Shown: positions 1 to 64,000 of the stretch, piece after piece
How positions within the stretch are numbered: position 1 is the first letter of the stretch
Layout of the letters: each line of letters starts with the position of its first letter
Source: a virus
Direction: 5' to 3' (one strand)
IMG/VR virus record: IMGVR_UViG_3300032236_000552
Coordinates: 35,865-99,864 of that record
DNA length: 64,000 bases
The notes under the pieces: model-generated
What the model was told of the DNA's origin: nothing
Database searches by the model: none
The model's input: only the letters and a program-made list of their open reading frames with translations
Made by a program: the position numbers and the translations under genes

Positions 1-2
1 TC

Positions 3-410
3 GACAACGTATTTGGCGTTGACCACATTCTCAATCAGGCATCGGACACCGTCATCACTGACGACCCTGTCGGTGAGTTACTTCGACAGTTGAACACAGG
101 CGACGCCATTGGCATCGTATGGAATGACGAGATTGAAGAACACCACGTTGTCCATTCGGTAGAAGACCTAGCGTTGGACACATGGGACATTACTGAAGGA
201 CTCGATAAGATTCAGATTGACGATGACTTCAATGACTTAGGTAGCGATGAGTTGCACGACGCTCTTATGAAGCACCTCGGCATGTTCGTCGATTTGCTGG
301 CAGCGTTCGTGGCTTCTACTGTGATGGAGTCGCTCTCGCAGGCAGTAGCCGAGCACCTTGCTAACGAAATAGGCAAAAAGGACATTTTCCCCAAGCGAGA
401 TGATGAGTAG
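3..410 (+). CDS. Hypothetical acidic protein, 5'-truncated at window edge
   Basis: The frame of ORF 90..410 is open back to position 3; no recognisable motif. Confidence 0.6.
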   Translation, partial: DNVFGVDHILNQASDTVITDDPVGELLRQLNTGDAIGIVWNDEIEEHHVVHSVEDLALDTWDITEGLDKIQIDDDFNDLGSDELHDALMKHLGMFVDLLAAFVASTVMESLSQAVAEHLANEIGKKDIFPKRDDE

Positions 411-419
411 ACTGCTCCC

Positions 420-1382
420 GTGAAAATACCTGTAGAAGCCTATTCCGCCAACCTTACGGATTACCAGTTCCGACTACTGGCTGTTTTATGCCATTTAGCG
501 GGCGCCAGAGGCCCTGTAAAGGCTTCAGCAGCCGAGTTGGGTATACAGACTGGCAATGTGCATGAGAAGACGGTTCGTAGAGGCCTCAAAGCCCTTGAGG
601 AGGCTGGCTTCATTAAGCGCACTCCTACCAAGAAGGCTGGCGGTATGCGAGGCGTTGACCGTGTGGACATTTGTGTCCAGGCGGTAGGGGACGCTAATGT
701 CCGCACAACAGGTGATAAGGTGACTAATAGTTACAGTAGCCAAATAGTAGATAAGCCATTAGTACCTAATAGCCAAGATAGTTATAAATTAAAAGAATCT
801 GAAACCGAAGGTTTCACAAAGGAGATTAAGGTTCCTATGAGAAAATGGGAAGATGATGGAGACGATTTGGCGGGCTTTGGACTTGTCGAGGAGCGAGACG
901 CACCACAGCCAAAGATTCGTAAGTCAGACCCCAAGACTCGTGGAAAGCGACCAGAGCACGAGTGGACAGCGATGGACGTTGCTGCTGAGTTTAGTTACCA
1001 AGTTGGCAGGAAGTACCCGCTACTTCCAGGAACTGTCAATGTCAAGGAACTATCAGGAGCGCTCCGCAAGTTCCGAACACAGTACGGAACAACCCCGCTC
1101 GTAGAGTTAGAACTGCTCCGCCTGTTCATGCAGGACGAGCGTAACTTCCGTGACATCGGGGATGAAGCCCCTCACCTTTACAAGAAGTACCTTGCCTCCT
1201 TTGGCAAGAAGATGAACCAAGCACGGGAGAACCTTGGACTGAACAAGGTCACTGCGAAAGTTGAAACTGCCCAGACATCTGATAGGCTCGTTGCTAGCGA
1301 TGGTCGTTCATTCCAGAACTCGCTGTCTGGACGTGCACAACTAAAGCGGCACGAAGAACGATTAAAGGGCGTTAACAAATGA
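420..1382 (+). CDS. Winged-HTH DNA-binding protein, probable replication initiator
   Basis: N-terminal wHTH (SAAELGIQTGNVHEKTVRRGLKALEEAGFIKR), low-complexity linker, lies upstream of DnaC-like loader and DnaB. Confidence 0.65.
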   Translation: MKIPVEAYSANLTDYQFRLLAVLCHLAGARGPVKASAAELGIQTGNVHEKTVRRGLKALEEAGFIKRTPTKKAGGMRGVDRVDICVQAVGDANVRTTGDKVTNSYSSQIVDKPLVPNSQDSYKLKESETEGFTKEIKVPMRKWEDDGDDLAGFGLVEERDAPQPKIRKSDPKTRGKRPEHEWTAMDVAAEFSYQVGRKYPLLPGTVNVKELSGALRKFRTQYGTTPLVELELLRLFMQDERNFRDIGDEAPHLYKKYLASFGKKMNQARENLGLNKVTAKVETAQTSDRLVASDGRSFQNSLSGRAQLKRHEERLKGVNK

Positions 1383-1519
1383 CAGAAGATGAACTCAACG
1401 AAGCACTGACGACTTTGTTAGACCTTGGTCTTATCAGTGTAGAGTACGACGAGAATCTTGAAGCACACTTCTCTCTAACTGAAGAGGGAATTCAAGAAGC
1501 AAAAAGAAGGGGAATGTAA
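1379..1519 (+). CDS. Small hypothetical protein (46 aa, MTEDELNEAL...)
   Basis: ATGA overlap with upstream stop; read by hand, below ORF-track cutoff. Confidence 0.55.
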   Translation: MTEDELNEALTTLLDLGLISVEYDENLEAHFSLTEEGIQEAKRRGM

Positions 1520-1598
1520 TGAGATTAATTCTCGGCATAGTAATCGTGGTAATCAGTACTGCGACTAGTGCAAACATCATCCTAGGAGGATATAAAAA

Positions 1599-1877
1599 AT
1601 GGCAAAGAAAGTAACTTACTCTGTCGATGCCCAAGCCCGTAAGAACACCGAAAAGGGTGGAGCATGGCTTGCGACATTTACACTTCGTAACGAAGACGAA
1701 CAAGAAGTAGTCTTCGAAACAACTACTGCGTGGACAAATGCTAATGCTTGCAAGCGTTGGTTGAAGTCGGTAGTTGTAGAACGCACCACACGCAAGAGCA
1801 TCAAGATGTCTGTAACCGCTACAGACGCAAACGACAAGGCAACAGTTGTTGTAGGAACATTGGTATTCAAATCATGA
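1599..1877 (+). CDS. Hypothetical protein
   Basis: Strong SD AGGAGG upstream; 92 aa ORF. Confidence 0.7.
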   Translation: MAKKVTYSVDAQARKNTEKGGAWLATFTLRNEDEQEVVFETTTAWTNANACKRWLKSVVVERTTRKSIKMSVTATDANDKATVVVGTLVFKS

Positions 1878-2011
1878 GACTCGTATATCCAACAGACAAT
1901 AAGTTTCTCCGTTTCCTCGGAGACGTACTCCTTACCTTCGGTTCTTGGTTAGTAACCAAGGGCGAGAAGTGGGGCGGACTCTACGAACTAGAACTCGGTG
2001 ACGACGAATAA

Positions 2012-2734
2012 ATGTACGACATCAATGAGTTGTCTCCTCTCAAGAAGTCATGGTTACTCCGTACTTCTAACATCCCACGTCGATTCCTCGGACTAGAACC
2101 ACAGGACATTATTGACCGTGCTGGTTCTTTCCCTAGAGAGGTCAGTGACTGGATTGAGGACGTTGCCAACAAGCAAGTTATCAAGCAGATTGGTCACATC
2201 GGTACAAACGGTGTTGGCTTGTTGTTTGATGGCGGCCCTGGCATTGGAAAGACAACTCATGCTGTTGTGGCAGCGATGGAGATAATCCGTCACCTGCCAG
2301 AGGACGAGGCCCTAGCCAGCAATGTGCTGGGGCTAAATCCCAAAGACTTTGGACTCAAGATGCGTCCTGTGTATTACATGACCTATCCAGAGTTCCTCTC
2401 CAAAAAGAAGTCCACCTTCGATATGGAAGGCGAGGACAAGCGAGAGATGATGTACGAATTGGACGGTCTTCACGGTCGCTCTAAGTTTGACTGGCTTAAT
2501 GTGCGTGTCTTGGTTATTGATGACCTGGGCAAGGAATATGGTTCTAAATACGACGATACTTCTTTTGACGAGATTTTGCGCCTTCGCTATGACAAAGGCC
2601 TTCCGACTATCGTTACCACCAACGTGCGCCTAGAAAATTGGGAAGCACAATACGGAGAAGCCATGGGCAGTTTCGCCAATGAAGCCTTCGTTAGAGTTCC
2701 TATAATTGGTTCAGACCTACGTGGTGCACAGTGA
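2012..2734 (+). CDS. DnaC/IstB-like AAA+ ATPase (helicase loader)
   Basis: Walker A GGPGIGKT, Walker B VLVIDDLGKE, LPTIVTTN motif. Confidence 0.85.
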   Translation: MYDINELSPLKKSWLLRTSNIPRRFLGLEPQDIIDRAGSFPREVSDWIEDVANKQVIKQIGHIGTNGVGLLFDGGPGIGKTTHAVVAAMEIIRHLPEDEALASNVLGLNPKDFGLKMRPVYYMTYPEFLSKKKSTFDMEGEDKREMMYELDGLHGRSKFDWLNVRVLVIDDLGKEYGSKYDDTSFDEILRLRYDKGLPTIVTTNVRLENWEAQYGEAMGSFANEAFVRVPIIGSDLRGAQ

Positions 2735-3039
2735 AAGGACAACCCATGACAACACCGTGGCGAACGGTGCAGCAGTTTATCTCTGCACAGGGCGTGGGAG
2801 TCTTTGACGTAGAAGTCGATACTGAAACAAAAGACACCCGATGCAACTGCCCCGTGTACGACAAGCAGGGTTCATGTAAGCACGTGCGGTATGTCAATAT
2901 GAAGATTAAGCATAATGAAGGTCATTACTCCATCATGGTTCCTAATGAGGTGCCAGAGGAGATGGCTGCAGATGCTCACGATGACCCTGAGAAGTTCCGT
3001 GAGTTCGTTGTTAAATATGCAAAGATAGAAGTCCTATGA
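2731..3039 (+). CDS. SWIM-type zinc finger protein
   Basis: CNCP-x7-CKH pattern. Confidence 0.7.
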   Translation: MKGQPMTTPWRTVQQFISAQGVGVFDVEVDTETKDTRCNCPVYDKQGSCKHVRYVNMKIKHNEGHYSIMVPNEVPEEMAADAHDDPEKFREFVVKYAKIEVL

Positions 3040-3452
3040 AAGGCGGGGACATCTCGAATGTCTCCTCACCACAGGCCATCGTTGTTACAGACGTCATCGT
3101 TGGATTAAAGACGATTGAAGAGCGGGTCATTCTCAAAAAGAAGATTACTCATACCATTGGTGAACTAGACAAACTATCTGCAAACAAGTTGTGGGTTCTT
3201 TCCAACAACTACGGACTTTCTTTAGAACTTGCTGGCTTTGAAGAAGAAGGCTGGACAGAAGAGTTACTAGACAAAGCGTTCAGTAAGTTAGAGCGTCAAG
3301 TTGTCAACCCGTTCAACTACTACCAGTTGTACGAGAACGTGGACGAGTTGGTAGGAGCACTGCCATATCGTGCTAATCTTAAGGCAGTAATAGATGTCCC
3401 AGGCCGAGTTGCCAGGTATGGGTCAGCGGGTGTAGAACTAGGCAATATCTAG
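3036..3452 (+). CDS. Hypothetical protein
   Basis: Translationally coupled ORF in replication operon. Confidence 0.65.
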   Translation: MKGGDISNVSSPQAIVVTDVIVGLKTIEERVILKKKITHTIGELDKLSANKLWVLSNNYGLSLELAGFEEEGWTEELLDKAFSKLERQVVNPFNYYQLYENVDELVGALPYRANLKAVIDVPGRVARYGSAGVELGNI

Positions 3453-3469
3453 TCCTTGAGGGAGGGCGT

Positions 3470-3586
3470 ATGTTTTCAGTAGCAAATACCAATTGTCCGA
3501 TGTGCCATGCTCACACGGTTGAAAGAATTTATGTAAATGGCAATTCGTATTTACAATGTCAGGCATGTGGAGAGCGGTGGAAATAA
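3470..3586 (+). CDS. Small zinc-ribbon protein (38 aa)
   Basis: SD GGAGG; CPMC...CQAC; abuts DnaB start. Confidence 0.6.
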   Translation: MFSVANTNCPMCHAHTVERIYVNGNSYLQCQACGERWK

Positions 3587-4834
3587 ATGGCAGCAGATAA
3601 CGAGCATCGTTTACTTAGCAAGATAATCAAGGACAGAGAATTAACTCCTGCCCTACAACGTGGTATCACCGATGCTTGGTTTCTGGATGATGACAATAAG
3701 CGTGTATGGAACTTTGTTCGCAATCATTACAGCGAGTACAGCGAAGTACCTACTGCCGTAACTGTTCTTGACCACTATCCCAATTACAAAGTCCTTAATG
3801 TAGAAGACAACATCGATTACTTGCTCGACACGATGGTGGACTTCCGCCGTCGCTTGCTTACTCGTCAGGGTTTAGAGGCTGCGGTTGAGCAACTACAACT
3901 CAACGAACATGAGTCAGCGCTTCTTGCTATGGAAGCGACCATCACCAAAGTTAACTCGCAAGGAGTTCTTGGTACTCATGAGATTGACCTCACAAAGAAC
4001 ACCGAGGAGCGCTACAAGGATTACCAATCAGTTCAGAACGAAGAGTTCTTAGGTATTCCTACAGGATTCAAAGACATTGACGAAGCAACTGCAGGACTGC
4101 AAGGCGGGCAGTTAGTTACCATCATTGCACCACCTAAGACTGGTAAGTCACAGGTAGCGTTGCAGGTAGCAATCAACACGCACCTGTTGGGCAAGACGCC
4201 TATGTTCCAATCATTCGAAATGAACAACCACGAACAGCAGCAGCGTCACGACGCTATGCGTGCACACATTGACCACGGACGTTTGCGTCGTGGAAAGTTA
4301 TTACCAGAAGAAGAAAACCGTTACATAGATATGCTGAACAAGATGGAGACAGAACACCCATTCCACCTTGTTGATGCCGTTAACGGAATCACGGTCTCTG
4401 CACTAGCAGCCAAGATTGAGCAGTTAAAGCCAGACATTGTTTTTGTAGACGGTGTGTACCTGATGATGGATGAACTATCTGGCGAGATGAATACACCAGC
4501 AGCGATTACCAACATCACTCGTGCACTCAAGCGGTTAGCCCAGCGCATTGACTTGCCTATCGTCATTACCACTCAGACGCTTTTGTGGAAGATGCGAGCA
4601 GGTAAGGTCACAGCAGACTCCATCGGTTACTCATCTTCGTTCTTCCAAGACTCGGACGTTATCTTGGGTCTAGAGCCTGTAGAAGAAGACGACACGGTTC
4701 GTTTGCTCAAGGTTGTTGCCTCCCGTAACTGCCCACCTAAAGAGACTTCTCTGACATGGCGTTGGGAGACAGGTTGCTTCCACGATGAAGCAGAGATGAT
4801 GAAGTGCCCTTACTGCTCTAACTGGGGACACTAA
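3587..4834 (+). CDS. dnaB: DnaB-like replicative helicase
   Basis: Walker A APPKTGKS, SFEM, IVFVDGVY, LKRLA, FQDSDVIL motifs. Confidence 0.92.
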   Translation: MAADNEHRLLSKIIKDRELTPALQRGITDAWFLDDDNKRVWNFVRNHYSEYSEVPTAVTVLDHYPNYKVLNVEDNIDYLLDTMVDFRRRLLTRQGLEAAVEQLQLNEHESALLAMEATITKVNSQGVLGTHEIDLTKNTEERYKDYQSVQNEEFLGIPTGFKDIDEATAGLQGGQLVTIIAPPKTGKSQVALQVAINTHLLGKTPMFQSFEMNNHEQQQRHDAMRAHIDHGRLRRGKLLPEEENRYIDMLNKMETEHPFHLVDAVNGITVSALAAKIEQLKPDIVFVDGVYLMMDELSGEMNTPAAITNITRALKRLAQRIDLPIVITTQTLLWKMRAGKVTADSIGYSSSFFQDSDVILGLEPVEEDDTVRLLKVVASRNCPPKETSLTWRWETGCFHDEAEMMKCPYCSNWGH

Positions 4835-5775
4835 TGGTTGATGTAGAGAAGGTTCTTCTTAACCTTGACATACCTCTCGTTGCCCAGCGAGGCGAAGAGG
4901 TTCAGGGTCTATGCCCTATGCACAAAAAGCGCACGGGTAAAGAAGACCACAATCCATCTTGGTGGATTAACTCTGTAACTGGAGCACACATTTGTTTCTC
5001 GTGTGGATACAAGGGAAACATATTTACGTTAGTCGCTGACCTGAAGGGCATTGATTACTTTGACGCTAAAGATTACGTCAATTCCAGTGCCGAACTAGAT
5101 GTAGACGTACTGTTAAGGCGTATCAGAGAGTTGCCACAGTACGTCTCTACTACCGAAGAACCGCTCGCAATGTCAGAAGCACGGTTAGCCGTGTTCACAG
5201 ACCCACCAGAAATCGAACTAAAGAAAAGGTTCATCAATGTCGAATCAGCAAAGCACCACGGAATTCTCTGGGACAATAACAATAGTGCATGGATACTCCC
5301 TATCCGTGACCCGAACGATTACTCTCTATGGGGATGGCAAGAAAAAGGAGCACGTGGTCGTTTCTTCAGAAACCAACCACAAGGTGTCAAAAAATCCAGA
5401 ACCGTCTTTGGTGTAGAAGTTATGAGTACGGAGACGCTGGTTGTTGTTGAGTCTCCACTTGATGTACCACGACTTGCTTCTGCTGGAGTAGAGGGTGCTA
5501 TCTCCACATACGGCGCACTGGTTAGTGAAGAGCAAGCAAAGATTATGCGCCGTGCAAAGAAGGTTATTGCAGCATTCGATAAAGATGATGCGGGGCGCCA
5601 TGCCAACGAACTTATGCGTGGGTTTGCCAGGAAGTACGGCATTGAGTTGTCCTTCTTTAACTACACGGACATAGATGTTAAAGACCCAGGTGATATGACT
5701 GCTGCAGAGATTGCTCGTGGCATAGAGACTGCTCGTGACATGATTTACGGTAAAGCCGCATACACATGGTCTTAG
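4834..5775 (+). CDS. dnaG: DNA primase (CHC2 zinc finger + TOPRIM)
   Basis: CPMH...CFSCG zinc finger; VVESPLD and FDKDDAG TOPRIM motifs; KDPGD. Confidence 0.9.
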   Translation: MVDVEKVLLNLDIPLVAQRGEEVQGLCPMHKKRTGKEDHNPSWWINSVTGAHICFSCGYKGNIFTLVADLKGIDYFDAKDYVNSSAELDVDVLLRRIRELPQYVSTTEEPLAMSEARLAVFTDPPEIELKKRFINVESAKHHGILWDNNNSAWILPIRDPNDYSLWGWQEKGARGRFFRNQPQGVKKSRTVFGVEVMSTETLVVVESPLDVPRLASAGVEGAISTYGALVSEEQAKIMRRAKKVIAAFDKDDAGRHANELMRGFARKYGIELSFFNYTDIDVKDPGDMTAAEIARGIETARDMIYGKAAYTWS

Positions 5776-5954
5776 ATGCTCGTGGTGTTCCCACCCATGC
5801 CTGCCCTAACTGTGGTCATTTAATATTCAAGATAAAAGCCATGTTCTCTAACTACGATATCGCCATGTGGTTTACTGACGCAGAATGCGATGACTGTGGG
5901 ACTTTGCTGACTGCACCCACACCAGTAGATGGGCCAGAGTTCAATGGCATTTAA
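5766..5954 (+). CDS. Small zinc-ribbon protein
   Basis: CPNCG...CDDCG. Confidence 0.65.
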   Translation: MVLDARGVPTHACPNCGHLIFKIKAMFSNYDIAMWFTDAECDDCGTLLTAPTPVDGPEFNGI

Positions 5955-7557
5955 GGGAACACTCAAGCCTTATCAGCCAGAGGCAGTAGACCGTATGGTT
6001 GAACGCAAAGCCATGCTTGTTGCTTATGAGATGGGCTTAGGCAAAACCTGTATGACCATCGCAGCCTTAGAGACTCTACGAGAGAACAAAGAGTTAGATG
6101 GACCAGTATTAGTCATTGCACTTTCTAGCCTGAAGTACCAGTGGGAAGCAGAGATAAAGAAGTTCAGTGACTCCACCACAACGGTTGTAGATGGTTCTCG
6201 TTCCAAGAGACTTGAGCAGTGGCAGATAGAAACTGATTACACAATCTGTAATTACGAGTCTGTTGTAAACGACTGGGAGTTCTTTGTTAACTCCCGCAAC
6301 TGGGGCGCCATCGTATGCGACGAGGCTACTGCCATTAAGAGTTTTCGTTCTAAGCGTTCTAAGAAAGTAAAGGAACTTGCTAGGAGTATCCCGATTAGAT
6401 TTGCACTGACAGGAACACCGATTGAAAATGGTCGTCCTGAAGAGGTGTACAGCATTATGCAGTTTGTCGATTCAAAGGTCCTTGGACGCTTTGATTTATT
6501 TGACCAAACCTTTATTGTACGTAACCACTTTGGTGGAGTTCAGCGTTACAGAAACTTGCCGATGTTCCACACAAAGATGAAAGAGTCGTCGGTACGCAAG
6601 ACTCAAAAAGACCCAGACGTGGCACCCTACTTGCCAGAGACTATCCACCTAGAACCTTTGAAGATTAAGTTTGACCGCAAGGCTAGTGACCTTTACTGGA
6701 AGATTGCCTCAGACTTACAGCAAGAACTATTAGAGGCGCAAGAACTATTGGGTTCTTCCTTTTCTCTTGAAGCGCACTATGGACAAGCACACCAAGCAGG
6801 AAGTCCTGCAGACATGATGCGTGGGTCAATTATGTCCAAGATAACTTCTTTAAGGATGTTGTGTGATTCCCCGATGTTATTAGTTGAAAGTTCAAATAAG
6901 TTTCATAATGGCTGGCAAGACGTAGACGGAGAGCAAGTCAACTTTGAAGGCTCTCGTGGTGGCAGTGCTTATGTGGCTGGCTTACGTGATGCGGGTCACC
7001 TTGATGGGATTACCAAGTCGCCAAAGTTGGAAGCCGTTATCGACTTTGTGGTTCAACACCTAGAGGTTGAGGAGACCCACAAGGTGGTTATCTTTACTTG
7101 CTACCTGGGTATGTTGCCATTAATCCAGGAAGCACTTAGTCAAAAGAAGATTGAGTCACGAACATATTCGGGCCTTATGGACGCAAAGTCTAAAGAAGAA
7201 GCCAAGGTTGAGTTCCAAACGTCTTTAGATGTACGGGTACTTATCTCCACTGATGCAGGCGGCTATGGCGTCGATTTGCCCCAAGCCAATCTTTTGGTAA
7301 ACTATGACTTGCCGTGGTCATCAGGCACAGCAGTTCAAAGAAACTCTCGAATTCGTCGGGCTTCCAGTACATGGAAAAGCGTTGTAATTCAAGACTTCTT
7401 GGTAGAGAAATCTATCGAAGAACGTCAGTACGAGATGCTACAACAGAAGAACGCTGTGGCTGATGCCGTGATGGACGGCACTGGCATTAACACCAAGGGC
7501 GGTGTTGACCTAACAGTAGGTAGTTTGCTAGGCTTTATACAGAACACAAGGGGGTAG
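5944..7557 (+). CDS. SNF2-family helicase/translocase
   Basis: EMGLGKT, CDEAT, LTGTPIEN, STDAGGYGVDL, QRNSRIRR motifs; probable start MAFKG at 5944. Confidence 0.9.
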   Translation: MAFKGTLKPYQPEAVDRMVERKAMLVAYEMGLGKTCMTIAALETLRENKELDGPVLVIALSSLKYQWEAEIKKFSDSTTTVVDGSRSKRLEQWQIETDYTICNYESVVNDWEFFVNSRNWGAIVCDEATAIKSFRSKRSKKVKELARSIPIRFALTGTPIENGRPEEVYSIMQFVDSKVLGRFDLFDQTFIVRNHFGGVQRYRNLPMFHTKMKESSVRKTQKDPDVAPYLPETIHLEPLKIKFDRKASDLYWKIASDLQQELLEAQELLGSSFSLEAHYGQAHQAGSPADMMRGSIMSKITSLRMLCDSPMLLVESSNKFHNGWQDVDGEQVNFEGSRGGSAYVAGLRDAGHLDGITKSPKLEAVIDFVVQHLEVEETHKVVIFTCYLGMLPLIQEALSQKKIESRTYSGLMDAKSKEEAKVEFQTSLDVRVLISTDAGGYGVDLPQANLLVNYDLPWSSGTAVQRNSRIRRASSTWKSVVIQDFLVEKSIEERQYEMLQQKNAVADAVMDGTGINTKGGVDLTVGSLLGFIQNTRG

Positions 7558-7560
7558 GGA

Positions 7561-8001
7561 ATGGCACGAGTAGCCAATACAGAAATCCGCAATGGTGATG
7601 AGAATGACCTCATCAATCAAGCAAAGCAATATTCATTTATCAAATCGCAATTAGATTATCTAGAGAAGCAACAGAAAGAACTTCGTGCAAAGTTGTTTGA
7701 AGTTCTTGATGAAAGCGGAGAACTAGATGACAAGGGCAATGTCATTGTAGAACTGCCACAAGAAGTTGATGGTTATGTTTCTATTGTTAAGCAACGTCGT
7801 GTATCTCGTAAGATTGATGAGACTGTTGCTGCAGATGTTATTGCTGAACATGGACTTGAAGATTCTCTTTACAAAACAATCAAGGTCATTGATGAAGATG
7901 CGTTGATGGCTGCTTTGTACGAAGATGTTTTGACTGAAGAAGAAATCGATAAGATGTACCCACAAACAATTACGTGGGCACTAATTTTGAGTAAGAAGTA
8001 A
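7561..8001 (+). CDS. Hypothetical coiled-coil protein
   Basis: 146 aa ORF in operon; heptad-like N-terminal half. Confidence 0.65.
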   Translation: MARVANTEIRNGDENDLINQAKQYSFIKSQLDYLEKQQKELRAKLFEVLDESGELDDKGNVIVELPQEVDGYVSIVKQRRVSRKIDETVAADVIAEHGLEDSLYKTIKVIDEDALMAALYEDVLTEEEIDKMYPQTITWALILSKK

Positions 8002-8002
8002 T

Positions 8003-8479
8003 ATGGCTGGTCTACGTAGCGACGATGAAATCGAGAAATCATTTGCTGACCTCGAATACATCCCTGGCTCTAAGAAGAAGCGTCGTGAGGCAGACCCAAA
8101 GGTTTCCCGTCGTAAGGCGGGAGAAAGCAATGGTTGGGATGAAAAGCCAATCATTAAAACATTAGGTGGAAAAGAAACAGAAGTCTTTACAATCGGTGCA
8201 TTAGCACACGCATTGGAAAAGTCGATTGTCTCTGTTCGCCTATGGGAGCGCAAGGGGTACATACCTCGTGCACCTTATCGACTTCGGGCTAAGACCGTAA
8301 AAGGTCAGAAGACTGGAGGAAATCGGGTGTACACCAGAGCGCTCATTGAGTCCGCTGTTGATGAATTCAACAGACGTGGCTTACTCGGTTCTGCTCGTGT
8401 AGAGTGGAACCAACACGAAGACCTTACAGAGGCTTTAGTAAAGCGCTGGAAGGACATCACATCCACCGAGAGCCAATAG
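8003..8479 (+). CDS. MerR-like HTH DNA-binding protein
   Basis: FTIGALAHALEKSIVSVRLWERKGYIP...RVYT MerR signature. Confidence 0.8.
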   Translation: MAGLRSDDEIEKSFADLEYIPGSKKKRREADPKVSRRKAGESNGWDEKPIIKTLGGKETEVFTIGALAHALEKSIVSVRLWERKGYIPRAPYRLRAKTVKGQKTGGNRVYTRALIESAVDEFNRRGLLGSARVEWNQHEDLTEALVKRWKDITSTESQ

Positions 8480-8501
8480 GCCTCATTACCGAAAGAAACA
8501 C

Positions 8502-9152
8502 ATGCCAATTACAAAACCGTCAGTTGATGCTGACACATATCTCACTGAAGACAGTGAGAACATCCAGCCAAAGGTTGGAACAACAGTGCAAGAAGGCTGG
8601 GATGCAGCCGAGTCACTTCTCAAGGTAGAAACATCAGAGTTCCCAACGGATTTCCGTTTCTCTGATGAACCACAACTTGTGAAGTTTTTGCAGGACCGTC
8701 CATTCGCAACATACGAGCAACATTGGATTGAACGCCCAAAGGGTAAGAAGTCCTTCGTTTGCATTGGCGATACCTGCCCACTTTGCGATGTCCTTGGCGA
8801 TAAGCCTCGTGGCAAGTTCGCATTCAACGTACTCGTACTTTCTGGTGACAACCAGGGTGTACAGGTACTCACAGCCCCTCCTTCACTCGCACGTCAAATC
8901 AAGAAGGCTCACGATGATGAGCGCAAGGGACCTCTTGATAAAGAGTTCTGGGAGATTTCTCGACTAGGCACAGGCCCAACAACGCAGTACACCCTCAACT
9001 TCGTTCGTGGTCGTGACCTTGCCGAGGAGTGGAAGTTGTCGCAAGACGACGTCAACGAACTCGTAGCGAATGCTGTTCCCTTCACAGCAGATGAAGTAGT
9101 ACGTGAGACCCCTCGCTCCGAACTATTAGAAATCGCTCGTTCGATAGCGTAA
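8502..9152 (+). CDS. Single-stranded DNA-binding protein (gp32-like)
   Basis: HW...CIGDTCPLCD zinc site, FAFNV, RLGTGPTTQY; directly upstream of PolA. Confidence 0.7.
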   Translation: MPITKPSVDADTYLTEDSENIQPKVGTTVQEGWDAAESLLKVETSEFPTDFRFSDEPQLVKFLQDRPFATYEQHWIERPKGKKSFVCIGDTCPLCDVLGDKPRGKFAFNVLVLSGDNQGVQVLTAPPSLARQIKKAHDDERKGPLDKEFWEISRLGTGPTTQYTLNFVRGRDLAEEWKLSQDDVNELVANAVPFTADEVVRETPRSELLEIARSIA

Positions 9153-9168
9153 GTACTTCCACAGTAGG

Positions 9169-9198
9169 AGAGGCCTGTTTTCCGTTTCCAGGCCTCTC
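9169..9198 (+). terminator. Hairpin after ssb
   Basis: GAGAGGCCTG...CAGGCCTCTC inverted repeat; weak U tract. Confidence 0.45.
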
Positions 9199-9221
9199 TT
9201 ACACAACCAGAGGGGTTATAC

Positions 9222-11219
9222 ATGAACATCATTACAACTAAGAAACAGTTAGACGACCTTGTTGAGTTTTACTCCAAGGTAGATGGATTCGCATTCGACG
9301 TCGAAACAGTTGGTGAGAACCGCATCCAACCTGTAGTCAACGACGTACTATGGATATCACTAGCGACAGATGGTCGCACCGATGTTATTCCCATGGGTCA
9401 TCCCAACGGTGACTTCCTGCATTGGGATAAAGAACTTCTCCTTAGTGGTCAACGTAAGGCCGCAGCAGGTAAGCCACTAACAGATGCTGACTACTCCAAG
9501 AACCAAGCCAAGTGGAAACCAGTCTTTGATACACCACCAGCACAGTTACTTCCTGGAGATGTATTCAAAGCATTAAAGCCATTGTTCTTTAGCGACAAGT
9601 TAAAGGTTGGTCACAACGTTAAGTTCGACCTCAAGTCAATTGCCAAGTATTACCGTGGCGTTGTTCCTAACAAGCCTTACTTTGACACCATGATGGCTGC
9701 GTTCGTTATTGACAACCGCAGTCGTGGCAAACTTGGACTCAAGGATTGTGCAGAACGATTCCTTCAGATAAAGGTTGAAAAGGGTATTGGAGCAATGGTT
9801 GAGGTTCACTCCTTCAGCGATGTTGCACACTACTCAGGCTTCGACTCAGAAGTAACGTGGAAGTTGTACAAAGCATTAGAGCCTAAGTTGCAGGGAAGCC
9901 TAAAGCAGGTGTGGGCATTGGAGATGGATGTCATTGCTGCACTCTGTGACATGGAGTTAGCAGGAGCAAACATCGATGTTGAGGAACTAAAGAAGTTAAA
10001 GAAGCGCCTTGAGATAGACATTGATGAGACTAAGGCTCGTGCATGGAAGTTGGCTGGTAAAGCCTTCCCCATGAACTCAGTGCCAGAAAAGCAAAAGATT
10101 TTGTTCTCACCAAAAGAAGAAGGCGGTCGTGGCATTAAGCCAAACCTCAAGATTAAGATTGCCCTTACTGGAAAAGGACAAGACACCGCTGCAGCAAACC
10201 AGCCGTTAAGCATAAGCCATTACTCTGTATCATCAGATGCGTTGGAGTTCTACCGTTCTAAAGACGAGTTGGTAGATGCCATCCTTGATTACCAAGACTT
10301 AAACAAGTTGATGACTACCTATGTAATGCCTTATTTGGGTGGCGAGATTACTCGTACCACTATGGGCAAAGAGCGCATTGTAGAGAAGAAGAGCCTAATG
10401 ATTAACGGGCGTGTACATACAAACTTCAAATCACACGGCGCCGAAACAGGACGTTTCTCCAGTAGTGACCCAAACCTACAGAACATTCCTAGTAGTGGAC
10501 AGTACGGTAAGTTGATTCGTAACCTGTTCGTTGCACCTCCAGGATACAAACTGGTAGTTGCTGACTACTCACAGATTGAGCCACGAGTTATCGCAGCCCT
10601 ATCAGGTGACCCCATCATGGTGGATAACTACCTAACTGGTGGCGATATCTACACCACCATCGGTAACACGATGGGCGTAGACCGTAAGGCAGGTAAGGTT
10701 TTAGTTCTGTCGATTGCCTACGGTGTTGGTCCAGATAAGATTGCTCAACAAGTGGGCTGTACTCCTACAGAGGCCCGTAAGTTGTTGGACGACTTCACTA
10801 AGAAGTTCCATGACATCTCTAAGTACAAGGCTAAGGTTGTCCGTATGGCAAAGGCTGGCTCACCTCCTTATGTGGAGACCATCTTTGGTCGTAGACGGTA
10901 CATCCCAGACCTTAAGAGCACCGACAAGGGGTTATTCGCTAGGGCTGAACGTCAAGCGTTTAACACCGTTATCCAAGGTTCTGCAGCCGATATTATGAAA
11001 CTCGCCATTGTTAGAGCACACTCCTGCTTTATCGACGAGCCAGATGTTAATGTGGTATTGACTGTGCACGATGAACTCGTTACTGTTGCTCGTGAAGATT
11101 TAGCAGAAGAAACAGCCGAAGCCATTCGGGATTCTATGGAAGGTATCAAACTTCCACAGATTACTGTTCCACTAATAGCCGATGTAAAAATCGTAGACAA
11201 ATGGGGAGAAGCCAAGTGA
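9222..11219 (+). CDS. polA: Family A DNA polymerase with 3'-5' exonuclease
   Basis: FDVET, GHNVKFD, TGRFSSSDPNLQNIP, DYSQIEPR, motif B K...YG, NTVIQGSAAD, VHDEL. Confidence 0.96.
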   Translation: MNIITTKKQLDDLVEFYSKVDGFAFDVETVGENRIQPVVNDVLWISLATDGRTDVIPMGHPNGDFLHWDKELLLSGQRKAAAGKPLTDADYSKNQAKWKPVFDTPPAQLLPGDVFKALKPLFFSDKLKVGHNVKFDLKSIAKYYRGVVPNKPYFDTMMAAFVIDNRSRGKLGLKDCAERFLQIKVEKGIGAMVEVHSFSDVAHYSGFDSEVTWKLYKALEPKLQGSLKQVWALEMDVIAALCDMELAGANIDVEELKKLKKRLEIDIDETKARAWKLAGKAFPMNSVPEKQKILFSPKEEGGRGIKPNLKIKIALTGKGQDTAAANQPLSISHYSVSSDALEFYRSKDELVDAILDYQDLNKLMTTYVMPYLGGEITRTTMGKERIVEKKSLMINGRVHTNFKSHGAETGRFSSSDPNLQNIPSSGQYGKLIRNLFVAPPGYKLVVADYSQIEPRVIAALSGDPIMVDNYLTGGDIYTTIGNTMGVDRKAGKVLVLSIAYGVGPDKIAQQVGCTPTEARKLLDDFTKKFHDISKYKAKVVRMAKAGSPPYVETIFGRRRYIPDLKSTDKGLFARAERQAFNTVIQGSAADIMKLAIVRAHSCFIDEPDVNVVLTVHDELVTVAREDLAEETAEAIRDSMEGIKLPQITVPLIADVKIVDKWGEAK

Positions 11220-11339
11220 GTAGTTTTCTTTGTAAAGTATTTGGTCACAAGATGTACAGCATTTCGTGGACACAACAAGACTTCACTATTTTGTGCACTC
11301 GTTGTGAGAAGCGTTGGGAAAGCAAGGGTGTGATTACAC

Positions 11340-11756
11340 ATGAGTAGTGCAGACTGGTGGGCTAAACAACTAGGTGCAAAGCCCCAACAACAAGCACCAG
11401 CACCTCGTCCAGCAGCAATGCCAATGCCACCATCGCAGCAACCTATGACTCCGTATCAAGCGCCACAACAACAGGCGCCAACTACAAAAGCGCAAAGCGT
11501 TTCTCAGACTCAACCATGCCCTGAGTGTTACGGTAACAACTACATGTCTATTGGAAAGATACAGGGACCAAGCGGTCTAGTAGAGACATGGCGTTGTTAT
11601 GACTGTGGCTACCCCAACATGCAATCAGGTAGTTCTCATGGAGCATTGACTGGGGCAAAGATTGAAGGCTCTGCAAAGCCAGCCATCGGAAATGATGTGC
11701 AAAGTGGATGGAGTCCAATGCCAGCAGGTTACAACCCTGATGGAACCAAGCAATGA
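11340..11756 (+). CDS. Pro/Gln-rich protein with zinc ribbon
   Basis: CPEC...CYDCG. Confidence 0.7.
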   Translation: MSSADWWAKQLGAKPQQQAPAPRPAAMPMPPSQQPMTPYQAPQQQAPTTKAQSVSQTQPCPECYGNNYMSIGKIQGPSGLVETWRCYDCGYPNMQSGSSHGALTGAKIEGSAKPAIGNDVQSGWSPMPAGYNPDGTKQ

Positions 11757-12178
11757 TTAAACCTTTTGACCAAACCCTTTATCAAGAAAACGATGATGCA
11801 AAGCATCAAGTGATTGAGTGGTTGTCTAAAGAAGGCTTTGATGCTTTTGTAAACCCCGACCAATACGGCATAGATATCTTGGCTGACAAAGATGGCGACC
11901 GTTATGAGGTAGAGGTTGAAGTCAAACATAACTGGGTAGGAGAACGGTTCCCATTTGGTGAGGTTCACTTTCCAGCCCGTAAAAAGAAGTTTGCTAGGAA
12001 GAGTGAGTTTGTTTGGTTCTTTATGTTAAACCACGAAAGAACCCACGGACTGATAGTAGACGGATTCGATTTTGTAAATGGCACCACAGTACGGAAGAAT
12101 ACGTCAGAGATGGACGGGGATTTCTTTGTGGAGATTCCGACATTTAATTGCAAGTTTGTAAAGATGGAGAGTGAGTAA
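11753..12178 (+). CDS. Putative PD-(D/E)XK nuclease-fold protein
   Basis: IDILA...EVEVK motif. Confidence 0.5.
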   Translation: MIKPFDQTLYQENDDAKHQVIEWLSKEGFDAFVNPDQYGIDILADKDGDRYEVEVEVKHNWVGERFPFGEVHFPARKKKFARKSEFVWFFMLNHERTHGLIVDGFDFVNGTTVRKNTSEMDGDFFVEIPTFNCKFVKMESE

Positions 12179-13221
12179 TGAATGATGAAGCCCGCAAGGT
12201 TATGGCGCAACTTAACAAGCGCTTTGGAGAGAATGTGGTGGTTATCGCTTCTGATATCCGTGGTGACCTTATTCCTCGCATTACTTCAGGGTCGACTACT
12301 TTGGATTATGTGCTGGGTGGTGGGTTTCCTGGTAATCAATGGAACGAACTAATCGGAGAACCTTCACACGGTAAGACCGCTCTCGCTCTAAAGACCATCG
12401 CAGCAAACCAAGCAAAGAACCCAGAGCACACAACCGTATGGGTTGCAGCAGAGCAGTGGGTTCCAGAGTATGCAGAGATGTGTGGAGTAGATACTTCACG
12501 AGTTATTGTTATTGAAACTTCCATCATGGAAGAGGCGTACCAAGCAGTCATTCAGTTTGCAGAGTCTAAGTCTGTAGATGCGATTGTTATTGACTCACTA
12601 CCAGCGTTGTCCCCTGCTCCTGAGATGGAGAAGGACATGAGCGAAATGACTGTTGGTAAGGGAGCGTTGCTCACCAATAAGTTCTTCCGTGTAGTCGGTA
12701 CCGCAATGAAGCGTTCTCTTGTAGAAGATGAGCGCCCTGTACTAGGTTTAATCATCAACCAATACCGCATGAAGATTGGCGTCATGCACGGAGACCCACG
12801 CACTACTCCTGGCGGTGAAGGTAAGAACTATGCGTTCTTTACCCGCTGTGAAGTACGTCGTGATGAATGGATTGAAGTTGGCTCAGGAACTAACAAAGTT
12901 CGAGTTGGTCAACGAATTAAAGTCCGAACACTGAAGAACAAGACTGCACCACCACAACGTGTTGCATACTTTGACTTCTACTTTGCTGAAGGCGGAGCCT
13001 GTGCTCCTGGTGAGTTTGACTTCGCTAAAGAGGTTGCCTCACTCGCTGTAGTAATGGGAATTGTCGACCGTAAGGGTGGATGGTTCTATTACGGTGAGCG
13101 CAAGTGGCAAGGTATTGATTCAGTCATCGCTAGTATCCGTGAAGAAGTTGACCTCAAAGAAGCAATTGAAAAGGCTGTATTTGAGTCAAACGAATTACCG
13201 ATTAGCGCTGAAGAAGAATAA
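12178..13221 (+). CDS. recA: RecA/UvsX recombinase
   Basis: GEPSHGKT, IVIDSL, INQYRMKIGVMHGDPRTTPGG, KNKTAPP, GGWFYY. Confidence 0.96.
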   Translation: MNDEARKVMAQLNKRFGENVVVIASDIRGDLIPRITSGSTTLDYVLGGGFPGNQWNELIGEPSHGKTALALKTIAANQAKNPEHTTVWVAAEQWVPEYAEMCGVDTSRVIVIETSIMEEAYQAVIQFAESKSVDAIVIDSLPALSPAPEMEKDMSEMTVGKGALLTNKFFRVVGTAMKRSLVEDERPVLGLIINQYRMKIGVMHGDPRTTPGGEGKNYAFFTRCEVRRDEWIEVGSGTNKVRVGQRIKVRTLKNKTAPPQRVAYFDFYFAEGGACAPGEFDFAKEVASLAVVMGIVDRKGGWFYYGERKWQGIDSVIASIREEVDLKEAIEKAVFESNELPISAEEE

Positions 13222-13237
13222 CCGATAGAGTATTGCA

Positions 13238-13555
13238 ATGAGAACCGAAGGCCAGAAGCAATCCAGAAAGCATGAGGACCGCCTCGCTAAGAAAGTAGGC
13301 GGGTCACGTACTGCGGCCTCTGGAGCATTTTGGTCAAGAAAAGGCGATGTGCGGTCAGACGACCTTCTGATTGAGCACAAGTTTACTGGTAAGAAACAGA
13401 CAACTGTAAAGTCTGATGTTCTCAAAAAAATTACGAGAGAGGCAATCCTTGATGGACGTATGCCCGTACTGGGCGTCCATTTGGACGGGGAGAATTACGT
13501 GATTCTCCTTGAAGACGATTTCTTAGAGATGAGGGACCGACTAAAGGATGCCTAA
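13238..13555 (+). CDS. Holliday junction resolvase-like PD-(D/E)XK nuclease
   Basis: HE...ASGA...KGDV...LIEHK motif. Confidence 0.7.
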   Translation: MRTEGQKQSRKHEDRLAKKVGGSRTAASGAFWSRKGDVRSDDLLIEHKFTGKKQTTVKSDVLKKITREAILDGRMPVLGVHLDGENYVILLEDDFLEMRDRLKDA

Positions 13556-13558
13556 CAC

Positions 13559-13873
13559 ATGGAAGAACCAGAGCACACTTGGCGATATGAGGCCCGTTGC
13601 CAAGGCGAAGACACGGATACTTTCTATCCGCCAAGAGATAAAGAGCAGTACAAAATCATTGCTACTCAAGCAAAGTCATTTTGCTTTGGTGACAATCGCA
13701 AGAATCCTTGCCCAGTTCAAAAGCAATGCTTATGGGATGCGGTAAGTAGAGAAGAGCCACACGGTATATGGGGTGGCTTGAGTCACAGAGAAAGAAATGC
13801 TTTAATACGTAAGTGGCAAAAAACCTACAAAAAGAAGATGACCTTGAAGGAGTTCATTTTCAGTAAGGACTAA
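13559..13873 (+). CDS. whiB: WhiB-family transcriptional regulator
   Basis: Four Cys (ARC, AKSFC, CPVQKQC) and GIWGGLS...ER motif. Confidence 0.92.
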   Translation: MEEPEHTWRYEARCQGEDTDTFYPPRDKEQYKIIATQAKSFCFGDNRKNPCPVQKQCLWDAVSREEPHGIWGGLSHRERNALIRKWQKTYKKKMTLKEFIFSKD

Positions 13874-13876
13874 GAA

Positions 13877-14719
13877 ATGGAAAACGACCTAAAGCGCTTT
13901 TTAGATGCTAAGAAGCGAGAGCCACGTTTGATTGGTGATGTAGAGCGACACTTAATGCGTCGTCCTCTAGGAGACCGTTCAACGACAGTTCTACACCCAT
14001 CGGAAATCATTAAGAACGATTTCTGCTACAAGTACTCGTACTACTTGATGACTGGCGGAGTATCGAAGAAAGAGAAGCCAAACCTTCGTTTGCAATCTAT
14101 CTTTGATGAAGGCCATGCAATCCATCATAAGTGGCAGAACTGGTTCCATGAGATGGGCGTCCTTTACGGTCGTTTCCAGTGCAATCATTGCGGTGAGTCT
14201 GTAACAGGCATTTCTCCAACTGTCTGCGAAAAGTGTGGGGACACCCGCATGGAGTACAAGGAAGTTACCCTTGTGGATAACGACCTAAAGATTGCGGGTC
14301 ACACCGATGGTTGGATTAAGGGAATTGGAAACGATTGCCTTATTGAAATCAAATCCATTGGTTCAGGTACATTCCGTTTTGAAGCACCTGACCTTCTTTT
14401 GGATGCAGATGGAGACATCTTTAAGGCGTTCAATAGCATCAAGCGCCCATTCCGTAGCCACTTACTCCAGGGACAGATGTACCTAGAGTTATCACGCCGC
14501 ATGTTCGGTGATGAAGCCCCTACTGAAATCGTGTTCCTATATGAACTAAAGGCTGACCAGTCATACAAAGAGTTCACTGTTAAAGCAGATTACGAAACTG
14601 TAGACCGTATCTTCTTTAAGGCTAAGAAAGTAAACGATGCAATTAAGGCTGGTGTAATGCCAGAGTGTAATATTGACCCAGACAACGGTTGCAAGCAATG
14701 TAACCTGATTGGGGAGTAA
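13877..14719 (+). CDS. Cas4-like / RecB-family exonuclease
   Basis: HPSE, GHAIH, GHTDG, LIEIKS, QGQMY and C-terminal Cys cluster. Confidence 0.85.
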   Translation: MENDLKRFLDAKKREPRLIGDVERHLMRRPLGDRSTTVLHPSEIIKNDFCYKYSYYLMTGGVSKKEKPNLRLQSIFDEGHAIHHKWQNWFHEMGVLYGRFQCNHCGESVTGISPTVCEKCGDTRMEYKEVTLVDNDLKIAGHTDGWIKGIGNDCLIEIKSIGSGTFRFEAPDLLLDADGDIFKAFNSIKRPFRSHLLQGQMYLELSRRMFGDEAPTEIVFLYELKADQSYKEFTVKADYETVDRIFFKAKKVNDAIKAGVMPECNIDPDNGCKQCNLIGE

Positions 14720-15207
14720 TGTTAATCCTTGGAGACGCATCAAAGGTAGCCGTAGACTTAATGAGCCAACAGAACATCAACATGTGGCCTGAGCAAAGCA
14801 AGCAACCTGTTATGCCCAAAGACATCTCGGTTCTAGATAGTGAAGAACTTAGTGAGTTGTTTACCCGCTTAACTGCATGGTCAAACTATGTAGCAGGTCA
14901 GTTGGCAGCAGCACAGGTTGATGAGAAGTTTCTGGAAAAGAAACTCTCTAACTCAGAGGCACAGTTGTTCTTGGCTAAAGACACCAGCAAGGTTAAGGGA
15001 GAGCGTGTAACGCTTATCAAAGCCCAAGTTGCTGCTGACCCAATGATTATTGAACTAGAAGAAAAGTTAATGAGCGCATACGCATACCGTAAGATGGTTG
15101 AAGTTGTAGCCAGTAACTTTGAGCGAGATGTAGCGTTAGTATCTCGTGAGATAACACGACGCACTAACGACTTCCGCTCTAACCGTAAGGACAAATACTC
15201 ACTGTGA
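14719..15207 (+). CDS. Coiled-coil protein, possibly UvsY-like recombination mediator
   Basis: Helical; C-terminal VSREITRR; context with RecA. Confidence 0.4.
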   Translation: MLILGDASKVAVDLMSQQNINMWPEQSKQPVMPKDISVLDSEELSELFTRLTAWSNYVAGQLAAAQVDEKFLEKKLSNSEAQLFLAKDTSKVKGERVTLIKAQVAADPMIIELEEKLMSAYAYRKMVEVVASNFERDVALVSREITRRTNDFRSNRKDKYSL

Positions 15208-15746
15208 TTATTGGACTATCAGGCTACGCTCAATCTGGAAAAGATGAAGTAGCCAAGATTCTCGTATCGGAATACGGATTCACACGAGTAGCGTTTGCTG
15301 ACAAAATTCGTGAACTTCTGTATGAGATGAACCCAGACTTTAGAGACACGCTGTTGCAACAAGCGGTAGACCGTCTTGGTTGGGATGAAGTTAAGAAAGA
15401 CCAAGCAGTTCGTCGCATGATGCAGAACCTGGGCGTTGGTGCACGAAAGATGTTTGGCGACGGATTTTGGGTAGCACAGGTATTCAACGGTTATGACTGG
15501 GATATTCCAACGGTCGTTACTGATGTGCGGTTTCAGAACGAAGCAGAATTGTTAAAGAAGTGGACTCCTGATGACACACAGATTTGGCGTGTAAAGAGGC
15601 CAGGAGTTGAAGCAGTCAACGGACATATATCAGAGCATGATTTGGACGATTACAAATTTGACCAGATACTAAAGAACGAGGGAACTTTAGAGGACCTAAC
15701 AAACATGGTCCGTAGACGTATGGAGTTTACCCTCAATGCCAACTAA
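15204..15746 (+). CDS. Deoxynucleoside monophosphate kinase
   Basis: IIGLSGYAQSGKD, AFADKIR, MQNLG, VVTDVRFQNE, HISE. Confidence 0.9.
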   Translation: MIIGLSGYAQSGKDEVAKILVSEYGFTRVAFADKIRELLYEMNPDFRDTLLQQAVDRLGWDEVKKDQAVRRMMQNLGVGARKMFGDGFWVAQVFNGYDWDIPTVVTDVRFQNEAELLKKWTPDDTQIWRVKRPGVEAVNGHISEHDLDDYKFDQILKNEGTLEDLTNMVRRRMEFTLNAN

Positions 15747-16326
15747 GTTAATTGACGGCGGTTTAGATAAACGTGGTGAGATTACTATTGGTATTGACCA
15801 ATCACTCACGGGATTTGCACTAACGGCGCTCCTTGTAAACGAACCAAAGAAGCATCTTACGTGGGTGTATAAGTCTCCTTATTTCGGTATTGAGAGACTG
15901 GCAGATATACGCCAATGGTTGCAAGATACATTCTCATACCTAGAAGATGAACAAGAGTTCACTATCAAGGATGTAGCCATGGAAGGAACAGTGTTAGCCA
16001 GTAATGCAGCACTCGTCCTTGGAGAGTTATCAGCCACAGTCCGTCTTACTATTTTTGACTTCTTTGATGAAGGCGATGCCCGTAAATATCCACTTAAAGT
16101 TCCGCCAATGACTCTAAAGAAGTATGCAGCAGGAAAAGGCAATGCCAAGAAACAAGAGATGCTGTTACAGATATACAAGCGTTGGGGTGTGGAGTTTAAC
16201 GATGACAACGCTGCTGATTCCTATGCACTAGCCAGACTAGCCTCTGGCAATGCTGACGGCGCTATTGAAGCAGCGATTATTGCTCAGATGTCAGACCCTA
16301 AATACAGAGACCAACCAAGGATTTAG
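15736..16326 (+). CDS. RuvC-like Holliday junction resolvase
   Basis: IGIDQSLTG, VAMEG, PMTLKKYAAGKGNAKK, DNAADSYALA. Confidence 0.85.
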   Translation: MPTKLIDGGLDKRGEITIGIDQSLTGFALTALLVNEPKKHLTWVYKSPYFGIERLADIRQWLQDTFSYLEDEQEFTIKDVAMEGTVLASNAALVLGELSATVRLTIFDFFDEGDARKYPLKVPPMTLKKYAAGKGNAKKQEMLLQIYKRWGVEFNDDNAADSYALARLASGNADGAIEAAIIAQMSDPKYRDQPRI

Positions 16327-16346
16327 CCTTATCCTTTAGTTCGGGA

Positions 16347-16670
16347 GTGGCGCACCAACTCGAACCAAAGGACCAACAATTGACTAACACACCAGAAGTA
16401 TCTGCTGAAGAACCGTTTTTACGAGTCAGCGCATCCTCCAATCCCCAGAGCGTTGCATCAGCAATCGCCCATGCCTGCTACGACAAGCGTGAGGTTAAAC
16501 TCCGTGCCGTAGGTGCTGGAGCAGTAAACCAAGCAGTTAAAGCCATCGCTATTGCCCGTGGATACGTGGCACCTCGTGGTATGGATTTGACCGATAAGCC
16601 AGGGTTTACAACCATCGAAAGCCGTGACGGAGAGATTTCCGCCATCGTATTTCACATTACAGCGTCCTAA
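16347..16670 (+). CDS. spoVS: SpoVS-family (Alba-like fold) protein
   Basis: LRVSASSNPQSVASAIA...RAVGAGAVNQAVKAIAIARGYVAP matches the SpoVS signature; start may be TTG 16380. Confidence 0.88.
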   Translation: MAHQLEPKDQQLTNTPEVSAEEPFLRVSASSNPQSVASAIAHACYDKREVKLRAVGAGAVNQAVKAIAIARGYVAPRGMDLTDKPGFTTIESRDGEISAIVFHITAS

Positions 16671-16707
16671 TAAAGACGTATCCTTGTACCTAGAGTAAGG
16701 AGTCACA

Positions 16708-17157
16708 ATGGCATCTTGGACATCATTAGGTCATGCCATGCGTCGTCGCATGGGTGCACCATCAAACCATCTAGAGTCAGCAGGTAAATCTATGGCACGT
16801 AACATTTCAACCCCAGAGGAAGTTATTGCTTCTGCAGAGCACGCTAACAGCCCACGTAAGTATGTTGGTCAATCAACAGGCTTCGAGGCAGTAAAGCCAG
16901 AGCGTGGAACGCTTGTTGCTAAGAAGAACACACAAGCATCTAACCCAACCGCTGGCGGAAAAACAAACAAGAAGAATGTTCTTGCAGGAAATGCAGCAGC
17001 ATCAGAGCGCATGGGTGCACGCTATTCAACAAGCGTCAAGTTCCCAGCAGGAACTGAGCCAGCAGCAGCGCCAACAATGCGTAATGCAAAGACGGTTCCT
17101 TCAGTTGCTGGACGTCAAGCACCTAACTTTGATAGCGGGATGAATAGCGTTCTCTAA
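16708..17157 (+). CDS. Basic low-complexity hypothetical protein
   Basis: SD AAGGAG; Ala/Lys/Ser rich. Confidence 0.7.
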   Translation: MASWTSLGHAMRRRMGAPSNHLESAGKSMARNISTPEEVIASAEHANSPRKYVGQSTGFEAVKPERGTLVAKKNTQASNPTAGGKTNKKNVLAGNAAASERMGARYSTSVKFPAGTEPAAAPTMRNAKTVPSVAGRQAPNFDSGMNSVL

Positions 17158-17414
17158 TGTCTATTCTCTCTGACAACCAGTTTCATGAGAGTGTAACGCC
17201 TGAACAGTCACATGTTGAGGCGCCACTCTCATTGAGTTCATCCACAAACAATTCCGCTGCACAGGCAACTGCGTGGCGTAACTCTTCTTTGGGTGGAGGA
17301 CGTCCTCTCTCGTTCTCATCAAAGACACGTGGTACAACGTTTAACTGGGATGACGCACCAAAGGCATCACTGCCATCATCAGACACGGGCGCATCGTTCG
17401 GAGGCAAAGAATGA
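17157..17414 (+). CDS. Ser-rich protein with N-terminal LSDNQF motif
   Basis: Coupled TAATG start. Confidence 0.7.
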   Translation: MSILSDNQFHESVTPEQSHVEAPLSLSSSTNNSAAQATAWRNSSLGGGRPLSFSSKTRGTTFNWDDAPKASLPSSDTGASFGGKE

Positions 17415-18025
17415 GTCAAGAACACCTCAGCCACTCAGAGTTTGCTGATGTAGTAAACAAAGAAGGTGGCGCAAGCCGTAACTTCCAAACCAGTGCACCT
17501 GCAAAAGGTCCTGGTGTTATGGTGTCTATCCCTGGTGCAGAGAAGATTACAAACGCTCCTCTTACTGCAGACCAAGCAAAGTCATTCCGTAGAGACCACG
17601 ATGCCATGGCAACGGGAAGTGACTACCACGGTGCTTGGAAATCTGGCGACAAAGTTTTCCAAGATGTTAGTCGTAAGCACACCGATTTAGACAGCGCACG
17701 TAAGGCTGGAGAGCGTGACAAGCAAATTGCTGGTTACGATTTAGGCGGAACTGATGAGCGTCGTCCAGAAGGTGGCGAAGTATTCTTTGGTCGCCATGTT
17801 CCAGGAATTGAAAGCAACGAAGAGTTCAAGGGCGGAAAGAACAAGACAAGCCAACAAGAGCGCATGTCTCCAAAGCCAAGTAGCCGTTCACAAGAGTTTG
17901 CAGAGCAATCACATATTAGCCGTGGTGCAACTGTAGGCAAGCGTGGTGGCAAAGGTACAAAGAAGATTTCTATTAACGAAGTTTACGCAACAATCGCAAA
18001 GAACCGCCGAAACAGAGGCGTCTAA
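17411..18025 (+). CDS. Hypothetical protein with N-terminal HLSHSEF motif
   Basis: ATGA overlap; 204 aa. Confidence 0.7.
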   Translation: MSQEHLSHSEFADVVNKEGGASRNFQTSAPAKGPGVMVSIPGAEKITNAPLTADQAKSFRRDHDAMATGSDYHGAWKSGDKVFQDVSRKHTDLDSARKAGERDKQIAGYDLGGTDERRPEGGEVFFGRHVPGIESNEEFKGGKNKTSQQERMSPKPSSRSQEFAEQSHISRGATVGKRGGKGTKKISINEVYATIAKNRRNRGV

Positions 18026-18558
18026 TGGCAGGGGCCACTAATAACTTTTCGCCACAACAAAACTGGCAATCGCTAGGTGGTAATGGTTTTTATGGCTACA
18101 ACAACCAGGGCGGTGCTGGTACACCTGTAGCACGTGACCCACTTGACGCTACCCGTATTGGTGTAGGCCGTGTTCCTTCTGCAGAATATCCTGACGGTTA
18201 TCTCGGAACGATTCGTTCACGTCGTGATGACCGCCTACTTGATTCCATCAAAAGCCGTGTCAACCAGAAAGCCTATCAACGTGGTGTACACAAGGGTGAG
18301 CGCATTGAGCCATCCATGTACTTTTGGCCTGACAGCATCAACCCTATGATGGGTATTCAACGCCAGATGGCAGCGACCGTAGACAAGTCCAACGGAGTTA
18401 CCGTTTATCGCACACTTCGTAACGCCCCACAAGTTGCCCTTACTCCTGCCCCTCACCTTGTTAATGATGGCAAGGCAAACACTGTTGCAGAGGAGCCAGG
18501 TCAAATTAACGAACGTCGTCAGGCGATGCTCGCTTACTTGAAACCAGCGTGGCGCTAA
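18025..18558 (+). CDS. Hypothetical protein
   Basis: Coupled TAATG start; 177 aa. Confidence 0.7.
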   Translation: MAGATNNFSPQQNWQSLGGNGFYGYNNQGGAGTPVARDPLDATRIGVGRVPSAEYPDGYLGTIRSRRDDRLLDSIKSRVNQKAYQRGVHKGERIEPSMYFWPDSINPMMGIQRQMAATVDKSNGVTVYRTLRNAPQVALTPAPHLVNDGKANTVAEEPGQINERRQAMLAYLKPAWR

Positions 18559-18920
18559 TGACGCAAACGTTTGACGGCAATTACGATTACACCAAGCCTT
18601 GGCGTGCACCGTTACAGCCTGACCAGATTGCTAAGAAGTGGCAGTACAACGGCCCATGGGCAACCAACATGGAGCGCCTAACTTCTCAAGCGTTGATGGT
18701 TATGTCTATCCCAGGTGCAGAACTGCAGGCAATGGTACGCCCACCTATGCCACAGATTCGTTTGTTTCCAGACCGATATGGCTATGGAGACCGTTCACAA
18801 CCTGGCATCGAAGATGTCGTGAGTGTAGACCGTAATTATCACGAACCTCGTGTATCTTGGTTCTCTGGTGGAGTTGCTGGTTACGAGGCAGCCTCCCGTA
18901 ATGATTTGGGGAATAACTAA
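18558..18920 (+). CDS. Hypothetical protein
   Basis: Coupled TAATG start inside ORF 18549..18920. Confidence 0.65.
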   Translation: MTQTFDGNYDYTKPWRAPLQPDQIAKKWQYNGPWATNMERLTSQALMVMSIPGAELQAMVRPPMPQIRLFPDRYGYGDRSQPGIEDVVSVDRNYHEPRVSWFSGGVAGYEAASRNDLGNN

Positions 18921-19120
18921 TGTACAGCCCTCTTAGTTCACTTCAGCATTCGATGTTTAGAAAGCAACATCGCACGTTTGTAAAGAACCAGAAGCATCCT
19001 GTTGTGCCTAACCGTGCATCTGCCTATACAGCATACCCAACAGGCGCTGGCTCTAACCACACTAGCAAAGAACTGAACGTAAGTAACATGCGTTCATGGC
19101 ACGCTGGAGGTGCAAACTAA
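18920..19120 (+). CDS. Small basic hypothetical protein
   Basis: Coupled TAATG start. Confidence 0.55.
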   Translation: MYSPLSSLQHSMFRKQHRTFVKNQKHPVVPNRASAYTAYPTGAGSNHTSKELNVSNMRSWHAGGAN

Positions 19121-19329
19121 TGTCAGGTAACTATGGTGATGGCGCAGAGCCAATGGAATGGCAAGCCAAGACAATTGCCGAAAACGCAATGCGTTATAAC
19201 GGTTCAGCCCCATGCCCAACATGCGGCGTTATTATGAACCCAGTTGAATTTCTCAGCAACCGTGGACACTGTCTAGCCTGCACCACACAGATGAAGGCTA
19301 AGCGAGCACAGAACAAGATGGTGCGATAA
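19120..19329 (+). CDS. Small zinc-finger protein
   Basis: CPTCG...CLAC; SD GGAGG and TAATG coupling. Confidence 0.65.
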   Translation: MSGNYGDGAEPMEWQAKTIAENAMRYNGSAPCPTCGVIMNPVEFLSNRGHCLACTTQMKAKRAQNKMVR

Positions 19330-20243
19330 TGGCAAAGAAAAAAGCCAGCGATAAGGTTGGTATGACGCCTGAACGTCGTTCAGAGATTGATGCAGAGACA
19401 GCAAAGGCACTGGAAAGCGCTAGAGCGTCAGAAGAAGCACGTCGTGCCCGTAAGACCTCTACTTCGGTAAAAGGTCCTGACAGAATTTCTTTAGAAGAAT
19501 CAAAGGCAGCGGTTAAGAAGCGTAGTGCAAGCCGACCAACCGTTAAGCGAGACGAATCAACTGGCAAGATTGTTTCAGCAAAGCCGCCAAAAGCGCCAAT
19601 GACAGGCACTCCTGTTACTGTAGACGCCAAGACTCGTATCCTTCACTCAAAGACTGGCACAGTCGTTGCTAAGCCACGTAAGAAAACTCGTACTGGCAAG
19701 AAGTTAGACAAAGCCACAGGAAAGATTGCAATACCTACAGTAAAACGTGGTGAAGACGGCAAGGCTGTAGCAATCCCTAAAGAAGAACGTGTATCCCCTG
19801 TCACTCAGTTACCTACAGCAGGTCCTGATGTAATGGCGCCAAAGGGTCCAGCAGCACCGCTTGCTGGTCCACGTGGCGGAGTAAAGCCAAACAAGAAGAA
19901 CCTCAACAACCGAGGTAACCTCAAGGGGTTTGCTGTCTCCCACAAGATTGTGGCTGCAGCAGCAAATGCGGCAATGGGTCACCTACGTGCCATGCACCAA
20001 ACCCACGGCACCTCAGCCTTCCACGAACATCATGAGGTTTTTAACCTTATCCACGCCAATATCGCCAAGATGTCTCCAGATATCCACGCCATGTTAGGTC
20101 AGGGTCGCCACGAAGTGATGAACCCAGGTCCTGAAACTGGTAAGCGATTAAACGATGTAGAAAAGGCTGTAAACGATAGAATTACTATAGGCAAACAAGC
20201 GCAAGAGGCTCGTGCTCGGCGCCAAGACGAATCAAGAGGTTAA
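19329..20243 (+). CDS. Highly basic Lys/Arg/Ala-rich protein
   Basis: 304 aa; disordered basic N-terminal region, His-rich helical C-terminus. Confidence 0.7.
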   Translation: MAKKKASDKVGMTPERRSEIDAETAKALESARASEEARRARKTSTSVKGPDRISLEESKAAVKKRSASRPTVKRDESTGKIVSAKPPKAPMTGTPVTVDAKTRILHSKTGTVVAKPRKKTRTGKKLDKATGKIAIPTVKRGEDGKAVAIPKEERVSPVTQLPTAGPDVMAPKGPAAPLAGPRGGVKPNKKNLNNRGNLKGFAVSHKIVAAAANAAMGHLRAMHQTHGTSAFHEHHEVFNLIHANIAKMSPDIHAMLGQGRHEVMNPGPETGKRLNDVEKAVNDRITIGKQAQEARARRQDESRG

Positions 20244-20247
20244 TATC

Positions 20248-20454
20248 ATGGCAGTTAATTCATCCCGTTCGATGAACAACTCTCTTAACGAGGGCGCAAC
20301 AGACGGTAAGTACCGCAAGGTTCGTCCAAACACTGAAGTCATGCCAGGACTTGGTGACTCAGCAACTGCTGACAACCGCCAATCACTCAACCCATTCTGG
20401 GGTTACGGTTTCCTTACATCTGATTATCCAAACAAAGTGAATCCAGGTAAGTAA
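20248..20454 (+). CDS. Small hypothetical protein (MAVNSSRS...)
   Basis: SD GAGG upstream of ATG 20248. Confidence 0.65.
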   Translation: MAVNSSRSMNNSLNEGATDGKYRKVRPNTEVMPGLGDSATADNRQSLNPFWGYGFLTSDYPNKVNPGK

Positions 20455-20456
20455 TC

Positions 20457-20825
20457 ATGGCAATTATCCGCAAAGGCGATGCACAAGCAACTCGTGAATT
20501 AGCAAAACGAGCAATCAAGCAACAATCTGCTCGTAGTCGTGCCTCTAAGAAGTCATTAAACGAGGCTGGGTTAGTAGACAACTACTTAAATGAGCGTAGT
20601 GTCATGGTTAACCCAGACGGAACTGCAACAGCAAAGAACCCTCGTACTGGACGTCGTGAAGCATTTGAAGGTCCTATCAGCGGTAGCAACACTATGCTAA
20701 ACAAGAAGATGGTAAAAAGAAATCGTCAAACATTAGGTTCTGGGGTTATTAAAGCAGGAAAAGTTGTAAAGGGAAGCGCTTCACTGTTAAAAAAACCACA
20801 ACCTAAAAAAACAACAGGTAAGTAA
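20457..20825 (+). CDS. Basic hypothetical protein flanked by 20-bp direct repeats
   Basis: CAGGTAAGTAATCATGGCAA at 20444 and 20815. Confidence 0.65.
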   Translation: MAIIRKGDAQATRELAKRAIKQQSARSRASKKSLNEAGLVDNYLNERSVMVNPDGTATAKNPRTGRREAFEGPISGSNTMLNKKMVKRNRQTLGSGVIKAGKVVKGSASLLKKPQPKKTTGK

Positions 20826-20827
20826 TC

Positions 20828-21022
20828 ATGGCAACAATGGTTCCAGACCGTGGAGATAGCCCAAAGCGTAAAGTTCGTTTTTATGACGAAAAAAGCGGTA
20901 AGTCACACACTGCTGATGTTCGCTGGGTAGGGAAGAAAACCCAAAAGCCACATGCAGGTGACATCAAAAAGAACATGAAGCATTATGGACAGACTAACTC
21001 AGGATGGGAAGTACAAGACTAA
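20828..21022 (+). CDS. Small basic hypothetical protein
   Basis: 64 aa ORF in operon. Confidence 0.6.
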   Translation: MATMVPDRGDSPKRKVRFYDEKSGKSHTADVRWVGKKTQKPHAGDIKKNMKHYGQTNSGWEVQD

Positions 21023-21354
21023 TGGCTAAAGCACGCAGAGTTACACACAAGACAGTCGGTGAAGCCGTTGTTAACCGTGAGCGTTTTGAAGGCCCATCTA
21101 GCCGTGGTGGAGCACCAGAAGAAGTAGGTACCTCACGAGGTCGACTATCTTCTGAAGAATCAGCAGTCATGGATGCTCACAAGCCCAACTACGTGGTTAA
21201 GTCCTACGACACCCCAGTCGCATGGCACTCAGACGAGCATGGCTGGCACGTACCTGCTGATAAGCACAGCCCCACAACCTCACGTTTACAGAATAACATT
21301 CGTCGTTCACTGAACGGTCACTTCACTGCAGGTCATCAAGGAGCACGCTCTTAA
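21022..21354 (+). CDS. Hypothetical protein (YVVKSYDTPVAW...SPTTSRLQ)
   Basis: Coupled TAATG start; motif resembles a recurrent actinophage family. Confidence 0.6.
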   Translation: MAKARRVTHKTVGEAVVNRERFEGPSSRGGAPEEVGTSRGRLSSEESAVMDAHKPNYVVKSYDTPVAWHSDEHGWHVPADKHSPTTSRLQNNIRRSLNGHFTAGHQGARS

Positions 21355-21389
21355 TCTGCTAAGATACTCGGACTACTACAAGGAGCATA

Positions 21390-21941
21390 ATGAGTAACGT
21401 ACCTTTACTGGGACAAAAAGATGTACCACAGAACGAGCCTATGTTTCGTTTGTTGTACTGTCTTGTATGCCAAACCCTAGATGAGTTGCCACCCTATGAT
21501 GGCGTTCCTGAGCAAGACCACCTACTCGCTATTGCGGTAGAGACTCACGTATTTCCATCAGGAGAGCCACACAAGGGTAAGTTGTTCGTCCTTCCCTTAC
21601 GAGCATGGGCAAAGCCAGAATCTAAGAAAGAAATCATTCGCCAGATTAAAGGCGGAGGTTCTGCTGGTCTTGCAGAGATTGACGATAGTTTTTACGACTC
21701 ACGTTCGACCTTCATGGAAGGTGCGATGGAGTGCTACGGACGTCACAACAAACCTAAAGAAGGTTGTTCTGACTGGCATAGCAAAGAGAAGTTGCTCATA
21801 CCTAAGACTGTTAAAGAACGTAAAGCAGAGGGTATGGCACGTTACCAAGATGAAGCAGGACCAAAGACATACCTATGCGATTTCTGCCCTGTGGCAATCG
21901 GCGTAGCCCAACGTAAACAAAAACTGTTAGGAATGAACTAA
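21390..21941 (+). CDS. Cys-containing hypothetical protein
   Basis: SD AAGGAG; CLVC...H and C...C...CDFC. Confidence 0.7.
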   Translation: MSNVPLLGQKDVPQNEPMFRLLYCLVCQTLDELPPYDGVPEQDHLLAIAVETHVFPSGEPHKGKLFVLPLRAWAKPESKKEIIRQIKGGGSAGLAEIDDSFYDSRSTFMEGAMECYGRHNKPKEGCSDWHSKEKLLIPKTVKERKAEGMARYQDEAGPKTYLCDFCPVAIGVAQRKQKLLGMN

Positions 21942-22216
21942 TGACGCTCTTTTCTTATTTAGTAACCGCTCAAGAAGACGGAACTATCACAACCACACCT
22001 ACTGAGGCATCAGAGGACGTAACCCGCAAGGCTACGACATTTGATATCTACCAGACCAGCAAGGAATTGGTAAACGATATTGAGTCTCAGATGCTTGCTG
22101 ACCGTGTTGCCCGCTATGTAGTAGCACGTATGCAGCCAAAAGACAACTCAGAAGAGATTAAGGCAAAGATTATTAACGCCTTAACTGATAGGGGCATAGA
22201 CACCCCACAGGAGTAA
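21941..22216 (+). CDS. Hypothetical protein
   Basis: Coupled start. Confidence 0.6.
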   Translation: MTLFSYLVTAQEDGTITTTPTEASEDVTRKATTFDIYQTSKELVNDIESQMLADRVARYVVARMQPKDNSEEIKAKIINALTDRGIDTPQE

Positions 22217-22235
22217 TTCCTAATAGACTATATCC

Positions 22236-23168
22236 ATGATTAGTCCATTTGGGAGTAACGCTCAACCCGTCCATATTCAGGGTTCCGCTACCTCCTACTT
22301 CTCTGCCCCTGAGCAAGAGTTAGACCCAACTCTGTTCGATGGCGAGAAGATAAAGGGCTGGGTACGTAACGGAATCCTGCAACTTCTTTTTGGGTTTCTC
22401 AACGAGACATACCGCAACCCTGACCTATGGGCACACGTATGGATTGCTGGTTCAGGAGTCTCCTACCAGTGGTCTGCTGCTCGTCAGCCAGGAGACTTAG
22501 ACGTCTTAATCGGCGTTAACTACATTCAGTTCCGTCGAGTACAGCCAGAGTACGCTGGTCTATCTGATGTTGAAATCAGCAAGATGTTGAACGAAGATTT
22601 CCGTGAGCACCTACAACCAGACACAGAAAACTGGAATGGTTATGAGGTCACGTTCTACGTGAATCCAGGCGCCACAGACATAAAGACGATTAACCCTTAC
22701 GCTGCCTACGACCTTACACACGATGACTGGACAGTCCGACCTTCTAAAGAAGGTGCACCACACAATGCAGTGTGGGACATGATGGCCCAACGGGACTTGT
22801 CTATGACCACAGATATCGTGAGCCGTTACACACAAGCCATTACCGAGATGCAAGCGGCTCAGAACGACGCCGCACGACGTAACGCCGAATTCCGTATGCA
22901 CTCTGCACTCATGCAGGCATCAGCACTTTACGACGATATCCACCACGCACGTAGATATGCGTTCAGCCCAACAGGTAAGGGCTATGCAGACTTCTACAAC
23001 TACAGGTGGCAAGCAGGCAAGAAGTACGGAAGCGTACCTGCCTTACGTAAGATGTCTGAGTACTGGTCAGCCTACAAAACACAACAAGCAGACGATACCT
23101 ACGGTGTTGAACTGCCAGATACTCAGACCCTCATTCGACGGGCGGCAACATATAGGGCGCATGGATAA
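22236..23168 (+). CDS. Pol-beta superfamily nucleotidyltransferase
   Basis: hG[GS]-x-DxD motif: IAGSGVSY...GDLDVLIGV; later YEVTFYVN. Confidence 0.8.
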   Translation: MISPFGSNAQPVHIQGSATSYFSAPEQELDPTLFDGEKIKGWVRNGILQLLFGFLNETYRNPDLWAHVWIAGSGVSYQWSAARQPGDLDVLIGVNYIQFRRVQPEYAGLSDVEISKMLNEDFREHLQPDTENWNGYEVTFYVNPGATDIKTINPYAAYDLTHDDWTVRPSKEGAPHNAVWDMMAQRDLSMTTDIVSRYTQAITEMQAAQNDAARRNAEFRMHSALMQASALYDDIHHARRYAFSPTGKGYADFYNYRWQAGKKYGSVPALRKMSEYWSAYKTQQADDTYGVELPDTQTLIRRAATYRAHG

Positions 23169-24073
23169 TGGCGTCACTAAACGGAAGCCAATTTAGCGGG
23201 CTACACGCCCCATCCATGTCTACAGGGGTCAGTCAAACTGCCTCAATGTCCAATCCTCCAACGACCATGACTGGTCAAGTATCTACACCAGGTAGTGCAA
23301 GTGCGATAACAAACGCAGTTAAACAAACCACTGGCGTTAGTGATTTTCAGGCTGCTAGTCGTTCGTTTGCTAAAGGCGGATTTGGCAACACAATGGCTGG
23401 TATTGGTCACTCTATCATGGGTGGAATTAACGCTGCCTCTACAGCGTCGATGGCAATTCCTGGAGTTGGTGAAGGAATTAAGGGTGCAGACATTGGATTG
23501 AATCTTGCAATCAAAGGCGGAGACGTCTTTAAGGCTGCAGATGCAACGATGGCTGCTGAAAAAACAGGAACAGCCGCAAAGGTTGTTTCTAAAGCAGCGG
23601 ACACACACCTAAGCCCATCACAGTTTACGCACGAAACCCCTACTCTTTATCACGGTACTGGTGCAAGCATAAAGCCTGGAGCCGTAGTTGCACCTAAGCC
23701 AACAGGTGTAGCAGGAACAGACGCTGCATGGGCTACCCCAGTGGGCAGTCTTGCAGAAAGGCACGCAGCGGCTCATGCGATGGGACTAGGAGCCGATAAG
23801 CAAATGGCATTTTGGTCTCCTGTTTATAAGGTTTCCCCAGTAGATGCCGCTGAGATGTCAAAGACCACAAGCGCATTTGCTAAGAACCCAGCGATACCTC
23901 ACGGTGATATAAAAATGGGAGTTACAGAGTTTGCGTCTAAAAAAGGGTTTACAGTCGATAAGGTAAGCCATCTAGTTGAGAATCCTGAACTAACAAAACC
24001 TGCAGTACCACAAGTTTCACCTCCTAAGCCTACTGCACCAAGACTCTCCTCTAACACAAGGGTGCTCGATTAA
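23168..24073 (+). CDS. Low-complexity N-region plus Arr-like ADP-ribosyltransferase domain
   Basis: LYHGTGASIKPGAVVAP...AWATP...AERHA...VYKVSP resembles rifampin ART (Arr) strand motifs. Confidence 0.6.
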   Translation: MASLNGSQFSGLHAPSMSTGVSQTASMSNPPTTMTGQVSTPGSASAITNAVKQTTGVSDFQAASRSFAKGGFGNTMAGIGHSIMGGINAASTASMAIPGVGEGIKGADIGLNLAIKGGDVFKAADATMAAEKTGTAAKVVSKAADTHLSPSQFTHETPTLYHGTGASIKPGAVVAPKPTGVAGTDAAWATPVGSLAERHAAAHAMGLGADKQMAFWSPVYKVSPVDAAEMSKTTSAFAKNPAIPHGDIKMGVTEFASKKGFTVDKVSHLVENPELTKPAVPQVSPPKPTAPRLSSNTRVLD

Positions 24074-24085
24074 CTAAAGGACTAC

Positions 24086-24574
24086 ATGAACATACTTCTA
24101 TCACTAGACGGCGTACTAAGTTCGGAATCAGGGGAACCAATCCGAGCAGGAGTCGCTCTTTACTACGCCCTAAACATTAACAACCGAGTCGCACTTATGA
24201 CTGCCCGTGGCGAAGAAGACGCCAAACATTGGTTACAGTCGCACGGAATCATTAACTACGATGACTTGATTGACTCTTCTTTTGCCCTAGAAGGCGAAGA
24301 CCTAAAGAAGAGACAGTTCACTGTTAGTCGTAGCCGTGCCCCGATTGAGATGTACGTAGACTCAGACCCAACCATGTGTGCATGGGTATTTGAGACTCAG
24401 AACGTCCCTTCTGTCCTGTTCGCTCACCCAGCCTACCTACGAGTAGAGAACCGCCCAGATGCCCCTCGTAAGGTTCGTAAGTGGTCAGACATTGAGGACT
24501 CGATTACTCGTGTAAACATTGCTAGGTCAATAGATGCCCAGAAGCCTAGAGACCTAGAGTTCTGGGAAGACTAA
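24086..24574 (+). CDS. HAD-fold protein (first catalytic Asp replaced by Ser)
   Basis: ILLSLDGVL, LMTAR, YVDSD. Confidence 0.55.
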   Translation: MNILLSLDGVLSSESGEPIRAGVALYYALNINNRVALMTARGEEDAKHWLQSHGIINYDDLIDSSFALEGEDLKKRQFTVSRSRAPIEMYVDSDPTMCAWVFETQNVPSVLFAHPAYLRVENRPDAPRKVRKWSDIEDSITRVNIARSIDAQKPRDLEFWED

Positions 24575-26079
24575 TGAGAATCGTCTTTAGCGGAGCCGAG
24601 GTAGGCTCTAACCGTACCCTTTTGGAAGGTCAGAAAGTTGAGTTGATGGGACTCAACTTTTGGGGCTTACGCAAAAGAGGTTTGCCCAAGAATAAGATTT
24701 GGCTGATATCAGAGCACTTCCATGAGGACACCAAAGTCATCATTGAGTCTGGAGCGGCCCAGGCAGATAAGGCAGGACTCTCTAAAGAAGAGTTACTTTC
24801 TTTAGCAGCCGAATACCAGGAGTTCCTGGTCAATAACGCAGACAGGGCCACAGCGTTTACTGAGTTTGACTCCCTAGTTTTGGGAAAGGACTGGGTAGAA
24901 GCCCAGCGCCCCTTCTTTGAGAACGACCCAAAGTACTGGGTGGTCTGGCATGAGGAGTACGGTCTGCCAGCCCTCAAAGCGCTCTCTGAGGACTACGAGA
25001 ACGTCGTTATACCCAACGCCGAGATTGAGTCTGTAACCAGCCTCTCAGCCCTCACAAGGGCGTATGAACGTCAATTCGGAACACGGTTCCACGCCCTTGC
25101 CTGTGCCAAGCCAGACAACCTACGACAGATACCATTTGTGACCGCCAGCACATTGTCATGGCTATCTCCCATGCGGAGAGGCGAAACAATCGTCTGGGAT
25201 GGAACCAAGTTGAACCGCTATCCCAAGCGGATGAAAGACCAAGCCAGACCTCGATACAAGGCTATTGTGGAGAAGGCTGGACTGGACTATTTAGAGTTTA
25301 GTAAAGATAGTACCCTCGAAGCGACTAGAGTTGCAGTCTGGTCATACCTACAGATGGAGTCCTCCATGGATAAGAAAACCCCCAACTTCCACATCATCGA
25401 AGGCGGCAAAACCCCCAACTTATCTGATAACAGCGAGGATACCCTATATAGCAGTTTGATGGATTTAGGGGGGGTACCATCTGATAACAGTGGTGTTGAG
25501 ATGCGGAAAAATTCGCCAACTGAACTGGTAGAACGTGACGCTTCTGAGAAGGTAAACCTCCCTGTTTTCGGCTACAAGATGAAGACTGTGGTGGAAACCA
25601 ACGAGGACGGTAAAGACGTTCTCATGGACGTCCCTGTTGTTCAGACTCAGCAATCTTCTTTACGCCAGTGCGATACCTGCTTTGTGGCATCGAACTGCCC
25701 AGCCTTCAAGCCGCAAAATACCTGTGCCTTTAACCTGCCGATTGAGGTCAAGACCAAAGACCAACTCAAGGCTCTCATGGTCTCAATGATTGAAATGCAG
25801 GGTCAAAGAGTCGCTTTTATGCGTTTTGCTGAAGAAATGAACGGTGGATACGCTGACCCTAACGTCTCTCAGGAGGTTGACCGCCTCATTAAAATGGTCA
25901 AGGAAATCAACGACATGAACTCTGATAAAGAGTTTGTTCAGATAACCGCCAGCCGTCAATCCTCTGGTGGAGTCCTGTCTGCTATCTTTGGTGACAGGGC
26001 ACAAGCCCTAAAGGAACTCCCAGAGTCCCTGAAGGAAGACACTGTTACAAAGATTATCAAGTCTTCTATAGAAGATTAG
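24574..26079 (+). CDS. TGT/DpdA-like barrel protein (degenerate) fused to Cys-rich C-terminal domain
   Basis: VIIESGA (cf. DSGA), FHAL...L...PF.TASTLSW...RRG (cf. HxLG...PFxSxDSSSW); CDTC...C...C. Confidence 0.5.
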   Translation: MRIVFSGAEVGSNRTLLEGQKVELMGLNFWGLRKRGLPKNKIWLISEHFHEDTKVIIESGAAQADKAGLSKEELLSLAAEYQEFLVNNADRATAFTEFDSLVLGKDWVEAQRPFFENDPKYWVVWHEEYGLPALKALSEDYENVVIPNAEIESVTSLSALTRAYERQFGTRFHALACAKPDNLRQIPFVTASTLSWLSPMRRGETIVWDGTKLNRYPKRMKDQARPRYKAIVEKAGLDYLEFSKDSTLEATRVAVWSYLQMESSMDKKTPNFHIIEGGKTPNLSDNSEDTLYSSLMDLGGVPSDNSGVEMRKNSPTELVERDASEKVNLPVFGYKMKTVVETNEDGKDVLMDVPVVQTQQSSLRQCDTCFVASNCPAFKPQNTCAFNLPIEVKTKDQLKALMVSMIEMQGQRVAFMRFAEEMNGGYADPNVSQEVDRLIKMVKEINDMNSDKEFVQITASRQSSGGVLSAIFGDRAQALKELPESLKEDTVTKIIKSSIED

Positions 26080-26252
26080 TTATCTGATAACAGCAGGGGG
26101 AGCAGTGTGGAGCAAGGTGGATAGTAGTTTAACCTTTCCTCCCACCCCTTCCCAGTAAACAAAGTTAGCAAGTGCATGATAGGTTTCGACCCGTCACAAT
26201 AGTCCTCCCCACATAGGGGTATTTAGATAAAAGTAGAAATGGTGATTAGGAA

Positions 26253-28268
26253 ATGGGATTGTTCTCGTTTGAACTAGCAGGGGAATTCGTTGAGTCATAC
26301 AAGGGTAAGAAGGCTCCCTTTGGGTATAGGGATGCCGCTGGAAACTCTGTGGGGGAAATCACATTCCTCCGTACCTATTCTCGCCTAAAGGCAGATGGTA
26401 CTAAGGAGACATGGGTGGACGTTTGCCAGAGAGTTATCAACGGCATGTACTCCCTCCAGAAAGACCACGCCAAACTCAACCGTCTTCCATGGTCGGACGC
26501 CAAGGCAGCAGCCTCGGCTAAAGAAGCCTTCGACCGTCTTTTTAACTTGAAGTGGACTCCACCAGGACGAGGCTTGTGGGTCATGGGAACCCCACTCGTA
26601 AATGAGCAACGCAACTCAGCCGCTCTACAGAATTGTGCCTTTGTATCAACAGGCTCGATGACCAAGACAGACCCAGCCAAACCGTTTGCCTTTCTCATGG
26701 AAGCCTCAATGCTCGGAGTGGGCGTTGGGTTCGATGATAAGGGTGCAGATAAGGACTTTACAATCTATGAGCCAGTACAAGGTGATACCTATGTTGTCCC
26801 AGACACAAGAGAAGGATGGGTTGACTCAACAGCGACCCTCCTCAATGCTTACCTACGACCAGATTCGAAGGTACCAGTATTTGACTACCAAGAGATTCGC
26901 CCAGCAGGAGCACCAATCAAAACCTTCGGTGGCACCGCAGCAGGACACGAACCTCTAAAGAAGTTACATGACTTCATTAACGACATGTTCAAGGGCCGTT
27001 CTGGTCAGAAGTTAACTCGTCGTGACATTGCAGACATTGGTAACGTCATTGGCGTTTGCGTTGTCTCAGGCAACGTCCGTCGTTCAGCCGAACTTCTTAT
27101 GGGACGCTTGGACGACCAAGACTTCTTAAACCTAAAGAACTATGAGAAGTACCCTGAGCGTATGTCTCATGGATGGATGTCCAATAACTCTGTTGAGGTA
27201 TCCGTAGGACAAGACCTATCTCCAATCATTGACGGTATCGCCCGCAACGGTGAGCCTGGAGTTATCTGGATGGACGTGTCTCGTCAGTATGGTCGACTTG
27301 CTGACCCAATCAACAATAAGGACTGGCGCATCGCTGGTTACAACCCTTGTGCTGAGCAGTCACTAGAGTCTTATGAGTGCTGTACATTGGTTGAGACTTA
27401 TCTCAATCGCCATGATTCTTTAGAAGACTTCAAAAGAACTTTGAAGTTTGCTTACCTCTATGCCAAGACTGTGACTTTGATTCCTACCCACTGGCAAGAG
27501 ACCAACGCCATCATGCAACGTAACCGCCGTATTGGAACCTCAATCTCAGGTGTGGCTAACTTTGCAGACAACAACGGCTGGTCTGTTTTGCGTACATGGA
27601 TGGACGAAGGCTATCGAGTCATCAAGGGTTACGACGTGAACTACTCAGAGTGGCTCGGTATTCGTGAGTCCATAAAGACGACTACCGTTAAGCCTAGTGG
27701 CACAGTTTCAATCCTTGCAGGTGAGTCCCCAGGCGTTCACTGGGCTTCAGGTGGCAAGCACTTCCTTCGTGCGATTCGATTCAGCAACAACGACCCTATG
27801 CTTCCGCTATTTAAGATGGCGCAATATAAGGTTGAACCTGCAAATGAGTCGCCAGAGACTACGAGTGTTGTCTTTTTCCCTGTAGAGACTAATGCTAAGA
27901 GAGCCGAAAAAGAAGTTTCAATCTACGAGAAGGTTGCTTTGGCAGCGGCAGCACAACGCTACTGGTCAGACAACTCTGTATCTGTGACTGTTACCTTTGA
28001 CGCTGACAAGGAAGCAGAGAACATTGAGTCTGTACTGCACATGTACGACGGTCAGTTAAAGACGATTAGTTTCCTTCCTATGGGCAACATGGTCTACCCA
28101 CAGATGCCATACACCCAAATCACTGCCGAAGAATACGAGGAAGCAACCATGAGTCTCTTCCCCATCGACTTCGCTGGTGTCTATGCAGGTATGGCGGCAG
28201 ACGCCGTAGGTGAGGCTTATTGCACCACAGATGCTTGTGAAGTAAAACTGATTAAAGACAACCAGTAA
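26253..28268 (+). CDS. nrdJ: Class II adenosylcobalamin-dependent ribonucleotide reductase
   Basis: TPPGRGLW, LQNCAF, GNVRRSA, NPCAEQ, TTVKPSGT, C-terminal CTTDAC. Confidence 0.93.
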   Translation: MGLFSFELAGEFVESYKGKKAPFGYRDAAGNSVGEITFLRTYSRLKADGTKETWVDVCQRVINGMYSLQKDHAKLNRLPWSDAKAAASAKEAFDRLFNLKWTPPGRGLWVMGTPLVNEQRNSAALQNCAFVSTGSMTKTDPAKPFAFLMEASMLGVGVGFDDKGADKDFTIYEPVQGDTYVVPDTREGWVDSTATLLNAYLRPDSKVPVFDYQEIRPAGAPIKTFGGTAAGHEPLKKLHDFINDMFKGRSGQKLTRRDIADIGNVIGVCVVSGNVRRSAELLMGRLDDQDFLNLKNYEKYPERMSHGWMSNNSVEVSVGQDLSPIIDGIARNGEPGVIWMDVSRQYGRLADPINNKDWRIAGYNPCAEQSLESYECCTLVETYLNRHDSLEDFKRTLKFAYLYAKTVTLIPTHWQETNAIMQRNRRIGTSISGVANFADNNGWSVLRTWMDEGYRVIKGYDVNYSEWLGIRESIKTTTVKPSGTVSILAGESPGVHWASGGKHFLRAIRFSNNDPMLPLFKMAQYKVEPANESPETTSVVFFPVETNAKRAEKEVSIYEKVALAAAAQRYWSDNSVSVTVTFDADKEAENIESVLHMYDGQLKTISFLPMGNMVYPQMPYTQITAEEYEEATMSLFPIDFAGVYAGMAADAVGEAYCTTDACEVKLIKDNQ

Positions 28269-28282
28269 CTTCTAAAGAAGAC

Positions 28283-28316
28283 AGCCCCGTTAGGTCACAC
28301 TAGCGGGGCTTCTTTT
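28283..28316 (+). terminator. Intrinsic terminator after nrdJ
   Basis: AGCCCCGTTAG-loop-CTAGCGGGGCT followed by TCTTTT. Confidence 0.8.
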
Positions 28317-28329
28317 ATACCATTAGCAC

Positions 28330-28671
28330 ATGGCTACAGAGACAGCACCCACTAAAGACGAAATCAACCACGTCATCTTGACTGGTGCAAACACCCCACT
28401 TGGTAATGGATTGGTACGACACACAGGTCGTCACCCACAGAGTCCAGACCACCGCATTACTGTTGTAACTTCACGTCCTGCTGGTGGAGGTCGCCCAGTC
28501 ATCAAGAGTGCTAAGCGTGAGTACATGCCTTCTAGTGAGGTTATCTCCCAAGCACAACAACGCCAAGCAGCAGTGAAGGCTCGTACTGACCGTAGCACTG
28601 CTAACAAGAAGGCTCAATTAAAGAAGAAGCAAGAGCGTTCTGCATTGGCTAACAACAAGCAAAAGAAATAG
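28330..28671 (+). CDS. Basic hypothetical protein (probably leaderless)
   Basis: TACCAT-6nt-ATG; Lys/Gln-rich C-terminus. Confidence 0.65.
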   Translation: MATETAPTKDEINHVILTGANTPLGNGLVRHTGRHPQSPDHRITVVTSRPAGGGRPVIKSAKREYMPSSEVISQAQQRQAAVKARTDRSTANKKAQLKKKQERSALANNKQKK

Positions 28672-28684
28672 TCTTATAAAGAAG

Positions 28685-28721
28685 AAAGCCCCCAGTCTTT
28701 TGACTAGGGGCTTTTTCTTTT
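28685..28721. terminator. Bidirectional terminator at convergence of the two arms
   Basis: AAAGCCCC.AGTC-TTTT-GACT.GGGGCTTT with T-rich flank. Confidence 0.8.
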
Positions 28722-28725
28722 GGTC

Positions 28726-28869
28726 TTACTTAATGCTTGCAATCTTTGCGTAGCCAGTCTTTTTTTTATTCATGCTACCTGGCTTCTTGTAACCTGAGCC
28801 TTTAGGCATATTTGCTATGCGGATTTCTAAGGCTGCTTTAATTTTGGCTTGATTCTTCTTTGCACCCAT
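28726..28869 (-). CDS. Small basic protein (47 aa, MGAKKNQAK...GYKKPGSMNKKK)
   Basis: Read by hand; SD AAGGGGG upstream. Confidence 0.55.
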   Translation of the reverse strand: MGAKKNQAKIKAALEIRIANMPKGSGYKKPGSMNKKKTGYAKIASIK

Positions 28870-28940
28870 GCTTCCCCCTTTCGTATCTCCATAGACTAGC
28901 GGATAAAGCCCCCGTCGTCAAACGAGGGCTTTACCTTTTG

Positions 28941-29540
28941 CTAGTGCTTTGCCTTTGTCTTTGCTTTTGCTACGGCTTTTGCTTTGGCTTTCACCTTTGC
29001 TTTGGCTTTTGCTACGGCTTTGGTCTGATATGGGTACTTCTCCAACCACATCTTAACGACGCTATTGCGAGTACCTTTCCATGCTGACCAGTCTTTGCCA
29101 TGGTCACTCATTTGATAAGCGACATTGGCATTGACTACAGGGTTTAGCAGTTGAGCGTTATATTCTAAACCGTAAGTTGCTCTACGGCTCGGTCCCATTG
29201 AACCAAGCATGTTAATTTGGAATAGACCGAACGAGTTATCGCCAGTCCGTAGGTTTCCATTGTAGTGTAATGGCTGTCCGTTTGATTCTTTCTTAGCAAT
29301 CGCCCACGCATACTTCAGGGCTTGACCCTGAAATCCTACTGCCTGAAGGATAGAGACCAACTGAGTATCCGAGAGGGTACTCGCATTGGAATACTGAACC
29401 GTTACGGCTTGTAGTGCGTCTGCTCTGCTAGGGGCTACGGCTGGGCTTGCCAGTCCTATAGCCACTGCTATCGCCATACTGGACATTGAGATAGTTCCCA
29501 CTGCCAGTCTTACTTTTGTTACTCTCCTAGTTATTTTCAT
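28941..29540 (-). CDS. Secreted lysozyme-like / SLT transglycosylase
   Basis: Signal-like N-terminus; AIAKKES (catalytic Glu), GLFQIN, NANVA, WSAW; AK-rich tail; SD GGAG before ATG 29540. Confidence 0.85.
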   Translation of the reverse strand: MKITRRVTKVRLAVGTISMSSMAIAVAIGLASPAVAPSRADALQAVTVQYSNASTLSDTQLVSILQAVGFQGQALKYAWAIAKKESNGQPLHYNGNLRTGDNSFGLFQINMLGSMGPSRRATYGLEYNAQLLNPVVNANVAYQMSDHGKDWSAWKGTRNSVVKMWLEKYPYQTKAVAKAKAKVKAKAKAVAKAKTKAKH

Positions 29541-29544
29541 AGCA

Positions 29545-30870
29545 TCACTCCAAATAGTCATTAACAACCTCGGCTGCCTTTGACTGCTGGTGACGGATAC
29601 GGTGCAGATAACGCTCCGTCGTTGTTATCGACTGGTGACCTAGACGCTCTTTTACCTCATGGACATCAACGCCTTTTGTTAGAAGGAGAGTGGCGTTGGC
29701 GTGCCGTAAGTCGTGCGTTGTTGGATACCAGCCAATACTTGACTGGGTTATGGCTTCGTTCCAAATGGCTCGCCATTTATCACGAGGTAGATAGTCTTCG
29801 CTTTTGCTAAGGCTTTGGCTTCTGCTATTGCTTCTGCTACGGCTTTGGCTTTTGCTAAGGCTTTCTACTTTGCCTTTCGCTTTGTCCTTTCTATAGTGAC
29901 TGCGGTAATCCTTTACCGCTTGCTTGCATTGGTCACACCTACAACCTCCTACGTTGTACGAGTAGGGTGTTGCGTGTTGGAATGTTCTGCTTCCAACGGT
30001 GTAACTTCCTTTGCTTTTGCTAGGACTTACTATTTTACTTGGCTTCTCTACAACTTGCTTCGAGAAGACCAAATCTTCTTTTGATAGGGCTTTTGCTGAG
30101 ACAAACGCCTGGATTTCGGCTATCAACGAAGAACTTAGTGTAACAGTCCTCTTATGACCGTTCTTTGTGCGTGGCTCTACCGCAAATCTTCGCAGGTCGG
30201 AACTATATTTTTTGCCTACATCTGAGACTGTTCTTCTTATATACACTTCTTTTGAGGTAAAGTTAAAGTCTTTAACACGCAACTCTGTTGCTTCTCCAAA
30301 CCGACAACCAGAACCCATCAGAAATCTGGCAAATAACTTTGCGCCGTCTGTGGGTAACTTCTTTACGATAGCCTGAAAGTCTTTAGCGTCTAGCGTGTAG
30401 GTTGGGTCGGGTCTTACTATCTGAACTTTGATACGGTGGGTTGGGTTGGTTGGGATTACCTCATCATCAACGGCTAACCTGAATAGGTATCCTAGAGCCG
30501 TTTTGAGGTGGGAGATTGTGCTAGGGCTTATGCCCTGCTTCTGTAAGTCCTCTAGCAACTTACGTATATCTTGCTTCTTGATTGCGGTCATCTTCTTGCC
30601 TTCTAAAGTGGGCTGGGCATACTTCTTTAGAAGGGTGGTGTAAGTCTTTTTAGTGATAGCCCGTAGGTCTCGTCTCTCCAGCAATTTGTCCATATAAGTA
30701 TCGAACGTCTCTTGGTATTCGGGCAGGGTCTCAAACTCTCCTGCTTCGGCTAGGAGTCCTGCATTTAGGGCTTTGGCTTTGGTGGGGTAAGTTCCCACGC
30801 TTTTTGTCTTGCCCTCTGAATTGCGGTAATAGCCTGTATAACGCTTGTTACGTTCGACTACATACGCCAT
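29545..30870 (-). CDS. int: Tyrosine recombinase/integrase with inserted Zn-binding and Ser-repeat segment
   Basis: GCRFGEA (R), TKNG (K), HDLRH, LGH, TTERY catalytic residues; probable start MAYVVERN at 30870. Confidence 0.92.
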   Translation of the reverse strand: MAYVVERNKRYTGYYRNSEGKTKSVGTYPTKAKALNAGLLAEAGEFETLPEYQETFDTYMDKLLERRDLRAITKKTYTTLLKKYAQPTLEGKKMTAIKKQDIRKLLEDLQKQGISPSTISHLKTALGYLFRLAVDDEVIPTNPTHRIKVQIVRPDPTYTLDAKDFQAIVKKLPTDGAKLFARFLMGSGCRFGEATELRVKDFNFTSKEVYIRRTVSDVGKKYSSDLRRFAVEPRTKNGHKRTVTLSSSLIAEIQAFVSAKALSKEDLVFSKQVVEKPSKIVSPSKSKGSYTVGSRTFQHATPYSYNVGGCRCDQCKQAVKDYRSHYRKDKAKGKVESLSKSQSRSRSNSRSQSLSKSEDYLPRDKWRAIWNEAITQSSIGWYPTTHDLRHANATLLLTKGVDVHEVKERLGHQSITTTERYLHRIRHQQSKAAEVVNDYLE

Positions 30871-30894
30871 GACTTGCCCCCTTTGTGTGGCGTG

Positions 30895-30908
30895 GGTCAC
30901 GTGTGACC
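30895..30908. promoter_or_regulatory. Palindrome upstream of integrase
   Basis: GGTCAC-GT-GTGACC. Confidence 0.35.
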
Positions 30909-30954
30909 TACATCACAGAGCCTATCAAATTAGCGGTGGATTGCAAAATAGAAC

Positions 30955-30993
30955 AAAAAAGGGGGCAGACTGCCGATTGGCAATCTACCCCCC
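30955..30993 (-). terminator. Intrinsic terminator insulating integrase from the early operon
   Basis: Minus strand G-run-TAGATTGCC-AATC-GGCAGTCTG-C-run followed by TTTTTT. Confidence 0.8.
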
Positions 30994-31021
30994 TGAGTGC
31001 TAACTACTCGTCTAAAGACGT

Positions 31022-31216
31022 TTAGCGAACTTCTTTTACCTGTGGCTTAGTTCTTTGCGCCTGACTTGTTAAGTGCCACTTGTTACATATCGGACACTTG
31101 TAGGAAGCGCAAGGAAGTTTCCTTCCGTCTAACCAATGAGACTTCCAAATAATCGAAAGGACTCGTTCGGCTTTTGCTCTAGTAGGAAATGCTTTCTTAT
31201 CAACACACTTAGCCAT
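31022..31216 (-). CDS. Small zinc-binding protein
   Basis: C..KKAF...YKCPICNKWHLTS. Confidence 0.7.
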   Translation of the reverse strand: MAKCVDKKAFPTRAKAERVLSIIWKSHWLDGRKLPCASYKCPICNKWHLTSQAQRTKPQVKEVR

Positions 31217-31336
31217 GCAAGCACCGTTCCTTGCAGTCAGCGCAGAACCACATCACATAAAGACCTTTAGTGGTCGTTACGGCGTGACCGTCCTCAAACG
31301 CCTTCTCTTGCCCGCAGGTGTCGCATAGTTCTAAAG

Positions 31337-31516
31337 TTACATATCCCATAGTGCCTCATCTTGTTGTGCTTCTAGTTCGGTATCTACTGCCTTATCTAAG
31401 GCTTCGGTGCAGATACAACACTCTGAGCAGGTTAAGCAAAACTCGCAGACTTCATTATTATCCCACGAGTCACACTCATCACAATACTTCTTATCGGTAT
31501 CGCCCTCAGACTCCAT
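31337..31516 (-). CDS. Cys-rich 59-aa protein ending QQDEALWDM
   Basis: Read by hand; TAATG coupling with SD GGAGG; 8 Cys. Confidence 0.65.
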   Translation of the reverse strand: MESEGDTDKKYCDECDSWDNNEVCEFCLTCSECCICTEALDKAVDTELEAQQDEALWDM

Positions 31517-31776
31517 TACTCCTCCTCGCCATTTGCTCCGAGAGGCTTACGATATTCGATACCCCTATGCAGGATAATCGTCTTAAAGGTGGCACTTACA
31601 TAGTTACCGTTATCATCAACATCTCTTGGGTTGTTAATCTGTTCCGCAATAGTGTCCAAAAGAATATCCATATTTCTTTTGCTCAATACTCGGTCAGTAT
31701 TAAACTCAAACTCAATCTTGTAATTACGGCGTGCCTTAAACTTAGACTTCTCAATACGAATAACTGCTTTTTCCAT
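31516..31776 (-). CDS. Hypothetical protein
   Basis: SD GGAGG, coupled. Confidence 0.65.
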   Translation of the reverse strand: MEKAVIRIEKSKFKARRNYKIEFEFNTDRVLSKRNMDILLDTIAEQINNPRDVDDNGNYVSATFKTIILHRGIEYRKPLGANGEEE

Positions 31777-31965
31777 TTAGTCCTCCTTAGTCTCTGAGAC
31801 TACCTTTAGTTGGTAATCACTCTTGTTCATATCCATATTCCCAATGACTTGATTAGTCTTATCGAACACGACCTCGTAGAAACTTCGCAGGTCGGATACG
31901 TCTTTAGTGTCGAAAGTAATCGGCACTTGTGTTGTTAGTTCTACCATATAAGTATTTATTGCCAT
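31777..31965 (-). CDS. Hypothetical protein
   Basis: SD GGAGG. Confidence 0.6.
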   Translation of the reverse strand: MAINTYMVELTTQVPITFDTKDVSDLRSFYEVVFDKTNQVIGNMDMNKSDYQLKVVSETKED

Positions 31966-31969
31966 TTGT

Positions 31970-32281
31970 TTATGCCTCCCATAGTTCTTGGTCTTTTTCT
32001 ATATCTACTACTACTTCTGACTCCTCTAAGTATTCATTTAGACACTCTAAGATTTGGTCTCCAACATCAGGACTGTCGTACACTCCGTTAGTTGTGGACT
32101 CCCATGCTTCATCAAAGAGGTTATTTAGTTTCTCATCAGTCAGGGAGTAGTTCTCCTGCATATCTCCTAACGTGTCCTCTACCCAACTCATAGCGAGTTT
32201 TCTATCCCACCAAAGAACCAAAATACTTTCTTTAGGGTCGTACTTAGAAAGTTCTTTTATGATTTGTTCTACTGTTGCCAT
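31970..32281 (-). CDS. Acidic protein, paralog of 32285..32596
   Basis: MATVEQIIKELSKYDP...DQELWEA. Confidence 0.7.
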   Translation of the reverse strand: MATVEQIIKELSKYDPKESILVLWWDRKLAMSWVEDTLGDMQENYSLTDEKLNNLFDEAWESTTNGVYDSPDVGDQILECLNEYLEESEVVVDIEKDQELWEA

Positions 32282-32284
32282 TTG

Positions 32285-32596
32285 TTATCCCTCCCATAGT
32301 TCTTGGTCACTTGCCGCTTTTTCTCTTTCTACAACATGACGAGTGCATACATCTTGGATAATGTCTGAAACACTTTCGTTAAACTTCTCCCAAACATACT
32401 CGTCGTTCCATACCAGCCTAAAGATAGTGTTAAAGATTTCATCTGAGAAGTCTTTATCAACATCAAAGCCGTTTACGTCTTGCTCTAAGATTTCTGTTGC
32501 TAAGTCTGCCTTCACGTACCACATATCAAAGATAGGTTCGTTAGGGTCTAACTTCTGTAACTGTTCTATAACTTCTTTTACTGTTGATACTGCCAT
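32285..32596 (-). CDS. Acidic protein, paralog of 31970..32281
   Basis: MAVSTVKEVIEQLQKLDP...DQELWEG. Confidence 0.7.
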   Translation of the reverse strand: MAVSTVKEVIEQLQKLDPNEPIFDMWYVKADLATEILEQDVNGFDVDKDFSDEIFNTIFRLVWNDEYVWEKFNESVSDIIQDVCTRHVVEREKAASDQELWEG

Positions 32597-32599
32597 TTG

Positions 32600-32842
32600 T
32601 TATCCCTCCCATAATGCTAGGTCTTGTTCTTCTTCTTCTAACAACGCAATAATCGTGCGTTCACAATCAGAGCGAGTTCTGTAATCGTTGCTATCTGTCC
32701 TTTCGTATTTATCTTTAGTAGAGGTCTGCACTAGCCACCACCAATCGCTATCGGGATTTCGTGAGATAACGAACCGATTATCTAAAGTTGCATACGAGCC
32801 TGTGTGTAACTTCTTTAACTTTAACTTATACATCTTAGACAC
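32600..32842 (-). CDS. Hypothetical protein ending EQDLALWEG
   Basis: SD GGAGG. Confidence 0.65.
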   Translation of the reverse strand: MSKMYKLKLKKLHTGSYATLDNRFVISRNPDSDWWWLVQTSTKDKYERTDSNDYRTRSDCERTIIALLEEEEQDLALWEG

Positions 32843-33440
32843 TTGTTTCCTCCGTATCCCATAGCCCTGCTTCTTGTTCGTCTTGTTCTAACTGGCACTC
32901 ACTACATATAGAAGGAGTATTTTCTTTATAGCAAGGCAACCACTCACTACAACTCATGCAACTGTGGTGTTCTGACTCCTCGCCCCAATACTTGTCGTAG
33001 ATTTCACACGTCCACTCGTCACCTTCCTCCTCTAAGAAGTCCTGACCATTTGCATACGTGTAAGTTCCGTAGAACGCACCACCTTCGTCATAGTATTTGT
33101 AAGTCATTTTGACTTTTGGATTGTCTTTAGACAACTGCAAAAGAACATAGTGAACTGGTGACCATGCAGTCCAAAAGTTAATATGCACCGAACCCTGTTC
33201 CCAATCATCAGTTATATATGGGTCGCACATATCCCACTTAGTACCCCAGTTGTTTATTGACCAGTTGTACCAATTTCTTTCCTCATCAACTGGCATAGGA
33301 ATAATCTTGTGAAAAGAAAATGGACTAGCAGGGTGAGCCTCTGTTGCTTCACTCTCTGTAATCTGAACCTGCTTCATCAGTTTATTTAACTGCTTAGGCT
33401 TTCCAGTTATATAGAGAGTGCTTACACAATGATTTGGCAT
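32835..33440 (-). CDS. YubB/DUF1281-like ferredoxin-fold protein
   Basis: MPNHC, WYNWSINNWGTKWD, FWTAWSP, YYDEG motifs. Confidence 0.75.
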   Translation of the reverse strand: MPNHCVSTLYITGKPKQLNKLMKQVQITESEATEAHPASPFSFHKIIPMPVDEERNWYNWSINNWGTKWDMCDPYITDDWEQGSVHINFWTAWSPVHYVLLQLSKDNPKVKMTYKYYDEGGAFYGTYTYANGQDFLEEEGDEWTCEIYDKYWGEESEHHSCMSCSEWLPCYKENTPSICSECQLEQDEQEAGLWDTEETSV

Positions 33441-33443
33441 TTG

Positions 33444-34052
33444 TTATTCCTCCTTTAGTTTTCTGTTAGTTAATTGACGGTACGCACCCGATTTGCCGTC
33501 AGTCTGACGGTATCCATATCGGACTAGGCGTGAGTTAATTGCGGCTGGTGTAATGCCTAAAGAACTTGCAACACGATAAGTAGTGACTCCACTATCTACG
33601 AGTTGCTTAACGAGTGCCATAAACTCCTCGGCTTCCTCACGATACTTAGGACTACTGCTACGGACTTGTCGTGCCTTGTCGTGTAGTTCTTGTAGTCGTG
33701 TAAGGACATCAGGGTCAATGGCAACTCTCTTTATCTGTTGCTTATAGACTTCTACATGAGGAATTGGTGGGATAGGTAAGTGCTTTATCACCAACTGCAC
33801 CCCAGTCTCGTTGTTGCTATCAAACTTGGCATAAAGACGAATAGCCTCTCGTGTTAGTCCTAGTTCATTAGCGATAGATTGCAAAGTCCAACCAGCCTCA
33901 GACAACTTAGTTGCATAGGCTCTACGTTCTTTTAATGGCAGACTTCTTAAGATTTCCCCAACTTCTTTAGGGAGAACATGGTGCTTGTGTACGGTCTTGT
34001 TACCAACAAACACACTTTCTTTTTCTTTTGTATGTCTAAATGGATAAGTCAT
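33444..34052 (-). CDS. Double helix-turn-helix DNA-binding protein
   Basis: GWTLQSIANELGLTREAIR and GVTTYRVASSLGITPAAINSRL. Confidence 0.8.
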   Translation of the reverse strand: MTYPFRHTKEKESVFVGNKTVHKHHVLPKEVGEILRSLPLKERRAYATKLSEAGWTLQSIANELGLTREAIRLYAKFDSNNETGVQLVIKHLPIPPIPHVEVYKQQIKRVAIDPDVLTRLQELHDKARQVRSSSPKYREEAEEFMALVKQLVDSGVTTYRVASSLGITPAAINSRLVRYGYRQTDGKSGAYRQLTNRKLKEE

Positions 34053-34068
34053 GGGTTTATGCTCCTTG

Positions 34069-34557
34069 TTATTTCGCAGGTCGGATTAGCGATACACCGT
34101 TGTTGGTGATAGCCGTTAGTTCTTGTTGCAACTTAACTACTTGCTCTGCAAACGATTTGCGTGCGTAGTCATGGTATGAGTCAGGGATTTGCGCTAAGAC
34201 TTCTTTATCTATTTGGTGAAACCACTCATCACGAAAACGCAAGCCACCGTCTTTACGATAGCCTCGCACCTTTAAGTTGTTAAGTACGAAGGACTCTTTA
34301 TCCTCGTAATTGAGTTGGTAATCTAATCGTTCTAGTCTTACCTTCTTTTTAGTACCAGTCTTTTGCCAACCATTAGTTGCAGAGTTCCAGTTGTAATCCC
34401 ACTCATCTATCTCAATGATTATCTGCTCTGTCTCTGATAGTTCTACATAACAACTCATGCTGATACCGCTACTACTCTCAACACTTGTGTCTGTGCTTGG
34501 TGCAGTTATTACTTTCATATCATGTCCTCCTTGTTTCGGTACTACGTATAGGGTCAT
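34069..34557 (-). CDS. Hypothetical protein
   Basis: Coupled start; 13-mer overlaps its last codons. Confidence 0.6.
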   Translation of the reverse strand: MTLYVVPKQGGHDMKVITAPSTDTSVESSSGISMSCYVELSETEQIIIEIDEWDYNWNSATNGWQKTGTKKKVRLERLDYQLNYEDKESFVLNNLKVRGYRKDGGLRFRDEWFHQIDKEVLAQIPDSYHDYARKSFAEQVVKLQQELTAITNNGVSLIRPAK

Positions 34558-34991
34558 TAGTTCTCCCATAGTTCTTGTTCTTGTTCTAGTTCTATTGCGT
34601 AGTCTCTATCCATAATCTCTAGTAAGTGGTCGTAGGCTTCTATGGGGTTGTGGTGGACACAATCCTCAAACTCCTCCTCATAAATACTTCGACACTCATA
34701 CCAGTTGTTCATGTCTATAACTAACTTGTCTTGTTCTACGAGTTCATACAACTTTTGGTCGGTGTTAATTCCTGTTCTTTCTAAGTCCTCAATAGTTACT
34801 AACTTATCGTCCAAAAGAAGTCTGACTTCTCCATAGACTCCAACATAACCGCACTCATTAGTTGGAGTCTTTACTGTGATTACTGGGTTGTGACCGCCAT
34901 GCCAAAGACTGTCTGCTTTATCAGGGTCAGTTAGGTCGTGAATAACATCAGCAGACCAGCCTTCGGGTGCTTCATATACAACTGGCTTCAT
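34557..34991 (-). CDS. Acidic protein ending EQEQELWEN
   Basis: TGATG-coupled start at 34991. Confidence 0.65.
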   Translation of the reverse strand: MKPVVYEAPEGWSADVIHDLTDPDKADSLWHGGHNPVITVKTPTNECGYVGVYGEVRLLLDDKLVTIEDLERTGINTDQKLYELVEQDKLVIDMNNWYECRSIYEEEFEDCVHHNPIEAYDHLLEIMDRDYAIELEQEQELWEN

Positions 34992-35704
34992 CAGTAACCG
35001 TATTTCTTGGCGCATATCGCACCCATACCACCAGCGATTGACTTGGCTTTTGTAAGTGTGCGACCACAATGGCAACAACGACCAGTCTGTGCTGAGTATT
35101 TAATTGCGTCTCTTAGTGTGAGTCGGTGTGCAGGAGTAATAAGTGGCAAGATATTTTTCTTGCTATCGTCTCTAACATACTTCTTTTGCTCATCAGAGTA
35201 CGACCACACCTGCCACTTCTTGCTCTCTACTCCTAACCTAATCGAGTAGATAACTCCTTCATATAGATACGCCCCCACTTCTGTAATCTGCATAGTGGGT
35301 TCTTTAGTTGCTTTAGTACGCAACGTGTTTATGAGTTCTGATACTTCTTTACGAGTGAAGTATTTTAATTCACGCACCTTGTTCTTTTGCAAGACATAAA
35401 GGTAAGCCTCTAACCCACCTTCTTTTGTATCCACGAGACTCTGTGCATACGCAACTTGCTTATCAGTTGCGTACTCAACGTAGTCAGGCTTAGTAGGACA
35501 CGACAATAGTGAAGTGATTAAGTCACCAGCACCTTGCACATTTAACTTCGTTAGTTCCTCGTCAGTTAATTTGCAAGCGTGTTGCTTTTCATTTAGTAAC
35601 TTCTTTATGAAGTTTATTTGCTTCTCACTTGCATAACGCACTTGGTACTCACCGTACTGATTGCCACCTCGTGAGCCACCTGCCTTGTGAAGTGTTGTGG
35701 TCAT
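34991..35704 (-). CDS. Protein with two A[ST]xKQ repeats and a DUF6011-like C-terminal zinc motif
   Basis: ASEKQI / ATDKQV repeats; CCHCGRTLT...SI..GMGAICA. Confidence 0.7.
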   Translation of the reverse strand: MTTTLHKAGGSRGGNQYGEYQVRYASEKQINFIKKLLNEKQHACKLTDEELTKLNVQGAGDLITSLLSCPTKPDYVEYATDKQVAYAQSLVDTKEGGLEAYLYVLQKNKVRELKYFTRKEVSELINTLRTKATKEPTMQITEVGAYLYEGVIYSIRLGVESKKWQVWSYSDEQKKYVRDDSKKNILPLITPAHRLTLRDAIKYSAQTGRCCHCGRTLTKAKSIAGGMGAICAKKYGY

Positions 35705-35870
35705 AGTGTTTTCCCTTCCAGTTGTTGATTGGCAGAGTTCTTTATATGCGCCTGTACGTCACTCACACCATGAGCGACTGCATAGAACCCTCCAGCATTT
35801 AGTCGTGCCTTCTCCTGCCCCAGCACTCTGAGCAGGAGAGATACTTGCTCCTCTGATAGTTCGATATTCA

Positions 35871-36452
35871 TTACAACACCGCCTTTCCTTCATAAGCGAG
35901 TTCCAGCAAACGCTCAAACTCTTTAATGCCGACTGTTACAACGCCCTTGTAAGACTCCTCGTAACCTGTTGTATCAACACTCACCTCTGCATTACCCACG
36001 AGTTCCGAGAGACTTGTAAGGATAGAAGTCTTAGAACGTGCGACTTCCTCCTGCACTCGTGCTTGTAGTTCACGTACCTTTCTACGCTTCTCCTCCTCAA
36101 TGCGCCTTGCTTCTTGCTCCGCTTGATTACGGTTAGCCCATAGTGGCTCTAGTGTTGCCCACTCAATGAGAATATCTGCTAGTCGTGCAGTCCAGTAGAA
36201 GTCATTACCGTTCTTATCTTTAGCAGTTACAAGAACGCCAACTGAACGGTGACCTTCTGGTGCTTTCTTAAACTGTGTACGGTCTTGTGTGCGACTGTTA
36301 GGGTCATACTCAAACTTAGTTAGTTCCAACACCGTTGCTTTTAGAACGTCAGACTCTCGTACTGTATTAACGTCACGACTGTTCTTACTGTTGTATTCCC
36401 ATGCAGGAAAGATTGCGTACTCTGTACCAACTTGTAGTTCGGATAGTTTCAT
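35871..36452 (-). CDS. Hypothetical protein with coiled coil
   Basis: SD AAGGAG; 193 aa. Confidence 0.7.
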   Translation of the reverse strand: MKLSELQVGTEYAIFPAWEYNSKNSRDVNTVRESDVLKATVLELTKFEYDPNSRTQDRTQFKKAPEGHRSVGVLVTAKDKNGNDFYWTARLADILIEWATLEPLWANRNQAEQEARRIEEEKRRKVRELQARVQEEVARSKTSILTSLSELVGNAEVSVDTTGYEESYKGVVTVGIKEFERLLELAYEGKAVL

Positions 36453-36498
36453 TTAGATATGCTCCTTATAGATTTTCGCAGGTCGGATTTTTTGTAAT

Positions 36499-36525
36499 GA
36501 GTGGCGAGCAGATAACTCGCCACTC
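36499..36525. repeat. Hairpin GAGTGGCGAG/CTCGCCACTC (copy 1)
   Basis: Perfect 10-bp inverted repeat next to a 13-mer. Confidence 0.8.
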
Positions 36526-36538
36526 TCTTGTAACTTCT

Positions 36539-38539
36539 TTAAGCATTAACCAAACGGCGTGAGATAGCAATACGCACTAGGTCTTTACCGAGTGTGAGAA
36601 TATCTCGTGCAGTTTTGATATTAGTCATTAACTCAAACTCGTGGCGATAACGATTAAGAACATCATCATTTAAGTCTGAGTCATAGAGAAGTGCTTGGCA
36701 GGTAAGGACACCAGCGTTACGCATTTCTGTAACTGCTTGCTCTCCTTCTTTTGTATCCCATGCACCGTCAGTAATCATAAAGAGGATTTTGATTGGCTTC
36801 TTGCTCTCAGCCAAAACTCTCTTAGCAAACAAAAGAGACTCACATGGATTTGTTCCACCGCTTGCTCCTCCGTCACGAATAGTTGTACCTGCTCGTTCAT
36901 CAGCACCATAAAGAAGTGTTGTGCCGTAATCGAATAGTGCAACTGTTGTACGTGCTTGCACACGCTCTAGTGCAGACTTAATAGCCCACATGGATTGGTA
37001 AGCATGATTGGCTGAGTCACCACTCATACTGCCCGACTTATCAAGGAGGATAACTGCCTCAATATCGCAAACATCATCTATGCCCTCAGTCCATGAGTCA
37101 AAGATTGTGTCGAAGTCTGCTCCTTGTATATAACGCTGAACGTTCACCTTTCCAGTATCGGTAGCACGCAACCATGCTGGGTCATAATCAGAACGCAAAC
37201 GCTCTAGTTCACGACCAAACGATTTAGCAACACCGATTAACTCAGGAGGAGTTGCAACGTCTTTGTAGTTAGCACGTTCAGGAGTCTTAGCGTTACCGCC
37301 GTCAAGGTCGCTAGAGATACCTAACTGTTTTGCAATTCGATTAACTTCTTTAGAAAGTTCTTTTGCAACATCATTAAATATATCTTGCAACGTATCTGTG
37401 ACTTGTTGATTGTCTCCTGTTGTTCCAATGCTTGTACCAATGCCCTTGCCACCTTCTTGTGGTGAAGGACTGTCGTACTCGCTATCGCTTTCAGTATCAG
37501 AGTCACCGTCACCGTCAGAGTCACCGTCACCGCTACCGTCAAAAGGCTTACCGCCATTACCGTTAGCAGTATTGGTATCGTCTTTAGCAGTATCGCTATC
37601 GCCGTTACCTTCATCATCAGACTCATCAGCAGGAGTATCAAGAACAACATCAAGAACAACATCACCCTTCTTAGGAGAACGTTGCTTGTCTTTTTCTTGT
37701 TCTGATTTTTTCGCAGGTCGGACGTTGCTTGACTCGTATCCGTCTGTTGGTCGGTGGTCGTGTCCATGAGGATTATGCACTCGCACCCAAACGTCACGTC
37801 CACCTTCTCCTTCACCTTCACCGTTGCCAGTATTAACTGGTGGAAGGTTCTTTAGAAGTTCTGCATACTCTGTAATGAGTTGGTATGCAGTCTCGGTCAC
37901 TTCATCATTACCAGTAAGAATTAAATCGTTGTATTGGTCAATGATTTCAGCGAACGCATGAATATCTTGTGGGTTCTTAAACTTATCTACCGACAACTGG
38001 CGCAACTCAACTGGTAGATAAGTGCGACCATAGATAAGTGGGAAAGAAGTTGCTACTGCTTCCTCGTTCTGAATTAGATAGTCAGCGATTGTTGCAGTAA
38101 GCCAACCTTCCAATGGTGGGAGATAGCCAACGAGTAAGTTCTCGATACGCATATCCTCTAAAGAATTAAAGGCTTGCCATAACTCACGAGAGTTATCAGA
38201 CTCTTTAATCTTGATAACAAGATTGCTTCCGTTTCTTGGCGTATAACGCAAATGAGCGTACTCATGGAAGCAGAGACCTTGCAACGACAAAATTGACTTA
38301 GCAGTGAAGTCATATTTAATTTCTGCAAGATTAAAACTTACTGACGAAGTGCTTGACCATGCAGGGGCAGGATACTCAGGACGATTAACGATATTGACTT
38401 TAATCTTGCGACCAGTCAAAACGCTAAGTGTCTTAGTGAATATCTCACCAAAAGACTGTAAGTGATTTTGCTTTTTGATTTGTAATTCTTTTTCTTTATC
38501 TGTCTGTTCTACTGCAAACTTCGGCATTACGGTAGTCAT
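36539..38539 (-). CDS. VWA-domain protein (CobT-like) with HExxH motif and acidic linker
   Basis: HEYAH; D/G/S-rich linker; MIDAS DKSGSM, GGTNP, ITDG. Confidence 0.88.
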   Translation of the reverse strand: MTTVMPKFAVEQTDKEKELQIKKQNHLQSFGEIFTKTLSVLTGRKIKVNIVNRPEYPAPAWSSTSSVSFNLAEIKYDFTAKSILSLQGLCFHEYAHLRYTPRNGSNLVIKIKESDNSRELWQAFNSLEDMRIENLLVGYLPPLEGWLTATIADYLIQNEEAVATSFPLIYGRTYLPVELRQLSVDKFKNPQDIHAFAEIIDQYNDLILTGNDEVTETAYQLITEYAELLKNLPPVNTGNGEGEGEGGRDVWVRVHNPHGHDHRPTDGYESSNVRPAKKSEQEKDKQRSPKKGDVVLDVVLDTPADESDDEGNGDSDTAKDDTNTANGNGGKPFDGSGDGDSDGDGDSDTESDSEYDSPSPQEGGKGIGTSIGTTGDNQQVTDTLQDIFNDVAKELSKEVNRIAKQLGISSDLDGGNAKTPERANYKDVATPPELIGVAKSFGRELERLRSDYDPAWLRATDTGKVNVQRYIQGADFDTIFDSWTEGIDDVCDIEAVILLDKSGSMSGDSANHAYQSMWAIKSALERVQARTTVALFDYGTTLLYGADERAGTTIRDGGASGGTNPCESLLFAKRVLAESKKPIKILFMITDGAWDTKEGEQAVTEMRNAGVLTCQALLYDSDLNDDVLNRYRHEFELMTNIKTARDILTLGKDLVRIAISRRLVNA

Positions 38540-38579
38540 TTATTTGTTGCCTCTCTATTTATTTCGCAGGTTGGATAAT

Positions 38580-38605
38580 GAGTGGCGAGCATTTACTCGC
38601 CACTC
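38580..38605. repeat. Hairpin GAGTGGCGAG/CTCGCCACTC (copy 2)
   Basis: Same stem as 36499; next to the 13-mer variant. Confidence 0.8.
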
Positions 38606-38619
38606 TACTTGCAACGGTA

Positions 38620-39963
38620 TTACGCAACAACTTCGCTTTCGAGATGAGAACGGTGTGCTTCCAAAAGAAGTTTCACACTTGCCTTCTCATCATCTCGGAA
38701 GTTGTTAAGGAAGTTATCAACTGCATAGTTGTAACTAATATCTCTAGCAAACTTCTCAAAGTTCTTTAGAAGTCTTGTAGAGATTGGTGTCTCATAAACA
38801 CCAGCGATTGCTTCCTCACGCATTTGTTGTGCGAGGCGTAGCAAGGTCGGTGACTTAATAAACTGCTTCTCAATTTCGATGTCGTACTCGAAAGTCCACT
38901 TGTGTTGGAAGCGGTCAGCGAACGCTTGATTAAACTCTTGCGTTCCACGATAACCTCGTGAAGCAGGATTGTAAGAACCGATAAGCAAGACATTTTCTCC
39001 TGCTTCGATTACTTCGCCCTTGTGGTCTAGCAATATCAACTGACGGCGTGAGTCCAACGTTGGGTGAATTGCAGAGGAAAACTTAGAGGGCATACAAGAC
39101 AACTCATCTAAGTTAATAACTGCATTTCCATTACGCCAGCACTCTGTAAAACCACCGTCTTGCCAAACAAGATTGCCTTGCTCGCTAGGAATAACCTTGC
39201 CGAACAACTGTCCTGTATCTATGCCAACGTTAAAGTTCACCGAGTAATAACGCAAACCTCTTTTGCTTGCATAGACCATGCCACTTGTTGTCTTACCAGT
39301 ACCAGCGTCTCCTGCAATAAGGATATTGTGACCGTTCTTCATGGCGTAGTCGTACAACTCTGTTTCAGTTTCACCACTTGCAAACGTGCGTTCGACATAA
39401 CCTGAGATTTCAGGATTGCTTGCAGAAGGTACGAACGACAATGAGTTTTCATCAAAGTTGTGTTCGATTGCTTGCAACGGTTCACGAACAACCTTAATGA
39501 CTGGTGCTGGTGCAACTGTTGTCTGTGCTTTCGTTGCAGACTTATCTGAACGTCCGTCAGAACGATAAGCAGACAATAGGTTGGGGTCTTGTTGTATCAA
39601 AGTATCAACCTCTTTCAGTAAGTCTCCAACTGTTTTGTTAGAGACTGATTGGTGACGTAAGCGATATTGCTTCGTCAATTTCTGAATTAGAACAACTGGG
39701 TATGAATTGTTAGCGAGTGCAGACTGGTCTGCTTCTGTAAGTGGTGTTGATAGAACCTCACCGACAATAAGGTCGGTGTAAGTATCAGCGTTAGAAATAA
39801 TTGTTTCGTAATCAAGCGCATTAGTCCAAGCGTTGCTTTCGCCTCGCCCTCCATTTGTAATGCGAGTAAGTGCGTACTGCTTACCGTTATGGCTTGCGAG
39901 TAATAGTTGTTGCAAAGTATCTGCTTGTGAAGTCTTACCTGTAATGAGAATTGCATACGACAT
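38620..39963 (-). CDS. MoxR/CbbQ-type AAA+ ATPase
   Basis: GDAGTGKT, WQDG, NLDEL, YNP...YRGT..FNQAFADRF, ISTRLL. Confidence 0.9.
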   Translation of the reverse strand: MSYAILITGKTSQADTLQQLLLASHNGKQYALTRITNGGRGESNAWTNALDYETIISNADTYTDLIVGEVLSTPLTEADQSALANNSYPVVLIQKLTKQYRLRHQSVSNKTVGDLLKEVDTLIQQDPNLLSAYRSDGRSDKSATKAQTTVAPAPVIKVVREPLQAIEHNFDENSLSFVPSASNPEISGYVERTFASGETETELYDYAMKNGHNILIAGDAGTGKTTSGMVYASKRGLRYYSVNFNVGIDTGQLFGKVIPSEQGNLVWQDGGFTECWRNGNAVINLDELSCMPSKFSSAIHPTLDSRRQLILLDHKGEVIEAGENVLLIGSYNPASRGYRGTQEFNQAFADRFQHKWTFEYDIEIEKQFIKSPTLLRLAQQMREEAIAGVYETPISTRLLKNFEKFARDISYNYAVDNFLNNFRDDEKASVKLLLEAHRSHLESEVVA

Positions 39964-40232
39964 TTATTGCTCCGTTTTCTTGTTAGTTGTTAGAGTGAGA
40001 ATTGGTGATAGAGACTTGCAACTTCTTTTAACTTTTTTTCTGCTTGCTTGTTCACGTCACGTAACGCTTTACGCAACTGTTTTTCTGTAACCATTTGCAG
40101 TAATGCAAGGTGCATGGTGTAGAACAACTGCTCATCATCTAAAGAAGGATTAAGAAAGTTGATTGCTTCTTTTAGTTGTTGTTCCAGTTGTAGTTTTTCT
40201 ATGAGTACGTTTTTCGCAGGTCGGATTTTTTT

Positions 40233-40547
40233 TCACACCCATAACCCTTCTCGTAGTTGGTGTGCAAACGTTACGAACGTGTAATCGTCTTTTGTATTTA
40301 GTAATCCTTTTACTATCGGTGTCTTACATGACTGACGTTCTTTTAAGTTGGCGTGTAACTTCTTTACAAACAAACGCAACAACTTAATTTCGTTTTGATA
40401 TGAGTCAATATCAAACACGTCAATAACAAAGAACAACCCTGCTACTTCTGAAAAGTCAATGCCACGAATACACGCAGTATTTTTTGGCACGACAATTTTA
40501 TTTCGTAATAGTTCTTGCGCTTCTGCTGGTGTGATTTCACAAGACAC
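40233..40547 (-). CDS. Hypothetical protein
   Basis: SD GGAGG; in early operon. Confidence 0.55.
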   Translation of the reverse strand: MSCEITPAEAQELLRNKIVVPKNTACIRGIDFSEVAGLFFVIDVFDIDSYQNEIKLLRLFVKKLHANLKERQSCKTPIVKGLLNTKDDYTFVTFAHQLREGLWV

Positions 40548-40740
40548 TTAGTAGTTCCTCCCTAACTTCTTTAGTCCAGTTGTTCTTTTGAGTTGTGCGA
40601 CCATGACTGTCGTTCCTATGCCACTTACTAAAGTGACGTGTGCCTTCTGAATAGAACCAGTAATCAAAACGTGCGCCACGTTCAGGTAAGTCTGACGGCT
40701 TCACGTAATCAAACGGCTTGTGTGCAAACGTGTGCGACAT
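40537..40740 (-). CDS. Hypothetical protein
   Basis: 67 aa ORF in operon. Confidence 0.55.
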   Translation of the reverse strand: MSHTFAHKPFDYVKPSDLPERGARFDYWFYSEGTRHFSKWHRNDSHGRTTQKNNWTKEVREELLSVL

Positions 40741-40877
40741 TAGTTAGTTACCTTTCGTAGAAGTGATACCAACGACATGAAGGACTCTCCTTCATCATCT
40801 ATAAGAAGTGTTACGCCTTGCTCATCAACTGTTGCGATAGTCATTTATTTATTTCTCCTTTTTCTTGTATCGGTTTA

Positions 40878-41087
40878 TTAGTGAGGATAAAGAAGGTCAA
40901 TGCAGTATTGCGATAGTTGTTCGATTGGCTTGTGCTTGCATACTTCGGGAGTTGTTATATCAAACAACTTATATATAACGTAGATTGCAACACCAGCGAT
41001 TAGTAATGCACGCAAACGCTTTCCACGTTTTGTTAATCGCCACGTTGTAGTTGTAGAAGTTCGCAGGTCGGATTTTTTGTTAGGCAT
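40878..41087 (-). CDS. Small single-pass membrane protein
   Basis: RLTKRGKRL followed by a hydrophobic helix. Confidence 0.65.
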   Translation of the reverse strand: MPNKKSDLRTSTTTTWRLTKRGKRLRALLIAGVAIYVIYKLFDITTPEVCKHKPIEQLSQYCIDLLYPH

Positions 41088-41307
41088 TATTTTCTACTCC
41101 TGTCTTAACACTAAACGGTGCTAACTGAATTGTTTTGTTAGTTAAATAAGTATCAAACAATTCAGTTGCAAGCATTTCTACGTAGTGTGTATTTAACTTG
41201 TCGGAGATTGCAGACCAGTCTGTCTTTTCATTATGAAGTGCAAAGTAGATAGCAACAATGTCTTTTGTTTCGAGAACGAGTGAACCAGTTGTTGAGTCAA
41301 TTACCAT
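41080..41307 (-). CDS. Hypothetical protein
   Basis: SD AAGGAG. Confidence 0.6.
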   Translation of the reverse strand: MVIDSTTGSLVLETKDIVAIYFALHNEKTDWSAISDKLNTHYVEMLATELFDTYLTNKTIQLAPFSVKTGVENNA

Positions 41308-41365
41308 TTGTATTTTTCTCCTTAGTGATTAGTTGATTGGTAGTTGTTATTACGTTGTTGTGCAA

Positions 41366-41725
41366 CTAGAAGTTAATCTGTCCGTAGATTGCTTGTTGTA
41401 AAACAAGATATGCAAAGCAACCGTCATAATCCTCATGGTCGAGTCGGTGACCGTAACAATGAGTCTGATTGTTCTTTAGCAAAGTTGCGTAAGCGTTTAG
41501 TAGTTGTTCGATATTAAGAACGCAAGGTAACTCCTTGTAATAACCGTTCTCATCTAAGTTATCAACGTCTAAGTATTGCAACGTAATAATTTGTGTGTCC
41601 TCGTTGTAATCCAAAGTACGTGGTACAACAAAGTCGGTGCAACCATAGAAGTCAGAACCAGTAATTGCGTCAAAGAACTCGGTGTTGTTGATTTCTTTTG
41701 TGATTGTGATTGTTGTTGTAGCCAT
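41366..41725 (-). CDS. Hypothetical protein
   Basis: SD AAGGAGCAACAAATAAATG. Confidence 0.7.
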   Translation of the reverse strand: MATTTITITKEINNTEFFDAITGSDFYGCTDFVVPRTLDYNEDTQIITLQYLDVDNLDENGYYKELPCVLNIEQLLNAYATLLKNNQTHCYGHRLDHEDYDGCFAYLVLQQAIYGQINF

Positions 41726-41789
41726 TTATTTGTTGCTCCTTTTTTATTAGTTGTTGTTGGTATTTGTTAGTAAGTTTTTTTGCAACTGA

Positions 41790-42260
41790 TTAAAGAGAAG
41801 CAAGTTGTGATTGCAACTCGTTGATTTGGCGAGTGATTACTTCCTTCTCAAAGTTAGAGAAAAGAAGTTCGACATATTTGTTAATGATTGTAAGCACGTA
41901 ACTTTCACCAGCGATAACTGCAATATCGTGCGCCTCCTGCAAACGTGAAGCGGTGTGACGTTCTACGTTGATGTTGTTGATGTTGATATGAGATGAGCGA
42001 GTACCTAAAGACGTTTTGTATTCGTTGTACCACTCACTAAATCCGTCAGGAGTTCCAACGTGATTGCGATAACCAACACGAATAACACTTTCGTAAAGTT
42101 CCCAACCACGTTGTTTTGTTGTTTCGATAGAAACAATTAAACCGAGAACCGAATACGTATTCGCCAAACCACTCTTAGATGAATAAGCGATTGACGAATT
42201 GTTTTTGATTGTTGCAGTTGTTTCGTTAATCAAGTGAGTTGTTAGTGTGCGTGTATCCAT
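41790..42260 (-). CDS. First gene of the leftward operon, hypothetical
   Basis: SD AAGGAGCAACAACTAAATG. Confidence 0.7.
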   Translation of the reverse strand: MDTRTLTTHLINETTATIKNNSSIAYSSKSGLANTYSVLGLIVSIETTKQRGWELYESVIRVGYRNHVGTPDGFSEWYNEYKTSLGTRSSHININNINVERHTASRLQEAHDIAVIAGESYVLTIINKYVELLFSNFEKEVITRQINELQSQLASL

Positions 42261-42794
42261 TTAGTTGTTGCTCCTTTTTTATTAGTAGTTGTTATTTTGA
42301 TTACGTGCAAGTGATTAACAAGTAATCACCACCACTCACTCGTGTTGTTGTAAGTAACCGTTACAACGCAACGAGTGAGTGATAGAAACTAATTGTTATT
42401 TTTATTTCCAAACGTATTTAGTAGAAGCAAGCGCAACATATTTGATTTCGCATTAGACCAACATAAGTTTTTCTGCACGAGGCAAAGTCATTTAGCGTGT
42501 TGATTGCTTGTAAGAATTATTCTTACCGATATTCAGCAACTCTCAGAAGTTTTATTGTGAGGTTCGATAACTATTAAGTGCGAATTGTTTTTCGTAACGT
42601 GCAACACGATTGCACTCATAACAATTAACAAGTAATTAAGTTAGCGATTAGTTTTGCGAGTGATTTATTTTGCGTTGCGATTTCGATTACAAACCAAACA
42701 ACGAAAACAAAAAAAGTTTTTAGAAAACAAAAACGTTTTTGTTTTTAACTACTCGCCCTCAGTCCGATTTCTCGGAGGAGTTGCTGACCCCCCA

Positions 42795-42824
42795 AGTATA
42801 GGCGAAACGATTTGGGAAACGCAA
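42795..42824 (-). promoter_or_regulatory. SigA-like promoter for the leftward (early) arm
   Basis: Minus strand TTGCGT-18nt-TATACT. Confidence 0.6.
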
Positions 42825-43171
42825 CTCGGATAAAAGTGGCGTGTTATGCCTATTTCAGAGCAGGTATTAACACGAAAATTGCGAAGGAGGAGTATTACGG
42901 GCGGAGATGCTGAAGTCCGATGGTGATTACATATAAAGAAGTTTCGCAAAGTTATTTTGTGTTATTTATTTTCAGTAAAGATAAATAAACAAACAAAAGA
43001 AAAGTAATTAAGTAATAACAACACAACGTTGCTGTCGTGACTGATGACCACAGCAAAGTAATAACCAAAAAGATAATTAAACAAACGTATTTAGTAATGA
43101 TTAGTTGCAAAAGATAATGCGTTGTAATACATAACCAAAGTAATTGGCGCATGATTATTAGTTGGGGGTTA

Positions 43172-43190
43172 TAGGGGGCGAAGCCCCCTA
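43172..43190. other. GC hairpin containing the GCGAAGC mini-hairpin, inside an AT-rich non-coding region
   Basis: TAGGGGGC-GAA-GCCCCCTA. Confidence 0.7.
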
Positions 43191-43684
43191 AAGTAAAAAC
43201 AATATGGGTAATAACTAATAGAGAGAGAGAGATATATATAGATAGATACTTACTTTAGTTGTGATGAATAGTGATGAATATATTTATATAACAACTGATA
43301 CACAATGCAAGTTAGTAACGTTGTTAAATAGTAAGTGATTAACAATGCGTTTAGTAACGTTGTAATGAGTTGATAAGAGCAAGGGAAGTGTGCCGTCAGT
43401 CTGGTATTGCACGCAGTAAGTATTAACAGATAGATAGCAGTAGCCAAATTGTTAAAGTAATTCACTATCATTTTCGCTATCAAACAAAGTGATTACGTTG
43501 TTATTACGCAGAGATAGAACAATAAATACTTCTTTAACAAACAAGTTGTTGGTGTAATCATTTAATTTTTTTGCAAAAGAGATATAGAACCACCCCATAG
43601 TTAAGTGATATTTCGCTAGTTAACAGCCAGGTTGGAGCCACGGTTGAGGGTGTGGAGGCTAGGCAGTAGCCGTAAAATAGCCCT

Positions 43685-43951
43685 ATGTCAGCCTCAGACC
43701 ACCTCAGTGGGCAATTCAAGCCCAAGCGCAAGGTGACCCTTTCCTATCAGTACAACGACAAGGGTGTCACTATGTGCCCTAAGTGTCACAAGAATGAGAT
43801 AGAGAGAGAAAAGCAAGGCAAAGGACATTTGAAACCCTCTACCGCTGATATCACTGTGAAGTACAACACTGACTTTGGTCCAGGAGACTTAGAGACCTGT
43901 TCTGGCGGATGCGGTAGAACCATCTACGGTCGCAAGGGTACTTACGAATAA
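43685..43951 (+). CDS. Zinc-binding protein with N-terminal HLSGQF motif (leaderless)
   Basis: TAAAAT-6nt-ATG; CPKC...CSGGCG. Confidence 0.7.
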   Translation: MSASDHLSGQFKPKRKVTLSYQYNDKGVTMCPKCHKNEIEREKQGKGHLKPSTADITVKYNTDFGPGDLETCSGGCGRTIYGRKGTYE

Positions 43952-43970
43952 AGTTCTGCTACACTAACGG

Positions 43971-44080
43971 CTCAACCATAGAGTGGAGTCCCACGGGTAC
44001 GAACCTCTACGACCTGGGATACGTCGTTAAAAACTCCTGCAAAGCCCCTAGCCTGCTTCAACTCAGGTACTAGGGGTTTT
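43971..44080 (+). ncRNA. Candidate small structured RNA 1
   Basis: Extended -10 TGCTACACT at 43957; stems GGAGT/ACTCC, ACGAC/GTCGT, possible TCCCA/TGGGA pseudoknot; terminator 44041-44080. Confidence 0.4.
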
Positions 44081-44096
44081 GTGCTAGAGTGACGCT

Positions 44097-44250
44097 ACTA
44101 ACCACGGCTCTGAACAAGTCATCGTTAGTTCGTTACCGCTGAACCCAACCTGTGAGCGCATCATACGAAGGTGTTCAGACCGATGAAGATTGCTCTGCGA
44201 ATATCTCACTAGGCGGTAACAGGCAGCAGGTGTTTCCCATGGCTGCCAAT
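44097..44250 (+). ncRNA. Candidate structured RNA 2 in the tRNA leader
   Basis: Extended -10 TGCTAGAGT at 44082; pairings ACTAAC/GTTAGT, GTTACCGC/GCGGTAAC, GTGAG/CTCAC, TCTGAACA/TGTTCAGA, GGCAGC/GCTGCC. Confidence 0.45.
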
Positions 44251-44253
44251 CTA

Positions 44254-44324
44254 TCCCAGGTCGTCTAACGGTAGGACATCGCCCTTTGGAGGCGAGTATC
44301 TTGGTTCGAATCCAGGCCAGGGAG
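44254..44324 (+). tRNA. tRNA-Gln (anticodon TTG), CCA not encoded
   Basis: Cloverleaf: acceptor TCCCAGG/CCAGGGA (one A-A mismatch), anticodon arm TCGCC-CTTTGGA-GGCGA, T arm CTTGG-TTCGAAT-CCAGG. Confidence 0.92.
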
Positions 44325-44383
44325 CGTACCTCCCCTAGGAAACTAGATTTCTCTTTTTCCAGTAAAGGCAGTAGCCTAAATCC

Positions 44384-44539
44384 ATGAAACTAGAAACCCT
44401 TGATATCGGATTAGACCTACCAGTAGTCGTGATGGATGATGACTTCGTGGAGTATTTGGAAGAACACTCAGTAGAGACAGTAGAGGTCGATGAACTGGCT
44501 ATCTACTTCTTTGATTGGATGAAAGAGCACTGCGAGTGA
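44384..44539 (+). CDS. Small acidic protein (51 aa, probably leaderless)
   Basis: TAGCCT-6nt-ATG; read by hand. Confidence 0.55.
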   Translation: MKLETLDIGLDLPVVVMDDDFVEYLEEHSVETVEVDELAIYFFDWMKEHCE

Positions 44540-45027
44540 GCCACATCGTCAATCTCTCTAAAGAGGAAGTTCGGATGTGTGCTGATATGGCACTCAACCG
44601 TTGGATGATGAAGTTCGGCTCAGAAGACCGTCCTAACTATCAGGACAAGAGCAAGTTAGAGCCAGAGATTGCCGCTAACACTCGGACCATCGTGGCTGAG
44701 TATGCGGTGGCTAAGTTATACAAAAAAGCAATGTGCCTACCTTTTTATCCCAATGAGGAACATTCTTTCAGAAAAGACTTTCCTGATGTATTTCCCAATA
44801 TAGAAGTGAAATCAATTCGCACTAAGGATGAGATACCTGTCTTCCCCAAAGATATCCACGAAGGCTGGGTACTAGTCGGGGCACGTGTCTTAGATAGAGA
44901 CTACTACTCTCAAGTTGAGGTCTACGGATGGCTCTCCATGGATGACGTTCAACGTGATGAATGGAAGTATGCTCCAGAAGGTAGTTGGAGAATCCCGCTC
45001 GACCAATTTAATCAGGAGATGCTATGA
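44536..45027 (+). CDS. Hypothetical protein, possible nuclease-like fold
   Basis: AEYAVA...PDV..NIEVKS; GTGA-coupled start. Confidence 0.55.
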   Translation: MSHIVNLSKEEVRMCADMALNRWMMKFGSEDRPNYQDKSKLEPEIAANTRTIVAEYAVAKLYKKAMCLPFYPNEEHSFRKDFPDVFPNIEVKSIRTKDEIPVFPKDIHEGWVLVGARVLDRDYYSQVEVYGWLSMDDVQRDEWKYAPEGSWRIPLDQFNQEML

Positions 45028-45188
45028 CCCACGATGAACTAGTAGAGAAGGTAGAGCAAGCCATCCGCATGCTCCACGGACTCTGCCCGCACATGCGCCA
45101 TGAGGAAGTACCTCCCCGTACTAAAAGCAATTGCATACTCTGTATTGCACAGACCGCCGTCACTATCGTAGAAAAGGAAATGAAATGA
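45024..45188 (+). CDS. Small protein MTHDEL..., paralog-like to 45325
   Basis: Read by hand; SD AGGAG. Confidence 0.55.
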   Translation: MTHDELVEKVEQAIRMLHGLCPHMRHEEVPPRTKSNCILCIAQTAVTIVEKEMK

Positions 45189-45324
45189 CCATACCAACAC
45201 CGTCGTACCCATATCAACCCAATACAGGTACTTACTATTACACCAATGTACCGAAAACTACTGACCCCAAACTCTTAGAAGTATTAGAGCGAATTGCAGA
45301 TGCGTTAGAGGAATTAGCGTATTA

Positions 45325-45615
45325 ATGACTCACGATGAATTGCTCAACGAGATAGATGCAATTATTTCCATTGGTTATGCAGAGAGCGGATTTTCTGAAT
45401 ATGCGGCTAATGGAACTAGAGCGGAGAAAGCCCTTCGTGCAGTAGTGGAATTGCATAAGCCAGTTGAGTATGCAACGGGAGCAAGTACGGCAATTGGAAC
45501 TCCTGCTTACCTACCAACCGCCACCGCTTGTTCTTGCAGTAGGGCATTTAACGACTATGACCGAGTTCCTTACCCTTGCCCAACTATTCAAGCCATAGAG
45601 AAGGAGTTAGGATGA
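45325..45615 (+). CDS. Hypothetical protein (ALRAVVELHKP...YPCPTI)
   Basis: Recurrent actinophage-type motif; SD GAGG. Confidence 0.65.
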   Translation: MTHDELLNEIDAIISIGYAESGFSEYAANGTRAEKALRAVVELHKPVEYATGASTAIGTPAYLPTATACSCSRAFNDYDRVPYPCPTIQAIEKELG

Positions 45616-46251
45616 GTATTATGATTAACGACTGGTGGCAGCAGATTATCGTAGGGGCTGTAGTAGCAACAGCAGTGAAATGGTGGTTAAGCAAATGACC
45701 TACGACTTCATGGCTGGGGAGTGGTATGGAGAATGTGGCGCCTGTAAGACGCCTCTCTACGCTCCATCAAAAGGTGCCTATCTACTCCAATACTCCATAC
45801 ACACCCACTCAGATGATTGTCTCGGAGGCTACTAGTGCGGATAGTCAGAAGTACCAACGCCTACTCATTTGACCTAGGTGTCTATCTGATTAACTGGGGG
45901 TATCCGATTGCCCACGAATGGGAAATTGGTATCCACCTCTTCAAATGGAATATAGGATTAGAACTACATCGTAAGAAGGAGGAGCAATGAGCGCATGGCT
46001 TACATGTCTGGATTGTGGAGCAGAAGCGACGGGGGTAGCAGGGTTATCTCTGGCAGAGGAGTACTGTGTATTCTGTCACATGGACAAGGGGACACTAGGC
46101 ACGATTGAGGGCTTTCGTACCGTTACTGAGGAAAAGAAATGAAGAAGATATATAGCAATGAAGTCACGGTGATGTATGGCTTCTCGTGGAAAAGAATTGG
46201 CTTCGGGTTTTCCATCGACCAGACCGCCTTCACTTTTGACTTTTTGATATT

Positions 46252-46728
46252 TTGGCTGGCGGTGGAATGGTGAAGATGAAAGAAGACCAATTCGGGAGAA
46301 AAGACGCCTATCGGGGCGCAAAGCACGAAATCTCGTTACCACTTACCAACACACATCGAGACCCATATACCAAGCGTGAGTACACGAAGCGAGTTGAGGA
46401 ACAACTAAAGGAGAGGAAGGAACGTATGCACGCAGGGGGAATGGCGCCACCCAAGTACGACCTACCTAAGACCGAAACTGAGTTTGGAAAACAACTGACC
46501 GTTTCCGTCACGATGATGGACACACCTGAGACCGAAGCGCTCGTTTTTAATCAGGTGATACAAGATTACCAACAATACAAAGCCGAGAACTTCCCTGACT
46601 TCAAGGGTTTCCCAGAGATTAAGAGCCAGTTGGACCCTATCCAATCGGTCCTCAAGGTCGGATGGTATGTGGTCGTTCCCAACAGGTTCCTTATCGACTC
46701 CAATGAAGAAGAACTCTGGAATAGTTAA
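46252..46728 (+). CDS. Hypothetical protein
   Basis: 158 aa ORF; start uncertain. Confidence 0.6.
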   Translation: MAGGGMVKMKEDQFGRKDAYRGAKHEISLPLTNTHRDPYTKREYTKRVEEQLKERKERMHAGGMAPPKYDLPKTETEFGKQLTVSVTMMDTPETEALVFNQVIQDYQQYKAENFPDFKGFPEIKSQLDPIQSVLKVGWYVVVPNRFLIDSNEEELWNS

Positions 46729-46892
46729 CTCCCCTATATCTGTCATTACTGGAATAATGGACCCATGGATTCTTGGAAGAAGTGCATCAAATGCGACCAC
46801 AGCGTTATCGCTGGGGTGTGTGAGATTGACACGTGCAAGTGCATTTGCGAGACCATAACCCGTGACGAATACTCATCAGATGAGGTCTGGTA

Positions 46893-47180
46893 ATGACACT
46901 AAAGAGCAAAGCCAAGAAGGTTTACGGTCCTTATCCAGATAAGGCTGAGGGCGGTCGTATGAAGATGACCATTTACGACCCAAAGACTGGTAAGAACACT
47001 GGCAGCACTTATGCCGCCCGTTACAAGAAAGAAAAAGAATTAGGTCGCACTCTTCCTAAGACAGAGCAAGTTGACCACAAGAACAACAACAAGAAAGACG
47101 ATAGCGCCAAGAACCTTCAGGTGATGAGTCGTTCTAAGAATATTGCAAAAGGCAACCAACACAGAAAGAAGAAAAAGTAA
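46893..47180 (+). CDS. HNH endonuclease
   Basis: EQVDHKNNNKKDDSAKNLQVMSRSKN. Confidence 0.8.
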   Translation: MTLKSKAKKVYGPYPDKAEGGRMKMTIYDPKTGKNTGSTYAARYKKEKELGRTLPKTEQVDHKNNNKKDDSAKNLQVMSRSKNIAKGNQHRKKKK

Positions 47181-47992
47181 TGGCACTAGGAAATGTAGGA
47201 AACCCAGTTCCACCAGTTACCACTGCACAACCAGGAACAGTAGAGCGTATGCTTGAGGTTGCTAAGTCACAGGTTGGTGTTATCGAGGGTCCAAAGGATA
47301 ACGAAACACTTTACGGCGCTTTTACAGGCGCTAACTTCCAGCCATGGTGCGGCTCACTCATGATGTGGTGTGCAAAGCAGGCTGGCGTAACAATCCCTAA
47401 CACTGTTTACACACCTAACGGTGCAGCAGCATTCAAGAAGGCTGGTAAGTGGGCAGATGCAGCAAATGCTCATCCACAACCAGGCGACTTGATTTACTTC
47501 TCATTTATCCCACACGCACTTCCATCTAGCCCAATTCAACATGTGGGGATTGTCGTAAAGGACAATGGAGACGGCACTGTTACAACCATCGAAGGAAATA
47601 CAACCCCTGACTCAAAGCCAAAGGGTTCTCCTAACAATGGTGGCGAGTGCGCCATGAACGTCCGTGCATACAAGGTCGATAACAAGCGCCACCTCTGGTG
47701 CTCTATCGTCGGTTTTGGACGCCCAGACTACGCAGGTGCCGCAACAGACTCACACCCAGCCACTCCACCTGCCCCTAAAGCGGTCCCACCGTTCCCAGGA
47801 CAGGTTAAGCCAGGCGACAAGGGTGATGCGGTCAAGTTGATTCAACAAGCCCTTGATTTGGACGCTGATGGCGATTACGGCCCTGCTACCAAGAAGGCTA
47901 TCATCGCTATCCAAGACAGCCACGACGCTATCGATTCTAACGGAATCGTCGGTCCTAAGACTTGGGCCGAAATTATGAAGCATTTGGACTAA
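47180..47992 (+). CDS. Endolysin: CHAP domain + peptidoglycan-binding domain
   Basis: QPWCG, PQPGDLIYF, HVGIV, TIEGNT; C-terminal GDKGDAVKLIQQAL...DGDYGPAT...GIVGPKTW. Confidence 0.9.
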   Translation: MALGNVGNPVPPVTTAQPGTVERMLEVAKSQVGVIEGPKDNETLYGAFTGANFQPWCGSLMMWCAKQAGVTIPNTVYTPNGAAAFKKAGKWADAANAHPQPGDLIYFSFIPHALPSSPIQHVGIVVKDNGDGTVTTIEGNTTPDSKPKGSPNNGGECAMNVRAYKVDNKRHLWCSIVGFGRPDYAGAATDSHPATPPAPKAVPPFPGQVKPGDKGDAVKLIQQALDLDADGDYGPATKKAIIAIQDSHDAIDSNGIVGPKTWAEIMKHLD

Positions 47993-48007
47993 TCGGACAT
48001 TGAACAC

Positions 48008-48040
48008 AACCCCTCTAGCCTCTGGTAGGCTAGGGGGGTT
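48008..48040 (+). terminator. Hairpin after endolysin
   Basis: AACCCCTCTAGCCT-loop-AGGCTAGGGGGTT. Confidence 0.6.
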
Positions 48041-48061
48041 CTCACATTACTAGGAGGCAAG

Positions 48062-48634
48062 ATGACGACGATTGCAGCGATTCAGGGTAACGGTTGGGTT
48101 GTTATGGGTGCAGATACCCAAAGCACCGTTTCTGAATATAAGAGACTGAAGATGTCGAATGACAAAGTAATCGACAACAACGGAATCCTTATTGCTGGTT
48201 GCGGCATGGGTCGTGGCATGGATTTGCTACAGAAGGCGTGGAAAGCGCCTCGCCCACGCAAGGCACGTATGACTGTAGATGAACTAGACGCATGGATGGC
48301 AAAGACCTTCATCCCTCAAATGCGTAAGTTGTTTATCGACGGTGGATACGACATGAAGGATGATGGCGAGTACGCACAGCACGAAGGTGCGTTCATTGTC
48401 GCTGTACAGGGCGTTGTGTTCTACATTGACGACGACTACTCATTTGACCGTGAGGCTCGTGGTGTTACTTCGTCAGGTAGCGGTGGAGATTTTGCCGCAG
48501 GTTCTCTGTATAAGAAAGACCTCAGCACACTTGAGAAGGCAAAAAAGGAAATGGCTACTGCCATTGACGCTGCTAGAGAATACGATGTGTACTCTGGTGG
48601 AGAGACTAGGATTTATACACAAGTCGCAAAATAA
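48062..48634 (+). CDS. Ntn-hydrolase, proteasome beta / HslV-like peptidase
   Basis: N-terminal (M)TTIAA, GADTQ, downstream Lys, GSGG, D.YSGG. Confidence 0.8.
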   Translation: MTTIAAIQGNGWVVMGADTQSTVSEYKRLKMSNDKVIDNNGILIAGCGMGRGMDLLQKAWKAPRPRKARMTVDELDAWMAKTFIPQMRKLFIDGGYDMKDDGEYAQHEGAFIVAVQGVVFYIDDDYSFDREARGVTSSGSGGDFAAGSLYKKDLSTLEKAKKEMATAIDAAREYDVYSGGETRIYTQVAK

Positions 48635-48648
48635 GATAGGGTTAATAC

Positions 48649-48954
48649 ATGGAACAACTTTCAAATCGACAAAAGAAAATCGAATTAGGCAAGGCTCGTC
48701 AGTTAGAGACCTTGTTCGCTAAGCGACGCCAAGAAGCAGAAGAGCGCTGGACAAATGCTCAAATCAAGGCTGCAGGGTTTCAATCCGTGCTGGACTATGC
48801 GGTTGACCAATACACGCAGCACAAAGACGAGTTAGAAGAAGAAGTGATTACTAAAACAGAAGAAATGATTAAAGAACGTCAAGAAGAAATAAAGCAGTTT
48901 CTTATGACAGAGAAAGATATCTATTTAGAAAAGATGGGAATACAGGCGGACTAA
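48649..48954 (+). CDS. Coiled-coil hypothetical protein
   Basis: TAGGGT-6nt-ATG, leaderless-like. Confidence 0.65.
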   Translation: MEQLSNRQKKIELGKARQLETLFAKRRQEAEERWTNAQIKAAGFQSVLDYAVDQYTQHKDELEEEVITKTEEMIKERQEEIKQFLMTEKDIYLEKMGIQAD

Positions 48955-48955
48955 T

Positions 48956-49279
48956 ATGAACCCAAGTGATTTTGGATTAGAAGTAACAGTAGAGATTATC
49001 AATCCTGCAGAAGCAGAAGCATACCTAAAGAACAATGCTATGCACCGTAAGATTAAGCAGAAGAAGGTTGATGAATACAAGAACCAGATGGTGGACGGTA
49101 AGTGGCAACTCAATGGTAAGGCTCTTATCTTTGACTCCAACGGTCGTCTACTCAATGGTCAACATCGCCTTAGTGCCGTTGTGCAATCTCAAGTCCCACT
49201 CACCACAGTTGTGATTCGTGGAGTTGACCCATCGGTTCTAGAGACTAATCCTGAAAATGGCGTCATAATTGAGGAATGA
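48956..49279 (+). CDS. ParB-like N-terminal domain protein
   Basis: GRLLNGQHRLSAVV. Confidence 0.7.
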   Translation: MNPSDFGLEVTVEIINPAEAEAYLKNNAMHRKIKQKKVDEYKNQMVDGKWQLNGKALIFDSNGRLLNGQHRLSAVVQSQVPLTTVVIRGVDPSVLETNPENGVIIEE

Positions 49280-49737
49280 GTAAAAACCACGAATTCGAAA
49301 CTGGCTCTAACAAGCGCAGTAAGAAGGCTGTGATTTTTGACCTAGATGGAACACTGGCGGATATAGAGGATTATGAAGCGCTCCACAAAATTGATAGCGA
49401 CGAGTTTCGTGTTGCTGCTCGTCATGCCGAGGCTTATCCACACATTGTGGCTTTGGCAAAAGAGGCGAGAGCCAAAGGACGAGATGTAATCATCCTGACC
49501 GCCAGGTCAGCCCACTATAGGGACGACACCAAAAAGTGGCTTCATGCCCATGACGTCCCTTATGACCAACTCTTTATGCGCCCTATCGATAACCACGAGA
49601 AGGACAAGAAGGTCAAGAAAGAGATTCTGAAAGAAAACGTCTTGCCTAATTTTGAGGTCAAGAAAGCCTACGATGACAAGAAAAAGAATGTTAAAATGTT
49701 CCGTAGTGAAGGCATAGACGCAAAGAGGGTAAATTGA
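49276..49737 (+). CDS. HAD phosphatase (PNKP 3'-phosphatase-like)
   Basis: IFDLDGTL, ILTAR, LFMRP, YDD. Confidence 0.85.
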   Translation: MSKNHEFETGSNKRSKKAVIFDLDGTLADIEDYEALHKIDSDEFRVAARHAEAYPHIVALAKEARAKGRDVIILTARSAHYRDDTKKWLHAHDVPYDQLFMRPIDNHEKDKKVKKEILKENVLPNFEVKKAYDDKKKNVKMFRSEGIDAKRVN

Positions 49738-49878
49738 AGAAGCAAAAGCCACAGTTGGTTCAACCTACTTCGGGGGACTTTCGTCTAAACCAAACTGCAC
49801 CCATATTCAATGACAGGCGCACAAAACGTAATCGTGACCGTTCGACACAATCTCGGCAAGCAATCGAACGGAGTAAAG

Positions 49879-50325
49879 ATGAAAGATAACTTGAAACTTT
49901 TTTATAACATTATTTTCCGCATTATTGCGGCATTCACTGCAAGCGCCCTTGGCGTTATCGGTGCTGGTGCTGTAGCGGGTATCTCAACTATTAAGGCTAT
50001 GAGCGTTGCAGGTATTACTGCCGTTGCTGCTGTTGTTGAGAAGTTGGCTCGTGGATTCATGGATGATGGCAAGTTGACTCTCGATGAGATTAACGCTGCC
50101 TTCTCTGCGATTGACACTCAGGCTAAGACTGCTGCTGACCTTCAGGTTGAAGCACGTCAGGCAGGAACAGACATCACTGTAGGTGCAGACGGAACTATCA
50201 AGGCCGCTGCTCCAGCAGCACCAGCAGATGCTCCAGCAGCAGATGCTCCTGCTCCAGTTGTTGCTGACGGTCCTGCTCCAGTTGCAGTTCCAGCAGAAGC
50301 CGCTACAAACCCAAACTACAACTAA
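49879..50325 (+). CDS. Membrane protein (holin-like) with Ala/Pro tail
   Basis: Hydrophobic helices, DDGKLTLDEI; SD GGAG before ATG 49879. Confidence 0.55.
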   Translation: MKDNLKLFYNIIFRIIAAFTASALGVIGAGAVAGISTIKAMSVAGITAVAAVVEKLARGFMDDGKLTLDEINAAFSAIDTQAKTAADLQVEARQAGTDITVGADGTIKAAAPAAPADAPAADAPAPVVADGPAPVAVPAEAATNPNYN

Positions 50326-50498
50326 TTACCAGTTGAATAAAACCCTGAGCCTTTGAACTGAAGGCCAAAGGGAGTATAGACTCGCTGAAGAGCGTAGCCA
50401 CACGTATCGCAGACATACTTAGGTTCTGCATCGTGGATGCTACGCTCTTTTTCGTAGTTAATGTCGCACTCAATGCAGGCGTACTCATAAATCGGCAT
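50322..50498 (-). CDS. FmdB-family zinc ribbon protein
   Basis: MPIYEYACIEC...CDTCG...FKGSGFYST. Confidence 0.85.
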   Translation of the reverse strand: MPIYEYACIECDINYEKERSIHDAEPKYVCDTCGYALQRVYTPFGLQFKGSGFYSTGN

Positions 50499-50958
50499 TG
50501 TCGTCTTCCGTTTCATCTAGTGGAATACCGTTAACGTATTTCCATCTCCAACTATTACTGTTCTCTGCGGTAATTCTTCTGTGGCAGTTAGCGCATCTAA
50601 CTTCGCCCTTTTTTAACTCTTCTATAATCCTATCAATAGCAATGGTGTCACGTATGGCATGGTTAATGCCAAATTCTTTACCTGTTACGTGGTCAAACTC
50701 TAAAACCAGCAGGTCTGTCTCACCACAGTCTACGCAGGGGTTTTGTGCGTAGAAATCAGCCAGTAATTTACGTATGGCAACTTTTCGGGTCTGCCTAGTG
50801 GTGTATATTTTGTCTTTACGTGGCAATAAGTTCTTTTCGTAATCATCACGTTGATAGATGCTTTGGCAAGGTCTGCAGTAAGGCTGCACCCCACTTGCTC
50901 GCTTTTTGTTGTATTCCGTTAGTGGCTTTGTTTCACCACACATATTGCACGTCTTCAT
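50485..50958 (-). CDS. HNH endonuclease with N-terminal zinc finger
   Basis: CNMCGETK...CRPC; CVDCGE...LEFDH...CANCH; probable start 50958. Confidence 0.85.
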   Translation of the reverse strand: MKTCNMCGETKPLTEYNKKRASGVQPYCRPCQSIYQRDDYEKNLLPRKDKIYTTRQTRKVAIRKLLADFYAQNPCVDCGETDLLVLEFDHVTGKEFGINHAIRDTIAIDRIIEELKKGEVRCANCHRRITAENSNSWRWKYVNGIPLDETEDDNADL

Positions 50959-51128
50959 AGACAGCCTTTCACTCCGTATAGGTATCCCTATGCTTCTGCT
51001 CACAATACCGTGCTAAGGATGCAACCACAAATCGAGTGCCGCAAACCTCGCAGATGTATCTTTTGTCGTAGGCGTCTATGGTCTTATTATGCGCTTACAG
51101 TTACTGAAAAAGGGGGCAAAATTAGAGC

Positions 51129-51296
51129 ATGATTTCTCAACCACAATTTGGCTCACAAGCGATGTCTGCTAGTAAGCAGGCAACTCCTGAGTCTGACAAG
51201 TTTGATGGTCCAGGTGGAATCAACACTCCTGGTGGAGAGAACAAGTTTGCTGCTAATTCAAACGCTCCACTTCCAAAGCCAGGGTTCAGTTCATGA
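51129..51296 (+). CDS. 55-aa protein beginning MISQPQF (leaderless-like)
   Basis: Read by hand; CAAAAT-6nt-ATG; ATGA overlap with next gene. Confidence 0.55.
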   Translation: MISQPQFGSQAMSASKQATPESDKFDGPGGINTPGGENKFAANSNAPLPKPGFSS

Positions 51297-51496
51297 CAAC
51301 CGCAGTTAGCCAAAAAGAGTTAACTGCAGAAGACCGTTGTGACCGTTGCTCCGCTAGAGCGCTTGTTCGTGCAACTTTGACAAATGGTGAACTTTATTTT
51401 TGTGGTCATCACGCAAAAGAAACTGGGTACACACTTTTGATGAAGTCTGTGTCTGTGTATGACCCAGAAGGACTTCTTGATTATGCCGACCGATAG
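51293..51496 (+). CDS. Small actinobacterial-type zinc-binding protein
   Basis: LTAEDRCDRC.A.A...LYFCGHH. Confidence 0.7.
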   Translation: MTTAVSQKELTAEDRCDRCSARALVRATLTNGELYFCGHHAKETGYTLLMKSVSVYDPEGLLDYADR

Positions 51497-51702
51497 AATG
51501 TCAACGCCTCCTACGGCGTTCTCATATCCGTTAACGTCAACGGCGTACTACTACCAAGGACGTCCCACACCTTTTGCTCCCGATTCTTTCTACCAAATAG
51601 GTCATGGCATGTTTGGTGGACCAAATGGAACTTATGGCAGTTATTCTTACGGACCTAATGTCCAACCAGTAGACATGAAAAACGACAGACAGAGGCAAAC
51701 AG

Positions 51703-52041
51703 GTGAGTAATCTTAATTCAGCACAGTTCGACCGAGCATTCGACATTGAAGCACAGCAGACTCGTAAGAAGATGCGTCGTGGTCTTGAGGGCGCTTATGC
51801 AGGAATCGGAAGTAACTACGCTAATTACCCATACATGATTGGCGCTATGGGAACTGGTGGAGATATGACTGCTCACCATGAACAGGGAGAACTTTCTGAG
51901 AACATGGGAGAGACTGCAGAAGACCATGTCAATGAATCAATGGGTGCTGCAACTAATGGTGTTGTAGATACACAAGCAGCGGCTCCAACATCTGATGGTG
52001 GCGGCATTGGTGGAACTATGACTTCAGCGGTGGCAATGTGA
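51703..52041 (+). CDS. Hypothetical protein with N-terminal LNSAQF motif
   Basis: GTG start overlapping upstream ORF. Confidence 0.65.
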   Translation: MSNLNSAQFDRAFDIEAQQTRKKMRRGLEGAYAGIGSNYANYPYMIGAMGTGGDMTAHHEQGELSENMGETAEDHVNESMGAATNGVVDTQAAAPTSDGGGIGGTMTSAVAM

Positions 52042-52259
52042 TGGGAAAGCAACTAAACCGTAAAGTTCTAAAGGTAAACAATCGCAGAAGTGTTAAACAA
52101 GAGTTTACTTTTAATAACAACCTTGGTTACAAATCAAAAGCAGACCCAAGCATCGTTACCTGGGCAAGTCCTGGTAAAGGTATGAATGGTGAGTCTGTGA
52201 ACTCTTCTGGAGACGTTGGTTCACGACAAATTGCGAATAGGAACTGGCGCCCAATCTAA
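52038..52259 (+). CDS. Small basic hypothetical protein
   Basis: Coupled start. Confidence 0.55.
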   Translation: MMGKQLNRKVLKVNNRRSVKQEFTFNNNLGYKSKADPSIVTWASPGKGMNGESVNSSGDVGSRQIANRNWRPI

Positions 52260-52310
52260 ATTGGTACACTGCACTCGTTGAGGGGGCAATAAGCATTCCG
52301 AGGGGAATAC

Positions 52311-54755
52311 TTGACCAGACTACGTTTATACGTAGCACAATTCGTATTACTAGTTAGCGCTCTATATCCGCTATTACTTGCATCACCAGCACACGCTGAT
52401 ACCTACACATTAGACCAGTACAACGCACAGGTTGCTGCTGCTACTGATGCGGTTCAGGCTGCTCAAACAGCGCTTGACTCTGCCAATGCAACTCTTTCTG
52501 CAGACATCACCGCAAAGGCTATTGCTGACCAAGCAGTGGTAGATGGCGCTACCGTAGTAGCACAAGCGCAGGCTGCTTATGACAACAGTTCTATCCCAGT
52601 AGTCTCACAAAATGGTTCTGGTATTCACGTAGATATTTACAACAATACTTACCATACTTTTTCCCCTAACCCATCAACCCTGTGTCGTTCAGACACGTTT
52701 TCTCAGATTGCTGCTAACTGGGGCAATGGTTCCGTTGCTGGGTGTAATAGTGACCGTGTGACCATCCATTACACAGGAACACTTACTGTTCCAACAACAG
52801 GCTCTTATAGGTTCATGAACATAGCCGATGATGGTTTTTATATGACTTTTAATGGTCAGTTGCTTATTAACGATTGGCGTGACAAAGGCTGTGGAGGTTC
52901 TTGGAGCCAGTACGTCACCCTAACTGCAGGAACCCCGTACCCATTTGATGCTTGGTATTACGAAAATGGTGGAGGCGCTTGTTCTACGCTCTACTATGCA
53001 ACACAAGGCACTAACCAGAACGTAGTTCCAGCATCGTGGTTTGGAACAGCAACAACCGCTTACGCTAAAGATGATTCGCTTCTTCCCGCAATTCAAGCAG
53101 CCCAAACCGATGAGACGAACCGTCAAACAGTAGCCGCTCAACTTGCAAACCAGGTGACTGCAGACCAAGCAGCGGTCGATGCTGCTCAAACATCCCTAGA
53201 TGCAGCAAAAGCAGCCCTTGCTGCTATTCCTCCTATGGAGATAGACCCACCCACAAACCTTGTTGCAACGGTAGATAGTGGAAGCGTAACGTTGAGTTGG
53301 AATGCACCTGCTGCAAATCTTATTCCAGAACGGTATGCAGTAATGTGGACTGTTCCTGGTGCTAATGGTTGGGGAGTAGCCTCTACCACAACTTCAATTA
53401 CTTTAGATAAACAACTATTTTCTTCGACAGGTGGTTGGAATCAGGATTACACATTTACGATTCGTTCTGACCACGATACTGCTCGTCTGTATTCTCAATA
53501 CTCAAATCCTGTGACTGTTCATCTGAATGACCCAAATCCACCAGTTGTCGTAGTGATTCCTCCATCGCCATCCGAGACTCCAACATCCACGGTTGAGAGT
53601 CATACCGTTGTTGACGTTCCCACTCCTTCACCTTCCGAGTCTCCGTCTCAAGAAACCACAACACCGCCAGTCCAAGACACAACAACGGTGCAAACACCAA
53701 TACCGTCACCAAGTCCATCACCTACACCAACACCTTCACCAGAGCCGTCAACAGAACCACAACCACAATCGCCGCCTCAAACAGACACATCAACAGCGAC
53801 AACGCCTTCAGAACCACTTAATCCTCCGTCTGATTCTCAAACAGTGACGGTTGATACCACGACTGCTGTTGTTGTGGATACATCGACTGTAACTGTCCAG
53901 CCTCCATCACCTCAACCTTTGCCTCAGCCTGAGCCAGTGACTCCTGTTGTGGCACCCGTAGTTCGTCCAGAGCCTTCTCCAAAGCCCGCTCCAGCGGAAA
54001 CACCCAGTCCTCAACCCGACCCTTCTCCGACACCTGAACCCTCTGCAAGTGCTTCACCTGCGCCAACACCGACGCCAACTGATACCGCATCTCCTAAACC
54101 CGACCCTTCTGCATCGCCCACAGCAAAGCCAACACCAGAACCAAGCCCGACACCACAACCGACCCCATCACCCACGCCAAGCGCTTCAGCCCAACCCGAA
54201 GTGACTCCTTCACCACAGCCCACCCAACCATCGCCAACCCCAGCGCCAACAGCACCAGCACCTGCTCCCGCATCTGCAAACCTCATTCCTGATAATCCTA
54301 ATTCCTTGTCTGACACTACACCAAAAGTTGCCCCTGCAGAAGTTCTAGTCGCTCACGTTCAGGTAGATAAGCCTGGAGTAGAAAACGGCGGAATTGAGTT
54401 CTTTGGAACAAAGAGCGCCCCACAAGTTGTAGGAGAAGATGGAAAGTTAACTCCTCCTGCTCCACCTCCAGGTTCTGGACTACCCATTCCTCCAGAGGCA
54501 ATCACAGTTGCGTCTACCTTTATCGGACAACCAGGTGGAACTACCTTCAACGCACCAGACGTAGCCGTGCCTGTTATCGAAACCCCAGTTACAGGCGCTA
54601 TTGCAGCAGTACCTGGAGTGCAAGCACTAAACCACGCATTCGTCGCTATGGCGAATATCGGAAACGACATGTCTCCTGTTACAAGAAAGAAAGCAAAGAA
54701 AATCTTGGTAGTGACAACCGTCATTGCCGCCGTTCGTAGAAAGTTTGGTAACTAA
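52311..54755 (+). CDS. Exported surface protein: signal peptide, PA14 domain, FN3-like domain, Pro/Ser/Thr stalk
   Basis: AHA signal site; ADDGF...LINDW...WYYENGGGA (PA14); PPTNL...VTLSWNAP (FN3); long PT/PS repeats. Confidence 0.85.
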   Translation: MTRLRLYVAQFVLLVSALYPLLLASPAHADTYTLDQYNAQVAAATDAVQAAQTALDSANATLSADITAKAIADQAVVDGATVVAQAQAAYDNSSIPVVSQNGSGIHVDIYNNTYHTFSPNPSTLCRSDTFSQIAANWGNGSVAGCNSDRVTIHYTGTLTVPTTGSYRFMNIADDGFYMTFNGQLLINDWRDKGCGGSWSQYVTLTAGTPYPFDAWYYENGGGACSTLYYATQGTNQNVVPASWFGTATTAYAKDDSLLPAIQAAQTDETNRQTVAAQLANQVTADQAAVDAAQTSLDAAKAALAAIPPMEIDPPTNLVATVDSGSVTLSWNAPAANLIPERYAVMWTVPGANGWGVASTTTSITLDKQLFSSTGGWNQDYTFTIRSDHDTARLYSQYSNPVTVHLNDPNPPVVVVIPPSPSETPTSTVESHTVVDVPTPSPSESPSQETTTPPVQDTTTVQTPIPSPSPSPTPTPSPEPSTEPQPQSPPQTDTSTATTPSEPLNPPSDSQTVTVDTTTAVVVDTSTVTVQPPSPQPLPQPEPVTPVVAPVVRPEPSPKPAPAETPSPQPDPSPTPEPSASASPAPTPTPTDTASPKPDPSASPTAKPTPEPSPTPQPTPSPTPSASAQPEVTPSPQPTQPSPTPAPTAPAPAPASANLIPDNPNSLSDTTPKVAPAEVLVAHVQVDKPGVENGGIEFFGTKSAPQVVGEDGKLTPPAPPPGSGLPIPPEAITVASTFIGQPGGTTFNAPDVAVPVIETPVTGAIAAVPGVQALNHAFVAMANIGNDMSPVTRKKAKKILVVTTVIAAVRRKFGN

Positions 54756-54934
54756 TGAAGCAATTCTTCAAGGATGTCTCTAAAGACTTCTTCAGCGAAA
54801 TCTGGACCTTTGTAGGTCTATTCTCAGCATGGCTCGTCCTTACGGGAAGCGCCAAGACAGTCATTGGTAAAGTAACTCTTGCGTCATTTATCGTGTGGAT
54901 TCTTACGCTTAGACTGCGTAATCCAAAAGAATAA
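54755..54934 (+). CDS. Small two-helix membrane protein coupled to the PA14 protein
   Basis: Read by hand (59 aa, IWTFVGLFSAWLVLTGSAKTV...). Confidence 0.65.
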   Translation: MKQFFKDVSKDFFSEIWTFVGLFSAWLVLTGSAKTVIGKVTLASFIVWILTLRLRNPKE

Positions 54935-54969
54935 AGAACAATTAGTTACTCACTTTAGGAGACGAATCT

Positions 54970-55326
54970 GTGACAACCTTCTTTACCACGCTGGGTATTG
55001 TTACTGGCGCCCTCATCAGCCTTGGCATCATTCTTCGACCAGTTCTAAAGAAGATAAAGCGTTGGGGCACATGGATGGAACGCTTCATGCGGGATTGGGA
55101 AGGCGAAGAAGCCGAACCTGGTCGTGACCGTGTCCCAGGGGTCATGGAACGCCTTAACAAGTTAGATGGAGAACTGACAAATAACGGCGGTTCTACCGTC
55201 AAGGACAAGGTCGATAAACTATATAAGAACCAGTCAGTTCTTATGGAGGCCTTTGTAGAAATGGGTGAACGCCTAATTTCTATTGAAAATTGTTTAACGA
55301 ATACCCCTTCAGAAGAAGAAAACTAG
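54970..55326 (+). CDS. Membrane-anchored protein
   Basis: N-terminal TM, PGVMERL...NGGSTVKD. Confidence 0.65.
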   Translation: MTTFFTTLGIVTGALISLGIILRPVLKKIKRWGTWMERFMRDWEGEEAEPGRDRVPGVMERLNKLDGELTNNGGSTVKDKVDKLYKNQSVLMEAFVEMGERLISIENCLTNTPSEEEN

Positions 55327-55340
55327 GAGACGATTAGCAC

Positions 55341-56075
55341 ATGAGTATGATGAATTCGTCTCCAGCCAACCATGGAAGTTCTACATGGAACCCTGTTGAG
55401 GCCCTTACTCGTAAGTTAAGCGAGAAGGTGCAAAAGAAGGCAGCAGAAAATCAAGGCGGTATGCAAAAAGCACAGTCTCTTGACCACGCTACACAGATGC
55501 AAGCAAACCAACATGACCATGACCTAAAGATGCTCGTAGCAGGTCACGTCCTTGGTAAGGACGCTGCAGAACAAGCGCATGGTCATACTATGAAATTAGA
55601 AACATTACGTGGCAAGAATGCAGTTAGCCTTTCTCAAACAGAAGCAGAAGGCCGACTTAAAGAACAAGTTGCTGGACAACGTCACGAAAAGCGTATGGCT
55701 GTTCTTAACCATAACAACACCATGGAACAGGCTGCACAAAGCCATCACCTTGCAACAGGTTGGTTGGGAAGCACACTTCGTCATGCAGAAGGTGGCTCTC
55801 CTATCTCTGTAAGCCACAACGGTATCTCAGCAAGTTTTGTTAAGAAGACCCCGAAGCAAAAAGCAGAGGCTCCAGCACAAGAAGCACCTGCTCAAGAAGC
55901 GCCAGCAGAAGAACAAAAGCCAGCACCAAAGTTTGTTGGTCAAGATAAGAGCGGTCGCTTTGTAAGTTCTAGCGTCCCTACTAAGGGACCTAATGCTGGA
56001 AAAGCACCTAGCCTTCCTAAGTCATCTGCTGGAACAGGAACGACCCCTAAGAAACCACGCACACCAAAGGCATAA
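55341..56075 (+). CDS. His/Gln-rich basic hypothetical protein
   Basis: 244 aa; EAPAQ repeats. Confidence 0.7.
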   Translation: MSMMNSSPANHGSSTWNPVEALTRKLSEKVQKKAAENQGGMQKAQSLDHATQMQANQHDHDLKMLVAGHVLGKDAAEQAHGHTMKLETLRGKNAVSLSQTEAEGRLKEQVAGQRHEKRMAVLNHNNTMEQAAQSHHLATGWLGSTLRHAEGGSPISVSHNGISASFVKKTPKQKAEAPAQEAPAQEAPAEEQKPAPKFVGQDKSGRFVSSSVPTKGPNAGKAPSLPKSSAGTGTTPKKPRTPKA

Positions 56076-56078
56076 TAC

Positions 56079-56381
56079 ATGGAAACAAAATGCGCTAACT
56101 GCACAGAAGACGCTCACTACGTCTACCAGATTGCTGAAAACACAAAGATTCTTTATTGCACAAAGCACCTTCCAAAATTCTTACAGAATGCTAAGAAGGC
56201 TGGACTTCTACAAACAACCGACTCCTTCGTTCAAGCAGTAAACGACGTTAAAGAGAAAATCAATGCGCCTGTTACTCCTGAACCAACTGTTGCACCTACT
56301 TCGGAACCAGACCCAACACCTGAACCTGAAGCAGAGACTGCACCAGTGAAGAAAGCGGCTGTTAAAAAGACGGCAAAATAA
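56079..56381 (+). CDS. Zinc-binding protein with Pro-rich tail
   Basis: CANC...YCTKH. Confidence 0.65.
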   Translation: METKCANCTEDAHYVYQIAENTKILYCTKHLPKFLQNAKKAGLLQTTDSFVQAVNDVKEKINAPVTPEPTVAPTSEPDPTPEPEAETAPVKKAAVKKTAK

Positions 56382-56623
56382 TGCCTATCGTTCGTAAGTT
56401 CGCAATCCAAGGTCATGCTGTACCATCTACAGTGCACAGCCCAAGAGGTCCGTTTCCCCCTGAAGTTCTAGCCCAACCTCAGATGGAAATAGAGGAACAC
56501 CATTCCGACTCCTTACACGTAGGACTAGACGATATACGCTTCTTCAAGTGCAGGGCTTGCGAAGAAGTACTTCTTGAGACTGAACTAGACAATCATGATT
56601 GTGAGGAAATAAATGGCTACTAA
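56381..56623 (+). CDS. Small zinc-binding hypothetical protein
   Basis: CRAC...HDC. Confidence 0.6.
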   Translation: MPIVRKFAIQGHAVPSTVHSPRGPFPPEVLAQPQMEIEEHHSDSLHVGLDDIRFFKCRACEEVLLETELDNHDCEEINGY

Positions 56624-57257
56624 CCAAGATGGTCACCTTCTCGATTCAAAGGGAAACGTGGCAGTAGATTTTGTGTGGGGTAACTTCCCACTACAACCAA
56701 ACGACGTTCGTCGTGACAATGGTGGAACCAACCTTGACTACACCCTTGACTCACACAACATCGCAGAAAGCGCATACAACGGCTACCCACAGTACACACC
56801 AAATGACGACGGTGCCTTTACTGCTGGCGTTGCTTACGTTGTAGTTCCAAATGTTTTGGGTCAACTTACAGCAGACGCTGTAGACACACTCACCGACTCA
56901 GAATTCACCATTACAACTGCAGGTGCTGCTACAAACTCACCTAAGACAGTTACCGCTGTATCACGTGCTTCAGGCGGCGTAGCAGTTCTTACCGCTTCAG
57001 GCGCTGGCGCAGCATACGCAATTGGAACTAAGGTTACAATCGCTTCTGTTGATGCAACTGTAAACGGTACTTGGACAGTTGTTGACAACGCAACAAACTC
57101 AATTTCTGTTGCTACAACAACCACCACTGCACTCTCACTAACAGGCCTTTCAGGAACTGTTGTTGGTGTAACTGGAACAATCAAGTCCCAGTCAATTTCA
57201 GCAGGTGCTGGAAACATTGCAGTAGGTGCAGCAATCACAATTACTCCTTGGGCATAA
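56613..57257 (+). CDS. Probable virion protein with PASTA-like and beta-rich domains
   Basis: VVPNVLG...A...L; Thr/Ala/Val-rich. Confidence 0.55.
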   Translation: MATNQDGHLLDSKGNVAVDFVWGNFPLQPNDVRRDNGGTNLDYTLDSHNIAESAYNGYPQYTPNDDGAFTAGVAYVVVPNVLGQLTADAVDTLTDSEFTITTAGAATNSPKTVTAVSRASGGVAVLTASGAGAAYAIGTKVTIASVDATVNGTWTVVDNATNSISVATTTTTALSLTGLSGTVVGVTGTIKSQSISAGAGNIAVGAAITITPWA

Positions 57258-57272
57258 CCCAAAGGTAACTGA

Positions 57273-58073
57273 ATGACTCGTGCGGGCGGTGGTGCTTCCT
57301 TCGGTAAGAAGGTTGCGCTGCCGTCTTCACAAGAACTACAGCAGTCTCTAGGTGCTGGCAAAGTTTATGGCTTTACACAAGCCCAAACTAGAGGAATGTA
57401 TCAAGCCACAGGGTTCTCTAACCCATTTGAGTCTCTCCCTACCGCTTCTTCTAAGGGCGCTTTCTTTGAGACTATTTCACTTTTAGGTTCGCAAGATACG
57501 ATGGATTATTACAATCCACAATCGTATAACCAAGTTGCAAAGCGTAACCAAGCAGGACAAGCCCTCGGTCCAGGTATCGACCAAGATGTTTATTACATTG
57601 ACAGAGACGGTAACTTTGTAGACCGCTCTTCATACCGTCAGTCATACGATGTAGATGATGACACTGGCGAACTTGTTGTTCCAGGTATTGCAGGACCTCA
57701 AGGTGAAGAAGGCGACGCTCCAGCGCCAATCACTATGGTTCCAACCTCTACTACTAATCCAGGGCGTCCACGTACCGTTGCTGCTGGTTACGACGGTACT
57801 CGACAGGTAATCACCGTCGTATTCCGTGATGGTACTTTTTACAACTATTACGAAGTCTCGGCATCTGAGTGGCAAGCATTTAAGTCCCGTGTATCTAAGG
57901 GTAAGTACATTTACCAAGAACTTGACTATCACCCACGTGGACCTGCGAATACTAGTAGCATTCCCGCTGGCGTTCGTGAGTCCTTGTACAGGCTCTCACG
58001 TGCAGTACAGGTTCAACGCCAAGGTAAGCAAAAAGCGACTAAGAAGAGTTCCACTAAACCTAAAAAGAGGTAG
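57273..58073 (+). CDS. KTSC-domain protein
   Basis: AGYD...ITVVFRDG..YNYYEV...W..F....SKGKYI. Confidence 0.75.
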   Translation: MTRAGGGASFGKKVALPSSQELQQSLGAGKVYGFTQAQTRGMYQATGFSNPFESLPTASSKGAFFETISLLGSQDTMDYYNPQSYNQVAKRNQAGQALGPGIDQDVYYIDRDGNFVDRSSYRQSYDVDDDTGELVVPGIAGPQGEEGDAPAPITMVPTSTTNPGRPRTVAAGYDGTRQVITVVFRDGTFYNYYEVSASEWQAFKSRVSKGKYIYQELDYHPRGPANTSSIPAGVRESLYRLSRAVQVQRQGKQKATKKSSTKPKKR

Positions 58074-58075
58074 AC

Positions 58076-58474
58076 GTGCCAAAGGTACACAACATCGGCC
58101 CAGCATTCGTACAAGTAACCAAGTTCCCTTATGAGTGGAATAAGAAGGTTGTTGTCCGTGGTTGGACTCAAGAAATCGAAGAACCTTTTAGAACCTCCAA
58201 GCCTTTTATAGTACGCTTACCTAAGTACAAGGCACTAGTCTTAGGTTTTTGGACAGGTAATAAAACTGAAGAAGAAGCATTAAATGGCGCACTAGAAACA
58301 CGGGAAGTGACATACGATGATTTTACGGAAGAAGCAGGATGGACAGCCCCAGACGAAAGTGGAGAAGAGAGTCTCGAAAATCTCTACTCCAGACTTGATA
58401 ATGTGGATGGAGCAGTCGATGTACACGATTGGCAAACATATTACCGCTTGGCAAAGGAATCAGAGCGAAACTGA
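58076..58474 (+). CDS. Hypothetical protein
   Basis: SD GAGG before GTG. Confidence 0.6.
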   Translation: MPKVHNIGPAFVQVTKFPYEWNKKVVVRGWTQEIEEPFRTSKPFIVRLPKYKALVLGFWTGNKTEEEALNGALETREVTYDDFTEEAGWTAPDESGEESLENLYSRLDNVDGAVDVHDWQTYYRLAKESERN

Positions 58475-58544
58475 CTTGGACGAAGTTTTACTTGGTTCTG
58501 AGGTTTTTTACGCAATTGCTAAAGAACTCAAGCGACGTGCCTAA
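58317..58544 (+). CDS. Helical hypothetical protein overlapping 58076..58474
   Basis: Protein-like amphipathic sequence; fills the gap before terminase. Confidence 0.5.
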   Translation: MILRKKQDGQPQTKVEKRVSKISTPDLIMWMEQSMYTIGKHITAWQRNQSETDLDEVLLGSEVFYAIAKELKRRA

Positions 58545-58630
58545 GTTGTGGTACGCTTCTCTTGCTTTACCTCTCTCTAGGTCTGGCGAAGACCCACTGC
58601 AAAGTGGGTCTAGTCATTTAACGAGGACTC

Positions 58631-60214
58631 ATGGATAATTACGACGAAGAAAAATTTGAAGAGATTAACCCAGAGTTTTATCTCAACGATGAAGAGCCTA
58701 TTCAGGAAGAAGAAGTCGAAGAACTCGATGAACTCTCCCAACAGTTTGTAGATAAACTTGTCGACAAGATTATGGACTTCCTTAAAGTCTTGGTTGGTCA
58801 TGACCTACACCCTTATCAAAAGCCTTTAGCACGCCGCATCATTGAGTCTGTCATCATTAACGATGGCGAAGAAATCACAGCACTTGCTGCACGTCAGTCA
58901 GGTAAATCAGAAACAGTTGCTGACGTAGTAGCCACACTGATGGTTCTTCTTCCACGTCTTGCAAAGTTGTACCCAGACCTTCTCGGTAAGTTCAAAGACG
59001 GGTTATGGGTTGGACTCTTTGCTCCTACAGAAGGACAGGCTGAAACACTCTTTGGTCGTACTGTGACCCGCCTCACATCTGAGCGTGCGCTAGAGATTAT
59101 GGGCGACCCTGAAATCGATGATTCCGCTGCTCGTGTGGGCGGCGTCACACGCCAGATTAAGTTAAAGAAGTCTGGCTCTACCATCACGATGATGACTGCT
59201 AACCCACGTGCAAAGATTGAGTCTAAGTCATTCCATCTCATCGTTATCGACGAGTGCCAAGAAGCAGACGACTTCACCGTATCTAAATCAATTTCGCCAA
59301 TGCTTGCGTACTACGCAGGAACAATGGTTAAGACTGGAACTCCTACAACCAGTAAGAATAACTTCTATCGTGCAATTCAAATGAACCGCAGACGTCAGAC
59401 TGGTCGTGGTGCACGACAAAACCATTTCCAATGGGACTGGAAAGAAGTTGCAAAGATTAACCCCAACTATGCGACTCACATTAAGAAAGAGATGCTTCGC
59501 ATCGGAGAAGACTCAGATGAATTTCAAATGTCTTACAACTGTAAGTGGCTTCTTGAAAGAGGAATGTTTGTTACAGCGAGCATTATGGAAAAGTTGGGCG
59601 ACACATCTCAAGAACTGGTTAAGTCATGGCACAAGACCCCCGTCGTTGTGGGAATCGACCCTGCTCGCAAAACTGACTCGACAGTCGTTACTGTGGTATG
59701 GGTTGACTGGGATAGGCCTGATGAGTTTGGTTACTTTGACCATCGTGTATTGAACTGGCTGGAGATGCAGGGCGACGATTGGGAAGAGCAGTACTACCAA
59801 ATCGTTAACTTCTTGGAGAACTACGATGTACTCGCTGTCGGTGTAGACGCCAACGGTGTTGGTGACGCAGTTGCTCAACGTTTGAAGTTGCTTTTGCCTA
59901 GAGCCGAAGTTATGCCAGTAACCTCTAGCCCTTCTGAGCAGTCAAAGCGTTGGAAGCATCTACAGGCTCTTATTCAAAGAGAAATGATTAGTTGGCCTGC
60001 CCATGCAAAAACACGGCGCCTACGTACTTGGAAAAGATTCCATCAACAGATGGTGGATGCCGAAGTTACCTTCAAGGGTCCTAATTTCCTTGTAGCAGCC
60101 CCAGACGAGTCCTATGCCCACGATGACTTTGTGGATTCTTTATCGATTGCTTGTTCTTTAACGCAGAACCTAGTTATGCCAGAGGTCGTTGCCTCTAGCA
60201 ATCCTTTTTTCTAG
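58631..60214 (+). CDS. terL: Terminase large subunit
   Basis: AARQSGKS, IVIDECQ, TGTP, GIDPA, VDANGVG, HDDFVDS. Confidence 0.93.
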   Translation: MDNYDEEKFEEINPEFYLNDEEPIQEEEVEELDELSQQFVDKLVDKIMDFLKVLVGHDLHPYQKPLARRIIESVIINDGEEITALAARQSGKSETVADVVATLMVLLPRLAKLYPDLLGKFKDGLWVGLFAPTEGQAETLFGRTVTRLTSERALEIMGDPEIDDSAARVGGVTRQIKLKKSGSTITMMTANPRAKIESKSFHLIVIDECQEADDFTVSKSISPMLAYYAGTMVKTGTPTTSKNNFYRAIQMNRRRQTGRGARQNHFQWDWKEVAKINPNYATHIKKEMLRIGEDSDEFQMSYNCKWLLERGMFVTASIMEKLGDTSQELVKSWHKTPVVVGIDPARKTDSTVVTVVWVDWDRPDEFGYFDHRVLNWLEMQGDDWEEQYYQIVNFLENYDVLAVGVDANGVGDAVAQRLKLLLPRAEVMPVTSSPSEQSKRWKHLQALIQREMISWPAHAKTRRLRTWKRFHQQMVDAEVTFKGPNFLVAAPDESYAHDDFVDSLSIACSLTQNLVMPEVVASSNPFF

Positions 60215-60295
60215 TTAAACAACAAAAGTTACCCAAAAGGGTGGAAACTATTGCCTAGGAAAAGGCCTTTCCGTATCCATCCTTAAGGAGTAAGT

Positions 60296-60691
60296 ATGAC
60301 AATCTCACCAGCACCTAAGTTCCCAGAGCGTGCACCACAAGTTTACGAAATGAAGGCTGCAGGCAATGCAACCCGTCGTGGTCCACTTCGCTTTGAAGAG
60401 GGAATTGCAACAGACACAGACGTCCCAACAGATTTCCAAAAGGGAATGCAACAGGGCATGGTCTCTGCTGCAGGACGCCCAAACCACAACGCAAACGTCT
60501 TCGAGAAGCCTGCTGCAGAGACTCTCTCTGAGCGTGCTCACGTAGGTTCAGCCGCATGGGTAGAAGCACCAACATTCCTTGGTGAGTTCGCACATGGCAC
60601 CTATGGCGACAACTCAGCAGCAAAGATTGAGACCAAGGTTGTCTCAGGCGGACGCTCACAGCGTCAATCCGCAACAGTCGTAAACGACTAA
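60296..60691 (+). CDS. Hypothetical (probably virion-associated) protein
   Basis: SD AAGGAG; between terL and portal. Confidence 0.65.
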   Translation: MTISPAPKFPERAPQVYEMKAAGNATRRGPLRFEEGIATDTDVPTDFQKGMQQGMVSAAGRPNHNANVFEKPAAETLSERAHVGSAAWVEAPTFLGEFAHGTYGDNSAAKIETKVVSGGRSQRQSATVVND

Positions 60692-60762
60692 GTTAGTACA
60701 GACACCGATACGCCCCCGCACTAGTGTGGGGGCTATCGGGTTATATTTCGGAGGAGATAGAC

Positions 60763-61029
60763 ATGGCTAGTAAGCCAGCGAATATTAAGTTGTACAACAT
60801 GATTGTTGCACAAGCGAAAGCAAAGTATTCCACTTACCCAAACCCAGGTGCTAGTCACTGGGTTCATAAGCGTTATGTCGAGAGTGGCGGAAAGTTTATC
60901 GAAACAACAGAAGATGACCGTAAGAAGACAATGCAGAAGCGCAAAGCAGAAAACGAAAAGCGCAAAAAGTTTTCAGAAAAAAAGGTAGACGATAAAAAGT
61001 CTGACAAGAAGGATAAAGGCAAGAAGTAA
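60763..61029 (+). CDS. Basic hypothetical protein
   Basis: SD GGAGG before ATG 60763; YP...ASHWV...Y...GG. Confidence 0.65.
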   Translation: MASKPANIKLYNMIVAQAKAKYSTYPNPGASHWVHKRYVESGGKFIETTEDDRKKTMQKRKAENEKRKKFSEKKVDDKKSDKKDKGKK

Positions 61030-62756
61030 TGTCATTTCTTGATTTTAGTCCACCGTCCTACAGAGCAGCGTCCTCTGACCTTACTATTTCCATTTCCCCA
61101 TTGGGACTTGTTGAACTTGCTGACGAAGAATTTGAAGTACACGGTCCTCGACTAAACCGTTACTCACTTAACTGGGCGATGTACCTTGGACACCATTGGG
61201 GGTATCGCCGTGAAACTGGCGAAATGCAAATCGCTGTTAACTACTATCGTGCGTTCAACGATTATCTATCCCGTTTCGTTTTTGGTCGTGGCGTTCATTT
61301 TCGTTCTCCTAAAGCGACAGAAGCCATCGTCCCTGACCGCCTTGAAAGAATCTGGGAAGTAGACAATGACAAGATGCGTGTGCTTCTTGAGATTGGTCAA
61401 CAAGGCGGAATTACTGGCGACGTATTTGTAAAGGTTGCATACGAAGAGCCTTGGGAAGACACCGCAGGATTAGCACACCCAGGTCGTGTTCGCATCTTGC
61501 CTATGAACTCATCATTCTGTTTCCCTGAGTTCCACCCACATGACCGCACACGTTTGCTACGTTTCAAGCAGAAGTATCGTTTCTGGGGAACATCCCTTGA
61601 AGGTACACGCCAAGTATTTACATACACAGAAATCCTTACTGACGACGTCATTGAGGAATACATCAACGATGAACTAATTGATTCACGCCCTAATCCACTG
61701 GGTATCATCCCTGTAGTTCACATTCCTAACGTTCCCGTTTCGGGTTCACCGTGGGGTCTCGCAGACGCACACGACATCATCACTATCAACCGTGCATATA
61801 ACGAAATTAGCACTGATGTCGCAGACATCATTAACTACCACGCATCACCTGTAACGGTAATCGTGGGTGCTAAAGCCTCTAACCTAGAAAAGGGTGCTAA
61901 GAAGGTTTGGGGCGGTCTTCCAAAAGATGCTCAAGTCTTCAACCTAGAAGGTGGCGCTTCAGGCATTGACGGAGCCTTGAAGTACCTCGAACTTCTAAAG
62001 CGCTCAATGCACGAAATCATGAACATCCCAGAAACCGCACTGGGACAAGTTCAACCTATCTCCAACACCTCTGGTGTAGCGCTTTCTATTCAGTATCAAC
62101 CACTGATGAACCGTTACTCACAGAAGATTGCTCAGTACGGCAAGGGCATTGAGAAGATTAACGAAATCGCTCTTCGCACCCTAGCCATCAAAGAGCCACA
62201 AACCTTTATCTATGACCCAAATACAGATGGTCCAATCAAGGAAGGTCAACTAGACCGCCTTGACCCTAATGACCCAATTACCTACATGAACTACGTTCAG
62301 TTCCCTCCTCCACTTCCACTAGACAAGTTGATTGTTCTCAACGAAATCCAGACGAAGTTGGGAATGGGCCTTGAGTCCAAGGAAGGCGCTTTGCGTACCC
62401 TTGGAGAAGAGTTCCCAGAAGAGAAGTTGCAAGAGATTCGTGAAGAACTCAAGGCCGATGCTGAAGCAGATGGCGCTCTACAACTTATCAAGATTCAGAT
62501 TCAGAAGCAGATTATGGACATTACTGGCATGATGCCAGGACCTGACGGTAACTCTGCTATTCCTATGGAACCACAGCAACTAGGCGATGGTGACGTTTTG
62601 GGCGATGGAGTTACTGGTTCTGCTGACCAAACTCCAACCACTCCAGAAGACCAAGCCATCAACCTAGAGGCTGAGGCTGACATCCGAAACAAACTTGTTA
62701 CCGATGCGTATGGAACCAAGATTCCTCAACGCAGAAACGTTGACAAGGACCAATAA
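61029..62756 (+). CDS. Portal protein (SPP1 gp6-like)
   Basis: NPLGIIPVVHIPN, SNTSGVAL, position between terL and scaffold. Confidence 0.88.
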   Translation: MSFLDFSPPSYRAASSDLTISISPLGLVELADEEFEVHGPRLNRYSLNWAMYLGHHWGYRRETGEMQIAVNYYRAFNDYLSRFVFGRGVHFRSPKATEAIVPDRLERIWEVDNDKMRVLLEIGQQGGITGDVFVKVAYEEPWEDTAGLAHPGRVRILPMNSSFCFPEFHPHDRTRLLRFKQKYRFWGTSLEGTRQVFTYTEILTDDVIEEYINDELIDSRPNPLGIIPVVHIPNVPVSGSPWGLADAHDIITINRAYNEISTDVADIINYHASPVTVIVGAKASNLEKGAKKVWGGLPKDAQVFNLEGGASGIDGALKYLELLKRSMHEIMNIPETALGQVQPISNTSGVALSIQYQPLMNRYSQKIAQYGKGIEKINEIALRTLAIKEPQTFIYDPNTDGPIKEGQLDRLDPNDPITYMNYVQFPPPLPLDKLIVLNEIQTKLGMGLESKEGALRTLGEEFPEEKLQEIREELKADAEADGALQLIKIQIQKQIMDITGMMPGPDGNSAIPMEPQQLGDGDVLGDGVTGSADQTPTTPEDQAINLEAEADIRNKLVTDAYGTKIPQRRNVDKDQ

Positions 62757-62785
62757 GTTTCTGATAAAAAATATCAGGATATAGC

Positions 62786-62820
62786 GAGACAAATCATTAC
62801 AAATGTAATGCAATTGTCTC
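62786..62820. promoter_or_regulatory. Imperfect palindrome upstream of scaffold/capsid genes
   Basis: GAGACAA..CATTACA-AA-TGTAATG...TTGTCTC (approximate symmetry). Confidence 0.35.
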
Positions 62821-62884
62821 ATAACAACCCAGGGATACGCCGCAAGGCATTCGGACAACTAACCAAGAAAGATAAGTGACCTAA

Positions 62885-63631
62885 ATGGCAGATAACGAAG
62901 TAATGGACACGCCAGAAGTGGCAGTCCCAGAAGTTAGTGAGGCACCTATGGCTTCTTATAGCGCTGACGATATTGCGAAAGCACGTGAGCAAGAGAAGGC
63001 TAAGTTGTATCCTCAGATGGAAAAAATGAAAGAAGAACTTGCTGCATTGAAGAAGGCCAAAGAAGAAGAGGCTGCAATTCGTGCAGAAAAGGAAGCAAAG
63101 CGTGCTGCTAAAGAAGCAGAACGTGCTGCTAAAGAAAAAGAAAAGCAAGAAAAGGAACTCTCATTCAAGGAACTCCTCAGTAAGAAGGAGCAAGAATTTC
63201 AGACTCAACTTGAGGCTGAACGTCTTGAAAGAGAAAAGGCTTTTGCCCTCCTTGAAAAGGAACGTGAATACCAAGAACTAACGAACTACCGTCAATCACG
63301 ACTAGAGCAAGAACGAGATGTAATCGTTCCTGAACTTATCGATTTGATTCAAGGTAATTCAAAAGATGAAATTGAGCAGAGCATTTCAGTGCTTAAGGAG
63401 AAGTCCACAAGCATCTTGCAATCTGCACAAGCGGCGATGCAAAACGCAAAGCAGCAAATGGCAGGCACACGTATCACTGCGCCTGCATCAGGACCCCTCG
63501 ATAATGATTCGGACCAACAAATCGCTACTCCTGATTCGGTCAGGGACATGTCATTGGCGGACTATGCGAAGAATAGAGCCAAGTTACTTGGCAGCGCAGC
63601 CAGCAATCGTGGTCAGGGACTGTTCGGTTAA
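62885..63631 (+). CDS. Capsid scaffolding protein
   Basis: E/K-rich coiled coil directly before the capsid gene; C-terminal MSLADYAKNR. Confidence 0.8.
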   Translation: MADNEVMDTPEVAVPEVSEAPMASYSADDIAKAREQEKAKLYPQMEKMKEELAALKKAKEEEAAIRAEKEAKRAAKEAERAAKEKEKQEKELSFKELLSKKEQEFQTQLEAERLEREKAFALLEKEREYQELTNYRQSRLEQERDVIVPELIDLIQGNSKDEIEQSISVLKEKSTSILQSAQAAMQNAKQQMAGTRITAPASGPLDNDSDQQIATPDSVRDMSLADYAKNRAKLLGSAASNRGQGLFG

Positions 63632-63668
63632 TCCCCCCATCAACAACTAATGAAAGGACTTGACCTCA

Positions 63669-64000
63669 ATGGCAAGTGCAATTACAGGAACAGGGCAACT
63701 CGCAGGCGCCCCAACCGCTTACTCAGGTGCTAATAGCAGCCTGAACCAAGCAATCCAGACAATCTGGTCCAAGGAAATCTTGTTCCAGGCAATGCCAATT
63801 CTTCGTTTCGAGCAGTTTGCAGTTAAGAAGACTGAACTTGGTGTAGCACCAGGTCTTCGTGTGAACTTCCTCCGTTACAAGAACTTTGCTGTCGATGCAA
63901 CACCACTTACAGAAGGTGTTCGTATGACAACAAATGCTCTTACAGCAGAGCAAATTGCAATCACAGTTGCAGAACACGGCTACGCAGTAGCAGTTTCTGA
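63669..64000 (+). CDS. Major capsid protein (N4-gp56/Bxz1-like), 3'-truncated
   Basis: Read by hand: MASAITGTG...IWSKEILFQAMPILRFEQFAVKKTELGVAPG...PLTEGV. Confidence 0.85.
   Translation, partial: MASAITGTGQLAGAPTAYSGANSSLNQAIQTIWSKEILFQAMPILRFEQFAVKKTELGVAPGLRVNFLRYKNFAVDATPLTEGVRMTTNALTAEQIAITVAEHGYAVAVS

Follow-up and report, generated by a model that had tools for sequence, protein, structure and literature searches.

We identified a nine-residue N-terminal peptide, M-x-x-L-[S/N]-x-x-[Q/E]-F (hereafter the tag), that is common to many otherwise unrelated small proteins of an actinobacterial phage and its relatives. Judged from sequence comparison, this tag is a real, old and portable element that is under selection as a protein sequence and marks the junctions between protein modules. 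It is probably a portable short linear docking motif that is read by one conserved partner. The window analysed here is a stretch of 64,000 nucleotides from IMG/VR record IMGVR_UViG_3300032236_000552, the complete genome of which (G000) is 99,864 bp (~100 kb). Comparisons were made with an independent relative (G001) and with 80 related loci.

An earlier note on this DNA had listed seven such peptides, all of which are present where it had placed them. The strict pattern L[SN]xxQF is matched by four of them; the other three are looser variants, one with E in place of Q, one a residue short and one with I in place of L. The called genes of the whole 99,864-bp genome contain four strict matches, three of which start at residue 4, and all other six-frame sequence of the same genome contains only one. 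Within the first nine residues of G000 proteins, three strict matches were observed against 0.014 expected from 2000 per-protein shuffles, none of which reached three N-terminal matches. The corresponding N-terminal counts in G001 were 2 against 0.013 expected with the strict pattern and 4 against 0.126 expected with the medium pattern, and three further tags were concealed by over-long ORF calls or by the 40-aa length filter. The 80 related loci held 94 strict matches against 3.6 expected, and 32 N-terminal matches against 0.22 expected. Since these loci are kin, the family count weighs more than the match count, and the N-terminal tag was found in at least 17 sequence-unrelated families whose protein bodies show no similarity to one another. 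Leu is mostly at residue 4 and Phe at residue 9, and Phe and Gln/Glu are near-invariant. The enrichment over shuffled proteins that the earlier note had set as a test was thus seen in G000, in G001 and in the 80 loci, and its description of the tagged proteins as otherwise unrelated was borne out.

The tagged genes of the window lie on the plus strand. At 17157..17414, a disordered 85-aa ORFan whose start is TAATG-coupled to the upstream gene carries LSDNQF at residues 4-9 (17166-17183), and its orthologues keep the tag as MLSMSEF in G001 and as MSDSLSSSQF, MSFLSSEEF and MPLSSTQF in the loci. The adjoining 204-aa protein (17411..18025) is tagged twice, by LSHSEF at residues 6-11 (17426-17443) and by a degenerate copy at residues 158-163 (17882-17899), which reads SRSQEF here and LSSQEF in relatives. 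This is the largest tagged family, with 23 members in the loci and the tags MSDNRPVLSDAQF, VVLSNAEF and MPLSNDEF. Downstream, and adjoining the tagged genes in all relatives examined, is a plus-strand gene for a highly conserved 177-aa protein (18025..18558), which its context makes a possible partner. It is 77-91% identical across the 80 loci and 42-61% identical in Streptomyces prophages; searches of Pfam and the PDB with this protein gave no match, and its AF2 model had a pLDDT of 49.5. The gene at 43685..43951 is the first of the rightward arm, with a leaderless-type TAAAAT 6 nt ahead of its ATG. It encodes an 88-aa protein consisting of the tag (LSGQF, residues 7-11, 43703-43717), a basic stretch and a Zn-ribbon, a layout that is matched in G001 (MSAEENLGKQF) and in locus L029 (MDNLNPNQF). 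A possible disordered 55-aa ORF at 51129..51296 carries ISQPQF at residues 2-7 (51132-51149); it is uncertain whether this ORF is coding, as it is overlapped by a minus-strand ORF of similar size (51137-51313), and a homologue search with it found none. An acidic, mostly disordered 112-aa protein (51703..52041) with a GTG start has LNSAQF at residues 4-9 (51712-51729), and its G001 orthologue keeps VSNLSRKQF.

The gene at 23168..24073 encodes a 301-aa effector with two tags. Alignment, AF2 and Foldseek together delineated tag 1 (LNGSQF, 23177-23194), a Ser/Thr-rich linker, a Gly/Ala-rich carrier at approximately residues 78-119 (23399-23524), tag 2 (LSPSQF, 23609-23626) and an Arr-like ADP-ribosyltransferase (ART) domain at approximately residues 156-268 (23633-23971). 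Tag 2 ends six residues ahead of LYHG, the opening strand of the ART domain. Conservation in this protein is highest in the N-terminal Gly-rich carrier (GIGHSIMGGINAAST...), which is invariant while the C-terminus is an ART in G000 and G001 or ParB-like in a further relative, G002. There, the same carrier is followed by RLSASQF and then by a ParB-like domain in place of the ART. G001 also encodes stand-alone tagged modules, namely a short Arr-like ART (MSASEF-FHGS) and a ParB-like protein (MSALNSKQF). The earlier proposal that the internal copy represents a tagged module fused at the start of the ART domain holds, because in a relative this carrier and tag are followed by a ParB-like domain, and the stand-alone modules of G001 support it further. 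Longer fused forms were sought and none was found. The ART gene is placed after the replication module, and a nucleotidyltransferase-like gene is TAATG-coupled to it.

Structural modelling indicated that the cargo domain (23633-23971) has an ART fold closest to that of Arr. The AF2 model had moderate confidence in the ART domain only, and its top three Foldseek matches were the Arr structures 2hw2, 9iaf and 9iba (E 5e-3 to 1e-2, prob 1.00, target TM 0.48-0.50), with other ARTs ranking after them. Arr (PDB 2hw2; PF12120) is thus the best structural match and shares the opening strand [FY]HG[TS]; the window domain differs from it in being 14-17% identical and fused to a carrier and tags. The whole protein had no match in Pfam. 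Pfam Arr-ms (PF12120) scored 15.9 bits in the short ART of G001 and 26.4-29.7 bits, above cut-off, in distant homologues of it, which lie within multidomain polyvalent-type proteins (Arr-ms with GNAT, DUF4314 and Hint) behind an HPRGxxGRW/F junction peptide. In the ART alignment H162 is invariant, and the acidic residue that follows the VxP strand varies. Both tags fall in low-confidence (disordered) parts of the model, with a three-residue helix of low pLDDT at 150-152 inside tag 2.

Forty-two distinct nucleotide versions of the tag were found. All six Leu codons and both Ser codon families (AGY 20, TCN 15) are used, and selection therefore acts on the peptide. This agrees with the earlier view of a protein-level signal on unrelated proteins, in which codons vary and the peptide is kept. 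However, the word 'convergence' used there is not the best one, as the tag is an old, inherited and portable element of the phage lineage. Across 47 ParB-like homologues, conservation of the tag equals that of the catalytic core. ART homologues at 37-47% identity keep the tag, and distant short ARTs are also tagged (MAASDHLNGQQF-FHGS and MAAKDSLHPKQF-LHGA). In Streptomyces prophages of the same portal type (portal 57-59% identical), the tag is kept in three syntenic genes and tagged genes occur only in the replication/recombination module. The ancestral tagged genes are located in the replication module, between SpoVS/RuvC-type genes and the gene for the 177-aa protein. The tag core is the same in Streptomyces and in freshwater actinobacterial hosts of 46% GC. 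The cultured relatives BRock and Alone3 have degenerate versions only (YLSRNAEF, ISRNAEF), which a universal reader does not explain.

Tagged genes are fast-evolving ORFans clustered in variable islands, and their products are enriched in S/T/G/N/Q/P/A (0.49-0.53 against 0.43) with fewer hydrophobic residues. Several families carry two tags per protein. The ART protein has a conserved internal copy at residue 148, and two further families, of 127 aa and 186 aa, have theirs at residue 38 and at about residue 95, respectively. Other short terminal motifs occur alongside the tag, including a C-terminal ELWNK in the 127-aa family and GWxRS-COOH in Streptomyces genes.

The pattern L-[SN]-x-x-[QE]-F is the textbook combination of hydrophobic staple and capping box that starts an alpha-helix. 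Leu would occupy N', Ser/Asn the N-cap, Gln/Glu N3 and Phe N4, and a tag in a disordered segment could fold into one capped helical turn. At most one turn is expected because Gly, Ser or Pro follows Phe in most families. Such a turn would staple Leu and Phe together into a two-pronged hydrophobic plug, which may insert into a pocket on one conserved partner. The presence of two tags per protein in several families suggests that this reader is oligomeric. By means of the tag, the phage lineage would gather changing accessory proteins at one place, with a cargo comprising the Arr-like ADP-ribosyltransferase, a ParB-like nuclease/NTPase, Zn-ribbon proteins and many small disordered proteins. New cargo would be a module put behind a tag, either as a stand-alone gene or fused after the conserved Gly-rich carrier.

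The helix-cap pattern h-[STND]-x-x-[EQD]-h fits all tag instances and is generic, as it also occurs in helices of TerL (DELSQQF) and portal (LGEEF); some tag matches are therefore ordinary helix starts. Since the tag equals this general rule, and tagged genes cluster in islands prone to recombination, it could be argued that there is no common reader, and that the tag is either a favoured helix start or the head of a gene that hitch-hikes as recombination spreads it among small genes. We consider this highly improbable. The enrichment is at least 100-fold and specific to the first eight residues, and a generic cap would admit any hydrophobic residue and Asp or Thr at the positions that are here near-invariant as Phe and Gln/Glu. 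Gly or Pro directly after Phe in most families argues against a helix, and a peptide that is kept across deep divergence while its codons change freely speaks against hitch-hiking. It is also unlikely that the tag is a site of processing, degradation or modification, acted on by a protease, a phage HslV-like peptidase or a transferase at the conserved Ser or Gln. In some polymorphic toxins, cleavage takes place at junction peptides, and the internal copy here sits exactly at the junction of carrier and effector. The coupled nucleotidyltransferase-like gene and a phage HslV-family peptidase (48062-48634; 88% conserved in G001) also favour such a role. However, no HslV homologue was found in five Streptomyces genomes with tagged prophages, the loci examined show no enzyme co-occurring with the tag, and a cut 3-9 residues from the N-terminus would be of little effect unless coupled to targeting.

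For a docking motif, two destinations appear about equally likely, the virion and a hub inside the infected cell, and each can be proposed only tentatively; virion loading with co-injection is our single best guess. In an intracellular role, the tag would bring accessory proteins to a conserved machine of the host or the phage, for example the replisome, the recombination machinery, RNA polymerase or the nucleoid; this is possible but doubtful. Such a role is consistent with tags that lie in disordered segments, are often multivalent and stand alongside other short terminal motifs in the same proteins, and with their ancestral location in the replication/recombination module. The unchanged core across distant hosts fits a very conserved cellular target, and the principle is known from the clamp-binding motif QL[SD]LF and from the acidic C-terminal tails of T7 gp2.5/gp4 and SSB. 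Clamp-motif-like sequences are present in the ART linker of G001 (QLDMF) and in a Streptomyces tagged protein (QLSLF/QASLF), but these matches are not statistically significant and the tag itself is off the beta-clamp consensus QL[SD]LF. Host genes starting with the tag did not exceed the control in three Streptomyces genomes, and in proteins acting at their site of synthesis one would less expect a carrier combined with an exchangeable toxin. In the virion alternative, which we put forward with similar reserve, the tag would dock cargo (ART, ParB-like nuclease and small proteins) on a prohead component (portal, scaffold or capsid interior) or on the tail, for injection with the DNA and with no proteolytic removal of the tag. 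Its size, N-terminal place and two key hydrophobic residues parallel the T4 capsid targeting sequence (CTS), and the kinds of cargo correspond to proteins that are known or predicted to be injected (T4 Alt, P1 DdrB and polyvalent proteins; PMC5512222). The fast evolution of the tagged ORFans in variable islands, the polyvalent-type context of the distant short-ART homologues and the Gly-rich carrier with its exchangeable effector agree with this, as does the joint occurrence of the tag and one portal/capsid type in freshwater phages and Streptomyces prophages alike. The genes at 51129 and 51703 stand at the start of the operon that continues into TerL and portal. However, the tag is on no head- or tail-module protein, has conserved internal copies and is ancestrally located in the replication module, BRock shares the head genes with nearly no tags, and no prohead protease or MuF was detected. 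The complete genome gave no Peptidase_S78 or ClpP-type protease, including between portal and scaffold, which extends genome-wide the earlier remark on this missing enzyme; a search for S77 protease was also empty, as was its control, and Phage_Mu_F was sought in the genome and none was found.

Few systems of short address peptides on unrelated phage proteins are known in detail (the T4 CTS and the clamp or acidic-tail motifs). The tag is sharply defined and strongly selected in at least 17 families, from Streptomyces prophages to abundant freshwater actinophages, and it precedes two enzyme classes typical of host-takeover or anti-defence effectors. If its reader were identified, dozens of ORFans would at once gain a common destination, and it would become clear whether these phages inject proteins. 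The uncleaved nine-residue peptide may conceivably be the virion loading address of an actinobacterial myovirus lineage without prohead protease or MuF, serving an exchangeable, co-injected arsenal of the Arr-like ART, a ParB-like nuclease, Zn-ribbon proteins and disordered proteins. If so, this would make it the second system of the CTS type, one that lies outside the T4 group and works by a different mechanism, and would offer a minimal handle of nine residues with which foreign proteins could be put into actinophage particles. For annotation, M-x-x-L-[SN]-x-x-[QE]-F at the start of a protein marks accessory cargo genes and aids the choice of start codon in this lineage.

[quoted passage not shown] It is a 10-residue N-terminal propeptide in which positions 4 and 7 are decisive and which is cut off by the head protease (PMC9026906); the CTS of IPI-III and Alt are reviewed in PMC9026906 and PMC3012670. 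The tag resembles it as an N-terminal peptide of about ten residues on unrelated, fast-evolving proteins, one of them an ADP-ribosyltransferase, with two hydrophobic/aromatic positions carrying specificity. In T4, however, the gp21 prohead protease cuts the propeptide after docking on the scaffolding core, whereas here no such protease was detected, the tag is also conserved internally and the sequences are unrelated. The missing protease, the conserved internal copies and the ancestral place in the replication module argue against a T4-type N-terminal propeptide.

MuF polymorphic toxins occur in temperate phages. With these and with polyvalent proteins (Iyer et al. 2017, PMC5512222), the tagged proteins share a conserved N-terminal carrier, exchangeable ART or ParB/Srx modules, and a short conserved peptide directly before each effector domain. 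Unlike them, most of the tagged proteins are small and either have a single module or are fully disordered, and unlike MuF toxins they have no MuF (SPP1 gp7) or portal fusion and are encoded outside the head module. The beta-clamp-binding motif (QL[SD]LF or QLxLxL) was rejected, as the Leu and Phe of the tag are spaced i to i+5 with a polar residue before Phe, and consensus-like matches are rare. The tag matches none of the known terminal docking motifs in sequence (beta-clamp, T7 gp2.5/gp4 and SSB tails). Like them, however, it is one short peptide carried by many unrelated proteins, usually terminal, in a disordered context and sometimes multivalent.

All of the peptides quoted in the earlier note were found, each at the position it had been assigned. 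They are forms of a nine-residue, mostly N-terminal tag, M-x-x-L-[S/N]-x-x-[Q/E]-F. The strict form, L[SN]xxQF, matched four times in the called genes of the whole phage genome, beginning at residue 4 in three of the four, and only once in the remaining six-frame sequence. With 0.014 N-terminal strict matches expected, three were never reached in 2000 shuffles per protein. Since the pattern had been defined on this genome, an uncultured relative, G001, served as an independent test, and here there were two strict N-terminal matches against 0.013 expected, and four relaxed matches against 0.126. Three further G001 tags (MLSMSEF, VSNLSRKQF and MLSREQF) had been masked by longest-ORF calling or by the 40-aa length filter. 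The first four consecutive genes of the G001 rightward arm all begin with a tag, and this run includes a 118-aa Arr-like ADP-ribosyltransferase (ART; MSASEF-FHGS) and a ParB-like protein (MSALNSKQF). We also gathered 80 related loci from IMG/VR, together 1.04 Mb, via a conserved gene encoding a 177-aa protein (18025-18558, plus strand), which lies just downstream of the tagged gene at 17411. These held 94 strict matches against 3.6 expected, and 32 proteins tagged within the first eight residues against 0.22 expected, although the loci are related and neither count is therefore one of independent events. The N-terminal enrichment over shuffled proteins in the window phage was thus replicated in G001 and in the 80 loci, which rules out a chance origin of the tag.

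BLAST clustering of the sequence behind the tag gave 44 clusters, at least 17 of which are unrelated N-terminal families sharing the single consensus, with the leucine most commonly at residue 4. This bears out the claim that the same peptide sits on otherwise unrelated proteins, and rules out whole-protein paralogy. The tag occurred in 42 distinct nucleotide versions, which used all six leucine codons and both serine codon families (AGY 20, TCN 15). This indicates a constraint on the peptide rather than on RNA or DNA, and excludes a nucleic acid-level signal such as a translational operator. Among 47 ParB-like homologues, down to about 50% identity, three tag residues, Leu, Gln and Phe, were conserved at 90% or more, equal to the catalytic core. 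Searches of the tagged proteins against Pfam and PHROG returned no match, an ESM Atlas search with 17411-18025 returned viral hypothetical proteins only, and a literature search on the motif notation gave no relevant match. Within this actinophage lineage the tag is a true N-terminal address peptide, kept by selection and portable, which confirms and extends the structural observations of the earlier note.

The 301-aa ART protein (23168-24073, plus strand) carries both an N-terminal and an internal tag. Homologues at 37-47% identity mostly retain both copies, within otherwise unalignable Ser/Thr-rich sequence. In the AlphaFold2 model (alignment A1) the N-terminal half is disordered and a domain at about residues 156-268 is moderately confident; Foldseek matched this model first to the rifampin ADP-ribosyltransferase Arr and then to other ARTs. 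The Pfam Arr-ms profile was above cut-off in distant ART homologues and sub-threshold in the short ART of G001, where it starts at the Phe of the tag. The most conserved part of the ART protein is not the enzyme but a Gly/Ala-rich module, GIGHSIMGGINAASTAAM...KGGD. In G002, a second uncultured relative, this module recurs with RLSASQF behind it and then a ParB-like domain where the ART would otherwise stand. This swap behind a shared module points to a layout of tag, linker, carrier, tag and exchangeable effector. Both the ART and the ParB-like effector also occur as stand-alone tagged genes, and the suggestion that a tagged module had been fused is thereby backed. A search for longer fusions that include the ART protein gave none. 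Arr-like ART domains also occur within multidomain proteins of 655-843 aa (P0065, P0073 and P0074, with GNAT and DUF4314 in P0074 and P0073), where they are preceded by another junction peptide, HPRG(R)xGRW/F; in P0068 (917 aa, with GNAT and Hint/intein domains) the ART domain has no such peptide in front.

The record is a complete phage genome of 99,864 bp with terminal repeats and a GC content of 46%, and the window covers its bases 35,865-99,864. Among the genes of the window are those for a large terminase of T4 type (58631-60214), a portal of SPP1 type (61029-62756) and a candidate scaffold (62885-63631). The record ends divide the major capsid gene, and the window is preceded by a contractile-tail module. 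The replication module (about 420-16326, plus strand) includes DNA polymerase-sized, RecA-like and WhiB-like genes, labelled from size and N-terminal sequence only. Just before the tagged gene cluster comes a SpoVS homologue (16347-16670; Pfam E 4.5e-28), which is 86% identical in G001 and is kept in the cultured phages BRock and Alone3. Encoded on the leftward arm are a tyrosine integrase (29545-30900) together with a MoxR-type AAA_5/VWA pair. An HslV/proteasome-beta-type peptidase (48062-48634; phrog_1040, E 1e-23; N-terminus MTTIAAIQG) is 88% identical in G001 and absent from BRock, and no HslU-like partner was seen. Just upstream of the terminase, at 52311-58073, are an 814-aa PA14-domain protein with an N-terminus that looks hydrophobic by eye only, a PASTA-domain protein (56613-57257) and a KTSC-domain protein (57273-58073), unusual neighbours for a packaging module. 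At the N-terminus of the terminase itself is an extension of 35 residues, very acidic and ending in DELSQQF, which G001 and G002 also have (LSQQF, LSKEF); this ending is probably an ordinary helix start and not a tag.

The closest cultured relatives are Streptomyces myoviruses, including BRock, Alone3 and LuckySocke (PMC7453282), and portal identity between these and the window phage was 54-55%. Megablast and tblastn against phage records found no close cultured relatives of the ART region; the two uncultured relatives were retrieved whole (G001, 100,324 bp; G002, 81,658 bp, 86% complete). Streptomyces genomes hold prophages of the same type: their portals are 57-59% identical, some 48 kb separates portal and 177-aa gene, and the replication and tail genes are collinear. 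In these prophages only the three genes in a row that directly precede the 177-aa gene are tagged (SSLNTGEF; VLSTMQF; MANLNPRQF plus FNASQF). The lytic phages BRock and Alone3 have only degenerate forms at the same position (ISRNAEF, YLSRNAEF). The tag is therefore old in this gene neighbourhood, and it has multiplied within the low-GC freshwater-type lineage. Tagged Streptomyces genes (L107-L112, around 8600-9980) end in GW[AML][RK]S-COOH, and a 127-aa family (L057:6605-6988; L025, L038, L054) combines an internal tag, HGWLSGTQF, with a C-terminal ELWNK/GLWNQ tail, so that the tag is accompanied by a second terminal motif.

The tagged genes at 17157 and 17411 follow replication genes. The possible gene at 51129 and the gene at 51703 come first in the operon that runs on to the terminase. 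The gene at 43685 is the first rightward gene and adjoins an AT-rich switch region. A promoter-like sequence, GCAGTAGCCNTAAAAT, common to window 43663-43687 and G001 24891-24920 (minus strand), ends 6 nt before the ATG of this first gene, which is tagged in both phages, and its placement suggests a leaderless mRNA. At 51129, CAAAAT has the same spacing to the ATG as the end of this sequence.

Tags lie in low-confidence, low-complexity sequence, often two per protein, and AF2 placed a three-residue helix within tag 2 of the ART protein. The hydrophobic staple plus capping box is the classical residue pattern for a helix start, a rule reportedly described by Seale et al. 1994, Munoz et al. 1995 and Aurora & Rose 1998, and the tag follows this pattern. 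Together with the modelled helix, this leads us to regard the tag as a short linear motif, in which one capped turn would present Leu and Phe to a pocket of a common partner. The tag is probably a docking peptide, for which we infer a single reader. A processing, degron or modification site is improbable, and the absence of any common reader still more so.

As destination, an intracellular hub is possible, and about as likely as the virion. The beta-clamp consensus is not fitted by the tag, and clamp-like peptides in disordered linkers of tagged proteins were not significant by count (QLDMF at residue 164 of G001 40769-41800, minus strand, = L008; QLSLF in L109 at about 9200; QASLF in L108). 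An HslV-like peptidase was rejected as reader, since no homologue was found in five Streptomyces genomes with tagged prophage genes, as was host mimicry, since a pattern search of three Streptomyces genomes found tag-initiated host genes not above control. The 177-aa protein is the most conspicuous conserved companion, its gene always lying directly downstream of tagged genes, with 77-91% identity across the 80 loci, 42-61% in Streptomyces prophages, and a conserved block, VPSAEYPDGYLGT...RGVHKGER. It had no Pfam or PDB match and an AF2 pLDDT of 49.5, and was rejected as an identifiable hub; a weak language-model lead to P22/SU10 portal fragments (0.92-0.93, few shared features) had no HMM support.

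The earlier note proposed the tag as a candidate capsid-targeting/ejection signal. Virion loading is plausible, if tentative; a mechanism of the T4 type is partly contradicted. No prohead protease of S78 or ClpP type and no MuF were found in the complete genome, and the note had already seen no prohead protease between portal and scaffold. Several conserved families carry internal tags, structural-module proteins are untagged, and the ancestral tagged genes are located in the replication/recombination module. BRock-like phages share the head genes of the window phage but have degenerate tags only, and BRock itself has almost no tags. Nevertheless, the tag co-occurs with a single head-gene type, and carrier plus exchangeable effector is the layout of delivered toxins. 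Tagged cargo includes ART and ParB-like types, and ART and ParB/Srx are typical cargo among packaged or predicted-injected proteins (PMC5512222). Loading is also favoured by the distant ART homologues, which are found in multidomain proteins of polyvalent type and follow a different junction peptide there. Finally, the tag and the T4 capsid-targeting sequence (CTS) are alike in size, position and logic (PMC9026906; PMC3012670).

Follow-up and report, generated by a model that had tools for sequence, protein, structure and literature searches.

What does an asymmetric 13-mer do that recurs, always in one orientation, along the leftward arm of an uncultured ~100-kb phage? The word, TCCGACCTGCGAA, lies in the 64,000-nt stretch of DNA analysed here (the window), which corresponds to positions 35865-99864 of a genome of 99,864 bp. 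A preliminary description of the window had counted seven exact copies and one with a single mismatch, all in the leftward arm, and had proposed a stoperator-like set of binding sites for a phage regulator.

Distribution in the window and genome

A scan of the window confirmed positions and strand: seven exact copies and one single-change variant, TCCAACCTGCGAA, are all on the minus strand within one 11-kb stretch (30189-41072; Table 1). Matches elsewhere in the window, of which none had been noticed before, are limited to a single one with two mismatches at 22735 (+). None of 100 dinucleotide shuffles gave the observed nine matches at ≤2 mismatches (shuffle mean 1.18); the preliminary description had put the chance expectation for a given 13-mer in 64 kb at about 0.002. 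The whole-genome scan added one copy only, TCCAACCTGCGAA at genome position 9415 (+), which is within a plus-strand gene and in sense orientation, so that the proposed polarity with transcription also holds here. There is no degenerate tail: the leftward arm has zero copies with two mismatches. The transcription unit that carries the word makes up 14% of the genome.

Table 1. Copies of the 13-mer and other features mentioned in the text (window coordinates).
Feature	Position	Strand	Context
Copy 1, TCCGACCTGCGAA	41060..41072	-	8 nt past stop of ORF 41080-41307; codons 6-9 of predicted ORF 40878-41087; first copy downstream of the three early promoters
Copy 2	40213..40225	-	Intergenic; 8 nt past stop of ORF 40233-40547; 250 nt upstream of AAA_5 ATPase start (39963)
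Copy 3, variant TCCAACCTGCGAA	38563..38575	-	4 nt past hairpin; ends 23 nt before VWA start codon (38539)
Copy 4	37710..37722	-	Within VWA gene; V-R-P-A-K frame in conserved SSSxRPAxK stretch
Copy 5	36475..36487	-	11 nt past hairpin; ends 22 nt before start of ORF 35871-36452
Copy 6	34073..34085	-	Over last codons of ORF 34069-34569; ends 20 nt before double-HTH gene start
Copy 7	31884..31896	-	Within 62-aa ORF 31777-31965
Copy 8	30189..30201	-	Within integrase gene, residue ~233, linker after conserved RTVSDVG
Leftward non-structural arm	28941..42260	-	Contains all eight copies
Three early promoter + RBS cassettes (TTGCAc-N17-TACyAA)	41333-41365, 41753-41785, 42278-42310	-	Repeated
Hairpin 5' of copy 3	38580..38605	-	Stem GAGTGGCGAG/CTCGCCACTC; no U-tract; z -3.6
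Hairpin 5' of copy 5	36499..36525	-	10-bp stem identical to that of the copy-3 hairpin
Strong intrinsic terminator	30959..30994	-	16-bp stem + T-run, between ORF 31022-31216 and integrase
Double-HTH protein, candidate reader	33444..34052	-	202 aa; HTH domains like sigma-70 region 4 and like ParB/KorB
HNH endonuclease	46893-47180		

The arm encodes small acidic proteins, an AAA_5 ATPase, a VWA protein, a DUF6011 protein, the double-HTH protein, an integrase, and an SLT lysozyme. The 13-mer is absent from all three early promoter cassettes (41333-42310). Copies 3, 5, and 6 end 20-23 nt ahead of an ATG, just 5' of a Shine-Dalgarno (SD) sequence; copies 1 and 2 are directly preceded by the stop codon of the upstream ORF; and the integrase copy is downstream of the intrinsic terminator. 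Five copies were originally counted within predicted ORFs. A non-overlapping gene set gives three, omitting ORF 40878-41087 and placing copy 34073, at the end of an ORF, among those upstream of a start. The reading frames differ as described: S-D-L-R in the integrase, ORF 31777-31965, and ORF 40878-41087; R-P-A-K in the VWA gene and ORF 34069-34569. The flanking A/T tracts reported earlier correspond to A-tracts beside five of the window copies.

Gaps between copies are 847-2402 bp, roughly one copy per 1.5 kb, matching the 0.85-2.4 kb given previously, and the sites are spaced more evenly than expected by chance. The coefficient of variation (CV) is 0.36 in the window (p=0.0085), and 0.13 (p=0.0006) and 0.09 (p=0.001) in the related loci L131 and L150; across the clade the interval is about 1.4-2.5 kb. 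Such spacing is easier to reconcile with a signal that a moving complex encounters than with gene-specific promoters.

Versions of the word in related loci

For comparison, 33 loci of related uncultured ~100-kb myoviruses were available. The exact window word is absent from all 33, but the loci carry their own versions, of the form (T)CCG-N5-8-AAA (CCGCAACAAAA, CCGNRGGGACAAA, CCGAGGTGCAAA, TCGGGATAGAAA, and others), in the same arm and often at orthologous positions, 85 in sense and 6 in antisense orientation. A large clade of uncultured myoviruses keeps this cis-acting word, with the 13-mer as its local version; judging from sequence comparison, it is a real control signal, since the relatives hold their own versions at the same places. 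Such lineage-specific versions at orthologous positions appear to be new. A lack of conservation in related phages had been named as an argument against the signal; it fails because positions and form are conserved, although the exact word is not. In a complete relative (G004), all five copies are confined to the arm and the early promoters again have no site. Extra copies are found outside the arm in two others (G001 and G002), with four of the five pointing with the local genes.

Some of the orthologous positions are domain linkers in the AAA, VWA, and integrase genes, in which the codons, and in places the residues too, are altered to fit; by using such linkers of long genes, the sites keep their spacing even. 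At the integrase position of copy 8, the relatives have their own word and altered residues: where relatives read SEGKRF, the window reads SDLRRF and L149 SEVQRF, and a PAGTK insertion is present in L131. At copy 4, in the VWA gene, the same peptide is written in relatives with different codons. It is only in the clade with the word CCGAGGTGCAAA that the SRGAN peptide of the DUF6011 protein is encoded by AGCCGAGGTGCAAAT, and two loci (L135 and L147) have their own word at the position orthologous to copy 7. Selection acts on the nucleotides, as had been suggested from the differing reading frames, and it does so at the protein's expense. The hairpin at the copy-5 junction is also kept in relatives; its stem sequence differs, with pairing retained. 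Most lineages have a site just upstream of the conserved two-domain HTH gene.

Overall, ~43% of sites are outside ORFs, mostly just 5' of an SD, vs. roughly 7% non-coding sequence. Of 100 clade copies, 57 are deep inside genes, at conserved linkers up to 1.2 kb from the next start, and 32 precede a start codon by 16-67 nt, immediately 5' of the SD. Some relatives have a word that includes the SD or is followed after 4 nt by an in-frame ATG or GTG (L134, with the word CCGATAGGAGAAA, and the G clade at its AAA-gene and double-HTH-gene sites). Among 86 aligned instances, no position beyond the word is conserved except A at +1 and +2, and no -35, -10, or initiation element is found at a fixed distance; the 7 nt following the word are A/T-rich and G-poor.

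Possible functions at the DNA and RNA levels

Our preferred explanation, offered tentatively, is that the word is a transcription-polar DNA site for a phage factor, stoperator-like in function but outside the cluster A system. A sequence-specific, asymmetrically binding phage factor would read the word on DNA and, once bound, act on RNA polymerase during transcription of the arm, making the word a polar control point for elongation or shut-off. Its use could be in lysogens, to keep the arm silent, or in lytic growth, to turn off early transcription. The reader would presumably be a protein, binding to DNA rather than RNA, and its effect a block rather than a start or read-through. The exactness and strand purity of the copies, their 85:6 sense bias across relatives, and their confinement to the arm argue for this explanation, as do the lineage-specific words at orthologous sites with protein sequence changed to fit. 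The site upstream of the two-domain HTH gene in most lineages suggests, by analogy, a precedent in cluster A. Against it are the three early promoters without a copy, the restriction to one arm, and the still putative lysogeny, since 185,579 species genomes yielded no prophage relatives of the VWA protein or of the integrase. The original proposal survives in part. Polar, phage-specific recognition remains the best reading, but membership among L5-type stoperators does not hold, since there is no early-promoter site, only one arm is involved, and no lysogens were found.

Elongation control by a sense-strand word has precedents in ops/RfaH and nut/N, where a word of ~12 nt in one long operon acts on the elongating polymerase; an operon has one or two such sites, close to its 5' end, and nut/N-type specificity is lineage-specific among lambdoid phages. 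The present word is likewise operon-specific, in sense orientation, and lineage-specific, but it has no boxB-like hairpin, and a NusG paralogue was not found.

The double-HTH protein had been put forward as a reader, and this is not borne out: changes in its recognition helices and in the word do not go together. CCGCAACAAAA is common to two clades whose helices differ, and clades with identical helices differ in word. The other proposed readers, the MerR-like protein and the integrase insert, gained no support. Its divergence is correlated with that of the word at Spearman r 0.26, within the 0.06-0.40 of other arm proteins, none of which shows a special correlation. This too counts against the preferred explanation. 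Searches of the genome detected no T7-type RNA polymerase, sigma r2, or NusG domain, and PHROG and Pfam scans of the large proteins gave no RNA polymerase or sigma factor. PF00940 and PF04542 had no genome match, although the PF00940 control matched nowhere, and divergent factors may remain.

These negative results, which with the missing fixed-distance -35/-10 elements favor a DNA-bound elongation factor, bear also on a second explanation, which we consider rather unlikely: a compact, phage-specific (middle) promoter, at which a phage factor together with a host or unrecognised phage polymerase would start transcription within a few bases downstream of each copy. Copies within genes would then act as internal promoters, of the kind known from T4 late and T7 transcription. 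Promoters private to a phage include the T7-class 23-mers, T4 late TATAAATA, and the sigma-dependent promoters of phiEco32 and SPO1. Like these, the word is short, nearly invariant, in sense orientation, and repeated along a transcription unit, sometimes within genes and often 20-40 nt before a start; the non-coding placement 5' of the SD, in three window copies and the 32 upstream clade copies, suits a promoter, as do the A/T-rich, G-poor 7 nt after the word. Its occurrence only downstream of host-type early promoters would fit an early-to-middle cascade, and the hairpins before some copies recall terminator-promoter punctuation. Unlike known examples, however, it has neither a detected cognate polymerase or sigma factor nor conserved flanking or initiation positions. 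The 57 copies deep in genes include conserved linker positions in the middle of genes of 1.3-2 kb, transcription starting within the integrase gene would serve no obvious purpose, and even spacing would not be expected.

The same placement 5' of the SD would suit an element acting in the mRNA: a single-stranded 5'-UTR site for an RNA-binding protein, nuclease, or ribosome, serving in translation control, processing, or antitermination and akin to the cluster K start-associated sequences (SAS/ESAS). Orientation is strictly sense, the word is predicted to be unpaired after a stable hairpin, hairpins retain pairing though their stems vary by lineage, some relatives' words contain an SD or lie 4 nt before a start, and those of L134 and L140 resemble the SAS. 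We nevertheless regard this as unlikely. The window word contains no SD and stands 20-23 nt from the ATG, with five of eight copies not associated with a start; no in-frame start follows the VWA or integrase copies; and ribosomes would sweep translated sites. An RNA specificity of 11-13 nt that changes by lineage has no candidate reader, and no antisense partner is present in the genome.

A DNA signal unrelated to transcription is quite improbable. Candidates are nicks (as in T5 and phiKMV-like phages), Chi- or KOPS-like translocation or recombination signals, priming sites, and arm-type sites for the recombinase. The strand specificity, even spacing, and tolerance of any reading frame would be consistent with these, and the genome encodes the HNH endonuclease and a tyrosine recombinase (the integrase) predicted to be catalytically intact, with its R, K, H, R, H, and Y invariant. 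The sites are, however, limited to one transcription unit rather than genome-wide, and copies outside the arm are oriented with the genes around them rather than all on one strand. Chi and KOPS are words of 5-8 nt, skewed genome-wide with replication or end entry; the KOPS/Chi alternative raised in the preliminary description is disfavored because the word is far longer, at 13 nt, and restricted to 14% of the genome. The integrase keeps a nearly invariant N-terminal domain across changes of the word, and recombination among eight direct copies would delete the arm.

Comparison with other dispersed one-way words

To our knowledge, dispersed one-way words have been characterized experimentally only in cluster A mycobacteriophages (stoperators); next to these and the similar cluster K SAS, the clade described here would be a third, independent example, with unusually clean signals: different words in the same positions, protein sacrificed to the word, and even ~2-kb spacing. 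Cluster A stoperators, for which L5 gp71, Bxb1 gp69, and the TipsytheTRex repressor served as comparators (PMC9283540, PMC6550527), are asymmetric 13-mers read by monomeric two-domain repressors (PMC9283540) and spread over the whole genome (PMC6550527). The similarities include several near-identical copies in one orientation relative to transcription, a motif that drifts gradually among relatives, and one site upstream of a ~200-aa protein with two DNA-binding domains. There are also clear differences. Cluster A has ~24-30 sites of 13-14 bp in both arms, with an operator at the early lytic promoter, against 5-8 here, in one arm and with none at an early promoter; here more than half of the sites are inside genes, spacing is even, and lysogeny is putative, whereas cluster A phages are temperate and their sites silence the prophage. 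Cluster A repressors of the gp71 type, which have an N-terminal HTH and a Stoperator domain, diverge together with their motif, and the double-HTH candidate does not. No solved cluster A repressor chain matched the double-HTH family profile at E≤1, and the candidate's VIA-align match to 7TZ1 (Z 4.6 over 44 residues) is a generic HTH match.

An evenly spaced set of "milestone" sites, belonging to a previously undescribed system for elongation control or early-arm shut-off in a widespread clade of these myoviruses, is a more specific and more doubtful version of the preferred explanation. A phage factor would read a lineage-specific 11-13-nt sense-strand word every ~2 kb, and the word would be retained inside genes through rewritten protein linkers. 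It would differ from cluster A stoperators in having no promoter operator, one arm, and possibly no lysogeny. The 2-kb periodicity is a concrete, testable mechanistic prediction, since a promoter does not need it. If a reader is found, it would provide a new portable, orientation-dependent transcription-control module, and reveal how an early block is timed or silenced in large uncultured phages that have no recognisable repressor-operator switch.

A milestone system could possibly also explain the cluster K SAS, which may be one local form of the same kind of signal. The SAS, without an established function since 2011 (Pope et al., 2011, PMC3203893), is likewise a 13-nt asymmetric, one-way word restricted to the non-structural arm (PMC3203893, PMC12699233), with an inverted repeat preceding a subset of copies. 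Its copies include the SD and are placed 3-7 nt ahead of the start codon, and only 6 of 125 motifs fall within ORFs (PMC12699233). By contrast, the window word contains no SD, precedes three genes by 20-23 nt with its other five copies placed elsewhere, and varies in sequence between lineages; it does not match the SAS consensus, GGGATAGGAGCCC, at ≤2 mismatches and is unrelated to it. The words of L134 and L140 (the latter TTCGGGATAGAAA) have GATAGGAG or GGGATAG in common with that consensus, a match of only 7-8 contiguous bases, and SAS-type placement, with the SD in the word or an ATG or GTG 4 nt beyond it, is found at the L134 and G-clade sites.

The word and its copies

The oriented 13-mer TCCGACCTGCGAA (the word) is found in seven exact copies along the leftward early arm, and with the variant TCCAACCTGCGAA there are eight copies in total, all on one strand (see table). 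These are the eight oriented copies of the preliminary description, reproduced in both position and strand; the count was reached by none of 100 dinucleotide shuffles. The same description had noticed no copies elsewhere in the window, and the whole genome adds just a single 1-mismatch copy at genome position 9415 (+), within a plus-strand gene. Taken alone, this copy could be of chance origin (~0.1 expected). No 2-mismatch copies were found in the arm, so there is no degenerate tail, and in an ungapped alignment of the copies conservation ends at the 13 bases, save for a preference for A on either side.

The copies range from just past the third early gene to the middle of the integrase gene. 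Three (34073, 36475, and 38563) end 20–23 nt before a start codon, 5–7 nt 5′ of the Shine-Dalgarno (SD) sequence; those at 40213 and 41060 immediately follow the stop codon of the upstream ORF; and three are deep within coding regions (those of VWA, ORF 31777–31965, and the integrase). The word has neither an antisense copy nor an antisense partner anywhere in the genome, and Rfam matches were limited to a tRNA-Gln and a palindrome; the idea of an RNA guide was therefore dropped. A 14-mer scan of public viral contigs for the same word gave single chance matches only.

Positions of features in the arm, and words of related loci (window coordinates unless a locus is named)
Feature	Position or lineage	Strand	Remarks
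Word, exact	30189, 31884, 34073, 36475, 37710, 40213, 41060	minus	TCCGACCTGCGAA
Word, variant	38563	minus	TCCAACCTGCGAA
VWA-flanking hairpins	36499-36525, 38580-38605	minus	identical 10-bp stems, loops differ
Promoter-RBS cassettes (three, near-identical)	41333-42310	minus	TTGCAc-N17-TACyAA then AAAAAAGGAGCAACAAATAAATG; head first three early genes, start of block
Strong intrinsic terminator	30994-30959	minus	divides main operon from integrase
AAA-gene word + ATG/GTG	L131:1109-1130, L156:9073-9095, L128:9071-9092, L132:6279-6300		in-frame in L131 and L156 (the two checked)
Word CCGCAACAAAA	two separate clades
Word CCG[CAG][AG]GGGACAAA	G clade
Words CCGAGGTGCAAA / CCGCTGTGCAAA	T clade
Word CCGCCACAAAAA	L142
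Word CCGCCTACAAAAAA	L145, L160
Word CCGCAACGAAAAA	L138
Word CCGAAGGAAAAAA	L128, L129
Word CCGATAGGAGAAA	L134
Word TTCGGGATAGAAA	L139, L140, L150

Words and their positions in related phages

A megablast search with the arm gave no match in GenBank phages. The nearest phages there are actinophages, at only 31–37% identity, and a single-protein scan for close relatives found none. A collection of 5.8 billion proteins includes at least 120 homologues of the VWA protein (46–58% identity), many on 94–101-kb contigs and about 12 of them from complete relatives of ~95–101 kb, and an alignment-based scan of IMG/VR yielded 33 loci, analyzed at lengths of up to 22 kb. Arm synteny is kept in those that were mapped. 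The window's word is in none of the 33, but every one has a repeated sense-strand word of its own (see table), with the shared form (T)CCG, a variable core, and an A-run; the window's CCG-AC-CTGCGAA is nearest to the T-clade CCG-AG-GTGCAAA. Over all the relatives' words, 85 are sense and 6 antisense. In the complete relative G004 all five copies are in the arm; G001 has four there and three outside, all three pointing with the local genes; and G002 has six there and two outside, one with the local genes and one ambiguous. Single G-clade genomes mix variants that differ in one or both of the variable bases 4–5, and a given orthologous site tends to retain a variant of its own. Change in the word is therefore by drift at individual sites, not by a simultaneous switch.

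The same nine placements recur in different lineages. Three are upstream of genes (VWA, DUF6011, and double-HTH), one follows the post-VWA hairpin, and five are within genes: around residue 145 of the AAA_5 ATPase (AAA), in the acidic linker of VWA, in the homologues of ORFs 31777 and 31022, and in the integrase after RTVSDVG. Conservation in relatives thus extends to position and to the (T)CCG/A-run form, but not to the exact word. At several of these sites the peptide or the codons change with the word. The integrase reads SDLRRF in the window, SEVQRF in L149, and SEGKRF in several relatives, with a PAGTK insertion at this site in L131; VWA V-R-P-A-K is encoded by GTC CGA CCT GCG AAA in the window and GTG CGA CCT GCA AAG in L134; and the conserved SRGAN of DUF6011 is spelled AGCCGAGGTGCAAAT solely in the clade using AGCCGAGGTGCAAAT as its word. 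These cases bear out the earlier proposal that selection acts on DNA or RNA rather than on protein. Flanks of orthologous sites average 56% identity, and conservation stops at the word edges; as pattern matching was used to locate the sites, this profile is circular in part.

Spacing is more even than expected for random placement between the end sites. Intervals in the window are 847–2402 bp (CV 0.36, p = 0.0085), and several independent lineages are tighter: L131 (CV 0.13, p = 0.0006), L156 (CV 0.16, p = 0.001), and L150 (CV 0.09, p = 0.001), with p = 0.02 for both L133 and L154. In the remaining lineages it was not significant, among them L141, where a degenerate copy may have been missed. 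The period of ~2 kb holds though the site sets vary by clade; an exception is a tandem pair in the G-clade integrase, 15 nt apart.

The copies at 38563 and 36475 are preceded by hairpins that share one stem (GAGTGGCGAG/CTCGCCACTC) and lack a U-tract. In relatives the two VWA-junction hairpins are unlike each other, and the identical stems in the window suggest that, in this genome, either gene conversion has acted locally or recognition is sequence-specific. A strong hairpin precedes 12 of 84 sites, vs. 32 of 760 control positions. Most of the sites with a hairpin fall at the two VWA junctions, where lineages differ in stem sequence but pairing is kept.

Two further features were seen in relatives. 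In the G clade, the word in the AAA gene is followed exactly 4 nt later by ATG or GTG, a sequence arrangement that suggests an internal start, which would produce the ATPase domain minus the N-terminal domain. A second leader element (an A-run, ATCCGC(A/T)A, and an A/C-rich tract) lies 15–25 nt before the start codons of AAA, VWA, and DUF6011 homologues in L142, L140, L150, L145, and L136, at times in tandem and at times adjoining the main word; possibly, there are genomes with two related words.

Possible functions and readers

Any model has to account for a self-contained asymmetric word, in sense orientation only, in one transcription unit and on none of the early promoters, enriched 5′ of SD sequences, retained in the linkers of long genes, evenly spaced, and drifting between lineages. 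We tentatively favor, at somewhat below even probability, a polar site that is bound on the DNA and controls polymerase during elongation, because this covers the polarity, the even spacing, and the sites in linkers, as well as the absence of promoter features. The stoperator-like system of the preliminary description accordingly survives as a likeness in type of function, but not as membership in the stoperator system of cluster A mycobacteriophages, for which three tests failed. Signals at the DNA level with no relation to transcription are improbable.

A compact promoter, which seems somewhat unlikely, would fit the 5′-proximal copies and their location after the early genes, but leaves the deep intragenic sites and the spacing unexplained and has no recognized polymerase or sigma factor: a domain search of the genome detected neither sigma region 2 nor NusG, nor a T7-type RNA polymerase, this last a weak result, as its control gave no match anywhere. 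Among 86 non-identical instances no base is conserved at a constant distance on either side of the word, the flank signal being only A at +1/+2 and a G-poor stretch to +7. Read as a sigma-70 −35 (TCCGAC/CCGACC), the word has a plausible −10 at 15–17 nt in only two or three of the eight copies, and the −10 is likewise missing from the 86-site profile. Readings as sigma-54, sigma-28 (GCCGATAA), boxA, or DnaA-box sites, judged by eye on the copy sequences, do not fit and were dropped.

An element acting in the RNA as part of the 5′-UTR is unlikely. Placement near the SD is in its favor: 43 of 100 sites are outside ORFs, vs. ~7% non-coding sequence, with enrichment just 5′ of the SD, and some relatives' words include the SD or stand 4 nt before the start. 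The L134 and L140 words also resemble the Start-Associated Sequence (SAS) of cluster K mycobacteriophages (PMC3203893), whose function is still not established (PMC12699233). The translated sites weaken this reading. A link to 16S rRNA was dropped: matches of 8–9 nt to its conserved segments are no more than chance expects. A dispersed one-way phage word is a known kind of feature; new here are its occurrence in a large uncultured clade, in lineage-specific versions at orthologous positions, and the ~2-kb periodicity and restriction to one arm, without a promoter operator or recognizable repressor.

The 202-aa double-HTH protein had been put forward as one of three candidate readers of the word. 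It is kept in most loci of sufficient reach, usually with a word site just upstream of its gene, although BLAST found no homologue in L145. In its predicted structure (mean pLDDT 84) there are two HTH domains, similar to region 4 of sigma-70 and to the DNA-binding domain of ParB/KorB; fold searches gave generic HTH matches only (ParB/KorB, DnaA domain IV, sigma region 4; Z ≤ 6.1). The recognition helices do not track the word. One word, CCGCAACAAAA, goes with SRQAIEQY in one of its two clades and with TREMIRLI in the other; L139/L140 and L150 have a common word but different helices; and TRE[AS]IRLY is found throughout the G and T clades as well as in L134 and the window, though their words differ. 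Word distance correlates with double-HTH distance no better than with that of other arm proteins (r 0.26; range 0.06–0.40). These results do not support the protein as the determinant of specificity, although it could recognize the invariant portions, CCG and the A-run.

An SPbeta-type repressor with integrase fold is also disfavored: in the tyrosine integrase (29545–30900, minus strand) all catalytic residues are invariant, and the N-terminal domain is constant while the word varies. Profiles of VWA and integrase found no relatives and no prophages in 185,579 species genomes, so lysogeny is unproven. The integrase also has a Cys-rich insert (CRC..C) and, after it, a low-complexity tract, A/K-rich in the window and of S-x repeats in relatives; the adjacent SLT lysozyme ends in a similar A/K repeat (repeat families D1/D6).

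The arm and its genome

The window covers bases 35865–99864 of a 99,864-bp IMG/VR virus record, whose 48-bp terminal repeat is indicative of a circularly closed assembly. The genome is that of a myovirus (tail sheath, baseplate, large terminase), with further genes for PolA, a DnaB-like helicase, ribonucleotide reductase, and a DpdA-like protein. Plus-strand genes make up almost the entire set. The leftward block (28941–43483) departs from this, with small acidic proteins, the AAA_5 (MoxR/CobS-like) ATPase, the VWA (CobT-like) protein, the DUF6011 (34991–35704) and double-HTH (33444–34052) proteins, a Zn-ribbon protein (31022–31216), the integrase, and the lysozyme; its early proteins are encoded at 40233–42260. 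Between the divergent arms is an AT-rich stretch of ~1.4 kb (42300–43700) without credible genes, including a 67-nt near-perfect palindrome (42324–42390); it could be an origin or control region.

The most over-represented 9–10-mer of the whole genome is CTAAAGAAG(TT), with 16 plus-strand and 6 minus-strand copies (four of the six in the minus arm). It tracks the coding strand in both arms, which probably reflects codon or amino-acid bias (LKK/AKEV); in many relatives, however, it also overlaps the stop codon of VWA. Other top k-mers are accounted for by collagen-like and Gly-rich repeats.

Seven arm proteins (minus strand, 31337–35078) share an acidic C-terminal tail ending in LWE or LWD, their ORFs ending at 31337, 31970, 32285, 32600, 32835, 34557, and, less closely, 40233. 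Some of the tails belong to DNA repeat families D2/D4, and the tail is found again in relatives (TTATCCCATAG repeats). These proteins may have a common host target or docking peptide.

Follow-up and report, generated by a model that had tools for sequence, protein, structure and literature searches.

Introduction

Short docking motifs that are common to unrelated proteins are the means by which hubs such as SSB and the sliding clamps organise their clients. In the tip of SSB (...D-D-D-I-P-F) and in the tails of the T7 proteins gp2.5 and gp4, the aromatic residue stands last and its free carboxylate is read, and sliding clamps are engaged by peptides such as the bacterial QL[SD]LF and QxxLxxFF and the C-terminal peptides of gp43, gp33 and gp55 of T4/RB69. 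C-terminal degrons known to date are recognised at the very end of the protein, which is usually non-polar, and tags of the type of the T4 capsid-targeting sequence are N-terminal and reside on proteins that are made late and packaged. To our knowledge, no client tag of the kind considered below has been described for any pair of a MoxR-type ATPase and a VWA protein. In the CbbQO rubisco activase, the MIDAS of the VWA protein binds a carboxylate of the substrate, whose C-terminal peptide stimulates the ATPase (PMC4660213).

Here we have analysed a stretch of 64,000 nucleotides (the window) from the 99.9-kb genome of a temperate phage, in which several small proteins close on an acidic tail containing a Leu-Trp pair. 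As judged by sequence comparison, this tail is kept at the protein level in an uncultured lineage of temperate phages with genomes of about 100 kb, where it is found on at least five unrelated families.

Results

Tailed proteins of the phage

Six of the tailed proteins are neighbours encoded on the minus strand, and all six open reading frames end in the residues that a first-pass annotation of the sequence had quoted. The first (p1, 31337-31516) is a Cys-rich, acidic protein of 59 residues with the C-terminus ...QQDEALWDM. It is joined by p2 (31970-32281, ...KDQELWEA) and p3 (32285-32596, ...SDQELWEG), two paralogs of 103 residues each which belong to a family that we refer to as family A, and by p4 (32600-32842, about 77-80 residues, ...EQDLALWEG). 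The product of p5 (32835-33440, 201 residues, ...EQEAGLWDTEETSV) has a DUF1281/Api92 fold with a Cys/His-rich C-terminal part that probably binds zinc, and p6 (34557-34991), whose open reading frame extends to 35078, encodes 144 residues from the probable start ATG at 34991 and ends in ...EQEQELWEN. The seventh protein is located at a distance on the plus strand, in the rightward arm (46252-46728, ...EEELWNS); its tail had been recognised correctly, but position 46252, where the frame starts, had been taken for its end. A HAD-like protein (24086-24574, plus strand) ends in ...DLEFWED, a looser Phe-Trp relative of the motif that stands outside the count of seven and whose homologues close on an acid and an aromatic pair (FFGD, EFWSD, DFWSE, FIRYD, LFRFDD).

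The carriers are small and mostly very acidic proteins (pI about 4-5) and fast-evolving ORFans, whose genes sit in two divergent arms that look early, chiefly in a leftward operon beside the integrase that is led by a MoxR/VWA pair. In the whole genome, the pattern [DE]xxLW is found within the last 14 residues of seven proteins, whereas 2000 per-protein shuffles gave 0.28 on average and never more than 3, and there are just three internal matches in 29,630 residues. Together with its conservation in sister contigs, this count makes the original observation stronger than it had been stated.

In line with the proposal that the proteins are unrelated bar one paralog pair, BLAST and hhalign revealed no kinship of p4, p5 and p6 to p2/p3 or to one another (probability <3%), and hhalign still found no relation between any two of the families A, p4, p5 and p6 after removal of the tail. 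At the junctions p4/p3, p3/p2 and p2/next gene the same 23-25 nt recur, intergenic bases and ATGGCA included, which suggests a local duplication of p2, p3 and p4.

Conservation of the tail in sister phages

Searches for homologues in about 15 sister contigs of uncultured temperate phages recovered the tail on every homologue. Among cluster representatives, Leu-Trp is present in the last 30 residues of 73 of 112 members of the 100-residue family A and of 29 of 33 p5 relatives in the DUF1281 family; all eight p4 homologues are tailed, a homologue of p1 (L095:5794-6051) ends in ...EREEGLWDM, and homologues of the distal protein in G006 and G007 end in EEDLWNS and EETLWDE. Since all tailed phages form one lineage, these counts in part reflect shared descent. 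The strength of conservation is apparent in alignments of family A, where the Leu and the Trp are the sole invariant columns both in 15 sequences with a mean column identity of 31% and in 70 cluster representatives with a mean column identity of 22%. An acid at position W-4 is found in 113 of 114 tails. Both features are kept in homologues whatever gene lies downstream, whichever SD and Leu codon are in use and however far away the stop is. The position of family-A genes within the operon varies between phages.

Other positions are less constrained. The Trp is followed by Gln, Asn, Gly or Lys in several tails, an acid after it thus not being universal, and W-3 is a Gln in 18 of 73 family-A tails and Lys, Thr, Glu or other residues in the remainder. 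Between 1 and 26 residues follow the Trp, which in the tails surveyed is never the C-terminal residue, and the extreme ends are Glu, Ala, Gly, Asn, Asp, Lys or longer acidic extensions. This variable spacing, and the existence of family-A homologues of 72-90 residues that consist of the body alone, without linker or tail, identify the tail as modular. We consider it likely that the tail is a short linear motif of portable character, [DE]-x-x-L-W-[DE]-x-(E), which closes an acidic Glu/Gln/Lys-rich, probably helical linker, and that one lineage of temperate phages has appended it to small acidic proteins from five or more unrelated families.

Relation of the tail to translation signals and codons

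The tail codons overlap with expression signals of neighbouring genes, and it could be argued that the tail merely results from translational coupling or gene overlap, in which TGGGAGG is conserved as SD, CTATGG for the ATG it contains and the acidic run as an A-rich unstructured leader. At p4/p3, p3/p2 and p2/next gene, TGGGAGG in the upstream tail is the SD of the downstream gene and is followed by 7-8 nt and ATG, an arrangement that equals the SDs embedded in upstream gene ends in translational coupling. TGGGAG is found 5-12 nt before the next start in 12-14 of 40 tails (p2, p3, p4, possibly p6, and sister genes), and for about one tail in three a tightly coupled next gene takes its SD from the Trp-Glu codons (TGG GAG G). 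Four such cases had been claimed for the window, of which p2, p3 and p4 hold and p6 is only a possible one. Similarly, the ATG in CTATGG starts a gene after p1 and nowhere else: the p1 tail codons overlap with the start of the next gene (31209-31349, MGYV...), and this overlap with a conserved start could have forced the sequence LWDM.

However, the coverage of these explanations is only partial, as the first-pass annotation had anticipated, and leaves 26 or more of the 40 tails unaccounted for. The tail does not supply a GGAGG-like SD at 5-12 nt in a clade with LWDKE ends, where AAGGAG serves as SD, in p5 and its relatives, whose tails are 7-26 residues from the stop, in L007:8222-8536, where a separate SD is located in a spacer of 25 nt behind the gene, in L015 and in the family of the distal protein. 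In p5, the SD of p4 is drawn from the later T-E-E codons and not from the L-W-D codons, and 3' of 46252-46728 there is neither a gene start nor an SD. In the same genomes, GGAG at gene ends is coded mostly as G-E, K-E, E-E or L-E, so that an SD does not force a Trp. Embedded SDs also leave unexplained the reading frame, which is always L-W-x, the invariance of the Leu, the presence of an acid at W-4 and the tails in remote positions; an element selected as SD would be free of such constraints on frame and residues.

Codon usage points in the same direction, although with a qualification. Of 56 operon tails, 52 use CTA or TTA for the Leu, and in the ten codons before Leu-Trp an A occupies the wobble position in 74% of the codons that allow it, compared to 45-48% elsewhere. 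This A-richness of the linker would fit the proposed leader, but gene ends without a tail show no such enrichment (45.5% vs 45.1%). The preference for CTA and TTA appears mostly to be part of this regional wobble bias of the acidic linker, and both biases suggest that a constraint at the level of RNA or DNA, or history, also acts on the stretch. The synonymous variation of the Leu codon that had been suggested as a check is thus scarce within the operon and evident outside of it, where the codon is CTC (as in 46252-46728 and its homologues in G006 and G007), CTT or TTG, and the tails, which end in LWNS, LWDE or LWES, have no downstream gene. Conservation is therefore not confined to the DNA word: outside the operon the codons differ and the peptide is kept. 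The comparison of codons and residues demonstrates that selection acts on the peptide and that the tag is not a mere by-product of SD or ATG, an explanation that is by now largely refuted and to which we assign very little weight. The reuse of tail codons as SD is an economy and not the cause of the tail.

Equally remote appears the idea that the tail marks a cassette boundary, at which a short conserved stretch of DNA would help small early genes to recombine or duplicate, with the peptide carried along as a passenger. It draws on the shared junctions of 23-25 nt including ATGGCA, on the differing positions of family-A genes and on two phages in which genes that are not orthologous carry an identical 24-nt tail of GAACAA repeats. 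However, beyond paralogs the shared DNA amounts to about 8 nt, which is too short for homologous exchange, the frame is constant, the p5 motif is located well inside the gene, and outside the operon the DNA of tails differs but not the peptide. The word YTATGGGA occurs in 10 copies in the window compared to 2.9 expected, with tails accounting for six of the 10. An oriented, stoperator-like DNA repeat was rejected in light of the short shared stretch of about 8 nt, the single frame at gene ends and the differing codons outside the operon. This arm does contain a true oriented repeat, a 13-mer, whose sequence differs from that of the tail word.

Predicted structure of the tail

In the AF2 model of p5, a helix spanning residues 180-194, with a pLDDT of 93 up to residue 190, ends at L193-W194 and is followed by seven more residues, and in p3 a long C-terminal helix (66-102) runs into the tail. 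In such a helix, the acid at position i, the Leu at i+3, the Trp at i+4 and a Glu at i+7 would be placed on one face, where they may form a hydrophobic knob that is framed by carboxylates. The confident helix up to Leu-Trp and the spacing between the last CxxC and Leu-Trp, which is constant in most p5 relatives, could also hint at an intrinsic role, in which the tail caps a helix end on its own body or serves as handle by which tailed proteins bind one another. We consider such a role improbable, since proteins of unrelated fold would have no need for a common cap, family A includes bodies without a tail and the confidence of both models drops over the tail.

Comparison with known tails and tags

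With the tips of SSB and T7 gp2.5 and gp4 the tail shares a hydrophobic or aromatic residue that comes after a short acidic run on a flexible tail, acting as a common handle. In contrast to these tips, 1-26 residues follow the Trp, and the carriers are many unrelated small proteins instead of one hub; with the Trp never in last position, a tail of the SSB or gp2.5 type was rejected. Its likeness to clamp-binding peptides concerns the use of one short hydrophobic motif by unrelated proteins visiting one ring, whereas the fixed residue is here the Asp or Glu at W-4 and there is no fixed Gln. A beta-clamp motif was also rejected, as we found no phage clamp (no match to DNA_pol3_beta_3) and as the PolA-like DNA polymerase of the phage (9222-11219, ...VDKWGEAK) carries no tail; no SSB was detected in the phage either. 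The resemblance to SSB tails and beta-clamp motifs noted in the first-pass annotation thus fails on the defining features of both. The T4 capsid-targeting sequence similarly places one short peptide on many unrelated small phage proteins, but at the N-terminus, whereas the present tag is C-terminal and acidic and its genes reside in integrase-proximal arms, which does not conform to an address tag of this type.

A degron by which a host or phage-directed protease would remove early proteins in a timed manner is conceivable for a tag that is common to proteins of early arms, which may need a short life, and that exposes a hydrophobic pair closing a flexible tail. This reading appears unlikely given the 1-26 mostly acidic residues after the Trp and the lack of a protease gene linked to the tails. 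The observed ends also differ from the non-polar extreme C-terminus of an ssrA-like degron, which was therefore discarded.

Candidate readers

The reading that we consider most likely is that of a portable docking motif by which all carriers plug into one common reader protein. The earlier proposal of a common docking tag thus stands with respect to a tag at the level of the peptide, with Leu-Trp and the acid at W-4 kept across contexts, and it is the shared partner that we infer. Its reader may be among the products of the operon, which include the VWA protein with its MIDAS, the MoxR ATPase, a protein of 193 residues and a DUF6011 protein, or it may be a hub of the host.

As had been noted, the MoxR/VWA pair is located upstream of the tailed genes on the same strand. 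The MoxR-type AAA+ ATPase (38620-39963, minus strand) is identified by its AAA_5 match (E 3.7e-12). The VWA protein (36539-38539, minus strand) has an intact MIDAS (DKSGS...GGT...TDG) and an acidic linker of low complexity; its Pfam matches of about 20 bits are below the curated cut-offs, and the DxSxS...T...D pattern is readable here and in equivalents in the contig L003. Both proteins are candidate readers. If the tag was a client signal of this machine, the MIDAS metal would bind a carboxylate beside Leu-Trp and the AAA+ ring would remodel, load or release the small proteins. Besides the intact MIDAS in both phages, this proposal is consistent with the location of the pair at the head of the same operon in every tailed phage with enough sequence and with the precedent of CbbQO, where an AAA_5 ATPase similarly shares an operon with a VWA protein whose MIDAS is intact and a substrate carboxylate is bound by the MIDAS (PMC4660213). 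However, the link is here one of co-location within a single lineage, where common descent confounds co-occurrence, and a distant phage (L052) with a MoxR protein of 34% identity, a VWA protein and a DUF1281 gene carries no LW tails in its 14.5-kb locus. Since tailed genes are also found outside the operon and the residue after the Trp is not always acidic, we regard the MoxR/VWA pair as a doubtful reader.

Somewhat better placed, although still the less probable outcome, is docking on a hub of the host such as RNA polymerase, the sliding clamp, a nucleoid protein or another protein, by which several takeover or anti-defence proteins would converge on one target. The small, acidic carriers are ORFans that evolve fast and are encoded in seemingly early arms, the DUF1281/Api92 fold of p5 defines a family without known function, and neither a clamp nor an SSB of the phage was detected that could act as reader. 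Conversely, no prophage was found in one scan of species genomes, and the tails lack both the Gln that is fixed in clamp motifs and the aromatic residue with a free carboxylate on which SSB-type tips end.

Discussion

Our analysis offers a handle on fast-evolving phage ORFans that are otherwise blank to sequence and fold searches, since one tail peptide could suffice to isolate the partner they have in common. A specific scheme, which we put forward as speculative and rather unlikely, would make [DE]xxLW[DE] a client tag: the MIDAS would grip the carboxylate beside Leu-Trp, and the AAA+ ring would act on a changing set of takeover or anti-defence proteins by loading, unfolding or releasing them. 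If the adjacent MoxR/VWA pair was the reader, the tail would provide the missing substrate signal for a widespread and poorly understood class of AAA+ proteins; as the first client signal to be defined for a MoxR/VWA pair, it would also reveal a new kind of phage system for the handling of effectors.

A shared tail on unrelated small proteins

The six neighbouring minus-strand genes p1 to p6 (31337-31516, 31970-32281, 32285-32596, 32600-32842, 32835-33440 and 34557-34991) encode proteins with the C-termini quoted in the first-pass annotation, each of which we confirmed in the sequence. A further EEELWNS tail, which had been described as ending at 46252, is equally real, but 46252 marks the start of its open reading frame, which extends on the plus strand to 46728. 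In the whole genome, [DE]xxLW is found within the last 14 residues of seven proteins, compared to a mean of 0.28 and a maximum of 3 in 2000 per-protein shuffles, and it occurs internally only three times in 29,630 residues. The observation of a shared tail is confirmed. The six neighbours are acidic, with pI values of 4.05-5.1, and the distal protein (46252-46728) has a pI of 6.0. The carriers had been considered unrelated apart from one paralog pair, and this holds after removal of the tails, where p2 and p3 remain paralogs (family A1), which in turn share homology with another group, A2 (hhalign probability 91%), whereas p4, p5 and p6 show no match to family A or among themselves (probability below 3%). 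Of the tailed proteins, only p5 could be assigned to a Pfam or PHROG family, and none has a known function that would indicate a hub. A HAD-like protein (24086-24574) ends in DLEFWED, and in the endings of its homologues an aromatic pair comes after an acidic residue (NFFGD, EFWSD, DFWSE, FIRYD, LFRFDD); such endings may be more loosely related to the tag.

The IMG/VR record comprises 99,864 bp with direct terminal repeats at its ends, of which the window covers bases 35865-99864, and its tailed-gene cluster resides in the leftward (minus-strand) arm of the phage. In order of transcription, this arm is led by a MoxR-type AAA_5 ATPase (38620-39963, minus strand) and a VWA protein (36539-38539, minus strand), whose Pfam matches score under the curated cut-offs and whose MIDAS (DKSGS...GGT...TDG) is readable in the sequence. 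These are followed on the same strand by conserved proteins of 193, 56 and 237 amino acids, the latter containing DUF6011, by a string of small genes and finally by a tyrosine integrase (29545-30900, minus strand). A tRNA-Gln with anticodon TTG (44254-44325) is located where the two arms diverge, next to a stretch of low GC content (38%) at roughly 40-44 kb, which resembles a control region. Searches of the region's DNA against a phage collection, in modes for near and for distant relatives, returned no match.

Conservation of the tail in related phages

Scans seeded with protein sequences identified about 15 sister contigs, some of them spanning 98-100 kb with terminal repeats. The MoxR/VWA-led operon is present in every contig that extends far enough, and the tail is found on all homologues of family A, p4, p5 and p6. 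In an alignment of 15 family-A sequences with a mean column identity of 31%, the Leu and Trp of the tail are the only invariant columns. As a lone query, p3 detected no relative among the loci and only itself in a search for homologous proteins, and the family was thus recovered by a profile search covering 1.84 billion cluster representatives. This search yielded 112 proteins, 73 of which contain LW within their last 30 residues, and when 70 tailed representatives were aligned (22% mean column identity), Leu and Trp were again the sole invariant columns. Since this alignment was too diverse for scanning loci, a subgroup of 12 sequences was used instead. Most family-A members of 72-90 residues stop where the linker would start and thus consist of the body alone. 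This body of about 80 residues, with an N-terminus resembling M-x-V-K-E-x-I-x-x-L, is common in proteins that have neither linker nor tail (database proteins P0157-P0232), so that the tail would seem to be an addition peculiar to this lineage of phages. Among the 33 closest relatives of p5 in the database, 29 keep LW, the remaining four having L-L or L-S at this place, and more distant DUF1281 proteins mostly do not contain the motif.

In each of the four families, the residue four positions before the Trp, which was not required in the search, is nearly always Asp or Glu (73/73, 28/29, 8/8 and 4/4 tails). Asp or Glu directly follows the Trp in about 85% of tails, the third position after it is mostly Glu where present, and between 1 and 26 residues trail the Trp. 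These preferences define a motif [DE]-x-x-L-W-[DE]-x-(E) that is located near the C-terminus rather than at it.

Predicted structure of p5 and p3

The 201-residue protein p5 (32835-33440) combines a DUF1281_C domain and the fold of Api92 (2ijr) with a C-terminal part rich in Cys and His. Api92, itself without known function, was the sole match of the p5 model in Foldseek. The invariant residues C145, H158, H159, C161, C164, C170, C179 and C182 probably bind zinc, and the spacing between the last CxxC and L-W is constant in most p5 relatives. In the AF2 model of p5 (33-sequence alignment, mean pLDDT 92), a helix comprising residues 180-194 ends exactly at L193-W194, with a confidence of 93 up to residue 190 and lower values beyond. 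The equivalent model of p3 (15 sequences, mean pLDDT 74) contains a long C-terminal helix (66-102) reaching into the tail, along which the confidence drops to 67 and then to 52. Residues spaced as i, i+3, i+4 and i+7 come to lie on one face of a helix, and a helical tail would therefore expose a knob formed by Leu and Trp with carboxylates on either side.

Ribosome-binding sites and start codons as possible constraints

An account that does not invoke the peptide holds that the TGG GAG codons of the tail provide the Shine-Dalgarno (SD) sequence of the following gene. The first-pass annotation had regarded this as a partial explanation, and our analysis agrees on both its correctness and its limits. 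At the p4/p3, p3/p2 and p2/next-gene junctions, which all read YTATGGGAGGSATAA(A)CAAATGGCA, TGGGAGG clearly serves the following gene as SD. In contrast, the SD of p4 is made by later T-E-E codons of p5, p6 is followed by a better AAGGAGG ahead of a later ATG, and the gene after p1 begins at the ATG within CTATGG. Among the relatives, one clade ends in LWDKE or LWDTE and employs a following AAGGAG as SD, with the L-W-D codons too far upstream; a gene at L007:8222-8536 ends in LWDN ahead of a 25-nt spacer that contains an SD of its own; the tails of locus L015 read LWGDTNESK and LWDSPTTKKGEQ; and several tails have Gln, Asn, Gly or Lys right after the Trp. Of 40 listed tails read by eye, 12-14 could double as SD. 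Since gene ends containing GGAG in the same genomes mostly encode G-E, K-E, E-E or L-E, an SD does not require Trp.

A conserved start at the ATG of YTATGG was rejected, since this ATG shares the frame of the following gene only at TAATG junctions, which force the frame, and since it opens only M-G-stop in the LWDKE clade. The start inside the L-W codons of p1 belongs to a 46-residue Cys-rich protein (31209-31351), possibly a zinc ribbon, which begins with MGYV. As this start is kept in sister phages with or without overlap by the upstream gene, the overlap may in part dictate the LWDM of p1.

Several tailed genes are found beyond the leftward operon. In four complete genomes (G000, G005, G006 and G007), we identified 5-7 tailed genes each, all encoding small proteins of 59-224 residues, and several of these are located outside the operon and end in LWNS, LWDE or LWES with the Leu encoded by CTC, CTT or TTG. 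Tails of the 46252 family have no start codon of a downstream gene next to them. The first-pass annotation had asked whether the motif persists next to a different downstream gene and SD, and in the out-of-operon tails the peptide is kept while neighbours, SD and codons all change.

Nucleotide-level signals

Codon statistics from about 15 loci bear on whether a nucleic acid word rather than a peptide is conserved. The motif Leu is encoded by CTA or TTA in 52 of 56 operon tails, compared to about 49% YTA among the Leu codons of these genes and 9 of 17 in gene-internal Leu-Trp pairs. However, YTA also accounts for 78% of the other Leu codons in the ten-codon stretch preceding L-W, and the bias is thus mostly regional. 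Together with the CTC, CTT and TTG codons outside the operon, this proximity of 52/56 to the linker value largely rejects a specific TATGG word in DNA or RNA. The ten codons before L-W show a wider preference for A at the wobble position (74% of A-capable codons; the corresponding values are 48% for the bodies of these genes and 45% for genes without a tail), which is found in two-fold codons for Glu, Gln and Lys (89% against 67%) and in four-fold codons (57% against 38%) and has no counterpart at the 3' ends of non-tail genes (45.5% against 45.1%). Possible causes include the avoidance of SD-like GAGG runs in Glu-rich linkers, low mRNA structure before a coupled start, and slippage in GAA/CAA repeats. 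It is chiefly this bias that speaks against an account at the level of the peptide alone.

The acidic linkers (e.g. 34572-34601 and 32615-32644) are depleted in G and contain frequent repeats of GAA and CAA codons. An identical 24-nt tail (GAACAA GAACAA GAA CTA TGG GAG) is present at 34572-34595 and at L003:6346-6369 of a related locus, on genes that are not orthologous, namely p6 and a p5 homologue, and could reflect repeat slippage or transfer of the tail between genes. As a feature separate from the tails, the 13-mer TCCGACCTGCGAA occurs eight times on the minus strand between 30189 and 41072 (one copy with one mismatch; 0.03 expected). All copies share a single orientation in the leftward arm and are located in gene ends and intergenic gaps, such as at 34073-34085 in the end of a 166-residue gene, with another at 31884-31896 inside a 62-residue gene, and the set looks like stoperator-type operators. 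In the sister phages L004 and L005, a different, TTCGGGATAGAAAA-like word is repeated just after the MoxR, VWA and 114-residue genes of the same arm and may be the counterpart of the 13-mer.

Discussion

The MoxR/VWA pair of the same operon is one candidate for a partner that would bind the tail. In CbbQO, a carboxylate of the substrate is bound by the MIDAS of the VWA protein, and the C-terminal peptide of the substrate stimulates the MoxR ATPase (PMC4660213). MoxR and VWA accompany the tails wherever the contigs reach, all of these phages being one lineage. Among 28 records of other phages carrying tail-less DUF1281 homologues, a MoxR-like gene is found in three, of which the closest, L052 (34% identity), combines MoxR, VWA and DUF1281 in a single locus without any [DE]xxLW tail. 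A 64-residue protein just upstream of its DUF1281 gene (L052:6814-7008) contains two Trp-acid pairs (LEWEG...EVWEVDE), which may be a variant tag. As to other candidates, neither a phage clamp nor a phage SSB was detected. A search of species genomes with the 193-residue family as probe found no prophage relatives that would point to the host.

The tail would work like the docking peptides that clients of SSB, clients of the clamp or packaged T4 proteins have in common. It differs from SSB-type tips, as its Trp is never terminal, from ssrA-like degrons, as its end is not non-polar, from clamp-binding peptides in having no fixed Gln, and from the tag of packaged T4 proteins in being C-terminal and carried by proteins of early-looking arms. 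The tail thus belongs to none of these classes, and literature searches on DUF1281, on shared tails of phage early proteins and on MoxR/VWA tails yielded no description of the motif. Collectively, a portable tag that acts at the level of the peptide is well supported, and docking on a common partner offers its best and a fairly probable explanation.
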